Source of the DNA: Callorhinchus milii
Taxonomy: Eukaryota
Length of the DNA stretch: 64,000 nucleotides
Assembly: GCF_018977255.1 (NCBI RefSeq)
Contig: NW_024704742.1
Coordinates: 26,414,001 to 26,478,000, forward strand
Reading direction: 5' to 3'
Of the stretch, positions 1-64,000 are shown piece by piece. The position numbers were made by a program, and so were the translations under genes. Each line of letters opens with the position of its first letter. Within the stretch, counting starts at the first letter, position 1. The notes beneath the pieces were generated by a model, which saw nothing but the letters and a program-made list of their open reading frames with translations, was not told the origin of the DNA and did no database searches.

Positions 1-574
1 TCTTGAGCTTGTGAGCTTGTGAACATTAATTATCCTCTGTGTTGCTTAGAGTATCACATAGTTTTAGGCTTATATATATAATATATATATCCAAAGGAAA
101 TTCCTTTTACAAAGTAACTCTGAATAAAAGATGGAAACTGGAAGAAGAAAGAGGGATCCAATCTTTTGTAATGTTGTGTCTGCCCGTTCTTTCGGGTAGA
201 CATTAAAAAATTCAACAACACTAACTGAAAAGAGGAGGGTTTTGCAGTGTCCCAACCATAAATTCTGCAGATTAATCGGTTAGCAAGATAGATCATGGCT
301 GTTTCGTAGGATCCTGATGTGTGAAAAATGACTGTCATGCTTGCCCAGAAAACCAGTCTCTATATATACTTGACAGTAGTTTCTGAACAGCACATTGAGA
401 TACTTCAATACAGTAAGGCTTTATAAAACACTTTAGGAACCTATAACCCTCACAGTCCAGTTATATCACAACTCAATACCCTGCCCTGTTCACGAATAAC
501 TGTTATAGAGAGAAGCAACATAGACCCTGGGGATTAAGAGACCATCTTTGCACTAAAGTCATCATTGTCGAGGG

Positions 575-1005
575 AGACATAGAAACAGGCGTAGGCCATT
601 CCGCCGCTCAAGCCTTTTCCGCTATTCTATTAGACCATGGCTGATCTATACTCGACTCCATTTACCCACCTTTGCTCCATATCCTTTGACACCCGGATCT
701 AACAAAAATCTACTAACCTCAGTCTTGAAAATGTGAATTGATACAACATCCACAGCCTTTTGAAATCTGGAGAAAGCTCCAGATTTAGACTCCGCTTTGT
801 ATGAAAAACTGCTTCTTGATTTGATGTCCTAGCTCTAATTTTAAGATGATTGTTCTGGAGTCCCCCACCAGAGGAAATAGTTTCTCTGTACCTACCCTAT
901 CGAATCCCCTTATCATTTTAGACACCTCAATTTGATCAACCCTCAACCTTGTAAACTCAAGGGAATGAATTACCTCTTAAGACCCGGTATCATACTGGTG
1001 AGACC
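575..1005 (-). mobile_element. CR1-type LINE 3' fragment (others at about 2490-2860 +, 34300-34640 +, 59150-59410 -)
   Basis: ACATAGAAACAGGCGTAGGCCATT terminus and degenerate RGDLIEV(F/Y)KI-type coding remnant. Confidence 0.65.
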
Positions 1006-1478
1006 CTTCAGTGTTGGTGGTGTGGGTGAGTGAAGATTATTTGGGGATAATTGGAACAATTCTGGTACACTTATGTTCAATAAATATAGAAACATAATGG
1101 ATTATGAGGGCAGCTTCTTTTAATCGATTTATTTCCACTTCAGCACAGTTTTACAATTTGAACAATTTGAGCTGCCAGGTCATCGTTGTCTTAGTCTAGT
1201 CCTTCGTCATTAGTATAGATTAATAACAATCCCTGCATTTCAAAGTAATTCTACAATTTAAATTACTAAGTTAACTTTTTAATAAAATCCTGACAGGCAG
1301 AGATACCTTATTAAAATAACAGGCACTGCTTTTTCCCCCTTTTTAAATAGTGTGAACAGGTACAACTCAGTAGTTCCTGTGAGGATGTGTATCAGTCAAT
1401 ACACGTGGGTGTCCATAAACCACTGTGTACTTCAGTGTTGTGCATAAATTGTCATTAAGAGAAATGCGTATAAATTAT

Positions 1479-1735
1479 CAGCCTCGCTCATTTGGTAGCA
1501 CTCCCGCCTCTGGGTCAGAATTGTGTAGGTTCAAGTCCCACATCAGGACTTTTGGGCCTACAGTTTAGATCCACATCAGTACATTACTGTGGGAGTGCTG
1601 TATTGTCGGAAGTACCATTCTTTTCCATAAAACATTAAACCGAGGTCTCTTCTGCCTGTTCAGGTGCAGCTTAAATATCCCATGACACTATTCAAAAGTA
1701 AAATGGAGTTTCTCACCTCACTCGCCTACAAATGT
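1479..1735 (+). mobile_element. DeuSINE-type tRNA SINE (diverged)
   Basis: tRNA head plus Deu-domain-like TAAA(G/T)ATCCCATG(G/A)CACTATT; related copies at about 16532-16860, 26100-26700, 57470-57600, 39880-40020(-), 52130-52320(-). Confidence 0.65.
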
Positions 1736-4589
1736 ATAGTCATTGTTTTGACACCATAAAGCAAATACAAAGATAAATAGGTAGTGTGCATTGTTTAACT
1801 GATTTAGTGGCTATTTTTAGTAATCAAGTGGATAGATCCTCCTTAGAGAACATCCACCTGTCATATATTTTTGTATGGATTAGTTTGTTATGCAAGAGGC
1901 ACAACTGGATTATGTAAAAACTATTTTACATTGACCGTGCAACCATGTCTCACTGTGCATAATCTATCTACAGCCGGTTTTCATCTTATTCAGTACACAG
2001 ACAAATGAGACTATTGTGCCGTAGACTCTTCTGCCTGTACCTTAAATGTCAACTAGTAATGTTCATGGGTAAAGAGGAAATGATAAATCTTGCATTTAAT
2101 ATTGTGTCTTATAGGCACACAAAAAAAACCTCCTCTGAATCAATGAAAAGGTTACAATTCTAAATATATATATATATACACACACACACCACACACACAC
2201 AACGTAAAGAATATATCCAGAGGTAGTACTGATTATTGAATACATTTCTCCCCAGATTGCTCAAATAACTCATAACTGTATTTTATCTTTACTGAAATAT
2301 CCTCAGTCCACTGTGCAAGTTCTCCTCATCTTGCAGTGACATCATTGTCAGGCAAGAGTCGGGCTCTTTAAATCTGTCTGAGCGTCAACCAACCCTATGA
2401 AGGAGAAGTATCAGTGACGAGCTTCACCGACATAAGGGGCTTCCCAAGCCCTAGAGACATTGCAGAGGAGAACAAGGAGGATGATCCCCAGTGTCAGGAA
2501 TGAGCTATGAGCATTGATTAGACTAGCGATGGCTCTTCAGTCTTGAGAGACAACATCTCAGATGGGAACCTATAGAAGTGTATACAATTTTAAGTGGGAT
2601 TGCAAAAGTAAACCAAAAAAAATACTTTCAGATGCACTGAGACAGCAAAAAAAGACACAGGTTTTGGGTGGCAAAAATGAATTTCGTGACAGATACCAGG
2701 AGGCATTTCTTTACTCCGAGGTTAATTAATGAATGGAACAGACTAGCAGCAAGGGCGAATGAAGCCAGAACACAAGGACTCGTTTGAGATACCACTTGAT
2801 GTTGCGATAGAATAGTAATAGTGTGGGTAGTCTGGAAGGATGAGGTAAAATGGGTTGAAAGGTTTTCTTTGGTTAAACCTCTCGTATCCAGCTACAGCAA
2901 TGCCCGACCCACATTCTTTTTCCTGGGCTCAAATGACTCTCAGCAACATTGTGGTTCAGCTTCCTATTAATGCTGCCAACTGGTGACCCATTTGATTCCA
3001 CCCTGTCAGTCAGTACTATGATTAAAGACCTTAAATAATGAACATTTTGTATTTAGTAAACAATCCCACAAACAGCCATAAGTTAAATTCCCTCCTCTTT
3101 TCAAAGCGTTTATGGGAATCTTTAGTGTCTATCTGACTGCAAGCTTGCTTCATTTCAGGATTGTTTAAAGTCTCACCTTTTCATTTATTTCCGGTCAGCA
3201 TAGTTCATCGTAAGTGAATATTTTCTGTACATACATTACAATTTAAATACATTCAGCCACCAAATTGACTGATGTTACTCATTTGCATATTACACCAGAT
3301 TGATCTCTTAATATGATCATATCATCACTTGCATGACAGCACAGGAGAATTTGCCACTTTGTGGGACTGAATGTGAAATACATTTATCTGTGAGGCAAAT
3401 CACGTCACGTGTTTCTGTACTTTGCGTTATCTTCTTACATCAGGGTCTACAGTTTGGGACGTCCTCCTGATGTGAAAGGCGCTATACAAATGTAATTTTG
3501 TTGTTGTAGTACTGTACAATAATGAGGAATCAGAAGTTACCAGATATTAGCCACCCCCATTGTATAGAAATATCAGCTAAAATACCTATAGTTTGTACAA
3601 TGACACCATGGAAAACCAATCCTCTGTTAATTTTGGTGCAAACTGTTTAATTATAACTCACTTAGTTGCACAACTCCACTCCTACCATAAGAGATACTGC
3701 AACATCAATAGGTTCTTAAAACATGTCTCAGTGATTGATATCCTTTGTGGTCTCACTGATAATTTATACTCATTTATAATACAACCCATCCACCGGAGTA
3801 ACTTTTAGCAGAGATTTCTCACACTGCTCAGAATTTAAGCAAAGGATCATTGAATTGGCCCAAAAGTCTGTAAAAATGTGTAATTCTGATCCAAACTCCT
3901 CTCCTGGATTAATGCCAATCATCAGGCCTTTTCAACACCACAGCCCTTCTATCTAACTCAAAACAAGCAGAGATGTAAATGTGATTGATGATCAGAATAG
4001 CCATGCAGTGCAACATCCATTGGGCACTTAGAACCCAAATTTACTGCAGTGAAACACTGCTTTCAACTGGAAAACACTTTGGGATAAAATATTAAATGTG
4101 ATTGACTGTAACCCGGCTACATAGTTCATTATTTTGAAGTTATTAACCAGTTTGTCTCCAGGCAGAATTCTGCCTTCCTTCAAATATGTTTTTTTTATAT
4201 AATAACCAGGGATCCAATTAGCTCTGAATAAGATATTTCATCAGCACTTCCAATTCCTCCCTCCCAATAAAAACAAAACACATTATGGTTTTAAAATCAG
4301 TACAAAGCATTTCATGTTAGAATTTGACGGTGATTGGCCTTTGCAAGTCTGCTTAAAAACAAATAATGAAAATTAAACATGTTCCAACCTGCATTTTCTG
4401 ATTTAACAAAACAATCGATTTAACAATAAAAAAAAACAGCCTGGGCGAGGATGTTAAGATGTTCTGTGTTCACTAAATACTGCAGTGCAACCTGTGCCCA
4501 ACCCATCATTGAGTTGCAAAGATGTCATAGAGTGGCAACAACAATGCCCAAGTAATCCAAAATACCCACATACTCACCCACACTAAACT

Positions 4590-5020
4590 CCACATCCCCA
4601 TCACCCCAGTTCTAGTCAGCCTCCACTGGCTCCCTATCACCGAACAGATCGATTTCAAGATCCTCACGCTCGTCTTCAAATCCTTTCATGCCCTGGGACC
4701 CCTGTACCTCTCCGACTTGCTTTCTCCCCAATCCACTCCCCGCTGCCTCCGCTCGTTACTGGCTCCGGCCTCCTGCTTGTCCCTCGTGCCCTCCTCCGTT
4801 CCACCATCGGTGGCCGTGCTTTCAGCCCCTGCGCTCCGAAACACTGGAACTCTCTCCCTCCCCCCTCGCCCCATCCACAGATCGCGCCCAAAGACCTTCC
4901 CCTTCCACGGTGCCTCCAGTCACCTCCCCCCCCCCCGGCTCGGCTTCGCACTCCGCCATTGTCAAGCGCACTGCGACTCTAGCCTGCACGAGGGACGCCG
5001 TATAAATGCAAGTCGTTGTG
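4590..5020 (+). mobile_element. L2 LINE 3' fragment (similar fragments at about 15110-15350, 20220-20550, 24140-24530, 38230-38570, 41140-41600, 49770-50140 and 40720-41030 on minus)
   Basis: LHWLPI..IDFKIL-type coding remnant and tail TATAAATGCAAGT. Confidence 0.8.
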
Positions 5021-5482
5021 GCGCTTTAGAGATAAAGTCACTACACCTCAAGCTACTTCACGCGGGTACAAACACATTAAGAACAACATCGACATAACCT
5101 TATATTAGATGTTTAAAGTTCACTAACAGCCACAAAGACAACTGGTATTTGACTGTGCGGACGTGGGTGGGGTGTTCACCAATAAAATCTCGATTACTGA
5201 AAGCTAAAACTACTATAGCAGACACACACACACACACACATATATGACATGAACATTTTGGGAGAAAAGATGCCACAAAATAGTCTTTCACCCATGGGTC
5301 GCAGGAGGTGGCATTTCTGTCCCTCCTCCCCAGTGGGATCTGAAAGAGCACAGATTGGAAAGTGACTCCACACACAAAAAAAAGAGAGAAAGAAAAAAAA
5401 GAGAGAGAAGAGAGGATGAGCAGAGGTCAGACACAAGCACCGACTGAGAGAATGTCAAGGCTTTGCTCCAGCTGTGAAAACC

Positions 5483-6478
5483 TGAGTGAGTGAGTGAGTG
5501 AGTGAGTGAGTGAGTGAGTGAGTGAGTGAGTGAGTAGAGTGAGTGAGTGAGTGAGTGGGTGAGTGGGTGGGTGGGTGGGAGGAAGGGAGTGAAGGGGAGT
5601 GAGTGAGTGAAAGGGAGTGAGTGAGTGAGTGAAGGAGAGTGAGTGAGTGAGTGAGTGAGTGAGTGAAAGGGAGTGAGTGAAAGGGAGTGAGTGAGTGAGT
5701 GAGTGAGTGAAAGGGAGTGAGTGAGTGAGTGAGTGGGTGGGTGGGTGGGAGGGAGGGAGGGAGGGAGTGAAGGGGAGTGAGTGAGTGAAAGGGAGTGAGT
5801 GAGTGAGTGAAGGGGAGTGAGTGAGTGAGTGAAAGGGAGTGAGTGAAAGGGAGTGAGTGAGTGAGTGAGTGAGTGAGTGGGAGGGAGTGAGTGAGTGAGT
5901 GAAGGGGAGTGAGTGAGTGAAAGGGAGTGAGTGAGTGAGTGAGTGAGTGAAAGGGAGTGAGTGAGTGAGAGTGAGTGAAAGGGAGTGAGTGAGTGAAAGA
6001 AAGGGAGTGAATGAGTGAATGAGTGAGTGAGTGAGTGAAAGGGAGTGAGTGAAAGGGAGTGAGTGAAAGGGAGTGAGTGAAAGTGAGTGGGAGTGAGTAA
6101 GTGAAAGGGAGTAAGTGAGTGAGTGAGTGATAGGGAGTGAGTGGGAGTGAGTGAGTGAGAGTGAAAGGGAGTGAGTGAGAGAGTGAAAGAAAGGGAGTGA
6201 GTGAGTGAAAGGGAGTGAGTGAGTGAAAGGGAGTGAGTGAGTGAATGAGTGATAGGGAGTGAGTGAGTGAAGGGGAGTGAGTGAGAGTGAAAGGGAGTGA
6301 GTGAGAGAGTGAAAGAAAGGGAGTGAGTGAGTGAAAGGGAGTAAGTGAGTGAGTGAGTGAGTGAAAGGGAGTGAGTGAGTGAGTGAGTGAAGGGGAGTGA
6401 GTGAGTGAGTGAGTGAGTGGGAGTGAGTGAGTGAGTGAGTGAGAGGGAGTGAGTGGGAGTGAGAGTGAGTGAGTGAGT
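5483..6478 (+). repeat. (GAGT)n microsatellite with interspersed GAAAGG units
   Basis: Seen directly. Confidence 0.97.
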
Positions 6479-6608
6479 GTAAAGGAGGGTTGGCTGCCCC
6501 GCCCTGCCCTCCATCCCAGCTCTGCGAGAGGCAGACAGATCCTCTGCAGCACTCGGCACCACAGCATCGCTGGGGCCTGAAGATCTGCAATGTGACAGAG
6601 CAAAAAAT

Positions 6609-6902
6609 ACACACACACACAACACCATACACCACACACAACACCCCACACAACACCACACACCCCACACAACACCACACACCCCACACCACACCACACA
6701 CCACACACAACACCACACACCCCACACAACACCACACACCCCACACAACACCACACACCCCACACAACACCACACACCACACCACACACCACACACCACA
6801 CCACACACACACACAACACCACACACCCCACACCACACCCCACACCCCACACCACACACAACACCACACACCACACACCACACACAACACCACACACCCC
6901 AC
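6609..6902 (+). repeat. CA-rich compound microsatellite
   Basis: Seen directly. Confidence 0.95.
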
Positions 6903-7435
6903 CGTTTAAAAGGACAGATTAAAAAAAAGAGCAGATATTTTATATATATATATATACACACATATATATATAAAATATCTGCTCTTCACAGCAGATATTT
7001 TATATATATATATATAAATATAAATAAAAACCCATTTTTTTCCCCCCTCAGACACGAACAGCACCACACAGGGGAACCCACCCTTTTTTTCCCCCTTTTC
7101 CCCCATCCCTTTTTTCTGCCAACGTCGTGGCTTTTAACGCGACTCCTTTCTCGACACCTGAAACCCACAGTATTTTGGGGGCGAGTTTCAAATGTCTGGG
7201 GGTCTGGGGGTCTGGGGTGGGGGGGTTCGATTAAAAAAAAAGGAATTTTTTTTTTGGGGGGGAGAGGGGGAGAGGGGGAGAGGAAGGAAAGAAAATACCC
7301 TAAGAAAGAAGAAGAATCCTATGTGAACGCTCCGGTGAGGCGGTGCAGTATAAAGCCGCAAAGGTTGAACCGAGTACGTGTTGCTGAGAGAGGTGCGGAT
7401 TTCTGCGCCGCCACATCTGTCCTGGACGGCTCAGG

Positions 7436-8178
7436 TGGGCTGGGCTGGGCTGAGCTGGGCTGGGCTGGGCTGTACTGGGCTGGGCTGGGCTGGACTGTAC
7501 TGGGCTGGGCTGGGCTGGACTGTACTGGGCTGGGTTATACTGTGCTGTACTGTGCTGGGCTGTACTGGACTGTGCTGCACTGAGCTGTGCTGTACTCTAC
7601 TGTGCTGGGCTGTGCTGTACTGTACTGGGCTGTGCTGGACTGGGCTGTGCTGTACTGTGCTGTACTGGGCTGTACTGTACTGTGCTGGGCTGTACTTTGC
7701 TGTACTGGGCTGGGCTGTGCTGTGCTAGGCTGGGCTGTGCTGTACTGTACTGTGCTGGGCTGTGCTGTACTGGGCTGTACTGTGCTGGGCTGTGCTGTAC
7801 TGTGCTGGGCTGTACTGTGCTGTGCTGGGCTGTGCTGTACTGTGCTGTACTGTGCTGTACTGTGCTGGGCTGTGCTGTACTGGGCTGTGCTATACTGGGC
7901 TGTGCTGTACTGGGCTGTACTGGGCTGTGCTGTACTGGGCTGTACTGGGCTGTGCTGTACTGTGCTGGGCTGTACTGTGCTGGGCTGTACTGGGCTGTAC
8001 TGTGCTGGGCTGGGCTGTACTGGGCTGTGCTGTACTGGGCTGTGCTGTGCTGTGCTGTACTGTGCTGTACTGTACTGGGCTGGGCTGTGCTGTACTGGGC
8101 TGTGCTGTGCTGTACTGTACTGTGCTGTGCTGTGCTGTGCTGTACTGTGCTGGGCTGTGCTGGGCTGAGCTGGGCTGC
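7436..8178 (+). repeat. Pentamer satellite (CTGGG/CTGTA/CTGTG variants)
   Basis: Seen directly; 5-nt periodicity throughout. Confidence 0.97.
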
Positions 8179-8184
8179 ACTTAC

Positions 8185-8580
8185 CTGCCATGCTGACTGT
8201 CCTGTCCTCACGTCCCGGGTGCGGGTTTACACCTGAACACTGGCTTCAGCAACACTTGGTATCTTCTTAAGATCGTGTCTCGATGGGTTTTTTTCGCAAG
8301 AAAAAGCGAAACACCTTCATGTCTCCACCGGTTTCCGCGACAGGAGAAAGTCCAGCTGCAGGTTCATTTTTTTTTAAAAAAAAGACCCTCTATTCTTATC
8401 TCTTTCTCTCTCTCTCTTTATATATATGTATACATGTATATATTTAATATATATATACAGTACACATACACATTTCCATGCAGAGAGATGTCTTCAGTCG
8501 TTGGCTGCTGTTTTTTTCTTCTTGGTTTTCTTGCTTCTTGTTGGAATCTTATTTGGGTTGAAGATAATTTTGCTCTCTGA
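8185..8580 (-). other. Probable first exon of a minus-strand gene running off the left end (JAKMIP1 by mammalian synteny, unverified); 5' boundary uncertain
   Basis: Unique CpG-containing island between satellites ending in the consensus donor ATGGCAG|GTAAGT at 8185/8184; contains a uORF at 8320-8267. Confidence 0.45.
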
Positions 8581-8584
8581 CTGC

Positions 8585-9216
8585 TGTGTGTGTGTGTGTG
8601 TGGGGGGGGGGGGGGGGTGTTGTGGGTGTGGGTGGGTGTGGGTGTGTGTATGTGGGTGTGGGGGTGTGTGTGTGGATGTGGGTGTGGGTGTGTGTGTGTG
8701 GATGTGTGTGTGGGTGTGTGTGTGTGGGGGGGGGTAGGTGTGTGTGTGTGTGGGGGTGTGTGTGGGGGGGTAGGTGTGTGTGTGTGGTGGGGTAGGTGTG
8801 TGTGTGTGGGGGGTAGGTGTGGGTGTGTAGGTGTGTGTGTAGGTGTGTGTGTAGGTGTGTGTGTGTGTGGGGTGTGTGTGGGGTGGTAGGTGTGTGTGTG
8901 TGTGGTGTGTGTGTGTGGGTGGGGTGGTGTGGGTGTGTAGGTGTGTGTGTAGGTGTGTGTGTGTGTGGGTGTGTGTGTGTAGGTGTGTGTGTGTGTGTGT
9001 GTGGGTGTGTGTGGGTGTGTGTGTGTGTGTAGGTGTGTGTGTGTGTGTAGGTGTGTAGGTGTGTGTGTGTGTGTGGGTGTGTGTGGGTGTGTGTGTGTGT
9101 GTGGGTGTGTGTGTGTGTGTGGGTGTGTAGATGTGTAGGTGTGTGTGTGTGTAGATGTGTAGATGTGGGTGTGTGTGTGTGTGTGGGTGTGTGTGTGTGT
9201 GAGTGTGTGTGTGTGT
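8585..9216 (+). repeat. (GT)n compound microsatellite with GGGT/GTAG interruptions
   Basis: Seen directly. Confidence 0.97.
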
Positions 9217-10672
9217 GGCTTGTTGCAGGAGAGGTGGGTGCTGCTGTGTGGACAGCTCCCCAGCACAGAGCTCACTCACTCACTCACTCACTCATTCACA
9301 CTTACTGACTGACTGACTGACTGTGAGCTGTGAGGTTAGATCCGCACAACGTCAAGGCTGCAACACACTCCTTAAACAGGCAAAGCACACTGCCTGCCTC
9401 TGCTCACTTACATACAGCAGCACAGTCACCGCCACCCCCCCCCCCCCACCCTCCCCTTCTCGCTTCTTTTTCCTTTTAAAAATACCCAAATGTTTATTTT
9501 AGGAGGAGGAGGAAGGGGGGGCGAAAAAAATCAGTGCCTGCCATGGACTTAGAATAAAATACCCCAATTCACCTTCCCACCCAGCAAGGAGTGCATTTTT
9601 TTTTACCACAATAAATCAATGACCAAGTCATCTCCCACCTTTAAATTAGTAGTGGTCGCTGTTTTAAAAGATGTGACTCAAAAGATCACACAAATAAGGT
9701 CACTGTGCATTTTCCCCCATTTAATACTAACTTAATAAAAGGGGATTTTCCAACCTGATGTTTTTTCAAAGGTGGGGCCCACCAGGGATCAGCCTTAAAC
9801 AGGTTTTTCTATATCTTTATTTTTTTAAAAAAAAGCTCAGTTTGGACCCTTGCCCACTCCCATTTGATACTTTTAGAATGAATGAATGTGTATATATACA
9901 CACATAAATAAAACAAAGCATTAGCAAAGAGCAGAACGTATGCTTTTAAAATGTGGGGACCACCGTACAAATCATGTATGTGAAATCGAAATGTTCAAGG
10001 GAATGGGATTTAAAAATAAAAATCTGATCCTAGTCCGGTCAGATGTCTATATTATCGAAACGTTCCTTCACATCCAGTCTTAACATCGAGCTCCTTCTTT
10101 TCTCCCGAGGCCTGTGTCGTTTCTCCAGACATCTCACACAAGGGGCAACACAACTCATCAGCAACTCATTGCCACAGGGTTTGGCATTCCTTCACACTCA
10201 ACAAGAAGTGCATTTTTATACAATAAAAGGGTTACATTAATACCATGTAATCTCCCCAAAACAAAAGCATAATAATCCTGTAATTCAACAGCATCAGCAC
10301 TCAAGTGATGCCCTTAATGTGCTCCTAATGTACAGTTTATCTAAAGTAAGTCCACTCTCCTGATGGCAGTACATTAAAGAAAATTATTGTAAATAATAAA
10401 GGGACCATTAACAGTGTTCTGCTCTTAAAAATAAATGAAACATGTCCAGAAATGTGAAGAGGGAAGAGTTTAGGTGATGCACTCAGCTTTTCCATCTTGT
10501 TTTTCCATCTTCAGGACCTGGATTTGACTCCAGCCCAGCCAGTCTCCTTGTTCAACCTTAATAATAATCCTTGCATTTGATATAGAATATAGTGCCTTTC
10601 ACTAACAGTGAATCCTGTGAAGCACATTATGAGACGTCCTGATAATGCTTCACAGGATTCACTGTAAGTGTA

Positions 10673-10841
10673 CATTAAACTCCTGATAACCATGTCTTAA
10701 CTTGTTATTACCGCTTAAGTCATCATGCTGTCAATATCCCGGCCGCATTTATTTATTTATACATATGCCTAATTCGCCGCTCCTGATAACTGGTCACTGA
10801 GCCCGTTTCCCTTGGAGCAACGAGTTATCAAACGTTTATTG
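10673..10841. mobile_element. Tigger/pogo-type MITE
   Basis: Imperfect TIRs CATTAAACTCCTGATAAC / GTTATCAAACGTTTATTG, flanked by TA on both sides. Confidence 0.5.
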
Positions 10842-13586
10842 TAGTGACTATGTATTTGTAGGCAAGCACAACACCCAATTTGCACACAGCAATGCCCCAC
10901 AAACAACCATGAAGTGAATGACCAATTGTATCTGGAGGATTGTTAGCCGGGACATCGGGAGAAACTGCCAACACATTTCAAATAGGGCCATGGGATCTTT
11001 AACATCTATCTGAACAGAGAGAAGGAGCCTTGGTTTAAAGTCTTACTGTGCCTTGACAGCCTTTGTATAGTCCCTAGTCAGCATAGATTCACACAATGGC
11101 TGTCCAGATTTCAACGTAAACTGTGATTCTTAGATGCCACATGGTTTATGTGGGAAATTGAGACGATTTTACACTTTGCAATTTTTTTGTGGCCCACACT
11201 CTTACCTGTCCTGGGCATGCTTGGCAGTCACACTTCATAGCCAAAGGCAGACGAATGCTCCCTTTCCCCAGCATCGATGAGGGAAAAACAAAATGATCTT
11301 TTCCAAACACTTCCCATTCCTAAAGGTTCATCATAACCTGCAGCATTGCACATTGTGGTGGGGCTCCAATGAGTTAATTGATAAGATGGTGGATTCACAC
11401 CTCGAGCAATGAATTGCTGGGACAGAGGGAGGGAGCAGACATGATGTCAGTGGGAAGGAGGTAAAATTGAACTAGAGACGTCTCTAAATAACTAGATATA
11501 CACAGAGCAGCTAAATGTAAATATAAAAAAACACCCGCCGGGTTCACTGTGATAGTGTGTGCAGTGTATTATTGTTCACCACGTCTTCAATTGTTGCCAG
11601 AAACATTACAGTGAAGCAGGTGGTATTTGTACTCTTGCCATCAGTATTTCATTAATAACTGAAGAAGCATTTTGCCCTGTGTACATCTACAACACTGACC
11701 CATGGCAGACTGTGCTCCATGCTCTAATCATACCTTTGGTGATCCAGGAACCTGCTTTCATTTCAGCAGCACATAAAGATTTCTGACAGCTGGAAAATTA
11801 CAGTACTACCATTAATAACAATATTTTTAACAGCAGATATATCAGTCACCATTATGTGTGTGTGTGTGTGTGTGCTCGTGTGTGTAGTGTGCATGTGTTT
11901 CCCATTTCAACGTCCCATCTACCTTTTCAGGAATTGAACTGGGACTGAAAGGATTGCTCTTAACAGAGCCAGAACAGACATGATGGGATGAATGGCCTTC
12001 TGTTATGTGAATTTCTATGGGTCTAGGTGGAAGCTAAAGATCGCATGGCACTATTTGAAAAGAGTAGTGAGTTTGTCCCAGTGTCCTGGCCAACAATCCC
12101 CTCCCCCCCGATAAAATTGGTCATTCACTTTGTGGCAATTTGTGGGACATTACTGTGATTTTCTTTCCAACATGTATTTTCTGACCAATTTCAGTGGTAG
12201 AAATAAAAAGTTGCATTTCTCAACGGGATGTGATATGGCTGTTTTTCTCTACCCATTGCGGAAGTGTCACCGTTCCGTTCTAAACATTTGTAGGACTGCA
12301 CTGCATAACAAGCACAAATCCTAGAAACATAGGAACAGGAGTAGGCCATTCAGCCCTGGCATCATTCTGGTGAATCTGCGCCCTTCCTCCTCCAGGGTTA
12401 ATATATTGTTCATTATTAATATGTCAATGCAGACAATACATGTTTACATAGATAATTCAGCACACTGCCAGTAAGTTTCAGAACAGATATGTGGTTTATC
12501 TGATCAGATGAGAAGTCTCCTCCATTGGTTGATACTGACTGAATGGGGCTGTATGATGAACCTGCAGGACCATCTTTCTTCAGATTAAAAGGTAATCTGA
12601 TTGAGATAATAATAAAGGGAATTCACCAGTGAGATATGACACTTGCTTCTGGTACAGGGATCCAGAGAATACAAGACAACAAGAAAACAAAACAAAAAGA
12701 AGAAAATCGCAGAACAAACCCCAGTTGAAAGTGCGATCAAAAAAGATGGCTTTGCACAGAGATTGTGGAATGCACAGCCCCACAAGGCAGCAGATGCCTA
12801 GGGGAATGGTATAAAAAAGAGCTGCCACCCACTAATAAAATGCCATTTGGCTCAATGAATAACAATAATAATTCTTACATTTGGTATAGTGCCTTTCACG
12901 TCAAGAAAACATCCCAAACGTATCATGGCATATGTATAGTGTGAGGTGGAGTGACTGTGTTTTTCTTCAGCAAATTGTCTCCTCCTGTTCAATATTTTAA
13001 TATGATTGAGAAGGATTGGAGAGAAAATACAAATTGGATTCTTTCGGATCGTTATTTGTGACGGGACTCTTCATTCAAGGGAATATTACTGCTTTAAAGC
13101 CACTTCACCGGCTGTCAGATCATCGCCTGGGTTTGCAGAGAAGGCTTGTAAGTAGCTTTTATCTCTCTTCTCCTCTCCGCCTTGAAAAGAGCTCACCACT
13201 TTAATTGGCTTTGGTGCTTAAATTGCAAATATGGTGTCTGCACCAGCAGTCTGTCACTGAAAATGTTAGGAGTATCAGCACTGTTATTCCCTCAGTGTGG
13301 ACATCACATGGTCACCACTCAATGTATCTCCACAGTCAATGACAGAGATCAGCAAAACTAAAAACACGTTCAAACTAAATTAAAAACTTTCCAAATCACT
13401 CAGAATATATCATAAAAACTAACAAATACAGAAGGATCTCGGGAGCGTAGGCCCATCTGCTTACAGTGCTGCACAATCTTCTAATCTGTATGGTTTAGCG
13501 TTGTAAATTGTGAAGTCTGTATGGTCTAGCATTGGTAAAATCCTGTCTGAATTGCCTAGCAGGAATAAATCATCTGGTCTGTGCTA

Positions 13587-13943
13587 GTGGAGACCTGTAG
13601 TCTAGCGGTTAGCATGCTCGCCTCACAAGCGAAAGGACCTGCGTTCAATTCCCGAGCAGGATGAAACCGAAGGCAAGTTTCCTTACTCCACATGCCTGTT
13701 TACCTGGCAGTAATTAGGGACCCGGTTGCTAGTCGATCGGCAGATCGCTTTTCTGGGGGTTATAAACTATCCAAAAAAGTAAATAAATTTGGTCACTCAA
13801 TCCATGACTGTTTGTGGGACACTGCTGTGCGCAATCGGCTGCCGTGTTTACCCACAAAATATAGTCAATTCACTTTACAGTGAAGCGCTTTTAGATGTCT
13901 CAACGACACGATAAGACACTATATCAAATGCAAAAATTATTAT
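13587..13943 (+). mobile_element. Older, longer subfamily of the same SINE
   Basis: tRNA head GTAGTCTAGCGGTTAGC..GTTCAATTCCC, extra internal segment, same tail. Confidence 0.85.
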
Positions 13944-14771
13944 AAACTCCAGTGAAGAGTTTGAGTCATCCCGAGAATTTAACAAGACACTGTATGAAAT
14001 AAAAGGATTATTATGATTTTAGATACGAGTCGCTTCTGCAAGTGCCATTGGAGATATCCAAGCCTATCCTGTCCACACTGGAAACTCACCTATACTCATA
14101 AATTACAATGCAACACCATCAAGTGCATTCACCTGCTGAACCCCTGCAGGAGAGAGGTTGTCCGATTTGCTATTTAAAATGTGGAAATAAAAAAGAACAA
14201 GCTGGTATTTTTATAGCACTTTATCACATTGAAATGTCTCAAAACCATTTTGGTCACTTCATGACTTGCAAGTCGGCCATGTTTTAGCACACAAGAACAA
14301 AATAGTCAACTTCTGGGATATTGACTATTATTATTAATAATTAATATCATTTATAATAATTAACAATAATAGTAATCATTGCATTTGATAAAGAGCTTAT
14401 TGTGTCATGGTTAAGTAAATGTTGGTTCCAAATTCCAACTATAAGTAAACACACATTATAATGAGTCTTATAGCTGTTCTGTTCTAATCTGCAAAATCGT
14501 TGGAATGGGATCTTTAGTATCCATTGAACAAGACCTTGGTTTAACTTCATACCCAATGAAGGACACGTCTGACGATATTGAGCTTCCCCATTACTAGACA
14601 GGAGAGTCATCTTAATGTAAACATGTTATATTGAGTGAGCTGAAAGATTTGATAGTATTGCGGTCACTTTCTTTGCTGTGGCACAACTGAGCAACATCTG
14701 TGATGTTTGGTTGCCCAACAAAAAAGCATCACTACACAAACCATGCCCCAGTAATTACTGTGAATTGTTAT

Positions 14772-14865
14772 GAAATGGTTCAGTGTTGTGAGCTGGTTCA
14801 GTATTTTGAGATGGTTCAATGTTGTCAGATGGTTCAGTTTGTCAGATGGTTCAGGTGTTGTGTGA
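14772..14865 (+). repeat. Degenerate tandem repeat of about 18 bp (core GATGGTTCAG), about 5 copies
   Basis: Seen directly. Confidence 0.7.
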
Positions 14866-16531
14866 TATTCTGGTGTCAGAGGTGCTAATACTACAATTTC
14901 TTTCTTTATCTTTATCAAGGAAAGATCTCCAAAGCGGGTTTAATTAAATGATACATGTGTTGTGCTCGGGAAGGAAGCGGTCTAGGTTTAAAGTTTCAAT
15001 TTCAAATGCAAGGATTATTATTATTATTATTATCATAATTTGCATTACACCCAGCAACATCACGGCTCACTCACAGCCCTCCGTTGGGAATCTGTGACTG
15101 GCTGTGCCTTCACCATTTCGATCTTCAGGCGCTGACAGCATCAGCATCCAAGGCTGCACTCTCCACCTCTCAAAGCCAGTCAGGAACCTCGGCGTTCTGT
15201 TCGACCCTGAGCTGTCCTTTCTTCCTCATATCCGCGCCACAACTGGCACTGCCTTCCATCACCTCAAGGCTGGACTATGGGAGCTCTCTCCTCGCCGGCC
15301 TTCCCGGCACTTCCCTCCACAAACTGCAGGTCATTCAGAACTCTGATTGTTGAACAGTTCACCAGGAGATAGAAACTCATTTATGTTTACAAATATATGA
15401 CAATGACTGGAATCTGAGTGATGAATGGGCTGGGAATGGACAGCAGCTCAGTCAGCCTCTGAATGAGACATTCACAGGCGAGAACCTTCCTCAGTACAGT
15501 GTGTGAAGAGTCACACCTGAAACATTGCACCTTACTTACTTAGTCCAATGCTGCTGTGAGCTTGTGTTTTTTTTAAAAACAGAGATTTTTTAATATATAT
15601 ATTATAATGTAACATTAATAATTAAATTTTAATATATATGTGAATGCATTTAATTTGATGTACAATTTGAAACAATTGTGTTTCTTCAGGGTCTTATTAC
15701 AAATATTGCTTCTCAGGTTACAAAAGTGATCTCATGGGAACAATAACATGTCTCCTGGCAATATTAAGTAACATCCCAAACCCTCAGGGAGTACCTTATT
15801 GTTATTGTTCTCATTAGGGATTTCAGGGTAGGGCTTTTTAAAAGTCCTATCATCACATTTAATATTCTCTGGTCTCCTGTCTCAAACATATGTGAAATTT
15901 CTATTTCTCTTAATATCCTTTGGTATAGATTGCATGGTCAGGCTTATTTTAAAATCAAATCAGCCAATGCAAAAGTGACACCACCATTCCTGAAACTTAG
16001 GGCTCTCTCACTCTCAAGTAGGTTCATACCCACATCTTCTGAAATGGATTTTTGCAGCCCTCTTCTGGCCCCCCCCAAAAAAAAATTCCCCTCATCTTAA
16101 GGTGCTGACACAATGCAGGGTACAGTTCTGATACCTTAACTAAGTGGCATTCTTCATGCGTGAGCAGTGCCAGCAATAAACAGCAGTCTTTTTCATCATT
16201 AGGGCTATCACAGCTGAGCCTGATTTTATCCTCATTCAGTGAGCAACACACATTTACAGAAACATTCCTTCCATCAATGGTCACTGGATAGCAATTAGGA
16301 ACAAGAATCTGGTCCGATTTTCCTCCTCTCTAACCCACCGATGTCATTTTAGTTTCTGCACCTCTTCCCAGACTGAGCTCAGCCAATTCAGCAAAGGCCA
16401 GGAATTGAAGCTGTGGTCTTCTGGTCCGTGCGGCAGTTACGCAGCAAAAAAAATGCAACTTTAATGCTGCTCTGTGTCATTCGAACAGGTTGTAGAAAAG
16501 CGTGAAAGTCACAATAATGTATGTGTGTGTC

Positions 16532-16860
16532 AGTATGGCTCAGTTGGTAGCACTTTTACCTGAGATAGAGGTTGTTGGATCAAGCCACATATCGGGACTT
16601 TGAACTCTCAGTCTAGATTGAGACTCCAGTGCAGTGCTGGAGATGTGCTGCTTTGTAGTCCTTCAGATGAGATGTTAAACTGAGGTCCTGTTCACCAGTT
16701 TAGATAGACGTTAAAGATCCCACGGCAATGTATGAAGAGAAGGGAGTTTCTCCCATTGTCCAACAATCCAAATTAGTCATGCATTCACTTCAACACTATT
16801 TGTGGGATATTGCTGTGCATAAATTGGCTCCCACTTTTGCCTACAAGTACATAGCTCCTA
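16532..16860 (+). mobile_element. DeuSINE-type tRNA SINE
   Basis: GGCTCAGTTGGTAGCAC head; GACGTTAAAGATCCCACGGCA core. Confidence 0.7.
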
Positions 16861-17237
16861 CACTTTGCAGCAAGTCTTATGAAGTAAGATTCAGCCACTA
16901 CACCCCGAAACTCTGGAACACTCTCCCTCAACTTCTCTGCTTTGCCCGCTCTCTTTTTTCAAGACCCGCCTGACAACCTTCCTCTTCGACCATGTTTACG
17001 GCCACCTCCCCCACCCGGCTCGGAGTCAGGCTCTGCCACTGTTAAGCATTCTGAGACGCCTACCCTGCGTGGAGGGCGCTATATAAGTGCAAGTTATTGA
17101 AGTGCTTTTAGATGTTCTCTGAAGTGAAAGGCACCACAGTACAGTATCGTGAGTCGTCTTAAATAGGATCTCTTCTTCATGGCTATCATGGCATTTAACA
17201 GAGGCCCATCAAATGTAACAATCTCTTATTCTGGCTA

Positions 17238-17340
17238 CAAAAACAGAAGTTGCTGGGAACATTCAGCAGGTCAGGCAGCATCTATGGAGAAAGGAAAGTG
17301 AGTCAACGTTTCGGGTCCACGACCCTTCGTTAGAACTGTA
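17238..17340 (-). mobile_element. Penelope-like element terminal remnant containing a degenerate minimal hammerhead ribozyme motif
   Basis: Minus strand reads AGTT-CTAACGA-A-GGGTC-GTG-GACCC-GAAACGTT-GACT, followed by AGATGCTGCCTGACCTGCTGA. Confidence 0.65.
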
Positions 17341-18653
17341 TCCTACTCTGGCTCTCATTTAATCTCAATTCATTGTCTTGAACTAAAATTGGTGAAGGCG
17401 AGCGAGCGGGACTAAATATAAATGTTATGTCTGGCGGAGGAGGAGGAGGAAAATAATACCATAGAAGCCTCGAAAATATCATATCGTCCACCTGAGTTCT
17501 GAGCGAGAACATTGTAGTTAGTATTAAATATAGTACAATAATTCTGCTGTAACTTAATTGCTCCCTGAAGATTTAAGCCAGTAATTTTACACAATGAAGT
17601 GAAGTTATACCTACTGAGAACAGTGCTACCAATAGCTTCAGAAACCACTTCAGTTTGTGTCAGGAAGCACAAAACACCACCATCTGCTGTTTGATTGAAG
17701 CATATTCAAGCTGAACTGGTGCTCAGCACAACATATTGTAGAAAAAGATAATTGCATCAAGCACTGAGGTCAGTTTTACAGTAGCACATTGAAGGGTGAA
17801 AGCAATAATAAAAGAATCCTTGCATTTCATAGTGTCTGTCTTATTGTGTCAGTCAAACATGTCAAATACATTCACAGGATATACTGTAAAGTGCAGTGAC
17901 TGTGTGCTTTGTGAGCAAATGCAACCAATTTGGAAGGGCAGACCAGTCACTGGGAGCAGGGATTTATCCCACTCAGCTCCTGTTAACCCTGCAAGGCAAC
18001 GGGTAGGATGGTCTGAGCTGGAGGGTCAAACAGTAGAAAAGCTTAGCAAACAACGATATCAATGGCAAGCTATGTGGTTTCAGCTGGTTAGGCTCCAACA
18101 CTACCCCAGCACACTATGTGGCTCCCAAGCCCTAGCTCTTGCCAACCTGCTCGCTGAAATTAGGTAAGCAGAGTGCGCCTACCATTCCAATAAACATCTC
18201 TGGAATTACCATATGTAGGTGGGATGCATGGAATTCTCGGTCTGGTTTGGATACTCTTAAGCACAGTATTGGGATTCCGCATGTGTTAAGACACCTGGCT
18301 AACAAAAAAAATACAGCCATTAAGTGAATGACCAATTACATCTGGTGCAATGCTGACTGTCCCCTGAGAAAATCTTTACAATGGTAAATTCTCGTACCAG
18401 GAGAGATTAAATCTTTCATATCCATGGTATTTCCATTAGGTGCAAGACCATATGGCTATGTTCAGAATATACTCGATAAATTCTCCAGTAAGTTGTCAGA
18501 ACAACGATGATTGAAGCTGAACGCTCAGACAATGGAAATTGAAACAGAATTCCCATGTTAAACCTTAGGTTATATCTAGCAGCTCTGTGCACAGACCTTT
18601 ATAAAGATGCAGTCACAAAGGCGTACTTAACCGTTATTTTTTTCTAAAAAAAG

Positions 18654-20089
18654 TTTATTGTACTTTACCATACTTACAATAAAAATAAATATACAGTACT
18701 TTTTAATCCAACTGTTCAATCAATTGCAGTACTTATACAGAAAACACTTTGTGTTCTTAATCATTTAGTAAACATTGAAAACATCTAACATAACAATTTT
18801 TAGATCTATAAAAAACAAGTCAATTTTAAAATACACATTCTACAATATGGTTTATATATGAAAGTGCAATTAGAAAAATTCCATTGCTATAGCACCAACT
18901 GGAAGTAATAGAGAAGATAAAGCAGTCTGCTGGAAACCTTGCTTTCTGGATTGGCAACAAAAATGCAACGCTCCTCTTAACAGTATGGTAGCTTAGCACA
19001 ATACTTTTTATGAATCACTAGCATTACATTAGAATAATAAGTATGATACAGATGTACGTAACTGGACAAGGCATGTGATGTATAGCAGCAAATAGCGCAA
19101 GTACTGTACAATCGTGAACATCACATTGGCTACAGGTTTAAAAAGCCAGTCACTGTATTCTTATCAAAAATACAGTCAGAGGTTTCCTAATTTTGGGGGA
19201 GGGTTGGGGGAGGCAAACTACAGATCACAATGTGCAGAAAAGCTGCAGACAGAAGCCATGTGCCTTATATGCGTCAAAGTGATTTGTTAATACAGTATAA
19301 CTTTGCAAAAAGAGACAGAGTGCATCATAGCACTGTACTGTAGTAACTGCGTAACATTGGAATAAACATTTAACCCACAAAACAAGTGCTCCCCTCGCTG
19401 GTCTGACACACACGCTCCAGTTTACACTGTGCCGAGGCATCACACAAACATGAAAAATATTTTCTTATCCGATTCTGATTTTTGCTTTGCACCCAAGTCC
19501 AGTCGCTGACACACTTCATTTAATGGGTCACAGAGCACTGAGAAAGAGACGGTCCTAAAATAATTTGGTAATCCTTGAATTTGATATAGTGCCTTATATC
19601 ACGTCTTCAAGACGTCTCAAAGCGCGTCACAGAATAGACTATAAAATGGATTGACTGTATTTTGCGTTTTGCCCACAAAACACACAGTCACTACACTTTA
19701 CAGTATATTGTGTGAAGCGCTTTGAGACATCTCAGACGAGATAAGGGCGCTATATCAAATGCAAGGTTTATTATTATTATTATTTATTTTGTGGGCGAAA
19801 CAAAATATCGAGTGATTTTGCAGAGGTCAGGTACAAACGGCACAACACGGCACAGTGAAACCACACTGAACAGTGGACAGTGCACCCACCTTAGAACAAT
19901 GATTGAAAAAAAACACAGCTATAAATTCACTACATGAACAGATAATAAATGTTGGTATGAAAAGTTCCCAGTGAAGTGAAATTCAACGTTCGCAACATCT
20001 GACCTGGGCTGCTGCTTTACAATCTTTTATCTTCTTCAGGGCCCTCGTTCTTTAACTTCTTCATTCTGTTTCTTGTTTTACCCTACCCC
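18654..20089 (-). other. HMG20-like gene terminal exon (codes GRVKQETE* at 20061-20089 if exon 12 is skipped) and about 1.4 kb 3'UTR ending near AATAAA at 18654-18659
   Basis: Strong acceptor (long T run then acag|GGGGT) at 20090; minus-strand AATAAA at 18654-18659. Confidence 0.6.
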
Positions 20090-23000
20090 CTGTAAAAAAA
20101 AAACACACGCATTTTGAGTTAAATTCTGCTTCTGTCCATCAGTTTCTTTATGCAGGGTGAATCAAAAGTCCTCACTCGTAGGTCAAAATGAGATGTTCAA
20201 ACTGCACCCGATGTAGGCGCCTCGGCTTCCCCAAACTCCTCCCTCCATAGGCTGCAGATCATCCAGAATTCTGCAGCCCGTGTCCTCTCCTGCACCAGGC
20301 TCCGTGACGATCACCCCCATCCCTCGCCCGACTCCTCTGGCTTCCCATCACACAGAAGATATAGTTCAAGATCCTGGTTCTCACTTTCAAAGCCCTCCAT
20401 GGTCTTGCTCCCCCTCTACCTCTGCGACCTCCTAACCCCCTACCAACCTGCCCGCTCCCTCCGCCCAGTGGGCTCCAGCCTGCCTCACGTCCCCTGCCTC
20501 GCCTGCCCCACCATTGGCGGGCGGGCCTTCAGTCAATCTGCCCCCACCCCCAAAAAATCACTTGTAATAAATAACACTGAATGAAAATTTCAATTAAAAA
20601 AAGTAATAATTAAAAAGGTATCAGAGCTCGAAGGTGCAGGAATTGTACCTGGGTGGGAAAGCTACAAGTAAGAACTTGATTCACTATCCACATTGCCCTC
20701 AAGTTGTTCTTTGACAAATCTGTCCTCAATTGCCTGTTTAGAGCAATCATTTCAGTTGCATGGATACAACTGAGGTAAAGAGATTCATAAAAAACTGTAG
20801 CCAAAAAATGCCCCGATACAGGTTATAAAAAAACACTTTTGCATTGAAAACTTCACTCAGCTGGAATTCTAACAAGCTGCCTCTTGACCACTGCATAGCA
20901 ACTGTTGTTAACAACGGAGTAGAAAAAGGACGCTTTATGACATTTTCAACTAAGCAGCTGGTCTGTCTCATTCCATAAGGGCACCGTCGAAGATCCATTT
21001 CTTAAAACAAAGCTGAACTTGTCAGTTCTTCTGGCAAGTATTCAAATCCTACCTCACTCAGTCAGCTCCCAAATCTAAAACTGTCTCTGGGTAACAAAGA
21101 ATCTCTGTGGAACCCTCTTACAATTATGGTACCGTGGGTTCACTTCAGCATAATTGGCATGTCCACCCCAACATTTACATCCCCAAAAAGATCCGAATTG
21201 CCAAGTGCGCAGATTAATCAATTTGATCCCATCGGTATTCTCAGTAGATTTGGGCTGTTTTGGGGCATTTCAACATTGCTAAGTGTCATTAATGTGACGA
21301 TAATCAATTTGATCCCATCGCTTTTCCATTGAACTAAAATTACTTTCTGGAACAGAAGTCCAAACATTCGAAAGCACGCCACAAAGCTTAGCAAACACAC
21401 TTACCTTTACTTAGTGAGTGTATCAAGAGATAGGCACGGTTTCTGCTGAATGCAATTTCCTAGAAGTTATAAAATGAAGATTATTTTAATAATAGGATTG
21501 TTCTGACTGCCTGATCGTCTTAACTTGTGAACTTATGTGCGGGGGGGGGGGGGAAGAAAAGAGAAACCCGACCTAAAAGATTACTTTCTAAAAACATGTT
21601 CCAGAAACACAAGCATTTTATTTTATTGCATCAGCCATAAATCTAAACGCAAGTGCTGCAGAGTGATTTCAGTATCCTTTGTTTCGCCCTTCCCAAAGAA
21701 TTTCCGTAAAAAAAAATAATGCTTGCATTTGATATAGCGCCTTGTCATGTCTTCCAGTTGTCCCAAACCACTTCACAGACTATACTGTAAAGTGAATTGA
21801 CTATATTTTGGGGGCAAAATGCAGCAGCCAATTACGCAAAACAATGTCCTACAAACAGTTGTGAATTGAGTAACCCAAATTTTTTTTGAAGGGATTATTA
21901 CCCCTGGAAAGTGATCTGATAATTGACTAACAACCCGGTTGCTACTTACTGCTGGTAAACAGAGGCGTGTGGAGTACGGAGACTTGCCTAAGATTTCACC
22001 CAGGATTCAAACCCGGGTCCTCATTTAAAAGATATTAACACCTTTTAAATGCCACTGACACTTATCTCTTTGTCTCATTTATGGGGTCAACCTGGCTCAG
22101 TTGGAAACACTTTTGCCCAAGTATGTAGATTGTGAGTTCAAATGTCTTACTAATTCAGTCTTAATTTGAAGATTAATTTTTTGCTTTGTCAAATGAATAC
22201 TGAATATTTTTCCAAAATTCTGCAACATCTTCAGCCCTGGCCGACTATCCCTCAGATAAATTGGTCATTCACTTCAAGGCTGTTTGCAGAACATATCTTG
22301 AGCACAAACTGGCTGCCTCGTTCCCCTACAATTACACACAATGACTTCACTTTACAGCAACAACTTGCATTTATATAGCGTCCTTCAATTACTTGTGAAA
22401 TGCTTTGAGGCATTTCAATATCACTGGAGCTATATCAAATGAAAGTACTATTATTAGAATTACTTTAAGACAATGGTCTTAAGCTTAACATCAGAAATAT
22501 TGGGCCCCAATGTATTACAGCAGACAAAGAGACCATTTGGCTAATCACATCTGTGCTGATGCTCGCTCCCCAACTGGAACCAGCTCTTTGAATTTTGCTT
22601 CCTCCCTTACCTCTTTGAAAGTCTCAGGACCTATCTTTTGGATTCAGTCACCTTTCCCCTCCCACCCCCAGCTTGAGTGCCAAACTAGTTATTGTTAAGA
22701 TCCTAGGGATGTCCTCCCCATGTGCAAGGAGCTATATAAATATAAATTTGCATTGTATTGGATTGTAATTGTAATTCATAGTCTATGCAAACATCAATTA
22801 TAAATGTATTGAGCGTTACATAACATACCACTGTCCATTATTTGGATATGGAATTGAAAGAGCATGGGAACCATTTTTAAACTTTCCAGTTGTGTGTCCA
22901 ATGCGATTCCAGAGGCTTTCAAGTTTGCAAGATCAGCTTCCAGCTTTACCTTCCGATTCTGGGAAAGAAATTACATTGATACTTCTTGCTTAAACAAATT

Positions 23001-26000
23001 GTAAAAGATAAATCCATTAAGTTATTAGAAACCACGGGTTGCAACACGATGCTGGAACCAGTTCGGAAATGCTTTTAAAAAGGCACCCAAATCAATTTTA
23101 ATACAATCAGAGAGATGGATACCCAATTTACGAGAAAGCAAATGCATTTGGTGTGGCATATTTCATGTAACAAGATATCACTGCAGGGTAATACGTGAAC
23201 CCTAATGACTGAAGAGAAGAAATGCCATCTCACCTGGAAGCACTAAAAGCAGAGTTGGCCTCAAAATAGTGTCTCTTTGATGTTATATAAAAATAATAAT
23301 CCTTGCATTTGATATAGTGCCTTGTCATTGAAACATCTTAAAGCACTTCATTGAATTTACTGTAAAGTGAATTGACTGTATATTTTGTGGGCTCTCAACA
23401 AAGTTAACTGCCTGAATATTACTTCAGAATTTCAAACTCACTCACTCCAGCCGTAAGTTTTTAATGTCTCTTTTGAAAAGCACTTAATAATAATATAATA
23501 ATAATCCTTGCATTTTGATATAGTGCTTTTCACATCTTCTTGACGTCTCAAAGCGCTTCACAGAATATGCTGTAAAGTGATTTGACTGGATATTTGTGGG
23601 CGAAATGCGGCAGCCAATTGCGCACAGCAATGTACCACAAACATTCGTGGATTGAAAATGACCAATTTATTATTGTTTTGTAGGAATTATTACTAGGCGT
23701 GTGGAGTAAGGAAACTTGCCCAAGGTTTCGCCCTGCCTGGAATTGAACCCAGGTGTCTCGCTTGCAAGGCGAGTGCTCACTTGCATTGGCGAGAACAACT
23801 GAATGAAGCCTTGGATGCTTTCTTCACAAATAACCCCTTCCACCCAAAGAAAATTGCAGACTGCATCATTAAAGCCAACAGAGTACATTTACCTTCAAAA
23901 CTTCTAATTGTTTGCTTAGATTTTCATGTTCATCTTGTGCACTTTCCAAAGATTTTGTGAGTTCACTAAGTTCAAACTCTCTTACTGCAGGGGGAGTGAG
24001 AGAGAAAAAAAAAAGCTCAATATGCATTTTTTTCTGGTTTTAAACATAATCAATTCTCAGTTAACATCTGTCTGATTCATGTCCCCTGCTCAATCTACCC
24101 CATCAGTCGGTGAGTTTTCAGCCACTCTATCCCCGTTCTCTGCAACACCTCTCCGACCTACTATCCCCCTACCTTCCTGCCCGTACCCTCCGTTCCTCTG
24201 ACTCCAGTCTGCTCCACATCCCCCGCCCCAACCTCCCTACCATCGGTGGCCGGGCCTTCAACCTCTCAGCCCCGAGGCTCTGGAACTCTATCCCCCAGTG
24301 CCTTCGCCGCCTCCTCCCTTTCCTCCTTCAAGGCCGGTCTCAAGACTTTCTCTTTGACTGTGCCTTCAGCTCCCCTCTCGACTCTCTACCCCCTCCTCGC
24401 TCCCTCCCTTCCCTCCCCTCATCCTGACCATTTCCTCCTGCTCGGGTCCTGACCCAACTGTCCAGCGCCTTGGGACGTCCTCCCGACGTGAAAGGCGCTC
24501 TATAAATGGAATTTTGTTATTGTTGTTGCAACTCCATTCTGGAGCATTTCTGCCTTACCACCTCCCTCTCTGGTTTTAAATCCAACCTTAAGAGCACCTT
24601 TTTTCAACTGCAATTCCAGTCACCTTTCCCTCTCCCACATCCCTGCCTCTGTTTAATGTGACTTTATCATCTCCCTTGGCCCCACTATCCAAAACTGTTG
24701 TTCAAATGGCTAAGGTGAAACAACAACAACTTCCATTTATATAGCGTCCTTCAAGTGGGGTAGTATAGCTTGAGACAGAATAAACATAGACTAGAAAGTT
24801 TTAAAAAAAGGATTAAAAGCTAGTTGCTGGAGATGCAAGGATGTTGGTTTTAACTCAATGGGTCTCAGAGATTTGATCCAATAGGAGAGCTCACAACAGA
24901 GTAGAAACAGTTCAACTTAACTGTAACTCTAAGTTGATTGAGAACAAAGTCAAAAAATAATTAAGAGTCGTTGAATGACGTTCATGCTTACATTTGACTT
25001 GTTTGAAAATATATTCCTCCAGAAGGCTGAGGTTGAGTGATGTATGGCTGTGCTTGGAGGTCAGTCCGCATAGCTGAGAGAGCTCGGTTGAGTCTGCATC
25101 CTCTGCTAAATCCTCGTCTCCCAGCTGTTCCTGCTGCTGCTGCTTCGATAGCTCAGCTGCCTCCTTTTTAAACTCTCCTGTTTGAATTCAGAGACACAGC
25201 CATTAACCCCCTCCCGTGGTCAGTGTGGGCTCTGTGCATGCTTCAGGTTATCGCTACCCGATACATTACAGCGAATGTACAAATGTGAAGCTCGAGAGGT
25301 CTGCTAATTTACCCTCATCCGACAAAATCCAATGTGCATTTTACATCCTGAATCCTGAGCCCTCTTAAAGGAGTTGAAATAATAATCCTTGCGTTTGATA
25401 CAGTGCCTCATCACGTCGTTGAGAAGTCTCAAAGCGCTTCAGAGAATATATTGCAAAGTGGATTGACTATGTATTTTGTGGGAGAAAAGCAGCAGCCAAT
25501 TGCGCACAGCAGTGTCCCACAAACAGATGTGGATTGAATTTTTTGGGGGAATCATTACCCCCGGAAAGCGATATGCCAATCGACTAACACCCGAGTTCCT
25601 ATTTATTGCGAGGTAATCAGAGGTGTGTGGAATAAAGAAACTAGCCTCAGCTATTGCCCTGCCCGGGAATTGAACCCGAGTCTTCTTGTTTGCGAGGTGA
25701 GTGCACTAACCACTACATTACGAGACTACAGTAATCCTCTAACTAAACCTCAACAACAGAAAACAATGTGCATTTTACATCCTGAATCCTCAGCCTTCTA
25801 AAAAGCAGGAGTTGAAAAGTAGTCAGAATAAAAATTAAAACAAACAGAGGCAGACATTTCCGCTGCACTGGTTTTGGCAGAAAGAATTGAGCTTGAGGGG
25901 AAGTAAAACTGACAAGTTTGTAGCTACTCCAACAATAAAATAAATTCAGTGCAAGTACTACATGGTACACACCATCCAAAACAAGGCGTGTGTGCTGCAG

Positions 26001-29000
26001 TTTCAGGGTACAGGATTTATGTACAAAACCAAAGAAAATTATTCAGTAAATAACACTATATCTAAACCCAGATTGAATCTCTCTTCCTAAGTGTGTTAGT
26101 ATCAGCCTGGCTCAGAGGTAAACACTCTCGCCATAATAATAATAATAATCCTTGCATTTGATATAGCGCTTTTCACGTCGGGAGGACGTCCCAAAGCGCT
26201 TCACAGAACACATTGTAAAGTGAATTGACTGTATATTTGTGGGCAAACGCGGCAGTCAATTGCGCACAGCAATGTCCCACAAACAGTCATAGATTGAAAA
26301 TGACCAATTTATTATTGTTTTTGGTTTTGGAGGGATTATTATTAGGCTGTGTGGAGTAAGGAAACTTGCCCAAGGTTTCGCCCTCTGCCTGGAATTGAAC
26401 TCAGGTCTCTCACTTGCAAAGCGAGTGCTCTAACCACTGAGCTACAGGACTCCAAATGCCATGTCCTAATGTTGTGGGTTCAAGCTCCACGCTGGTACTT
26501 TGAATTCACTTTGAATTCACATAGTGCAGGATGTCACTCCAATTCAGTGCTGAAGGAGCACTGCATTGTTGGGAGGTGCCGTCCTTCAGAATAAACACTA
26601 ACCTGAGGTCCTGTCTGGCTGGTCAGATAGATGCTAAAGATCCCATGGCACTATTTAAAAAGAAATGAGACTTTCTCCCGGTGTCCTGGCCACTGCTGAG
26701 AGTGTGTGTGATGCGTCTTACTCACTATGTGACTTACCCTTTTGTGAAGTCACAATGTGCACAAGCACCATGGGTGAGCGTACACAAGTAAACGTGTGCA
26801 AGCAAGCGTACAAACAAATGTGATTATTACCCGGTCTCCCAACATGAAGGCCCCCATATGAAATGCAAGGATTATTAATATTATTATCATAAGCATTTAA
26901 AATGTCTTCTGAGTAAATAAAACATTAAAGCTGATAGCCTGCAGAAATCTTTACCGGTTAAGTTTTGCAAATGCTGTCTTCCAAAAAGGTGTTCCTTCTT
27001 GTTGTGCAGTGAGCTGAAATACTGATTGCACGTCCTGCAGTACAGGTCATTGCTGTCATCATCCTGCTTAAGGAAACAAAAACATCCTAATGTTATTCAG
27101 CAACTATCTACCCACTGCACATCTTTATTGTGACTAGTGCTATTTTCAAGGTAATCAAAATATACTAACGACAAGTACATGTGAATTTATAAGACAGAGA
27201 TCTGCTAACGTAAGCCAATGTCCAAATTGCTGCCACATCTCTATGACACAGTCATTAAATAAATCTCCAAGGCTCCCTGGATAAAGGGAACACCAAACAT
27301 CAAGCCATGGACCAGCATGTTGCAGAATAGGTTCCCAGATACAGCAGAGTTAAGTGAATCTAAATTGAGGCACTAAGATTTGCCTCTTGGGCGGGGATGG
27401 GAAGGGAGGGATGGGATATGAGCGGATTGAATTCAGCCATGGTTCTCATTCCTGATATCTAGTGGATCCGTGTCAACAATAGTGTGAACAGGATTAGGCT
27501 TGGATGAGATGCTGTTCTGGGTCACACAGCTCGTCAACATTTGTAGCCTCGGCTCATCCGAATAGACATGTGGACAATCTACCTGGGGGCTGTCAAATGC
27601 CCATATACAATAATAGGCACCGAAGAGAAAAATGTGACCAAGCACAGAGGAAAATCCTGTACGGACAGCACAAAGTGCATCAGACTTTCTTTAATGTGGG
27701 AGCCACTGAGTAGATGGACACAGATATGTCATGGCTGAAACAACTCTTCAAATTCAAACCTTCCTCCACCCCAGTCAAATCGTAGTGCCTTAACTGAGAT
27801 TTGCTTAATGTAGCAAAACCTAGGAACTTAAGCTGCAGAAGAAGAGAGGGGGGAAGAAGGAAGCGGGGAAGAGTGGGGCTGAAAAATAGTTGGGAAGAAG
27901 CTTATAAATGTTTCCGCCTTTTCCATACACACGTTTGCCTGCAACAACAACAAATTCAACAACAAATAGCATTTATAAAGCACCTTTCACGTTGGGAGTG
28001 AGTCCCAAGGCGCTGGACAATGAAGAGTTTGCACCCAAGCTGCCGGTTTGGATCAGAGAGGGGCGGAGGAGGGATTATAGTTATAGAATTATAGCCATAA
28101 GTGTATAACTATAGAATTATAACTATAAATATATAACTATAATTATATAACTGCAGTATAGTTCTGCTCAATTACTTCATTTAACTTTTTTTTAAAATAA
28201 AAATTTCCACAGCGAAAAAATAACTCTACTCACATCAATTTCCGATAGTGCCACAGCATCGTTTTCAAACTCAGCATCCAGAGACTCCACACCTGATGGC
28301 AATGACATGCTCCATTAAGTGCAACTAGCATTTTGAACGATCAGATGTCTCTCATCAGCAGTGTGATCTCACGGGACACCGCCCTCTCAGGTAAACACTG
28401 CCGGGTCTAGTGTTGAAAGAGTCTTGCTGAATCCAATATTAACTCAGTTTATATGGGAATCTCGTGGACGACTTCCTGATAAGTCACTTTTAAACTCGCT
28501 TCTGGAATTAGCAAGTTACAGTAGGAACCAGTTACCACAATGGTCCGTGAAATCCCAAACAACCTAATAATGGGGCGCGACCTCCCGTTAGCAATTCCGC
28601 ATTGTGTCGCCACCAATTACAACTGGTGATGTGCGCATGCACAGAAGTGACGTCGGTGACATTGACCTGAAGACCTGGAAGTCAGCCACTCTGCAGCACA
28701 CGGGAAGACAGCTGCTCAATGAAGTAAGGAACAGCCATCAGGGCACCACCCGCCTTCTAAGTGAACCAGCGTTATTAAGGGGATCCTCGTAACAGGGTTC
28801 TACTGTTAGTAAACACAAAAAGGAAAAATGTAGCAAAAAAGTATGTGCTAACCTAAGGCGTCAATTTTCAAACATTTTACACGTCATGAGATGATTTGGA
28901 CTGATTGAAAAAGCTGCAATCGATTTTCCTGCTGGTCTCCCACATACTCACAACCAAATGAACAAGTCTGATCTTGAGTGTGCAAATACTGCAAACTTCC

Positions 29001-32000
29001 AAATGGGTCGAGTTCTCATGTAACTGGGTAGCAATATCTACCCCCACTCACACAATTGAATGCAGTTATTACAATCTAAAGGAAATGGTTTCTGCTTACC
29101 ACACAGGTTTTTGACCTTACTGATCGCTCTCCTCTTCAGGAAGGCTTGGTAAGCCTCTGAATTCTGATATGCTTTGAGCTCCTCTATATATCGCTTCTTA
29201 TCCTTCTCTGCTTCATCAATATACTTCTATTGATCATAAAGCAAAGCACCATCAGTCAAAGAGCACATCCTTTGTGGGAAGAAAACTCTATGAATGGCAA
29301 TAATAAGTTTTAGGCGTATGATCTACAAACACTGACGTTCAAAACTCATACAGATTTTGAAATCTCGCTTTTTGAGATTTGTGGACACTTTTTGAGTGCC
29401 CAGCATTCTCCTTCTCATTCCCTTTAAGACACCAACGTCTCAGAACATCTCAATTACACATCAATGGTATTTTGGGAGAAGATTTGTTCAGAGAAAAAAA
29501 ACATGCAAAAATCTTTATTTTTTTTGCAACTCCATAAAAATACAACTTCTACAAAGAGGAGGATGGAGCTATGTCTCACCTGCTTCCCCTCCTGTGAGAG
29601 CTGTGACCACCGAGTGCCCAGCATCTTAGTAATCTCTGTGAAAGGCAGATCTGGATGTTCAGCTTTGAGCTTGGCTCTCTGTTCATTCAGGAATAACACA
29701 TACCTGTCAGGCAGTTACAGGGGATTAAAGGAACAAGTTCTTAAGAAGCGTTGCTACCAGGCTTTTCATTGCAGCAAAACGACAGGAGCGTAAATCTCAG
29801 CGTAAAACCACATTGGATGATTCAGCCATTATAAGCACCACTAAAGATGGCAGTAGGACATAAAGCCATCATCCCTGAGTGACTTTATTTGATAATGATG
29901 AATTGCACGTACATAGACAACCATCGAAATTACTACTAACACACACTTGAGAAACTGCACGCAATCATGTTGTGGCAGAACATCGCAGACTGTTTGTTGA
30001 TCTAAACGGGGGCAACAGTAGAGGCTTTATAATTGGGCTCAGCCCCAGGTTGTCGGGAGGGAGGAAGTAAGGGGAGAGAAGCATAAGTCAGGCTCCTGAA
30101 TCCAGAGATTCTCTGTGAAAGATCGGAGTGTCCAGCAAGAACAGGATCGGGCTCAGCTATGTTGTCGTCCTTGTCAACATTCGAGCCAATGCCCTCAGAC
30201 CTCCCAGCAAGAGGCTGGCTCAACGAATAACCCGATACCTTGAGTGAAGGAATGAAGATCAATAACCAGGAGTTTATGGTGCTTCCAAACATGGGTTGAC
30301 CGTCACCAAGAACTAAGATCCAGCAACAAACAATTCCTTACCCTGTGGTAGGAGCACGAGGTGCAGTGAAATCCTTTGGAGGTTTTCTCTTCTTGCCTTT
30401 GGGCCACCCGCCTTTTCGTTTCTGAGTGTAAAAGACATCAGCATCAGTCAAGACAGGTTTATAGATCTCATATAGATATGGGTAGGACAAATGCCCATAT
30501 GTTTCAATAAGCATCAATAAATGAGAAATTTAATAAAAAAAGTCAAGACTCAAACTCATCACCCACCACACCATGTACAGTAAAACTAACACAAATCTTA
30601 CCTTTACTGAATTGGTCATTCATCGATGCTTATCTATATAAATGGTATAACCGCCTAAATCATATATTCCAATGCTTGCTGGTAAGTGCGCATGTAATCT
30701 TGATCCGTCACTGCACACACTGACCGGCTGCATTGAACTATACATGCGCAGTGTAGATTATTAATTAAATCAGATTTATGACTCGTACAGTTTTCCTGCA
30801 CCTCAGACTTCTCATAAGTCATATTAAATGTTATGGTCCCGAATGATTTGACTTATGAGTTTTACAGTATTCTATATACCAAAGGACTCGAGAAGTGATC
30901 AAGTATGCTTCAGTATGCTGTAGAATACCCAAAGCCAAGAGGTTACAGTGTGGAAACAAATGCATGAGGCAATGAGGAGAGATTGGGTGCTGCTGTACCA
31001 GGCATGAAGTGACCAAATTCAATGTTGTGAAGAGCCTCACCACTACAGCTTAAACATTGAAATTGATCGGTGTCTAAATCTTTAAATGTTTATGTCCTTT
31101 ATGCAGCTGCACCTCAATTCTAAACTTAAATATGCAATTTTCTGGAATAAAAAGAGTAAAACAGTAATTATCCCAGGGAAAGCCAGCTTTACAGTAAAAT
31201 TTTTCTTCCACTTGTGTAGGAAAGTCACCTTTACGTCATGGGATGTGAAGTCACGCAGCAAACCTCGGCAGCCACAACAGCAAGTCACAACCTCCAGCAA
31301 GGACGGCTGGGGATAAGGGCTGCAGATAACGGCTGGCTGGCAGTGACGTAGGACACCTGAGGGACACTTGAGCTGCTTATGAATGTTTGCGGACTTTGAG
31401 AATAGATTTGTGCTGTAAACACCACTGCCAGATGTCTTGTTCTACATGGCCTACTTTAGCATTACACATGATTACAGGATCACAAGATTGGTTTATACGA
31501 ATTTCCCATTTGATCTCGATCTTCTGGAATACCCATCCTAATGCCCTCATCTCAGCATCAAGCTTTTTTAAAAAAATATAAAAGATAAGTCCAGTGTCCT
31601 GGCCTCAACCACCCTTCTTAGCAACCTGTGTTTCAGTCATTACTTACCCTTTGGGTGAAGAAACACTTCCAAGAGGTGGGTGGAATGAAATAGAAATAAT
31701 GTATTATTAGGCTTCAACGTATTGGGGAAAAAATCCACAGCCTTCCCAGTTCCCTTCAGTAGAGTACTAAAAGATATGTATCAAGGTCCAGGGAAAATTA
31801 GCCTCTCCAAAAGCAATTCACTTCAAAGCCCTTGTTCTAGACAAGAATGAACTTTCCACTTCACTTGTAAGAAAACACCACAACAGATTAACACCTTGCT
31901 GCTAAGTTAGCAGGCAGCAGATTTTAGTTTGGCAGCAATTTTACTTTACTATTAATAAACATGCCACTTTATTAGCATGGAAAGAGACACTCGTCATCAG

Positions 32001-35000
32001 ACAGCTTTAAATGGCTTGCATTTTAGTGAAAGCTGTCCTGCTGAAAGCAAAGGGCATAAGGATGTCAAAGAAAGAAAATTTTCATCTCGTTAGTTACAAG
32101 TCTTTAAGACTCTTAAGATGGTAATTGTTCTGCTCTGACATACAAACTGATCACTTCACCCAGCAGGTCTTATCCCATCTATAAAGGTTTGCAAGTAAAG
32201 CGTTTCAACAACTAAGGACACCTGACCCGGGCTCTATGATGTGTTCGTGCTCAGACACACATGTGAAAAGAGCTACTGAATATTTGGAGGCTCCTTTTGT
32301 TGATGAAATCACAGAGCTTATGCTGAGTAGTTTCACCAATAGCAGGATTTTGCTCAGCACTGCTCAGCCTTGGCTCGGCATCGTGCTCTGCCACTTTCAA
32401 GCACTCTCGAGGCTACCCTGCGTGAGGGGCATATATAAATGCAAGTTGTTGTTATTGTTTGGTTTCACACCATTATTTAAATGACTGTCCCACACTTAGA
32501 ATTGGGCATCCTCTGCATTGATTGTTATTCTTAGCAATTGGCTGCCACTCTTCACCCACAAAATACACAGTCAATCCACTTTACAGTATATTCTATGAAT
32601 CGCTTTGAGATGTTTCAATGACATGATGAGGCGCTATATCAAATGCAGCAACAATTATTATTATTATTGCAGAACAGAAAGGGTTACAAAAAAGCATGCA
32701 AGTTCTAAAAGAAACTCTTTAAACTCTCATTATACAAAGAATTCGATGAGAACTGCAGCAGGGAGGTGAAGACAGACATGCTGGGCGGTTACCAATATTT
32801 ACTGCTGTAAATTGCCTGGAGTTCACACGAACCCCATTCTCTCTCTCCCTCTCTCCCTATATATATATATATATATAAGGTTTGAATTCTGAATTCAGAG
32901 CTTTGAATGCTCCAAAGGGAAGACCCAGATCAATTGGATTATTTTGCACAAAATCAACGTCTGCTTTCGACAATAAATAGATTCTGAGTTACAGTATGTG
33001 ACAATCTGGTTGCCTCAAGTGGAAAAGTGCTGTGCAACCTGACAACGGTGGACACTGTGCCAGAGAGCACGCGAGAGACTGGGGGGGGGAAAGAATGGCA
33101 GAGAGAGAGAGAATGGCTGGCATAGCGTATATGCCAGCCATGCACTCTGTATCTCTATAGTGATAGCATAACTTCTGATGAAAGTGGTTTGGGGTTAGCA
33201 TATCAGATAATTTGTATTTTGCAAGATGACTTGTATCCACACTGTTTCCTTATCCACAATGGGACTCACCTCAACTACTGCAGATAAAGGGCTCTCTACC
33301 GTAATTACATCAGAAAGCACCTCCTTCACTTTTGCCATTCCGTGTGCAGTAGCTTGAAATTGCCGTAAGGTGGCATAAGAAAGATATGCTGAACTCTGGG
33401 TACAATCTGCAGCACAGATACAACCAGCAAACAGATTCCCTAATTGTATCTATCACACACTGCTGTTTACTTCACTGGCAGTTCCTGGGTATTGAGAGGA
33501 GCATTCAATGAGGAATGTAAAAATAATTTGGGAAAGCATTCAGTCATTTTAATTTTGCACTTTCGCACATTTGTATTTTCTGCAAACTTTATCAGATATT
33601 GATCTTCACTACTGGCTGCTTTTTAAAATAAGATTTTTTTTTACAAAAGTTGTCTTACAAAATGAGCTTTCTGTGTCACTGATGAGGAGGAATTTTCTTT
33701 AGATTTAGTTTCCGAAGTTAAGTAGTAATATTCTGCATTATTTATGGGTGACAACTTGACTCGGTAGCTAGAACTCTAATCTCTTGGGTCAGGTAATGGA
33801 TTCAAGCCCCACATTGGAATTTAGAAGCACACAAATCAGCCTGACACTCCAGTGCAGTATCTGGCGAGCACGACATTAATCAAAAATCCTTACATTTGAT
33901 TTAGTGCCTTTCACGACAGAGGCATGTCTCAAAGCACTTCACAGGATATACTGTTAGGTGAAGTGACTGTATTTTGTAGGCAAAAGAGGGTTGTCTTACT
34001 TTCACTGTTCCTCTCCCTCACAGTCAGCTTCCAAGTCTGTACAGTGTGCCGTGCGAAGAGTGAGCTTTTATTTGTTTAAAATAACCAATGCCAAAACAAA
34101 CCTTGCACGAGCATATGTCAAGCAATACAGTCAACGCCCTTAAATAAAAAATAAAAATGAGTCCATAGATTCAGCTTATGAAAAGACTTCTGTTAATCGC
34201 AGCATGATATTTAGAGACAGCACCACTGGGTCAAAATCCAGGACACGAGACAAACACGACGGTCTGACTAACCTACTTCTCACACACCTGACTCATCCTC
34301 CAGTTTGGAACAAAGAGGTTTGAGGTGTGACCTGATAGAGGTCATTAGAATCATGTGAGAAATTATTTCCACTAGTCAGTGAATCCGTAACTAGAAGACA
34401 TCAATTTAAGATAATTAGTGAATGAGCAAACGTTAAAGTTAGAATTTTTTTATTCCCGCAAAGTAGTTAGGATACAGAATTATGGATATGGAGACAGAAG
34501 AAGTGGGTGAAACAGAATCCATACTCGTTCTACAGTAAGCTACAAGGGTATGGAGAAAGGACAGATAAATGGGACTGAAAGGATTGCTCTTAAAATGTCA
34601 GCCCAGATACAGATACAGCCTTCTGCTGTGCTGTAGATATGTCTGATTCCCAAGCGGTTTTAGTAGAACTGCTAAAAGCTTACTTGAAGTAGACTTCTCC
34701 CTCTAGGAAATGTGGTCTCGCTAATCGATGCTGGCACTGATTTAAAGAAAACAAAAAAAGGGCTAACTTCGTTTTTAAGAAATGCAATTTGAAAATAAGA
34801 ATTAACTCAAAAATAACTTAAATGGACAGGTCGCAGGCAAGTGGCAAATGAAGTTGTCTTCAACAGTAGGAGTAAGAGAGAGAGTGAAAACAGCAAGGGC
34901 CCTCATTCCAATAACCCACGTCAGAGGCATCTGTGTGGAAGCCAGGCAAGGACAGATTAAGGCCTGCAATGATTTTGTTGTNAAAAAACTGCTGACCTGA

Positions 35001-38000
35001 TTAAAAAAAATTTGTGCCAATAATAATAATCCTTGCATTTGATATAGTGCCTCATTATGTCGTTGAGACATCTCAAAATGCTTCACAGGATATATTTTTA
35101 AATGGATTGACTGTAATAATGTCAAATAATAACATAAATTAACAAATAAATATTGGCAACTTATGGCAGTGCCAGAGGAAGACAGGAAGAGACCATGGAA
35201 TCTCTCACATACCACCCCGAGGTACAAAAATAACAAAGTCAAAGGAGAACAAGGAGAGGGGTGGGGAGAGTACTGACATGGAGAAGAAATGCAAAGTTCC
35301 TTCTCAGCAAACCAGTTCCACAAGGCCCAGGGCTCGATTGTATCTGGAAACTATTGCACCCTGAAGGCACAAACTGCTGGTACAGCAGTGAAAACAGCTA
35401 CCAAGCCAAGGGCTGTCTGTACTTAACATAACATGTAGGAGCAGGAGTAGGCCATTCGACCCTTCGAGCCTGCCCCGCCATTCAATCATGGCTGATCTTC
35501 TAATCTAACTCCAGCTAACAACTTAACCCTGCCTTATCCCCATATCCCTAAACCACTCCCATTAATATTTTCTGCCCTTTATTATTTTTATTTCCACCCA
35601 TATTGTCTCAACCTCCTGGTCATCGGATTTCAGATCCTTCCTCTCCACTGCTTTTATTTCATCCCTAATTAGCAGGACAACCCCCCCTACCTCATTTCCC
35701 ACAGTGCCTATCTTTCCTGTAAACTGAGAACCCTGGAATATTTAACTCCCACCCTAGATCTCCTTGCAACCATGTTTCAGTGATGGCTACTAGATCGTAC
35801 CCACATGTGTCTATCTGCGCTTTTAATTCATCAGTTTTATTCCAAATGCTTCGCACATTCAGATATAACATTTTTAATTTCCTACCATTTCCTCTACTCT
35901 CTGATTCCTTATCTGCGTTGCTAAGCTTCTTACCCCTAGTTAACCTATTCCTATTATCTGGCAGGCTATTCTGCACTGTCATCTTTACTTTTTCTAATGC
36001 TAACTTATGGTTTCTCTTACCTTTATATTACCCCCCTTTACTAGTGTAATTCCTATTTACCTCCCTATTAATTCGTTTAGCTGGGACATTTGTCCCAGCC
36101 CGATTTAAATGCAGCCCTTTTCTCTGAAAGAGCTTCTGACTTACTGTGTACATTTTTAACAGCAATCCATTATGTTGATGCCCAACCGCAGTACACAGGA
36201 CTTCGACAGCAGAGAGCATCATCTGCCCGGATTAAAAATGGACCAATGACCTGATGAAAATTTGAAAAAACACCGTTTAAACAAACCTCACTCAAAGCGA
36301 AGTTGCATTTCCATAGCTAGTGAGCGAACGCAACTGTTTGGAGCCAGCTGACCCGCACACAAACTGCAGCCTCCAGTATTGTGCTTTGGGGGCCCTGTTG
36401 CTTCTTCATTTAAGTGGGTTCTAGATTACGAGTCTGCAGCAATGCGGAGGCTCTTTGGTTCCTACATAAACAATGTTACAAGAGTGTAGGTTTCCAAGAC
36501 AGTCTTGGCTCATAAAGCAAATTCATAGATATTTTTCAAACAGTGGACATCCAGTCACCAAAATAACAAGTCCATCCTGAATTTTTGCACATCAAAATGA
36601 ATTAGGATACATCCCCCCCTCTTCCTCTCTTATCCACTTTTGCTTTCCTCCTTCCTCCCCCTCATTATCTACAGGGAAAACAGGATCAGGAGAGGGTCAT
36701 TCAACCCACTAAACCTCTTCCACCAGTTTATTAGATTTTGGTAGATCTTTTAATCCCTTTTTGTTTGGTCAGGGACGAATCTGGAAACCCAACACTATGC
36801 TGAAGAGTATCCAAACCAAGCTGAGGTTTATATGACATCCCACCCACACATAGAAATTCCAGAGATAGATTGTTGGAATGGAATTCTTACTCTTTCCCTG
36901 GAGAGACACATCCTGCTTACCTAATTCAGGAGAGTATTAGGCACAGGTTTGCAAGAGCCAAGTCTTGAGGACCCCAGAATGTGCTCTGGGGTACTGCTGC
37001 AGTGTAACCAGCTAAAACCACATAGCTTGCCATTGATATCTCTGTCTGGCAAGCTTTCCTGCTGCTTATCCAGCTAGAAATATCCTCCCTTTATCTTAGA
37101 GTATTAATCCCAAAGCTCTGCCTTTTTGCACACTTAATACCTCTACTACTCAGTGTATGTTGGTGGGATGTGTCTCTTTTAAACTTATGGGCAACATGGA
37201 CAAACTATGTTTTTATTTAAATATTCACTCATCTCTGATTCATGTATTTCGCCCAGAAAATATACAGTCAATTCACTTTACAGTATATTCTGTGAAGCGC
37301 TTTGAGATGTCTCAAATGACATAAGGCGCTATATCAAATGCAAGGATAGTTATTATTATGTAAAATTGAACAAAAAACCTATAGGGTAAACTGTGAAATG
37401 CTTTTTCCCCAATTGGGAATCTGGGTCAATAACTGAGAAGCTACGATATAAACAAAGTGCCCAAATCAAGCCAACTTCAGGCTTCTTAGGCCTCACATGA
37501 CCTTTATAAAGTGATATCAGTGGTGTTTCCTGCACATAGCACAGAAAGTGACATCATCAACATTTCCTGTGTATACTGCTCATGGATACAATACACAGGA
37601 AGTGATGTCAGGAGCCGGTCACTGCCAGAAACCAAGTGTATCTCGCTTGCAGTTAGCAAGGATCCACAGGACACCTGTGCTATAAGCAAGGCTGTGCTAT
37701 AGGTGGAGGGGAGGGAATGCTTAGAACAGGTGTCTACCTGCTTGATTTTGGCCAAAGTTCCTGCTACTTCTCCACATTTCCTTTGAAAGCAGCAGTGAAG
37801 TCCAATTCCACCAATCCTGCCCACGAATACCTTTGGTTCGTCATTCTCCAGATCCTTTGCTCCACCGCTGCCTTCCACTTGTCCGTCCAGAATAACGTTC
37901 TGCAGCCTCTGAGGTCCTGTCTCCAAAGGATGGATCTGAAGCAGGGGAGTGCCTGGCGGAATAGCACTCACTGAACCCCGCTGCAACAAAGGCCGTGGAG

Positions 38001-41000
38001 ACACTGCAAAAACAAGGATAATTCACATGTACCAACAACTAACAGCCCCGTGAGGAGCACTGCAGTGAATGAAGATTAACTTAATAAAACGCATTTAATG
38101 TTCAAAGCAGCCTCCATCCACAATACTAAACACACTGTCACACCACAACAGGATGTAAATTATTCCAGCCCGTATACTAGTATATAATTCAAAGGTTAGC
38201 TCTTATGCTCGTATATAATTCAACGGTCAGTATTGATTGACTTCAAGTTCTCATCCTCACTTATAAATCCCTTCACGCTGAGCACCTCCCTATCTCTGTG
38301 ACCTTCTCCCGCCACACTCCTCTGCTTGTCCCCATCGCCCTGCTAACTCGGGCCTGATGTGTGTTCCCCTACATCACAATCAGTGGCTGAGCCTTCAGTT
38401 ACTACGCCCCGAACCTCAGGAATTCCCTTCATCTCGCCGCCTCTCTATTCGTCTTTAAATCCAATGTAAAAATCTACCTCTTCAACTGCATCTACGGTCA
38501 CCACCCCTTCCTCCCTTGCTTGGAGTCTGACACTGTCCTTGGAAAGCGCTTTGAGACGTTATCCTACTTTTGAATCTAAGGTTTGCAAAGCTTTCCACTC
38601 GGGTGTAGATTAGTCCACACAGAAATCATTGCTATCGACATCTCCATTATTGTAGCATGTGATTACCAAGGTGGTAAAAGACCAACTAGATGGACCTTGG
38701 ACATTTTTTCGTCCAGCAATTCCTATTTCCTATGTATATGGAACTTCTTCTCATCGGTGGAACCATACCCAGAAGCAGGAAAAATATGTCAATGACTTCA
38801 GAAGAGGAGGAAAATTGATAGATTGAAACAAACACTGTTAGCCAAATACTTTGGTGACAAATTAGACTTCAAAGATTATATGAAACCACAGGGCACTCTG
38901 TCAAATTGTAGGCATCATCACAGAAACAGTCGACTTTTGGGAAAATGTTTATACGTTACTTTTATTTATCCCTGCCTTCCATGCCAAGATTAGTCCTGTG
39001 CAATTTGGACATTTAACACGTACAGGCAATACTCACCAACCCTGATATAATGTGCCCTGCTAGAGCATAAGCCCGCTTGGAACTCAAGTGTCCTGTGGAC
39101 CCTCAATTACACTTTGCCCAAAATATACACATAGTTACACCGCTTTAGAGTGTATTCTGTGAAGCACTTTGAGTTAAGGCAGTATATCAAAGGTGGACAG
39201 TCCAAGCTAAAGTTGTAATAATAATGATTATTATTAGACTAAAGCAGAAGATAGCTAAGAAGCAAGCTCTGCTCGTCGCATTAAAACAATGAGTCAAAGT
39301 CGATATCCGTAGATTTTTTTAAAATACATGTCTTTGATTTCGGGCCCGGTCTAGCTAGATTCGAATTCCGGATACCCAGAGTCCAGTAAATAAATGAAAG
39401 CAACCGAAAGCAATAATCCAGACACCCCCAAACCAGCCACCAACAAATTAAACCAAGTCATCTTGGAACAAACATACAAGACCATTACCTGCGGTCTGTA
39501 GTTCCAAATTCACATCCGAATTCAGCTGGCCAACATAAGACAACGTACCTCCATTAGCATCTGTAGTCACACACACTATTCTGGAATAAAAAGAAAATTG
39601 CATTCAGAATAGAATTGTTACATAGCCTGGCTCCTGAGAGAAAAGGGAAAGAACATTTATGTAAATCCTTAGCTATTCACAGAAGAAAGCCAATAAAACA
39701 ACGGATCTTTTATTCCACGCTTCTCATTTACTTATCCAATTAGAATAATAATCCTTTCATTTGATTTAGCGCCTCATCGCGTCGTTGAGACATCTCAAAG
39801 TGTTACACAGGATATACCGTGAAGTGGATTGACTGTGTATTTTGTGGGTGAAACACGTCAGCCAGTTGTACACAGCAATGTCTCATAAACAGCAAAGCAG
39901 TGACCAATTGGGGGGACTGTTGGCCAGGACTCCAGGAGTAACTCCCTTCTCCTTTCAAATAGTGCCATGGGATCTCTAACATCTACCTGAACAAGTAGAT
40001 GGGACCTCACTTTAATGTCCCATCTAGATACAGCAAGCAATGAATGACTGCACCAGCAAGTTAACATCATGGCCTCAAACACGTCAACAAAAACTAGATG
40101 CCTTACCCTTGCACATCACAAATGGATCAACTCCCATTAGTAACTTTCCAATACCATTCATTGTAATTATGTTTCTATTTTGTATATCTGCAGTGCTTTA
40201 ATATCATAACAAGGATTATAACAATATCATAAGAGAACAATACTAATATCACATCCAATTTCTGTAGTATATTGCAGAGATACTTGGCATGTTACTTAAG
40301 GTGGAGGGATTCTAGCCTACCAAATAATCAGAATCAGATGTTATACATCCCAGGGCACTGCCGGAAGTTTGTGAGACAACGAACATCATTGCGAAAGTAT
40401 GGCTGACCATTTGGTGAGATTCGGAAAGAAGCAGCCCAAATCTTTACTTTAGTCTAAGATCAATAAGATTGACAATCCTGAAATTCATTTTAAGTTAGGA
40501 TGTTATCTTAGCATGTGGCACAACACAAAACGCACCCTGGTTACTCATTGTCAGGTGAAATATCCTCCTTCCAAACTTTTAAGGCCATTCTGACAAAGCA
40601 ACACAAATATTAGAATAAAACAAGGCCTTTGTGAAATCTCGATGATATGATAAAGCACTACATCATATGCACTGCATCAAATGCAATCTTATTAGTTAAA
40701 TTAATGAATAGTGATATAAACAACATCAACAAATTGCATTTATATAACGCCTTTCACATGGAGGATGTACCAGGATCTGGACAGTGAAGCGTTTGCACCT
40801 GAGCTGGGAGTTGGAAACAAGAGGGGTGGAGGGCAAAGGGAGTGGGAGTGGGAGGATGAACGAAGGTATGATCAAAGAGGAGGGTCTTGAGATGGGCTAT
40901 GGAGGAGCCAATGGAGTGGGAGAGCCGTAGGGGTTGCGGAGTCTGTCCCCAGAGGATGGGGACAGAGATGCTGAAGGCCAATGGTCGAGTGGGCAGGACG

Positions 41001-43769
41001 GGGGGGGGGCACGAAGCAGGCCAGTGCCTGCCAAGCGGAGGGAGCGGGCGTCACACACCTCACAAGCTGAAACCCTCACCGACGCAATCATTAGCTGCCG
41101 CCATGATTTTTCCAATGCACAATATCTGCCCAGCTCACCGATCCACAAAGTCCAACGAATTCAAAACTTCACCAGCCGTACGTACACTCATCCGCTCTAA
41201 ACTCCGTACCCCCCATCACACCAATTCTCGCTCCCTATCACAGAACGGATCAACTTCAAGATCCTCACACACGTCTACAAACCCCCTCATGCCCTGGCAC
41301 CTCCCTCCCTCTCCGACCTGTTTACTCCCCTAACCCATTACCCGTTGCCCCTGTCCAGCTGGCTCAGGCCACCTGCTTGTCCCTCATCCCCTCCGCTCCA
41401 CCATCGCCGGCTGCGATTTCAGTCGCTGCAGGACTCTCTCCCTCCATCTTGACCCCCTCCTTCCCCTCCGTTAGATCGCGACTGAAGACCTTCCTTTTTC
41501 GACCTCCTCCCTCTCGCCGGCTCGGCGTCAGCATCCACCACCGTTAAACGCTCCGACCCACTGCCCCGCGTGAGGGTTTCATAGAAATAAGCTGTTGCTG
41601 CTGCATTTATTTACACGGTCACCTTCACGCGAAGCTCTGCCCGGAAGCAAATGTCTCGTTAACTTCCCCGGTGAGCAGCGGCGCAGACGCTCTCTGCGCG
41701 GAGGGATCTCACAAACGTTTCACCCACAAATATACGGTCACTACACTGCGAAGCGCTACTCTCGAAGACGTGATGAGGCGCGATGTCAAATGTCAGGTCT
41801 CACCCTCAGGCCACTGTGTGGGGGGGAGGGGGGGGTCTCACCCTCGGGCCACTGTGTGGGGGGGGTCTCACCCTCAGGCCGCTGTGTGGGGGGTCTCACC
41901 CTCAGGCCGCTGTGTGGGGGGAGGGGGGGTCTCACCCTCAGGCCGCTGTGTGGGGGGGAGGGGGGTCTCACCCTCAGGCCGCTGTGTGGGGGGAGGGGGG
42001 TCTCACCCTCAGGCCGCTGTGGGGGGGGTCTCACCCTCAGGCCGCTGTGTGGGGGGGGGGTCTCACCCTCAGGCCGCTGTGGGGGGGGGGGGTCTCACCC
42101 TCAGGCCGCTGTGGGGGGGGGGGGTCTCACCCTCAGGCCGCTGTGGGGGAGGGGGTCTCACCCTCAGGCCGCTGTGGGGGGGGGGGTCTCACCCTCAGGC
42201 CGCTGTGGGGGGGGGTCTCACCCTCAGGCCGCTGTGGGGGGGGGGTCTCACCCTCAGGCCGCTGTGGGGGGGGGGTCTCACCCTCAGGCCGCTGTGTGGG
42301 GGGGAGGGGGGGGGGTCTCACCTCAGGCCGCTGTGGGGGGGAGGGGGGGGGGTCTCACCCTCAGGCGCTGTGTGGGGGGTCTCACCCTCAGGCCGCTGTG
42401 TGGGGGAGGGGGGGGGGTCTCACCCTCAGGCCGCTGTGTGAGGGGGTCTCACCCTCAGGCCGCTGTGTGGGGGGGAGGGGGGGGTCTCACTCTCAGGGCA
42501 CTGTGTGGGGGGGAGGGGGGGGGGTCTCACCCTCAGGCCGCTGTGTGGGGGGGAGGGGGGGTCTCACTCTCAGGGCACTGTGTGGGGGGAGGGGGGGTCT
42601 CACCCTCAGGCCGCTGTGTGGGGGGGTCTCACCCTCAGGCCGCTGTGTGGGGGGGTCTCACCCTCAGGCCGCTGTGTGGGGGGGAGGGGGGGGGTCTCAC
42701 CCTCAGGCCGCTGTGTGGGGGGGGAGGGGGGGCGTCTCACTCTCAGGGCACTGTATGGGGGAGGGGGGGTCTCACCCTCAGGCTGCTGTGTGGGGGGGAG
42801 GGGGGGGGGTCTCACTCTCAGGCCGCTGTGTGGGGGGGAGGGGGGGGGGTCTCACCCTCAGGCCGCTGTGTGGGGGGGGAGGGGGGGGGTCTCACTCTCA
42901 GGGCACTGTATGGGGGGAGGGGGGATCTCACCCTCAGGCCGCTGTGTGAGGGGGTCTCACCCTCAGGCCGCTGTGTGGGGGAGGGGGGGGTCTCACCCTC
43001 AGGCCGCTGTGTGGGGGGGAGGGGGGGGGTCTCACCCTCAGGCCGCTGTGTGGGGGGTCTCACCCTCAGGCCGCTGTGTGGGGGGTCTCACCCTCAGGCC
43101 GCTGTGTGGGGGGAGGGGGGGGGTCTCACTCTCAGGCACTGTGTGGGGGAGGGGGGGGGTCTCACCCTCAGGCCGCTGTGTGGGGGAGGGGGGGGGGTCT
43201 CACTCTCAGGGCACTGTGTGGGGGGAGGGGGGGGGTCTCACCCTCAGGCCGCTGTGTGTGTGTGTGGGGCTGTGGGGGGTCTCGGCCTCACTGTACCTCT
43301 CCTGACCGTCCACATGCTCCAGGGACACGGTCACGGGGACGCACTCAATGAAGGAGCCGCCGCCGCCTCCTCCTCCTCCTCCTCCCGCCGCTGCCGCTGC
43401 TCCTCGGCCGCCGCCGCCCGAGGCCCTCACTGCTGCCCCCGCGGTACCGGCAGCGCCCGGCGCCTCCCTCCCCGGACCCGCGCGGAGCGGGGACAGCGTG
43501 AGCTCAGCGGCCGCCGGTCCGGCCCGACCCCGGGCCCTCAGCGGCTCCCCGGGGCCCCCGGACCCACCCCCGGGGCCCCCGGACCCACCCCCGGGGCCCC
43601 CGGACCCACCCCGGGGCCTCCGGACCCAGACCCGGGGCCTCCGGACCCAGACCCGGGGCCTCCGGACCCAGAGCCCCCGGACCCGCCCCGGACCCACCCC
43701 GGGGCCCCCGGACCCACCCCCGGGGCCCTCGGACCCGCGGCCGCCTCCGCCTCCCGCAGCCGCCGCCAT
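20061..43769 (-). CDS. HMG20-family (HMG20A/HMG20B/BRAF35-like) HMG-box + matrin/U1-type C2H2 zinc finger + coiled-coil protein; complement(join 43297-43769,39489-39580,37831-38003,30342-30421,29580-29703,29100-29226,28234-28292,26955-27063,24992-25177,23893-23984,22829-22958, then 21407-21459 or 20061-20089)
   Basis: Eleven consecutive GT-AG exons join in phase (2,1,0,2,0,1,0,1,1,0,1) with no internal stop. The HMG20 signature is present: [67 protein letters not shown]. Confidence 0.88.
21405..21459 (-). CDS. HMG20-like gene exon 12 (candidate cassette exon with stop at 21407-21409)
   Basis: ttctag|GAAAT...TAAAG|gtaagt; [17 protein letters not shown]. Confidence 0.65.
21716..22021 (-). mobile_element. 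Older SINE subfamily copy
   Basis: Reverse-complement similarity to 13587-13943. Confidence 0.8.
22829..22958 (-). CDS. HMG20-like gene exon 11 (coiled coil)
   Basis: tttcccag|AATCGG...AGTG|gtatgt; [43 protein letters not shown]. Confidence 0.88.
23485..23780 (-). mobile_element. Same SINE family, 5'-truncated or diverged
   Basis: Tail and body similarity. Confidence 0.85.
23893..23984 (-). CDS. HMG20-like gene exon 10 (coiled coil)
   Basis: ccctgcag|TAAGA...GAAG|gtaaat; [31 protein letters not shown]. Confidence 0.9.
24992..25177 (-). CDS. HMG20-like gene exon 9
   Basis: aaacag|GAGAG...AAAT|gtaagc; [19 protein letters not shown]...[15 protein letters not shown]. Confidence 0.88.
25378..25730 (-). 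mobile_element. Older SINE subfamily copy
   Basis: Reverse-complement similarity to 13587-13943. Confidence 0.85.
26133..26454 (-). mobile_element. Same SINE family, full length, inserted into the head of a DeuSINE-type element
   Basis: Reverse-complement copy; the host element resumes after about 26460. Confidence 0.92.
26955..27063 (-). CDS. HMG20-like gene exon 8 (matrin/U1-type C2H2 zinc finger)
   Basis: aagcag|GATGAT...ACCG|gtaaag; [36 protein letters not shown] = C-x2-C-x12-H-x5-H. Confidence 0.92.
28234..28292 (-). CDS. HMG20-like gene exon 7 (acidic linker)
   Basis: atcag|GTGTG...GAT|gtgagt; [20 protein letters not shown]. Confidence 0.85.
28519..28805. mobile_element. Tigger/pogo-type MITE
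   Basis: Imperfect TIRs CAGTAGGAACCAGTTAC / GTAACAGGGTTCTACTG, with TA on the left side. Confidence 0.55.
29100..29226 (-). CDS. HMG20-like gene exon 6 (HMG box helix 3)
   Basis: [42 protein letters not shown]; donor GTG|gtaagc. Confidence 0.95.
29580..29703 (-). CDS. HMG20-like gene exon 5 (HMG box)
   Basis: [41 protein letters not shown]; donor CAG|gtgaga. Confidence 0.95.
30342..30421 (-). CDS. HMG20-like gene exon 4 (basic NLS-like segment and start of HMG box)
   Basis: ctcag|AAACGA...CAGG|gtaagg; [27 protein letters not shown]. Confidence 0.93.
35560..36135 (-). mobile_element. CR1-clade LINE fragment: end of ORF1 (esterase-like GLHLN) and start of ORF2 AP-endonuclease
   Basis: [36 protein letters not shown] motif in ORF 35692-35982; KGLHLNRAG just upstream. 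Confidence 0.85.
37831..38003 (-). CDS. HMG20-like gene exon 3
   Basis: tttttgcag|TGTCT...CCAAAG|gtattc; [10 protein letters not shown]...KDLENDEPK. Confidence 0.8.
39489..39580 (-). CDS. HMG20-like gene exon 2
   Basis: tttttattccag|AATAG...GCAG|gtaatg; [30 protein letters not shown]. Confidence 0.8.
41796..43290 (+). repeat. G-rich minisatellite, core GGTCTCACCCTCAGGCCGCTGTGTG plus variable G tract, about 40 copies, in intron 1 of the HMG20-like gene
   Basis: Seen directly. Confidence 0.97.
43297..43769 (-). CDS. HMG20-like gene exon 1 (Gly/Ala/Pro-rich N-terminus)
   Basis: ATG at 43769 in a CpG-rich island; [10 protein letters not shown]...[19 protein letters not shown]; the phase-2 donor GAG|GTACAG fits exon 2. 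The internal 21-bp repeat may hide indels. Confidence 0.7.
43545..43736 (+). repeat. 21-bp GC-rich coding tandem repeat (GGSGGPG-like) inside exon 1 of the HMG20-like gene
   Basis: CCCCGGGGCCCCCGGACCCA-type units seen directly. Confidence 0.9.
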
Positions 43770-43830
43770 CTGCACCGCCTCCGAGATCTCAGCCGCAACA
43801 CATCGCGAGATTCCACACCGGAAACCCCCC
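43760..43830 (-). promoter_or_regulatory. Housekeeping-type CpG promoter motifs of the HMG20-like gene: YY1-like AGATGGCGGC over the ATG, CGCG/BANP-like TCTCGCGATG (43801-43810), ETS-core CCGGAA
   Basis: Motifs read directly from the sequence; function inferred from known vertebrate CpG-island promoter grammar. Confidence 0.5.
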
Positions 43831-44400
43831 CCTCCCGGGGGGAGAGAGGGAGAGATTCCACACCGGAAACCCCCCCCTCCCGGGGGGAGAGAGGGAGAGA
43901 TTCCACACCGGAAACCCCCCCCCGGGGGAGAGAGGGAGAGATTCCACACCGGAAACCCCCCCCGGGGGGAGAGAGGGAGAGATTCCAGACCAGGACCCCC
44001 CGGGGAGAGAGAGGGAGAGATTCCAGACCAGGACCCCCGGGGGGAGAGGGAGAGATTCCAGACCAGGACCCCCCGGGGGGGAGAGAGGGAGAGATTCCCG
44101 ACCAGGACCCCCGGGGGGAGAGAGGGAGAGATTCCAGACCAGGACCCCCCGGGGGGAGAGAGGGAGAGATTCCAGACCAGGACCCCCGGCGGGAGAGAGG
44201 GAGAGATTCCCGACCAGGACCCGGGGGGAGAGAGGGAGAGATTCCAGACCAGGACCCCCGGCGGGAGAGAGGGAGAGATTCCCGACCAGGACCCGGGGGG
44301 AGAGAGGGAGAGATTCCAGACCAGGACCCCCGGGGGGAGAGAGGGAGAGATTCCAGACCAGGACCCCCGGGGGGGAAACAGCGAGCGATAGATTCCACAC
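43806..44400 (+). repeat. Promoter minisatellite of about 40-47 bp (GGGGAGAGAGGGAGAGATTCC...CCCC)
   Basis: Seen directly; proximal units contain ACCGGAAAC and distal units GACCAGGAC. Confidence 0.95.
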
Positions 44401-44663
44401 CAATCACAAAAAATAAAAAAAAACAACCATAAATTGCATTTATATCGGGCATTTCAAGTCAGAAGAACGCCCTAAGATAATAAACACGGCACTGTTTTGT
44501 GTTTTGAGATTTTTCTGACTTTATTGGGTTTCGATTTGTTTTAAACACAATTGCGGACAGAGAACACACCGAACCCCATCTCCCCAGCAATCACCTCACA
44601 GCGGACACACAACATGGGCTGTACAACCAGGGACATGCATATAACAATAAAAAATTACACTTC

Positions 44664-44981
44664 ATAATAATAATAATCCTTGCATTTGATATAGCGCTCT
44701 TCACGTCGGGAGGACGTCCCAAAGCGCTTCACAGAACACACTGTAAAGTGAATTGACTATATTTGTGGGCGAACGCGGCAGCCAATTGCGCACAGCAATG
44801 TCCCACAAACAGTCGTGGATTGAAAATGACCAATTTATTATTGTTTTTTTTTGGAGGGATTATTATTAGGCTCTGTGTGGAGTAAGGAAACTTGCCCAAG
44901 GTTTCGCCCTCTGCCTGGAATTGAACTCAGGTCTCTCACTTGCAAAGCGAGTGCTCTAACCACTGAGCTACAGGACTCCAC
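44664..44981 (-). mobile_element. Same SINE family, full length
   Basis: Reverse complement of 54004-54328. Confidence 0.92.
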
Positions 44982-44989
44982 AAATAACG

Positions 44990-45555
44990 AGGCTCTCCTA
45001 AATGACTCCCGTCAGCGCCTCCTCACCTCGGGCGCTGACAGCATCACCATCCACGGTTGCACACTCCACCTCACTGAGCCAGTCCGGGACCTTGGGGTCT
45101 TGTTTGACCCTCAAATATCCTTTCTACCCCACATCTCCGCCATGACCCGCTCTGCCTTCCCCCACCTCCGCAACGTCGCCCGACTCCACCACTGACTCAT
45201 ACCGTGGGCCGCCGAAACCCTCGTACACACATTCATAACATCCAGGTTTGACTACGCGAACTCCCCGCTTGTCACCCCCATCCCTGCCCGGCTTCCCATC
45301 ACACAGAGGATACAGTTCAATATCCTGGTCCTCACCTTCAAAGCCCTCCGTGGCCTTGCTCCCTCCTACCTCTGCAACCTCCGAACCCCCTACCAACCTG
45401 CCAACTCACTCCGCTCAGCGGGTTCCTGTCCGCTTGCGCCCTCACCCTCCCCAACATGGGCGGCCAGGCCTTCAGCCAGTCTGCCCCCACCCTCGGGAAC
45501 TCCATTCCACACAATCCCTCTGCCTCGAGCTGTACAAATGTTGTTTTGTCGTTGT
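44990..45555 (+). mobile_element. L2 LINE 3' fragment
   Basis: VRDLGVLFDPQISFLPHI motif and L2 3' end. Confidence 0.85.
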
Positions 45556-45741
45556 TTTGGAGCCTTTCACGTCGGGAGGACGTTCCAAGGCGCGGGACAG
45601 TCAAGGGTTTCCACCCGAGCTGGGGGTTGGGATCGGGAGGGGTGGAGGGCAGGGAGGGTGATGGTGGGGGGGGGGGGGGGGCGACCAAAGGAAGAGGAAG
45701 GTCTTGAGATGGTCCTTGAAGTGGAGTGGAGAGATGGAGCT

Positions 45742-47228
45742 GGGCTGTGAGTGGCAGTGGAGGGGGTGGGGCTGTGAGTGGCAGTGGAGGGGGTGGGGCT
45801 GTGAGTGGCAGTGGAGGGGGTGGGGCTCTGAGTGGCAGTGGAGGGGGTGGGGCTGTGAGTGGCAGTGGAGGGGTGGGGCTGTGAGTGGCAGTGGGGGGGT
45901 GGGGCTGAGCTGTGAGTGGCAGTGGAGGGGTGGAGCTGAGCTGTGAGTGGCAGTGGAGGGGTGGGGCTGAGCTGTGAGTGGCAGTGGAGGGGGTGGAGCT
46001 GAGCTGTGAGTGGCAGTGGAGGGGGTGGGGCTGAGCTGTGAGTGGCAGTGGAGGAGGTGGGGCTGAGCTGTGAGTGGCAGTGAAGGGGGTGGGGCTGGGC
46101 TGTGAGTGGCAGTGGAGGGGGCGGGGCTGAGCTGTGAGTGGGGGGGACTGAGCTGTGAGTGGCAGTGGAGGGGGTGGGCTGAGCTGTGAGTGGCAGTGGA
46201 GGGGGTGGAGCTGAGCTGTGAGTGGCAGTGGAGGGGGTGGGGCTGAGCTGTGAGTGGCAGTGGAGGGGGTGGGGGGGGTGAGTGGCAGTGGAGGGGGTGG
46301 GCTGAGCTGTGAGTGGCAGTGGAGGGGGTGGAGCTGAGCTGTGAGTGGCAGTGGAGGGGGTGGAGCTGAGCTGTGAGTGGCAGTGGAGGGGGTGGAGCTG
46401 AGCTGTGAGTGGCAGTGGAGGGGGTGGAGCTGAGCTGTGAGTGGCAGTGGAGGGGGTGGGGCTGAGCTGTGAGTGGCAGTGAGGGGGGTGGGGGCGTGAG
46501 TGGCAGTGGAGGGGGTGGAGCTGAGCTGTGAGTGGCAGTGGAGGGGGTGGAGCTGAGCTGTGAGTGGCAGTGGAGGGGGTGGAGCTGAGCTGTGAGTGGC
46601 AGTGGAGGGGGTGGAGCTGAGCTGTGAGTGGCAGTGGAGGGGGTGGAGCTGAGCTGTGAGTGGCAGTGGAGGAGGTGGAGCTGTGAGTGGCAGTGGAGGG
46701 GGTGGAGCTGAGCTGTGAGTGGCAGTGGAGGAGGTGGAGCTGTGAGTGGCAGTGGAGGGGGTGGAGCTGAGCTGTGAGTGGCAGTGGAGGGGGTGGAGCT
46801 GAGCTGTGAGTGGCAGTGGAGGGGGTGGAGCTGAGCTGTGAGTGGCAGTGGAGGGGGTGGGGCTGAGCTGTGAGTGGCAGTGGAGGGGGTGGAGCTGAGC
46901 TGTGAGTGGCAGTGGAGGGGGTGGAGCTGAGCTGTGAGTGGCAGTGGAGGGGGTGGAGCTGAGCTGTGAGTGGCAGTGGAGGGGGTGGAGCTGAGCTGTG
47001 AGTGGCAGTGGAGGGGGTGGAGCTGAGCTGTGAGTGGCAGTGGAGGGGTGGGCTGAGCTGTGAGTGGCAGTGGGGGGGGTGGAGCTGAGCTGTGAGTGGC
47101 AGTGGAGGGGTGAGCTGTGAGTGGCAGTGGAGGAGGGGGCTGTGAGTGGCAGTGGAGGTGGTGGGGCTGTGAGTGGCAGTGGAGGGGGTGGGGCTGTGAG
47201 TGGCAGTGGGGCTGTGAGTGGCAGTGGA
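45742..47228 (+). repeat. 32-bp minisatellite GAGCTGAGCTGTGAGTGGCAGTGGAGGGGGTG immediately upstream of WFS1
   Basis: Unit period measured at 46331 to 46363. Confidence 0.97.
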
Positions 47229-47375
47229 GCGGCAGTGCGGAGAGGAGGGGGAGGACCTGCGCGTTGTTGTCGTTGTTGTTTTTTTTGTTTTTTTAAAAAA
47301 AAACACATATATAACTTTCGCCGAAAAAAAAAGGAGAGACTTTTTTTCCGGGAAACCGGGACCCGAGGGCTGGAG

Positions 47376-47572
47376 ATGGAGCCCCAACACCAGGACCAGC
47401 ACCAGCCCCAGGCCAGTGCCAGTGCCAGTGCCGGGCAAGTCACAGCTGAATGCCGGGGGGGCGCCGCCCGCACAGAGCTCCGCACCGCCCGCACAGAGCC
47501 CCGCACCCGCACCGCCCCCCGGGAGCCCCGCACCCGCACCGCCCCCCGGGAGCCCCGCACCCGCACCGCACG
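47376..47572 (+). CDS. WFS1: WFS1 first coding exon (apparent +1 frameshift after codon 3)
   Basis: ggagATGGAG is a good Kozak context. Deleting one C gives [28 protein letters not shown]...PAPH, which ends phase 1 at donor CG|GTCAGT and matches the phase-1 start of the next exon. Confidence 0.75.
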
Positions 47573-50500
47573 GTCAGTGACTGTGGGGGTCGACCGCTCT
47601 CTCGCCCGTCTTCTGCAAATCCCCGGTTTTATACACAGTCGTGTTGACGGTCACCTCCTCTCTCCTCTCTCTCTCCCCCCCTCCTCTCTCCTCTCCCCCT
47701 CTCCCCTCTCCCCTCCCTCCTCCTCTCCCCCCCTCTCCCCTCTCCCTCCCCCCACCTGTCTCCCCCTCTCCCCCTCTCCCCTCCCCCTCCCCCTCTCCCC
47801 TCCCCTCTCCCCCCCCTGTCTCCCCCTCTCCCCCCCCCCTGTCTCCCCCTCTCCCCTCTCCTCTCCCTCCCTCTCCTCTCCCCCACCTCTCCCCTCCTCT
47901 CCCTCTCTCCCCTCTCCCCTCCTCCTCTCCCTCTCTCCCCTCCTCCTCTCCCCTCTCCTCTCCTCTCCTCTCCCCTCTCTCCTCTCCTCTCCCCTCTCCC
48001 CTCCCCCTCCACCTCTCCCCTCTCCCCCCCACCACCTGTCTCCCCCTCTCCCTCACCCCCTCTCTCTCTCTCTCTCCCCCCCACCACCTCTCTCCCCCTC
48101 TCCCCCCACCACCTCTCTCTCTCCCCCCACCAACTGTCTCCCCCTCTCCCCTCACCCCCCCTCTCCCTCCTCTCCCCCACCTCTCCCTCCCTCTCCTCCC
48201 CCACCTCTCCCTCTCTCCCCCCACCACCTCTCTCCCCTCCCCTCTCCCTCTCCCCCCCACCACCGGTCTCCCCCTCTCCCCTCACCCCCCCTCTCCCCTC
48301 CTCCTCTCCCCCCCCTCTCTCCCCTTCACCCCCAACCCCTCTCTCCCCCTCTCCCCTCCCCCCCCCTCTCTCCCCCCCATCCTCTCTCTCCCCTTCCCCC
48401 TCCCTTCTCTACCTCCCTCTCTCCCTTCCCCCTCCCCTTACTCCCCTACCCCCCTCTCCCTTTCCCCTCCTCTCCCCCCCCCTCCCCTCTCTCCCCTTCC
48501 CCCTCCCTTCTCTACCTCCCTCTCTCCCTTTCCCCCCCCCTTACTCCCCTCCCCCCTCTCCCTTTCCCCTCTCTCTCCCCCACCCCTCCTCTCTCTCCCC
48601 TTCCCCCTCCCTTCTCTCCTCCCTCTCTCCCTTTCCCCCTCCCCTTACTCCCCTCCCCCCCTCACTCCCCTGCCCCTCTCTCCCCCCCCCCCCACCCATC
48701 TCCCCTTGTTGAGCGAGGCTGCAAGGTACCCCCAACGCCCCAGCGCTTGCTTCCCGTAGCCACCAACGCGTGCGCTTAAGGTTGTGTGAAAGGTGCTATA
48801 GAAATGCAAGTTGTTTATTTGTGTGTCGGAGCCTTTGGTCACCCTCCCCGCCCTCCACCCCTGTTGATCCCGTTTCCCCCTGTTCGGGTGCAAATCCCTG
48901 ACTGTCCAGCACCTTGGGACGTCCTCCCGATGTGGAAGGTGCTATTAGAAATGTCATGTGTTGTTGGTGTTATCATTCCTCCCCCTACCTCTTTTAACGC
49001 ACTTGCGCCTCTTTGGCCAGGACTGGGGTGGGAATACTGCAGTTAATGCTTGCGGCAAACTGTGGTCATCTCCTAAAAGTAAGGTGGAGTCCTGTAGCTC
49101 GGTGGTTAGAGCACTCGCGTTGCAAGTGAGAGACCTGCGTTAAATTCCAGACAGGGCGAAACCTTGGGCAAGTTTCCTTACTCCACACAGAGCCTAATAA
49201 TAATCCCTCGAAAACAAAACAATAATAAATTGGTCATTTTCAATCCACGACTGTTTGCGGGACACTGCTGTGCGCAATTGGCTGCCGCGTTCGCCCACAA
49301 ATATACAGTCAATTCACTTTACAGTATATTCTGTGAAGCGCTTTGGGACGTCTAGAAGCCGTGAAAAGCGCTATATCAAATGCAAGGATTATTATCATTA
49401 AGGTGACCATATTTTGATAACAAACTCCAGAGGCATATACGTGTATGTGAAAAAAAATCTAATTTGACACACTTCCTGATGCTGGCAGCGCTGGAGAAGC
49501 TTGTCAGATTAATGGCTTATATTTCTCTGGCGAGTGGATCTGTTTTAGAATGTTATTTTTCTTGCTCAGATTGTGGTTGAATTGAAGACAGTGCAAATAC
49601 AGCCCTAGGAACGCAATGCCTCATCTGGGGACTGTCCCCGGAAATCGGGGACGTAGGGTCAGCCTATCCTAAATCGCTCGCCGGTGAGCAGCAATCCGAG
49701 TGTCCTCGCCGGGTAATGCCATTTAGCAAACCGTTTAACTCGAGGAGCAGTATCTTTGTATCATGGAGATCTTTGTATCTCCATGGCCTCGCCCCACTCT
49801 ACCTTTGCGACCTCCTAACCCCCTACCAACCCGCCCGTTCCCTCCGCTCAGCCTACTCCGGCCTGCTCCATGTCCCCCGAACCACCATTGGCGGGAGAGC
49901 CTTCAGCCACTCTGTCCCCAACCTCTGGAATTCCTTCCCCCAGTCACTACCTCGCCCCCTCCTTAGCCTCCTTCATTTCCCGCCTCAAAACCCTCCCCTT
50001 CGACCATGCCATCGGCCACCCCCCTTCCCCTCCCCTCCCTTCTCACCCCCTGACCCCAGCTCGGGTCTGAAATGCTTTACACTGACCAGCGCCTTGGGAC
50101 GTCCTCCCAAGGCGCTATACAAATGTAATCTTCTTGTTGTTTGTGTTGATCTGCAATTTTATTAACCCTCTTGAGATCCAACTGCAGTGAGTGTGGTCTA
50201 TTGGCAGCATATTGCAGAGCCTCAACATGCATTACAACAAATTGGCGAGCCAGCCAGGAGGTTGACAAATTTACTTGACACCCACATTATTTTCAAATGT
50301 GGGTTTTATTAAGGTTTGAACAGATAAATCAGCTACAGTGTATACCTTATACAGATATACTAGGCAACAGACAGAATCCAAATCATATTACCCACTACTC
50401 CTCTTTCACTTTTAATGGTCATTTTCTTACTGGAGGTAAATTCCCTCACCCCTGTATGTATTTGTGTATCGATATCGATTCCACTGGAAAGTGCTCTGAC

Positions 50501-53500
50501 CCTCTACGACAACTCCAGCTATTTCAAAGTTACATCTTTCTTTTGTGTGTTTCTAACTCCACTTCCCCTGGTCACAGAGATAGCCCCCACTCTTCGCAGG
50601 CTGCTTTGCACAGAGAGCGATATGGACAACTTCTGGGCAGCCTTCCGCAGCCCATCATTCTGTTTAAGATTATCCAAACCAGACTGACAGCTCCTCATAC
50701 ATGCCGCCTACATGTGGACATTTCCCTGTGTCTGGAATCAGCCTCGCTGCAGCCAGATAGATCCCAGAAAGCACATGATAAAAGTAGTAAATCATCACCA
50801 AGTTAATTGAGTGCCAAAGATTGTGGAGCAAAACCTTCAGAATGTTCATCTGTTCCACATCTGCACTCATGAACCAGTGACCTACACTGCCCTCCTTCCC
50901 ACAGAACCACTGCTATCTGAAGGGAGGAGATAAAGGTCTCTGCTGAATCTCTTTCCTCGCATGAGACGTGACGTCCTTTGTCCAGTCTCTTTATTTTGTT
51001 CAGTTTCTTTTAAGTGTAGTGATCGTTTTCCTTGCCAGAATAGTCACCGCGCTTGACGGTAATTGTCGCAAAGTGCTTTGAGGCTCATTCAACATTTAAC
51101 CGACCAAGTCAACTTTTTGTGCAAAATTAAAAAGTGTTTGACCAGCTGTTTCCGCTTCCCTCCACATCTCTTCACGTGTCATCCCTTTTCTTCAACAATC
51201 CTCTACCTGCTCACAGCTCAGTTTACAGTGACCTGTCTGTATGTATCTGCTTTTCAACGTTACCGTATTTGGATGCATCTCACTGAATAATTCCCAGGAA
51301 CATTTTGTGTGNTTTTTTCAGAGTGGGGAGATTCTACATTTGTTGTTTATGGTTTATTTCACAATTCTAGCTTATAACTATTGATGAACAATCTGAACTC
51401 GAAGTCATTACAATTAGTGCATGGTGTCATTGCTGAAATGTGCTTAAATTCTGAGTGGAGATTCCAGCCATATGACTCACTGGCTATTAGACATTCCCGG
51501 TTTGTACTGTAAAATATAGACTGCGCCCTCTGTGAAATATTCTGAAACTTCTTGGTTGTTGTCTCCTTCACAGATTATTGTTAACTCTTTGCTTTCAAGA
51601 GTTTTTGAGGTTATTATGATTTTTACTCCAGCTTAAGACTGCATGACAATAATTTGCAATTATATAGCGCCCTTCATAGCATCTCAGAGTGCTGAAAAGT
51701 ACTCGATATGTAACGTTGTATATCCCAAGAATTATACTTGCTAAGTGTTGAACTTCAACTCTTCTGTGATTTCACGAGTTGCAATTTCTACTGATCTGCT
51801 CATCAAATGCTGCTCAGTAGGGCTCGTACCGAGTTGCTGTACGTGGCAAGGAATCTTTTGACGATTGTGAAATGGATCAGAATCAGCGTTTAGCATTGCA
51901 AAACTAACAGCTATTGGAGGAGCTGCAATATTTATAAGTAAAGGGCGTTGAGCCTTTTGCTTCAGCTTATCATTACCCAAATTATCCCTTACATCTTCAT
52001 GGTGGTTAAAGGTCAGTAGTTGTTCCTTTCCTAATAAAAATACAATAAGCTCTTTATCTCTTGCTGTATTAGTCTTTTTCTGTTTCTCTTTTTGTTAATC
52101 TGCCCTCTTTCTCTGTACTTGATCTGTTTCTCTTTCTGGAGGGTTGTTGGCAGGATACTGGGAGAAACGTCTCTTTTCGAATAGTGCCATGGGATTTTTA
52201 ATATCCACCTGAACAGCCAATGCAGTGCTTCCCCAGGACTGCAGAGGAGTGTCAGCTGAGACCACGTTAGTCCAAGTCCTGACATGGGGTTTAAACCTCA
52301 ACTTTCTGACCCAGAGGCAGGAGAGGCAGGTTGACATCAAAGAGATGTCGACTGACACCCTCCCTGTTCACTTCTCCTTCGAAACAGCAAAAAAATGCTA
52401 TTCTGTTTTCAGATTTTCCCATTCATGCTGTTTGACTTAAGGCAGTAGAACATTTGGGCATTTTAAAACTTTATGATAGTCACAGGAAATATTTTGTGGG
52501 CATCCTTTATCATTCACTTTGACTCTATTTTTGTAGCATTACTATCTTTGACATTAACAGAAAATGCCAAATTTCCACTGGACGTTATAATTAACTGCAG
52601 TTTTCTAGTTACCAAGTTGGGTTTAGGTGGATTCCTGCAAAAGAAAGTTTTCATTTTGCTGGCACAAACTAGGAACAGTAATTGATTGGTGCTTGCTCTG
52701 AAATTGTACTTTTTCTTTAATCTCTTTCCAGATACCTTTCTGCGGCCAAGAGCCAAAACGGAGATCAGGAACTTTAGTTGTTAAGAGTGTGTGGGTGGGG
52801 TGGGATAGTTTTGTTTGGTGGCTGCGAGATGAATGTTCTAATCATCGATTGAAACCATCGCCTTAGCTGCATCATCCTTCCCCCTCCCATGTCGCCTTCC
52901 ACTCCACCCAGACCATCCACACCGCCTTTTCCCTCTGCCACAGATCCTGTCCCTCCCCGCTCCTTACGCTCCTTTCCCCCATTTCTCCATCCACAGTCAC
53001 AATCACCTGCATGAAGTTCACCACCTGCTACCTCGACCACCGCCCCACCCAGCTGCTGGCCACTCAACTCTCCCTCCTCTCCCTCCTGCTGGCCGAACAC
53101 GGTCAACCAGTCTGTCTCCGCAGGCTCTGTTCTGCACCCCCTGAAAACTGTTGCTATCACACCCCTCCTCAAAAAAACCACACTCGATCCCTCTAATCTC
53201 TCACACTACCGTCCCATTCCAATCTACCCTTCCTTGCTAAAGTCCTGGAACACATTGTGACAGGTCAACTTCGGTCCCAGCTCTCCCTCCACTCCCTCCT
53301 CGAGCCCCTGCAGTCTGGTTTTCGCCCTGCCCACAGCACAGAGACAGCGCTTGTCAAAGTCACAAACAACGTCCTCTCTATCTGTGACCAGGGCTCCCTC
53401 TGCCTCCTCATCCTCCTGGATCTCTCTGTCGGGTACTACTTAACCAACCGCTTCCATTCATCTTGGCAAATTATGTCCCTTCCCGGCCCCGCCCCAGGGC

Positions 53501-56500
53501 TCCATTCTTGGCCCTCTTCTTTTCCTCATCTATATGCTCCCTCTTGGTGATGTCATCTGCAGACACGGGATAAACTTCTACATGTATGTGAATGACACAC
53601 AAATCTACTTTGCCTCCTCCAGCATCAACTCCAGGTCCACCAATGTTCTATCAGCTTGTCTGGCAGACATTAGTGCCTGGATGAGTGTAAACTTCCTGCA
53701 GCTGAATGTGGACATTTGCTGACACAAACTAGGAACAGCAATTGAATGGCGCTTGCTCTGAAATTGTATTTTCTCCTTTAATCTCTTTCCAAATACCTTT
53801 CTGCGGTATACTCTTTGGTTATACTCTTTGGCTCCCATCAACGTCTTCACTCCTGCGGATCTAAACTCCTCAACCTCCCTGGCCTCTCCCTCAGACTCAC
53901 TGAACCAGTGTGCAATCTAGCCGTCCGCTTCAACCCCCAGCTGTCCTTCCTCCCCCACATCTGTTCCCTGACCAGGACCGCCTTCCTCCACCTCCGCCAC
54001 ATTGTGGAGTCCTGTAGCTCAGTGGTTAGAGTACTCGCTTTGCAAGTGAGAGACCTGAGTTCAATTCCAGGCAGAGGGCGAAACCTTGGGCAAGTTTCCT
54101 TACTCCACACGCCTAATAATAATCCCTCCAAAAACCCCAAACAATAATAAATTGGTCATTTTCAATCTACAACTGTTTGTGGGACATTGCTGTGCGCAAT
54201 TGGCTGCCGCGTTCGCCCACAAATATACAGTCAATTCACTTTACAGTGTGTTCTGTGAAGCGCTTTGGGACGTCCTCCCGACGTGAAGAGCGCTATATCA
54301 AATGCAAGGATTATTATTATTATTATTACCTGCCTCCGACCATACCTTACCCCAAATGCAGCAGAAACCCTTGTGCATGTGTTTGTCACCTCCCGCTTGG
54401 ATTACTCCAACGCACTCCTCACTGGCTTCCCCAGCTCCACCATTCAAAAAAAAATCCAGCTCATTCAGAACTCTGTCGCCCGCATACTTGAACCGGACCA
54501 AACTCCGTACCCCCATCTCACAGGTTCTGGCCAGGCTTCACTGGTTCCTCATCACTGAACGGATCGACTTCAAGATGCTCACAATCATGTTCAAATCCAT
54601 TCGACCTCCTCACTCCCCAATCCACCACCCGGCGCCTCCGCTCGACTGGCACTGGCCTCCTGCTCGTGCCTCGCACCCTCCACCCCACCATCGGAGGTCG
54701 TGCTTTCAACCACTACACCCCGAAACTCTGGAACACTCTCCCTCAATCCTTCCACGTTGCCCCCTCTCTCCCTTTTTTCAAGTCCCGCCTGAAAACATTC
54801 TTCGACCATGTTTACAGACAACTCCCCCCGGCTTGGAGTCAGGCTCCGCCACTGTTAAGCGCTCTGAGACGCTGCCCTGCATGGAGGGCGCTATATAAGT
54901 GCATGTTGTTATTGTAGTCCCACTGCATAGTAGCTGCTTCAGAAAAGGAGCAAAAAGGGAAGGAAGTAAGATATGTGGAAAGGAAATGAAGGGGTCTATT
55001 CTGGGTTTTTAAAACATTAGTGGTGAAATGACACACAAAGCTGAAATGTACTGTTCATTGAAGTCGTATTTCGCAAGTTTTCCGGTTTTCTTTTGAAACA
55101 AATCTGCATTTGCTGCTACTGCACATAAAGTGAATCTGGTCAATGATTTCTACTGCACGCTTGTGATTTATGTTTTGGTTGCACCACCATTATTTCAGTG
55201 CTAACTGTTTCATCCACTATTTAATTCTGTTCTCAGGCATTGTGGCAGAAGAGTTCAATGAAGAACCCGAAGTGTCAATTGAGGAAGAAGAAGAAAAAGC
55301 CAGATATGGTGACGCAAAGTCACAGACTGAGGTGGATCGTGCCCTTTACTGCTCATTAATGCTTTATCGAATGGGCAGAAGTGGGGTTAAAGAGTGTATG
55401 TGTCCGGGAGGGAGGGGGAGAATAACATAAGGACATTTCCCTTTTAAAAGTGTTCTGGCGGATATTCTTGCATTAAATGGTCTTCCCACATCCCCTCCTG
55501 CTTGTTCTTAGTTCAGAAATTAAGGTGTGTCCATTAAATATCTGTTCGTCAGTAATGGCTTAAGGCATGAAAGGTAAAATATTTAAGTGTTTTGTAAAAA
55601 AAAACTCTTCACGTAAGGTTCAGTGAGTTCTTGCTGTATCTATAGCCATGCCCTAATAGTTTGTACAGGCCTAGAAAGTAATTCCTTGTATTATTTTTCA
55701 TAACAAGCTGATATAAGCGAGAAGACCCGGGTTCGATTTGATTCCCGGGCGGTGCAAAATCTAAGTTTCCCAACTCCACACACATGCCTGTCTACCTCGC
55801 AGTAAGTTGGAACCCAGTTGTTAGTTGATTGGTGGATCGCTTTCTGGGGTTAATAATTCCTCAAAAAAATGTGATCATTCAATCCACAACTGTTTGTGGG
55901 ACACTGCTGTGTGCAATTCCTGCTGTGTTTTACCCACAAAATACACAGTCACTTCACTTTATAGTATATTCTGTGAAGCTCTTTAAGATGTCTAAAAGAC
56001 GTGATAAGGCGCTTTCATGAAATGCAAGGATTATTATAATGGTACAATACAGCTACCACATTTTTTTCTATAGTTATTTATAATAATCATTGCATTTGAC
56101 ATAGCACCCATAAAGTCAAAATTTCTCATAGTTAATTCACAGTCAATTGCTGTTAAATGTGGTGACTATATTTGTAAGTAAACACTCAATCATTTTTTTT
56201 GCACCGTAAGGTCCTACAAAGGCAGGAAGGGAATAGCAAATGTATCTGAAGGATTGTCGATCAGAACATTGGAAGAATCTCCCCATTTTGAACACTTTTA
56301 TGGTATCTTTAACATCCACCTGAATGAACAGACAGGATCTCTCTGTTAATAATAATAATCCTTGCATTTGATATAGCACCTTATGTCATTGAGATGTTTC
56401 AAAGCGCTTCACAGAATATACTGTAAAGTGAATTGACTGTGTATTTTGTGGGTGAAGAGTGGCAGCCATTGCGCACAGCAGTGTCCCACAAACAGTCGTG

Positions 56501-59500
56501 GATTGAGTGATCAAGTTATTATGTTTTTTTGAAGGGATTATTACCCCCGGAAAGCGATCCGCCAATCGACTAACAACCAGGTTTCCACTTACTGCTAGGT
56601 AAACAGTGGCGTGTGGAGTAAGGAAACTTGCCCAACATTTCACCCTGCTGAGTATCTAACCCAGGTCTCTCGCTTGCGAGGCGAGTGTTCTAACCACTGA
56701 GCTCTCAGGCACATCTGAGAGGTACAGTGCTACTGCAGTGTATGATTAGACAGTTGGCTTGAACTTCTAAGCAGTCCTAGCCTATTAGACAATTTTAGTT
56801 TTCAAAATCCCAAGAGGTAAATTATAAATGTGTATCTCAATTCACTTACTCAAAAAATAAAATGCATGTGCTGGAAACTTCTTCCTGCCCACGATGCTTT
56901 ACTCTTCAAATTAGTTTCTTACTGTAGTTATCTGGGTAACTTTCAGATCAGAACCGTGTCCACAGCATGTTAGTGTTAATGTTTGAAATTGTGAACAGTA
57001 GGCAAACCTCTTCGTTATCGCGGATTGGCTGTGACGTACAGATGGTAACAGCTGGTCTGTTCTTTTTGTTTTGCTTTGATGTTAGGTTGGTAAATATTAC
57101 CTAAAGCTGGCTGAGGAAACTGATGAGGAGCTGAACAACTGTATGGCTGTAAATTGGTTGATTCACTCAGCCAAACAGGGCAAGAGGGAAGCAGTGAAGC
57201 TGCTAAAGAAATGCCTTATGGAAAGGAAAGGTAGGTTTTCTTTTTAAATTTTCCTGTTGTGGTGTTTCTTCTCCGGAACACCCACCCCATATACCTGCAC
57301 GGACTTGCTGCCCATTCCTCAGTTGAAACAAATATCAGTATATTCCCTCTTCTTCCTCTAACCCCCAACTGCACAATGTGAGATCTTGTCCTTGACTAGA
57401 TGTCTGTGTCTGACAACAACCTAGGAGCAGGAAGATGATATTCAGTAATGTGCATTAGTACAGTTATATATAGAAATACATCCTTCGGCTGGGACATTAA
57501 ACTGTGGTCCCGTCTGCTTGTTCAAGTGGATGTTAAAGATCCCATGGCACTAATCAAAAAGTGAAGGGAGTTTCTCATGGTGTCCTGGCCAGCAATACCC
57601 CAAATAAAATTGGTCACTCACTCCATGGCTGTTTGTGGGACATGGCTATGCACAACTGGCTGCTGCACTTTGCCCACAAAATACAGTCACTGCACTTTAC
57701 AGTATATCCAGTGAAGTGCTTTGAGACATCTCAACAACGTAAAAAGGCGCTATATCGAATGCACAGATTAATATATTATTATTAGTGTGAGCAGCTAGCC
57801 TGGAAATGAGCATGTGTATCTAAATAATCTAATGAGCTGCACCATTCTAGAATATGTCGTGCTCAATTTAGTTTACTCATGAAGTTGGGAAGTATTAAAA
57901 GACTCCTTTTCATCTTCTAATCCCAAGGGAATGTTGATTGCTGGAATTCACTTACCTCCAGAATGAATCAACACTTCACCCCACCCAACCAATATGACTA
58001 GCAGGGTATATAGGTTATACAGCTGTGAAAGTAGTCTGATACTTCAATATTCTGCTAGGAACTATTTTATAATAGTTTAGTTCTGTGATTTGATGTTCTA
58101 TGCTTGTTGCACTCACAAAGCACTTTCTTTCCCTACAAAAGAAGAGTGGGGACTAAATAGCAAATATGACGTCTTGCTCTGTCATTTAAGTAAATTATTT
58201 CGCACTTTGTAACATCCTAATTCAATCCTAAAACTGATTATTAATAATAATCATAATCTTTGCATTTGAACTATCTCCTTTCACGTTGGAGACCGTCTCA
58301 AAGCACTTCACAGCAATTCCTGCAAAATGCAATGATCGTGTTTGTAGGCGAATGCAGCAGCTAATTTATACTTACAATTTCCTCATTCAACCGTGAAATT
58401 AATCACCAATTTTGTAAGGGAGATTGTTGGATAGGACACAAGGAGACTGCAGAGAAAAGAGAACTTGTTTCAACATGTAAAGAAAATGCTTGGATTAGAG
58501 AATATGCAGCTGTAGCCGTATAGGTGTTCTTTCCCCATCTTTTCCCACCCTCTCCCCACACACATGCATCACATACATCACACAGTGACCATCCTGTAAA
58601 AATCAGAATGTATGTTACTTTTACTTGCAGGCATCACATCTGAAAACGAACAGGATGTGAAACAGCTCACGAGTGAGACTGAATTTGAGAGAGTCGTGAG
58701 GAAGGCGACCTTAGTCATGTACTGGAAACTCAATCCAAAGAGAAAGAAAGAGGTGGCAGTGTCCGAACTCCTGGAGAATGTCAGCCATGTCAATGCCGAA
58801 GGTATGATAATCGAGCCTCCAAGAGAAAGGCATCTGCGGGAATCACATTAGATACGGTTTTAAGGACTGCGACAGTGTGTACACCACCCCAGAACATGTC
58901 TCACATTTATAGTGTTTAAATTCACATCAGTAAGTTAACTTGCGTCGCTTGTATTCTGCAGAAAGTGGGGTACAATCAGGACCTGTTCCAGAAACACTAC
59001 AAAAACAGAGGCGTGTCCTTGAACGGCTTGTCAGCAATCAAAGTAAGGAATGAAACCCGTTTGTTTAACACTCCTCCTGTTCTGTCTCCGAGCTTTTTTT
59101 ATTTATATAGAGTGTAACAATATAAATATATAATAATCCTTGCATTAGAAGACATTAGAATATACAGCACAGAAATAGGCCATTCGGCCCAACTGGTCTA
59201 TGCCGGTGTTTATGCTCCACATGAGCCTCTTCCTGCCTTTCCTCAACTAAGCCTTCAAGCGTAACCTTCTATTCCTGTCTCCCTCATGTACCTATCCAGC
59301 TTCCCTTAAATACATCTATGCTATTTGCCTCAACAACTCCTTGTTCCACATCCCCACTACTCTCTGTATGAAGAAATTTTTCCAACTTCCCTATTTGATC
59401 TACTTATGACTATTTTATTAATCCTTGGTTTTGAAGTGACACATTGTCGAAACATCTCAAAGAGCTTTACAGGATTTAACTGTACGGTGAGTGTTAAGTG

Positions 59501-62500
59501 CTTTGTGAAGTATTTTGTAGGCAAACCTAGCAGAAATGTCCCACAAACAGCCATGAAGTGAATAACTGGATGTCGGCCATTTTGTGCATTAAAAACAGCC
59601 TTCGTCTGGGTCATCAGGTCACAGACGGTGTCACTTCCTGCATTGTTGGTGGCAAAGTGATGACACGGAAGTTGGCCTTTGGAGTGGAAGGTGGTTGACA
59701 GCAGGAAGCGAGACGCTAGTAGTCAAATCGACTATTGAAACTTCGTTATCAGACAGGCATGTTAGGATTTAACAGCCGCTTTATAATGAGGTTCCCCTAT
59801 ACGTAGCAGGGAGGCACTCAGTAGTGAAGCCAGAATACAGAGAGTTGGAGGTCAGGTGGCTTGGATCAGGGTCACACTTGCCCAGCTTCTGAAGCCTGCT
59901 GTAGATATGTCTTAGAATTGTCTTAAGGATAATTGCTTTTTATGGGGAATGGGAGATGCCTGGAGCCACATTGGTTACAAGTGAGCATTGGATTTGGGGT
60001 TGTCTTATAATAATAATAATCCTTGCATTTGATATAGCGCTTTTTACGTCGGGAGGACGTCCCAAAGCACTTCACAGAACACACTGTAAAGTGAATTGAC
60101 TGTATATTTGTGGGCGAACGCGGCAGCCAATTGCGCACAGCAATGTCCCACAAACAGTCGTAGATTGAAAATGACCAATTTTATTATTGTTTTTGGTTTT
60201 GGAGGGATTATTATTAGGAGTAAGGAAACTTGCCCAAGGTTTTGCCCTGCCTGGAATTGAACTCAGGTCTCGCTTGCAAAGCGAGTGCTCTAACCACTGA
60301 GCTACAGGACTCCACGATCCAGCTTTGTTCCTGTCAACTGAAATATATCTGCGCTACTGTTTCAGGTAACAAGAGCATGATGTTGGATGACTTTGTTGAC
60401 ATCACAAAGAAATACGCCAAGGGCATCATTCCAGCTAACGTGTTCTTACAGGGAGAGGATGATGACCTGCAAGGCAAAGGGCCCGAAGACCTGCCTCTGA
60501 GGCAGAAGGTACAGTACTGTAACCTGGGAGCGGGGTGGGGAGAGGGGGAATCTAGCTCATGGGTTCCAGAAATGAGACTCTTCATATATTTATCTCAATA
60601 ATGGTGGTAGATTGTTGATCCCATTACAAGTGTAAACCCCAGTGCTTTGCTTTTGAGGCAATTTTACAGCAACCATAATTGCAATTTTTTCTAAGAGATT
60701 TTCCCTCTGACAAGATGTTGAATCCAAGCACTGAACTGGTGTGTAGCAACGTAAATTTATTCGGTGGATGTTAAACTGTTCAGTATAGAGCGAGTGGAGA
60801 CGGGAAGGGGTTGCAACTAAATCCACTATCACACTCTGCTGATTCCCCTGAAGGTTAATTGTTGTCTAGCTGGTCTTGGGTTCTATTGATTTCTTCCTGA
60901 GTATTACTTCATTCTCTTACTAGTAGATTCCCAATTCAAGATTTACAAGGACAAATCCTTGCATTCCTGCCTGGTTGTAGTACATGCACAACCTGTTACT
61001 ATCTTTTTGGCGAGCAGTGGTGACAACAGTGGGAATCCATTTGAAAGCTCATATGCTGCTGAACGCTAACAACATCTCAGGACTAAGTCATGATCACGAT
61101 GAGACAATTATGATGACTGACAATTTTTTTTAAGGTACAGTTGCGTTTAATTGTATTATTATAGTAAACAAATGCATTTTATCTGTCACTCTCTGCAGAT
61201 CCTGAAATACCCACTTTATGCCTTAATGGATGTGAAAGAGCACCTTATTGATATGGCCTCAAAGGCTGGAATCCACTGGTTGCAGACAATTATGCCAATC
61301 CAACACATAAATGCCTTAATCTTTTTTTTCATCATTAGCAACTTGACAATCAACTTTTTTGCCTTTGTCATCCCTCTGATTGTCTTCTACCTTTCCTTCA
61401 TCTCCATGGTGATCTGTACTCTGAAAGTCTTTCAGGACAGCAAAGCTTGGGACAATTTCAGGGCATTGACTGACTTACTGCTCCGCTTTGAGCCCAATCT
61501 CGATGTAGAGCAAGCGGAGGTAAACTTCAGTTGGAGTCATTTGGAACCGTACGTCCACTTCATGCTGTCTGTGTTTTTTGTGATCCTTTCCTTCCCTTTA
61601 TCTGACAGAGCTTGGATTTGCTGTTCAGAGCTTGCAGTCATTGCAGTTTTCTTCACAATTACCTCTTACATGAGCTTGAGTACGTCTGCAGAACCATACA
61701 CACGATTCGCTCTTATTACAGAGGTAACCTGCTCGGCTTTGGGTTTGCTCGAGTCCCTTCCTGATTCCTGGTACTACCTGAGACTCCTCAGTAAATCCTT
61801 TATGTCTATCCCTCTAGGCAATGTCCTGGTTTTGAATCTAGGCATCCCCTGTCTGTTGTATTTTTTCTTGTTCTACTTGTTCTTTCGAATGGCACAACTG
61901 AGGCAATTCAAAGGCACTTACTGCTATCTGATTCCTTATCTGGTGTGCTTTATGTGGTGCGAATTGGCGTTAGTACTCCTGAAGCAATCCACAGGAATCG
62001 GTCTGACTCGGGCATCCATTGGCTATTTCTTGTTCCTCTTTGCCCTACCAATTCTCTCCATTGCGCTTGCAGTAATGTTTGTGATACAGTTCATCAAGTG
62101 GTTCATTTCCATGGACGTGTTAAAGATATCTGTAACCCTCATTTTGTGCAGTATCCCCATCGTTCTTCGCATGTGGTCAAAATCGCCCTTCACTGTGGTA
62201 GGGTTCCTCAAGTCCTTGACGAGTAGTTCAATAGTCAAACTGATCTTGGTCTGGCTGACCGCCATTGTGGTTTTCTGCTGGGTGTATGTGTATAGGTCAG
62301 AGGGCATGAATGTGTATAATTCCACCCTGACGTGGCAACAGTACAGCTTCACGTGTGGACCACGTGCCTGGAAGGAGACTAACATGGCTCGGGTTCAGAT
62401 GGTTTGCGGCCACTTGGAGGGGCATAGAGTTACCTGGACGGGGAGATTCAAATACGTTCGCGTCACTGATATCGACAACAGCGCCGAGTCTGCCATAAAC

Positions 62501-63007
62501 ATGCTTCCGATGTTCTTAGGTGACTGGATGAGGTGTTTGTACGGGGAGCCTTATCCTCAGTGTGATCCCATATCTGTCACCTTGGAGGAGGAGGAACTTT
62601 GTCGCCTTAAGTTTCTCACCAAATATCAGTGCCACCTTAAAATGTTTGCAAGATATAAATTTGAAATAACGGTGGGCATGCCTTACAGTAAAAACATAAG
62701 CAAGGTCTTGGAGGAGGACGATGCCACCAAAGACATTGTACTGAAGGCCAGCAGTGAGTTCAAGAACGTTCTGCTCAACCTGAGGCAAGGAAGTCTGGTG
62801 GAATTCAGCACAATCCTGGAGGGCAGGTTAGGCAGCAAATGGCCAGTCTTTGAACTGAAAGCAATCGGATGCCTCAACTGCATGTCGAAGCAAACACCGG
62901 CGGGATCAAGGCACGTCAAGATTGAACAAGACTGGAGAGGCACCGTGGTGCAGGCCTTCAAATTTGCATTCAATTTCTTATTTGCTCCGTTCTTACACAC
63001 TGTATAA
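47376..63007 (+). CDS. WFS1: Wolframin ER transmembrane glycoprotein, spliced CDS join(47376-47572,55237-55331,57086-57230,58631-58801,58962-59042,60366-60508,61199-63007); about 879 aa after removing one C at 47382-47385
   Basis: The exons translate to recognisable wolframin motifs ([81 protein letters not shown]). All introns are GT-AG with consistent phases once one C is removed. Confidence 0.96.
47654..48705 (+). repeat. About 1 kb C/T polypyrimidine low-complexity tract in WFS1 intron 1
   Basis: Seen directly. Confidence 0.95.
49084..49398 (+). mobile_element. Same SINE family, full length
   Basis: Similar over its full length to 54004-54328. Confidence 0.9.
49399..49666. mobile_element. 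hAT (Blackjack-like) non-autonomous element remnant
   Basis: Ends TAAGGTGACCATA and TAGGGTCAGCCTA resemble TAGGGTGACCA-type TIRs. Confidence 0.4.
52990..54915 (+). mobile_element. Degenerate L2-clade LINE (reverse transcriptase region to 3' end), interrupted by a SINE and a templated insert
   Basis: [60 protein letters not shown]; 3' tail GGGCGCTATATAAGTGCATGTTGTT. Confidence 0.9.
54004..54328 (+). mobile_element. Young tRNA(Ala-like)-derived SINE with L2-type 3' tail and (TTA)n end, nested in an L2 element
   Basis: A box TAGCTCAGTGG, TTTGCAA loop, B box GAGTTCAATTCC; tail AAATGCAAGGATTATTATT; near-identical copies elsewhere in the window. Confidence 0.92.
55237..55331 (+). CDS. WFS1: WFS1 coding exon 2
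   Basis: ttctcag|GCATT...ACTGAG|gtggat; [32 protein letters not shown]. Confidence 0.9.
55715..56040 (+). mobile_element. Older SINE subfamily copy
   Basis: Similarity to 13587-13943. Confidence 0.8.
56347..56706 (-). mobile_element. Older SINE subfamily copy
   Basis: Reverse-complement similarity to 13587-13943. Confidence 0.85.
57086..57230 (+). CDS. WFS1: WFS1 coding exon 3
   Basis: gttag|GTTGGT...GAAAG|gtagg, 145 nt; [48 protein letters not shown]. Confidence 0.95.
58631..58801 (+). CDS. WFS1: WFS1 coding exon 4
   Basis: ttgcag|GCATC...GAAG|gtatga, 171 nt; [56 protein letters not shown]. Confidence 0.95.
58962..59042 (+). CDS. WFS1: WFS1 coding exon 5
   Basis: ctgcag|AAAGT...CAAA|gtaagg, 81 nt; [26 protein letters not shown]. 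Confidence 0.93.
60006..60315 (-). mobile_element. Same SINE family, near full length
   Basis: Reverse-complement copy with a short internal deletion. Confidence 0.9.
60366..60508 (+). CDS. WFS1: WFS1 coding exon 6
   Basis: tttcag|GTAAC...CAGAAG|gtacag; [47 protein letters not shown]. Confidence 0.95.
61199..63007 (+). CDS. WFS1: WFS1 large terminal coding exon (transmembrane region and luminal C-terminus)
   Basis: ctgcag|ATCCTGAAA, open for 602 codons to TAA; many hydrophobic segments and a Cys-rich luminal domain. Confidence 0.98.
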
Positions 63008-63623
63008 TCCAAAGCCTTTCGTTTAGTTGAGGTAGTTTCACTCCTTACTACCTAAAGTGCGAAACATTTACTTTTTGTTTGCAAGTACTACAAACTCCAG
63101 AGATAATGCATATTGTGGGATGTCTGGGTGGTGATATTCCTCTTTCTACAAAGTGCAATGACTTTGATGAATGTTACTGGAGTTTCCCTGTTATAAGTAC
63201 ATATCAACAAAGCCACTTCACTTACCAACGAGTGCAATATCTCAACCTCAGTGTTTAACAGTTTGGGAATTCTGTGTCATTGAAAGCAATGGGAATGCAT
63301 AGAGGACAACAAAAGTATGCGTTCCCCAATTTGCTAAACTTCCAATAGGCAGAAGTATTCCTAATGTATTTGGTGTACATTGTAGTTTAAGGTACCGCAT
63401 TCAAATTGTTTTGGTACAGAAACTATCTATGTTTTTTTGTCCAATAGCTTTACCTCGCTTAATAATTGGGAGCTGAAGATGGATAGCATAAATATGGCAT
63501 TTATAATTTACGTAGGACTTACATGACTGTTTAATGAACAGTGATATTAGCCTATCTAAATATGCATTAAATGGGCAGTAACCGTGGAATAATGAGCAGC
63601 CTTGCATGTTTTTGACATGATAT

Positions 63624-63629
63624 AATAAA
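63624..63629 (+). terminator. Candidate WFS1 polyadenylation signal AATAAA
   Basis: Canonical hexamer about 0.6 kb after the stop; usage not demonstrable from sequence. Confidence 0.4.
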
Positions 63630-64000
63630 ATATTAACAATGAAAATAATCCTTGTACTTGATATAGCAGTTTATTCACATCATCGAGACATCCAATAGGA
63701 TATGGTACCATGGATTAATCTGCTTAAATTGCATTGTTGTGCTTTTGGAATTTGTTTAAACAAAGTGGCTTCAGTTCCAGGTAGGAATACAGTTGTTGAG
63801 CTGAGTGCTGGGCATTTTACCGTTTGGAGGTTTGAAGGTATTAGTTACTGAGCAATAAGAGGAGTTTCTATTGATGGCCAGTTTTTCACTAGCAGAATTC
63901 AGACTTGTCCTGCACAATGAATTGCACAGTCATTACGGATAAAAAGGGTAACTTGAGTTTGGGCAGGTGACAACAGTGAGGATGTGGTTGTCCAAATACA

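What the first reader, a model, noticed from the sequence alone, without database searches (positions are those of the whole stretch)
20061..43769. HMG20-family paralog with an extra matrin/U1-type zinc finger
Seen in sequence: a 12-13 exon gene, largely invisible to the ORF track, that splices in frame. It encodes a Gly-rich N-terminus, a possibly folded segment ([26 protein letters not shown]), an HMG20-type HMG box, an acidic linker, a C-x2-C-x12-H-x5-H finger and a coiled coil ([17 protein letters not shown] resembles HMG20 IFTEEFL..KAREAEL). Established: HMG20A (iBRAF) and HMG20B (BRAF35) act with LSD1-CoREST-HDAC complexes through HMG box plus coiled coil and have no zinc finger; matrin/U1/JAZ-type fingers often bind RNA or dsRNA. 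I know of no such gene between JAKMIP1 and WFS1 in human. Inference: a third, probably ancient and uncharacterised HMG20 subfamily that could couple RNA binding to a CoREST-type chromatin complex.
Basis: partly seen in the sequence, partly recalled or inferred. Interest (0 to 1): 0.8.

Follow-up and report, generated by a model that had tools for sequence, protein, structure and literature searches.

The report
Ancient HMG20-like gene with zinc finger
This is a real, spliced gene for a DNA-bending chromatin protein related to HMG20A and HMG20B that also carries a very highly conserved RNA-type zinc finger; its family runs from sponges to mammals but I found no study of it.

Summary
On the minus strand, 12 coding exons (43769 to 21407, all GT-AG) give a 565-aa protein. 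It is 407/408 identical to a Callorhinchus milii database model over the part that model covers. A 1337-nt contig from a public run joins the exons, including the zinc-finger exon. Skipping that exon would shift the frame.

The protein has a basic [13 protein letters not shown] motif, an HMG20-type HMG box, a C-x2-C-x12-H-x5-H U1/matrin/JAZ-class finger and a coiled coil homologous to that of HMG20A/B.

It belongs to a pan-metazoan family (sponge, Trichoplax, cnidarians, molluscs, insects, echinoderms, amphioxus, fishes, turtles, many mammals). This family sits beside canonical, finger-less HMG20 in at least 17 species, Nematostella included. The family forms one clade (92/99). Placing the window protein with HMG20A or with HMG20B is rejected (AU p 6e-7 and 0.0017). 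The finger is the best-conserved segment (24-31 of 33 residues, sponge to ray).

Databases label members 'HMG20A-like', 'SMARCE1-related' or 'uncharacterized'. Seven literature searches found no description.

Function is inferred only: a chromatin adaptor whose coil may dock LSD1-CoREST-type partners and whose finger may bind double-stranded nucleic acid. Loss in human was not testable here. JAKMIP1 is not in the window; WFS1 is.

The parts
43297..43769 (-). Coding exon 1. It runs from the ATG at 43769 through a Gly/Arg/Pro-rich low-complexity N-terminus and ends in the conserved motif [19 protein letters not shown](R). Residues about 12-74 lie in a 21-bp tandem repeat (43547-43736).
   Evidence: GT donor after 43297 and open joined frame. 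The ray orthologue P0006 aligns to 43571-43296. The motif is conserved in jawed vertebrates and hemichordates. Tandem repeat.
39489..39580 (-). Coding exon 2 ([30 protein letters not shown]), the second half of the conserved N-terminal motif.
   Evidence: AlphaFold2 gives two short strands here, but at pLDDT about 50 or lower.
37831..38003 (-). Coding exon 3, a poorly conserved linker ending in an acidic ..DLENDEPK.
   Evidence: tblastn gives 100% identity to P0003. Contig X4 record 25 covers 37831-38003.
30342..30421 (-). Coding exon 4: the basic [13 protein letters not shown] motif and the start of the HMG box.
   Evidence: K97, G101, W102, P103, K104, G105, K107, R108 and K109 are invariant in 22 family members.
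29580..29703 (-). Coding exon 5: HMG box helices 1-2.
   Evidence: Pfam HMG_box E 1.9e-13. Contig X4 record 25 covers 29580-29700.
29100..29226 (-). Coding exon 6: HMG box helix 3 and the [15 protein letters not shown] extension.
   Evidence: Contig X4 record 25 covers 29098-29226. pLDDT is above 90 over residues 123-206 of P0003.
28234..28292 (-). Coding exon 7: acidic linker ([19 protein letters not shown]).
26955..27063 (-). Coding exon 8: the U1/matrin/JAZ-class zinc finger [31 protein letters not shown] (C-x2-C-x12-H-x5-H). An alternative NAGNAG acceptor at 27066 adds one Gln.
   Evidence: Pfam zf-met scores 21.1 bits against a cut-off of 21.2. The closest solved fingers are dsRBP-ZFa 1zu1 (E 6.2e-4) and ZMAT5 8r7n (E 0.011). 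The Cys and His ligands are invariant in 22 of 22 sequences. In contig X4 record 25 the exon lies directly next to exon 9. Skipping it shifts the frame. The Gln variant is seen in P0001.
24992..25177 (-). Coding exon 9: acidic region and the start of the coiled coil (..[16 protein letters not shown]). It carries the polymorphic site 25110 (Asp/Glu).
   Evidence: hhalign matches it to the canonical HMG20 'FDIPIFTEEFL..' stretch. The A>C variant at 25110 is seen in runs X1, X2 and X4.
23893..23984 (-). Coding exon 10: coiled coil ([31 protein letters not shown]).
   Evidence: It is part of a single long helix at pLDDT 84-97.
22829..22958 (-). Coding exon 11: the end of the coiled coil and the conserved [10 protein letters not shown] tail.
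   Evidence: Contig X4 record 25 covers 22828-22958. The MVP.LF tail is present in 54 of 120 listed relatives and in 0 of 120 canonical HMG20.
21407..21459 (-). Coding exon 12 with the TAA stop codon. The 3' UTR follows, but its end was not determined.
   Evidence: No poly(A) signal before 19788.

Best explanation
The locus is the chimaera orthologue (Callorhinchus milii or a very close relative) of an ancient, pan-metazoan sister family of HMG20A/HMG20B. It is an expressed gene.

The protein has five recognisable parts:
- a short conserved N-terminal motif;
- the basic [13 protein letters not shown] stretch;
- an HMG20-type HMG box;
- an almost invariant U1/matrin/JAZ-class C2H2 finger, on its own obligatory exon;
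- a coiled coil homologous to that of HMG20A/B, ending in a conserved LKMVP.LF tail.

Shown: gene structure, splicing, domain content, family membership and family age.

Inferred (my odds about 0.4): it acts as a chromatin adaptor. The HMG box would bind and bend DNA without sequence preference. The coiled coil would dock a partner in the way HMG20B's coil docks LSD1 and HMG20A's docks PHF14. The finger would add a contact with double-stranded nucleic acid (dsRNA or an RNA:DNA duplex) that canonical HMG20 lacks.
For: - Gene model: 12 GT-AG exons with an open 565-codon frame. From RIVCVTTD to the end it is 407/408 identical to P0003.
- Transcript: in run X4, one 1337-nt contig (depth 64) lies in six pieces on exons 11, 9, 8, 6, 5 and 3. 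Exon 8 sits directly next to exon 9 in the record (positions 299-483, then 484-592).
- Exon 8 is obligatory: leaving it out gives a stop after 23 codons.
- Domains: HMG_box E 1.9e-13 and zf-met 21.1 bits. AlphaFold2 gives the HMG box at pLDDT above 90, a beta-beta-alpha finger at 78-84, and a helix 312-398 at 84-97. The best solved relative of the box is the HMG20B HMG domain 2crj (E 4.6e-41; Foldseek rank 1 at 63% identity). The best solved fingers are dsRNA-binding ZFa, ZMAT5 and U1C.
- Family breadth: all 96 candidates in the finger-exon search scored E <= 0.01, and 95 of them carry C-x2-C-x12-H-x5-H.
- Family separation: 116 of 120 listed relatives of P0003 carry the finger and 0 carry P[IV]F[TS]EEF. 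Of 120 listed relatives of a canonical crinoid HMG20, 0 carry the finger and 113 carry that motif.
- Coexistence: both kinds occur in the same species in at least 17 cases, for example Nematostella, Lottia, Lingula, Saccoglossus, Anneissia, Callorhinchus and Choloepus.
- Tree: the finger family plus canonical HMG20 separate from other HMG boxes at 98/97, and the finger family is one clade at 92/99 with a species-like inner order. AU tests reject the window protein with HMG20A (p 6.2e-7) and with HMG20B (p 0.00165); a single canonical clade is not rejected (p 0.41).
- Coil homology: hhalign of the whole profiles gives E 9e-66 over 235 columns, skipping the finger. The C-terminal parts alone give probability 98.6 and E 6.2e-16 over 93 columns.
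- Constraint: the finger keeps 24-31 of 33 residues from sponge to ray. The HMG region keeps 57-98 of 112 and the coil 22-65 of 88.
- Partner analogy: HMG20B binds LSD1 through its coiled coil (PMC7613766, passages read). [quoted passage not shown]
Against: - No binding of any kind was measured or supported here. The roles of the finger and the coil are argued by homology alone.
- zf-met falls 0.1 bit below Pfam's cut-off on the exon alone. It is below cut-off or absent in whole-protein scans of four relatives.
- The family lacks two nearly invariant canonical HMG20 features, the P[IV]F[TS]EEF motif and the C-terminal PLPG..PT..TID.YM..L region. Its partners may therefore differ.
- The runs that hold the spliced contig are only guessed to be RNA.
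- The N-terminus is uncertain because exon 1 contains a tandem repeat and has no cover at the ATG.
- A shrew orthologue has lost two finger ligands (named). No primate, murid, bird, squamate or amphibian member appeared among the rows listed. This hints that the gene is dispensable in some lineages, but the lists were cut at 120 of 182.
Confidence: 0.6

Rival explanations
1. The gene and family are as described, but the protein works outside LSD1-CoREST-type complexes and the finger is not an RNA binder. The invariant finger would be a protein-contact or DNA-contact module. The coil and the LKMVP.LF tail would recruit a different, still unknown partner.
For: The family lacks the canonical P[IV]F[TS]EEF motif (0 of 120) and the canonical C-terminal region. 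It has its own tail (MVP.LF in 54 of 120 against 0 of 120) and its own N-terminal motif. The two families have coexisted since before the cnidarian-bilaterian split, which usually goes with divided functions. U1-like fingers in the PDB list also sit in protein-rich assemblies such as SF3a/Prp9, ZNF622 on the 60S subunit and U1C.
Against: The coil is clearly homologous to the HMG20 coil that binds LSD1 and PHF14. The nearest solved finger is a dsRNA binder. Nothing here tests either view.
Confidence: 0.32
2. It is just HMG20A or HMG20B, or a recent lineage-specific duplicate of one of them, that picked up a finger exon in cartilaginous fishes.
For: Database names such as 'HMG20A-like' and 'SMARCE1-related' suggest this. 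In the HMG-box tree, canonical HMG20 is an unresolved comb rather than a clean sister clade.
Against: C. milii has its own HMG20A (P0333). AU tests reject grouping the window protein with HMG20A (p 6.2e-7) or with HMG20B (p 0.00165). Finger-bearing orthologues exist in a sponge, Trichoplax, cnidarians, protostomes and deuterostomes.
Confidence: 0.01
3. It is a gene-prediction artefact or a decaying pseudogene: chance open frames strung together, or a dead copy.
For: Exon 1 is GC-rich, repetitive and absent from the database models. No run is on record as RNA.
Against: There are twelve canonical introns and no stop in 565 codons. A contig joins the exons. Sequence is strongly conserved across roughly the whole animal kingdom, most strongly in the finger.
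Confidence: 0.02

Closest known systems
HMG20B (BRAF35; 'SMARCE1-related')
   Same: It shares the basic GWPKGKKRK motif directly before the box. Its HMG domain is the closest solved relative (2crj: E 4.6e-41; 63% identity, Foldseek rank 1). It shares a collinear, homologous coiled coil. That coil is the part of HMG20B that binds LSD1 (PMC7613766).
   Different: HMG20B has no zinc finger (0 of 120 canonical relatives). It has the P[IV]F[TS]EEF motif and the C-terminal PLPG..TID.YM..L region, which this family lacks. Grouping the window protein with HMG20B is rejected (p 0.00165).
HMG20A (iBRAF)
   Same: It has the same box-plus-coil architecture. C. milii has its own HMG20A (P0333), which aligns over the box and coil. 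HMG20A's box and coil contact PHF14 (bioRxiv 10.1101/2021.10.12.462922).
   Different: HMG20A has no finger. Its basic motif differs (GGW[ST]KGRKRK in tetrapod and teleost sequences). Grouping with the window protein is rejected (p 6.2e-7).
SMARCE1 / BAF57
   Same: It also has an HMG box followed by a long helix.
   Different: It is a much more distant box (6lth_Q E 1.5e-16, against 4.6e-41 for HMG20B). It has no finger. It was not included in the tree because no SMARCE1 sequence was in hand.
U1-like / matrin-type / JAZ-type C2H2 fingers (dsRBP-ZFa, ZNF346/JAZ, ZMAT5, U1C, Prp9)
   Same: They share the C-x2-C-x12-H-x5-H spacing with an aromatic residue after the second Cys and a G.QH motif at the second His. 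The best matches are ZFa 1zu1 (E 6.2e-4), ZMAT5 8r7n (E 0.011) and U1C 3cw1 (E 0.22). The Pfam families matched are zf-met, zf-C2H2_jaz and zf-U1. One pangolin family member is even named 'Zinc finger protein 346' in its record.
   Different: Here a single finger is embedded between an HMG box and a coiled coil in a chromatin-type protein. RNA binding has not been tested, and the Pfam score is just under the cut-off.

Membership tests
HMG20 family in the broad sense (HMG20A/B and kin) | HMG box that groups with HMG20 boxes rather than with other HMG boxes | tested here: met
   The finger family plus canonical HMG20 separate from 6 other HMG boxes at 98/97. The best PDB match is the HMG20B box 2crj.
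HMG20 family in the broad sense (HMG20A/B and kin) | Basic G-W-[PST]-K-G-[KR]-K-R-K motif directly upstream of the box | tested here: met
   The motif is invariant in 22 of 22 finger-family members. It is present in the canonical rows of the alignment.
HMG20 family in the broad sense (HMG20A/B and kin) | C-terminal coiled coil homologous to that of HMG20A/B | tested here: met
   hhalign of the C-terminal parts alone gives probability 98.6 and E 6.2e-16 over 93 columns. The whole profiles are collinear.
Canonical HMG20 (the HMG20A/HMG20B orthogroup) | P[IV]F[TS]EEF motif before the coil | tested here: not met
   The motif occurs in 0 of 120 listed relatives of P0003 and in 113 of 120 listed canonical proteins.
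Canonical HMG20 (the HMG20A/HMG20B orthogroup) | Conserved C-terminal region (PLPG..E.PT..TID.YM..L) after the coil | tested here: not met
   This region is nearly invariant in canonical HMG20. The hhalign match ends at template column 321 of 368, and the window protein stops about 15 residues after the coil.
Canonical HMG20 (the HMG20A/HMG20B orthogroup) | Nests within the HMG20A or the HMG20B clade | tested here: not met
   AU p is 6.2e-7 with HMG20A and 0.00165 with HMG20B.
Canonical HMG20 (the HMG20A/HMG20B orthogroup) | Subunit of LSD1-CoREST or PHF14 complexes | not testable with these tools
   No LSD1, RCOR or PHF14 sequence could be brought into the complex predictor. A Nematostella Lsd1 pull-down contains an 'NvHMG20' (UniProt A7S5L8), but I could not tell which paralogue that is.
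U1-like / matrin-type zinc finger (Pfam zf-met, zf-C2H2_jaz, zf-U1) | C-x2-C-x12-H-x5/6-H ligand spacing | tested here: met
   The window sequence shows it directly. The ligands are invariant in 22 of 22 sequences, and the motif is present in 116 of 120 listed relatives.
U1-like / matrin-type zinc finger (Pfam zf-met, zf-C2H2_jaz, zf-U1) | Score at or above Pfam's gathering cut-off | tested here: inconclusive
   zf-met scores 21.1 against 21.2 bits, zf-C2H2_jaz 16.3 against 22.6 and zf-U1 15.1 against 22. PDB sequence matches to ZFa, ZMAT5 and U1C support the class.
U1-like / matrin-type zinc finger (Pfam zf-met, zf-C2H2_jaz, zf-U1) | Beta-beta-alpha zinc-finger fold | tested here: met
   The AlphaFold2 model has two short strands followed by helix 245-252, at pLDDT 78-84. 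This is a prediction only.
U1-like / matrin-type zinc finger (Pfam zf-met, zf-C2H2_jaz, zf-U1) | Binds dsRNA or an RNA duplex | not testable with these tools
   This needs a binding assay.

The most novel reading that the evidence does not exclude
The finger-bearing protein is an alternative HMG20-type subunit of the LSD1-CoREST (or PHF14) machinery that senses nucleic acid. It would be present in the first animals, possibly as the ancestral form from which finger-less HMG20 arose, and would tie the demethylase complex to double-stranded RNA or R-loop-like structures. It would have gone unnoticed because the standard models (human and mouse, and probably chicken, frog and zebrafish) have lost it. 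The 'NvHMG20' recovered with Nematostella Lsd1 could be this paralogue.
Probability: 0.2. Interest if true: 0.75.

Novelty: new variant of a known kind. Interest (0 to 1): 0.5.

Why it matters
HMG20A and HMG20B are treated as the only members of their family in work on LSD1-CoREST, PHF14, neuronal gene control and leukaemia.

This locus shows a third lineage, at least as old as the cnidarian-bilaterian ancestor. It occurs in many mammals, including cattle, pig, seals, whales, bats, sloths and some rodents. Its most constrained part is an RNA-type zinc finger that the studied members lack.

If it shares their partners, it offers a direct route to ask whether RNA or hybrid structures steer this demethylase/deacetylase machinery. 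If it does not, it is a deeply conserved chromatin protein with no known role.

It also matters for annotation. The family currently carries at least six unrelated names, among them HMG20A-like, SMARCE1-related, TOX3-like, SSRP1-like, ZNF346 and formin-like 3. It is also fused to WFS1 or JAKMIP1 in some gene models.

Tried and rejected
- Complex prediction: two copies of residues 300-415 of P0003 scored 0.19 against a mark of 0.32. The verdict was 'no answer', so it counts neither for nor against dimerisation.
- The look-up of sequencing runs: no RNA holder is listed on record, and runs X1-X6 are only guessed to be RNA. The exon-exon joints were not among the 15 joints shown in table 5 (1237 more were not shown). 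The splice evidence therefore rests on the pieces of one contig in table 8. The unlisted stretches of that record (92, 58 and 83 nt) have about the lengths of exons 10, 7 and 4, but they were not shown.
- JAKMIP1: no coding-looking frame lies in 1-20000. The JAKMIP1-like C-terminal part of the sturgeon fused model P0440 finds nothing in the window. Pfam finds no JAKMIP domain in P0440; its name, and my recall of the JAKMIP1 N-terminus, are the only basis for calling it a fusion.
- Which Nematostella paralogue was pulled down with Lsd1: the supplement gives only 'A7S5L8, predicted protein (fragment), v1g105457'. The look-up of P0415 and P0132 gave other accessions, so this stays unresolved.
- The search of earlier findings by sequence, by words and by place gave nothing relevant.
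- Literature searches that found no description of the family: 'HMG20A-like'; HMG20A + HMG20B + zinc finger + paralog (9 papers, none on a third member among the 6 listed); HMG20 + matrin-type; 'HMG20C'; 'protein 20A-like', TRIADDRAFT_58720, LOC100373324 and 'HMG20-like'; WFS1 + JAKMIP1 + HMG20. HMG20 + Nematostella gave the CoREST paper only. bioRxiv supplements and subscription journals were not searchable.
- Loss in human, mouse, birds, squamates, amphibians and most teleosts is suggested only by their absence from truncated hit lists. Salmonid fragments do exist. I do not claim loss.
- Whole-model Foldseek returned only HMG boxes and adds nothing on the finger or the coil.
Full report
**The observation**

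Stop-to-stop frames on the minus strand between 44 kb and 21 kb contain a string of short open pieces with recognisable content. I fixed their borders by canonical splice signals and by tblastn of two database proteins.

The result is 12 coding exons: 43769-43297, 39580-39489, 38003-37831, 30421-30342, 29703-29580, 29226-29100, 28292-28234, 27063-26955, 25177-24992, 23984-23893, 22958-22829 and 21459-21407. All eleven introns are GT-AG, and the joined frame is open for 565 codons up to a TAA.

From RIVCVTTD to the end, 407 of 408 residues equal P0003, a UniProt model of Callorhinchus milii. The window is therefore from that species or a very close relative. The one difference (Asp/Glu, base 25110) is also seen as a variant in three public runs.

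The database model lacks exon 1.

Two points remain unsettled:
- The start. The ATG at 43769 is the only in-frame ATG in exon 1. However, residues about 12-74 are encoded by a 21-bp tandem repeat, the frame stays open upstream, and no contig seen here reaches it.
- The 3' end. There is no poly(A) signal between the stop codon and 19788.

**Transcription and the finger exon**

Twelve runs were listed for the last exon and its flank. None is on record as RNA; six are guessed to be RNA. I laid four of them on 20100-39650.

In run X4 a single 1337-nt contig (depth 64) lies in six pieces: 22828-22958, 24992-25176, 26954-27062, 29098-29226, 29580-29700 and 37831-38003 (table 8). These are exons 11, 9, 8, 6, 5 and 3, within one or two bases. 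In the record, the exon 8 piece (484-592) follows the exon 9 piece (299-483) without a gap.

A contig that skips introns at these borders is a spliced form.

Independently, exon 8 is 109 nt long. Leaving it out shifts the frame and gives a stop after 23 codons, so it cannot be a dispensable cassette. An alternative acceptor three bases upstream adds one Gln, as in RefSeq model P0001.

**Domains**

- Pfam finds HMG_box (E 1.9e-13) on exon 5. On exon 8 it finds zf-met at 21.1 bits against a cut-off of 21.2, with weaker zf-C2H2_jaz and zf-U1 matches.
- Against solved structures, the finger's best matches are the dsRNA-binding protein ZFa (1zu1, E 6.2e-4), ZMAT5 (8r7n, E 0.011) and U1C (3cw1, E 0.22).
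- A family profile hits the HMG domain of HMG20B (2crj) at 4.6e-41, HMGB1 at 7.9e-27 and SMARCE1 at 1.5e-16.
- An AlphaFold2 model built on a 22-sequence alignment gives a confident HMG box (pLDDT above 90), a beta-beta-alpha finger (78-84) and one long helix at 312-398 (84-97). The N-terminal 94 residues are mostly at low confidence.
- Foldseek returns only HMG boxes, with 2crj first.

**The family**

A search with the finger exon found 96 proteins; all 96 candidates scored E <= 0.01, and 95 have the C-x2-C-x12-H-x5-H pattern. A search with P0003 found 182, of which 120 were listed.

The records name a very wide range of animals:
- a sponge (Corticium), Trichoplax, Nematostella and corals;
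- molluscs, Lingula, termites, cockroaches and a stick insect;
- crinoids, a brittle star, hemichordates, amphioxus and hagfishes;
- many sharks and rays, Polypterus, sturgeons, gar, bowfin, elopomorph and osteoglossomorph teleosts, salmonid fragments and coelacanth;
- turtles;
- many mammals: ruminants, pig, whales, carnivores, bats, pangolin, horse fragments, shrew, sloth, anteater, colugo and four rodent genera.

The names given by the sources are inconsistent. They include HMG20A-like, SMARCE1-related, TOX3-like, SSRP1-like, ZNF346, formin-like 3, L-Myc-like and uncharacterized.

In an alignment of 22 members, the four zinc ligands and nine further finger residues are invariant, as is the basic GWPKG.KRK motif. 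Invertebrate members end in an almost identical LKMVPTLFGVINF. The finger is the most conserved segment: 24-31 of 33 residues are identical to the chimaera protein in the 14 members compared, from sponge to ray. The box region keeps 57-98 of 112 and the coil 22-65 of 88.

**Relation to HMG20A/B**

An exhaustive phmmer search gave 123 representatives below 1e-30. Cluster look-ups identified finger-less hits as HMG20A (frog), HMG20B and a crinoid 'HMG20A-like'. My recalled assignment of the A and B sequences was the wrong way round and was corrected from these names.

A search with the crinoid protein found 775 canonical relatives, of which 120 were listed. The two sets separate cleanly:
- Of those 120 canonical relatives, 0 carry the finger and 113 carry P[IV]F[TS]EEF.
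- Of the 120 listed relatives of P0003, 116 carry the finger and 0 carry that motif.

Both kinds are named from the same species in at least 17 cases: Callorhinchus, Amblyraja, Heterodontus, Rhincodon, Albula goreensis, Choloepus, Tamandua, Saccoglossus, Ptychodera, Anneissia, Antedon, Amphiura, Lingula, Lottia, Patella, Solemya and Nematostella. The split therefore predates the cnidarian-bilaterian ancestor.

I built a maximum-likelihood tree (LG+C20, 1000 ultrafast bootstraps) on 108 columns covering the basic motif and the box. It had 23 finger-bearing rows, 22 canonical rows and 6 boxes cut from other HMG proteins. The rows were my choice for taxon spread, out of more than 180 and 775 clusters.
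- It separates the two HMG20-like sets from the others at 98/97.
- It makes the finger family one clade at 92/99, with a species-like inner order.
- It leaves canonical HMG20 as an unresolved comb. The bootstrap had not fully settled.

AU tests reject the window protein with HMG20A (p 6.2e-7) and with HMG20B (p 0.00165). A single canonical clade is not rejected (p 0.41); I named that grouping after seeing the tree.

Profile-profile alignment of the two families is collinear over 235 columns (E 9e-66). It passes over the finger region as an insertion. The parts after the finger and after the box, taken alone, still match at probability 98.6 and E 6.2e-16 over 93 columns.

The finger family lacks the canonical C-terminal PLPG..TID.YM..L region.

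**Neighbours**

Wolframin domains lie on the plus strand at 57086-62995, so WFS1 is head-to-head with this gene. A deer gene model fuses the two (P0050). A sturgeon model named JAKMIP1 fuses this gene to a JAKMIP1-like coiled coil; calling that part JAKMIP1 rests on the record's name and on my recall.

JAKMIP1 itself was not found in the window. The human locus could not be examined.

**How it probably works**

Shown: the architecture and its conservation.

Established for relatives:
- HMG20B needs its coiled coil, not its box, to bind LSD1 (PMC7613766, passages).
- PHF14 cross-links to the box and coil of HMG20A (bioRxiv 10.1101/2021.10.12.462922, passage).
- A Nematostella Lsd1 pull-down holds CoREST, HDAC1/2, a PHF21A-like protein and an 'NvHMG20' (PMC9400249: passages, supplementary file 1 and rows of file 5).

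Inferred:
- The box tethers the protein to DNA.
- The coil docks a partner of the LSD1/PHF14 kind, or canonical HMG20.
- The finger contacts double-stranded nucleic acid.

I put this at about 0.4. The main rival, at about 0.3, is a different partner set with a finger that is not an RNA binder. I could not tell which Nematostella paralogue A7S5L8 is; that look-up is the cheapest decisive step.

**Novelty**

The gene is already predicted in public databases, so the locus itself is not new. Seven searches of the held literature found no paper that describes a finger-bearing HMG20 paralogue. Subscription journals and bioRxiv supplements were outside reach.

I rate it a new variant of a known kind, of moderate interest. 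It would rise if the protein proves to be an Lsd1-CoREST subunit, or if its loss in human and mouse is confirmed.

Noticed in passing
window 57086-62995 (+): WFS1 (wolframin) exons with Sel1-like repeat, EF-hand, Cys-rich and OB-fold domains lie head-to-head with the HMG gene, about 13 kb from its ATG. The GC-rich interval between them (about 42-50 kb, GC up to 0.75) may hold a shared CpG-island promoter.
   Followed up: partly
window 41796-43258, 43807-44374, 45720-47209, 47654-48693: Large GC-rich minisatellites. One has a 36-40 bp unit repeated about 40 times in intron 1. One has a 37 bp unit repeated about 14 times just upstream of the ATG. One has a 32 bp unit repeated about 49 times. There is also a CT-rich array. 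They create long spurious open frames on both strands.
   Followed up: partly
window 43547-43736 (-): A 21-bp tandem repeat (about 9 copies) lies inside the coding part of exon 1 and encodes the PRVWVRR / GGSGGPG repeats. This part of the N-terminus is not conserved in the ray orthologue.
   Followed up: partly
window 5291-9279: A roughly 4-kb block of simple and minisatellite repeats gives 200-565-codon open frames on both strands (CVWCGV.., HTHTHT.., AQPSTAQ..). I saw no sign of a gene.
   Followed up: no
window 25968-26619, 23360-24011, 37052-37703 and others: Interspersed repeats in the introns, with SINE-like recurring translated motifs such as [21 protein letters not shown], draw enormous contig depth in all four runs laid (up to about 450,000). 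They also cause most of the false 'joints'.
   Followed up: no
window 35695-36027 (-): An open frame in intron 3 resembles the endonuclease part of a LINE-type retrotransposon (..[35 protein letters not shown]..). The resemblance is from recall and was not searched.
   Followed up: no
window 25110: An A>C difference in contigs of runs X1, X2 and X4 changes Asp to Glu in exon 9. It equals the single difference from the database protein P0003, so it is probably a polymorphism.
   Followed up: yes
P0153 (Sorex araneus orthologue): The shrew family member has lost two zinc ligands (His to Tyr and His to Leu in ..CRTCSWALSSPHSKKEYLLGRQLRL..) while keeping the box and coil. This may be relaxed constraint or decay in that lineage.
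   Followed up: no
P0050 (Cervus) and P0440 (Acipenser): These gene models fuse this gene to WFS1 and to a JAKMIP1-like protein respectively. They are useful as synteny hints but are annotation errors. The deer fusion implies the same strand as WFS1, unlike the head-to-head layout here.
   Followed up: partly
window 34982 and 51312: There are two single N bases in the window. The first lies in intron 3.
   Followed up: no
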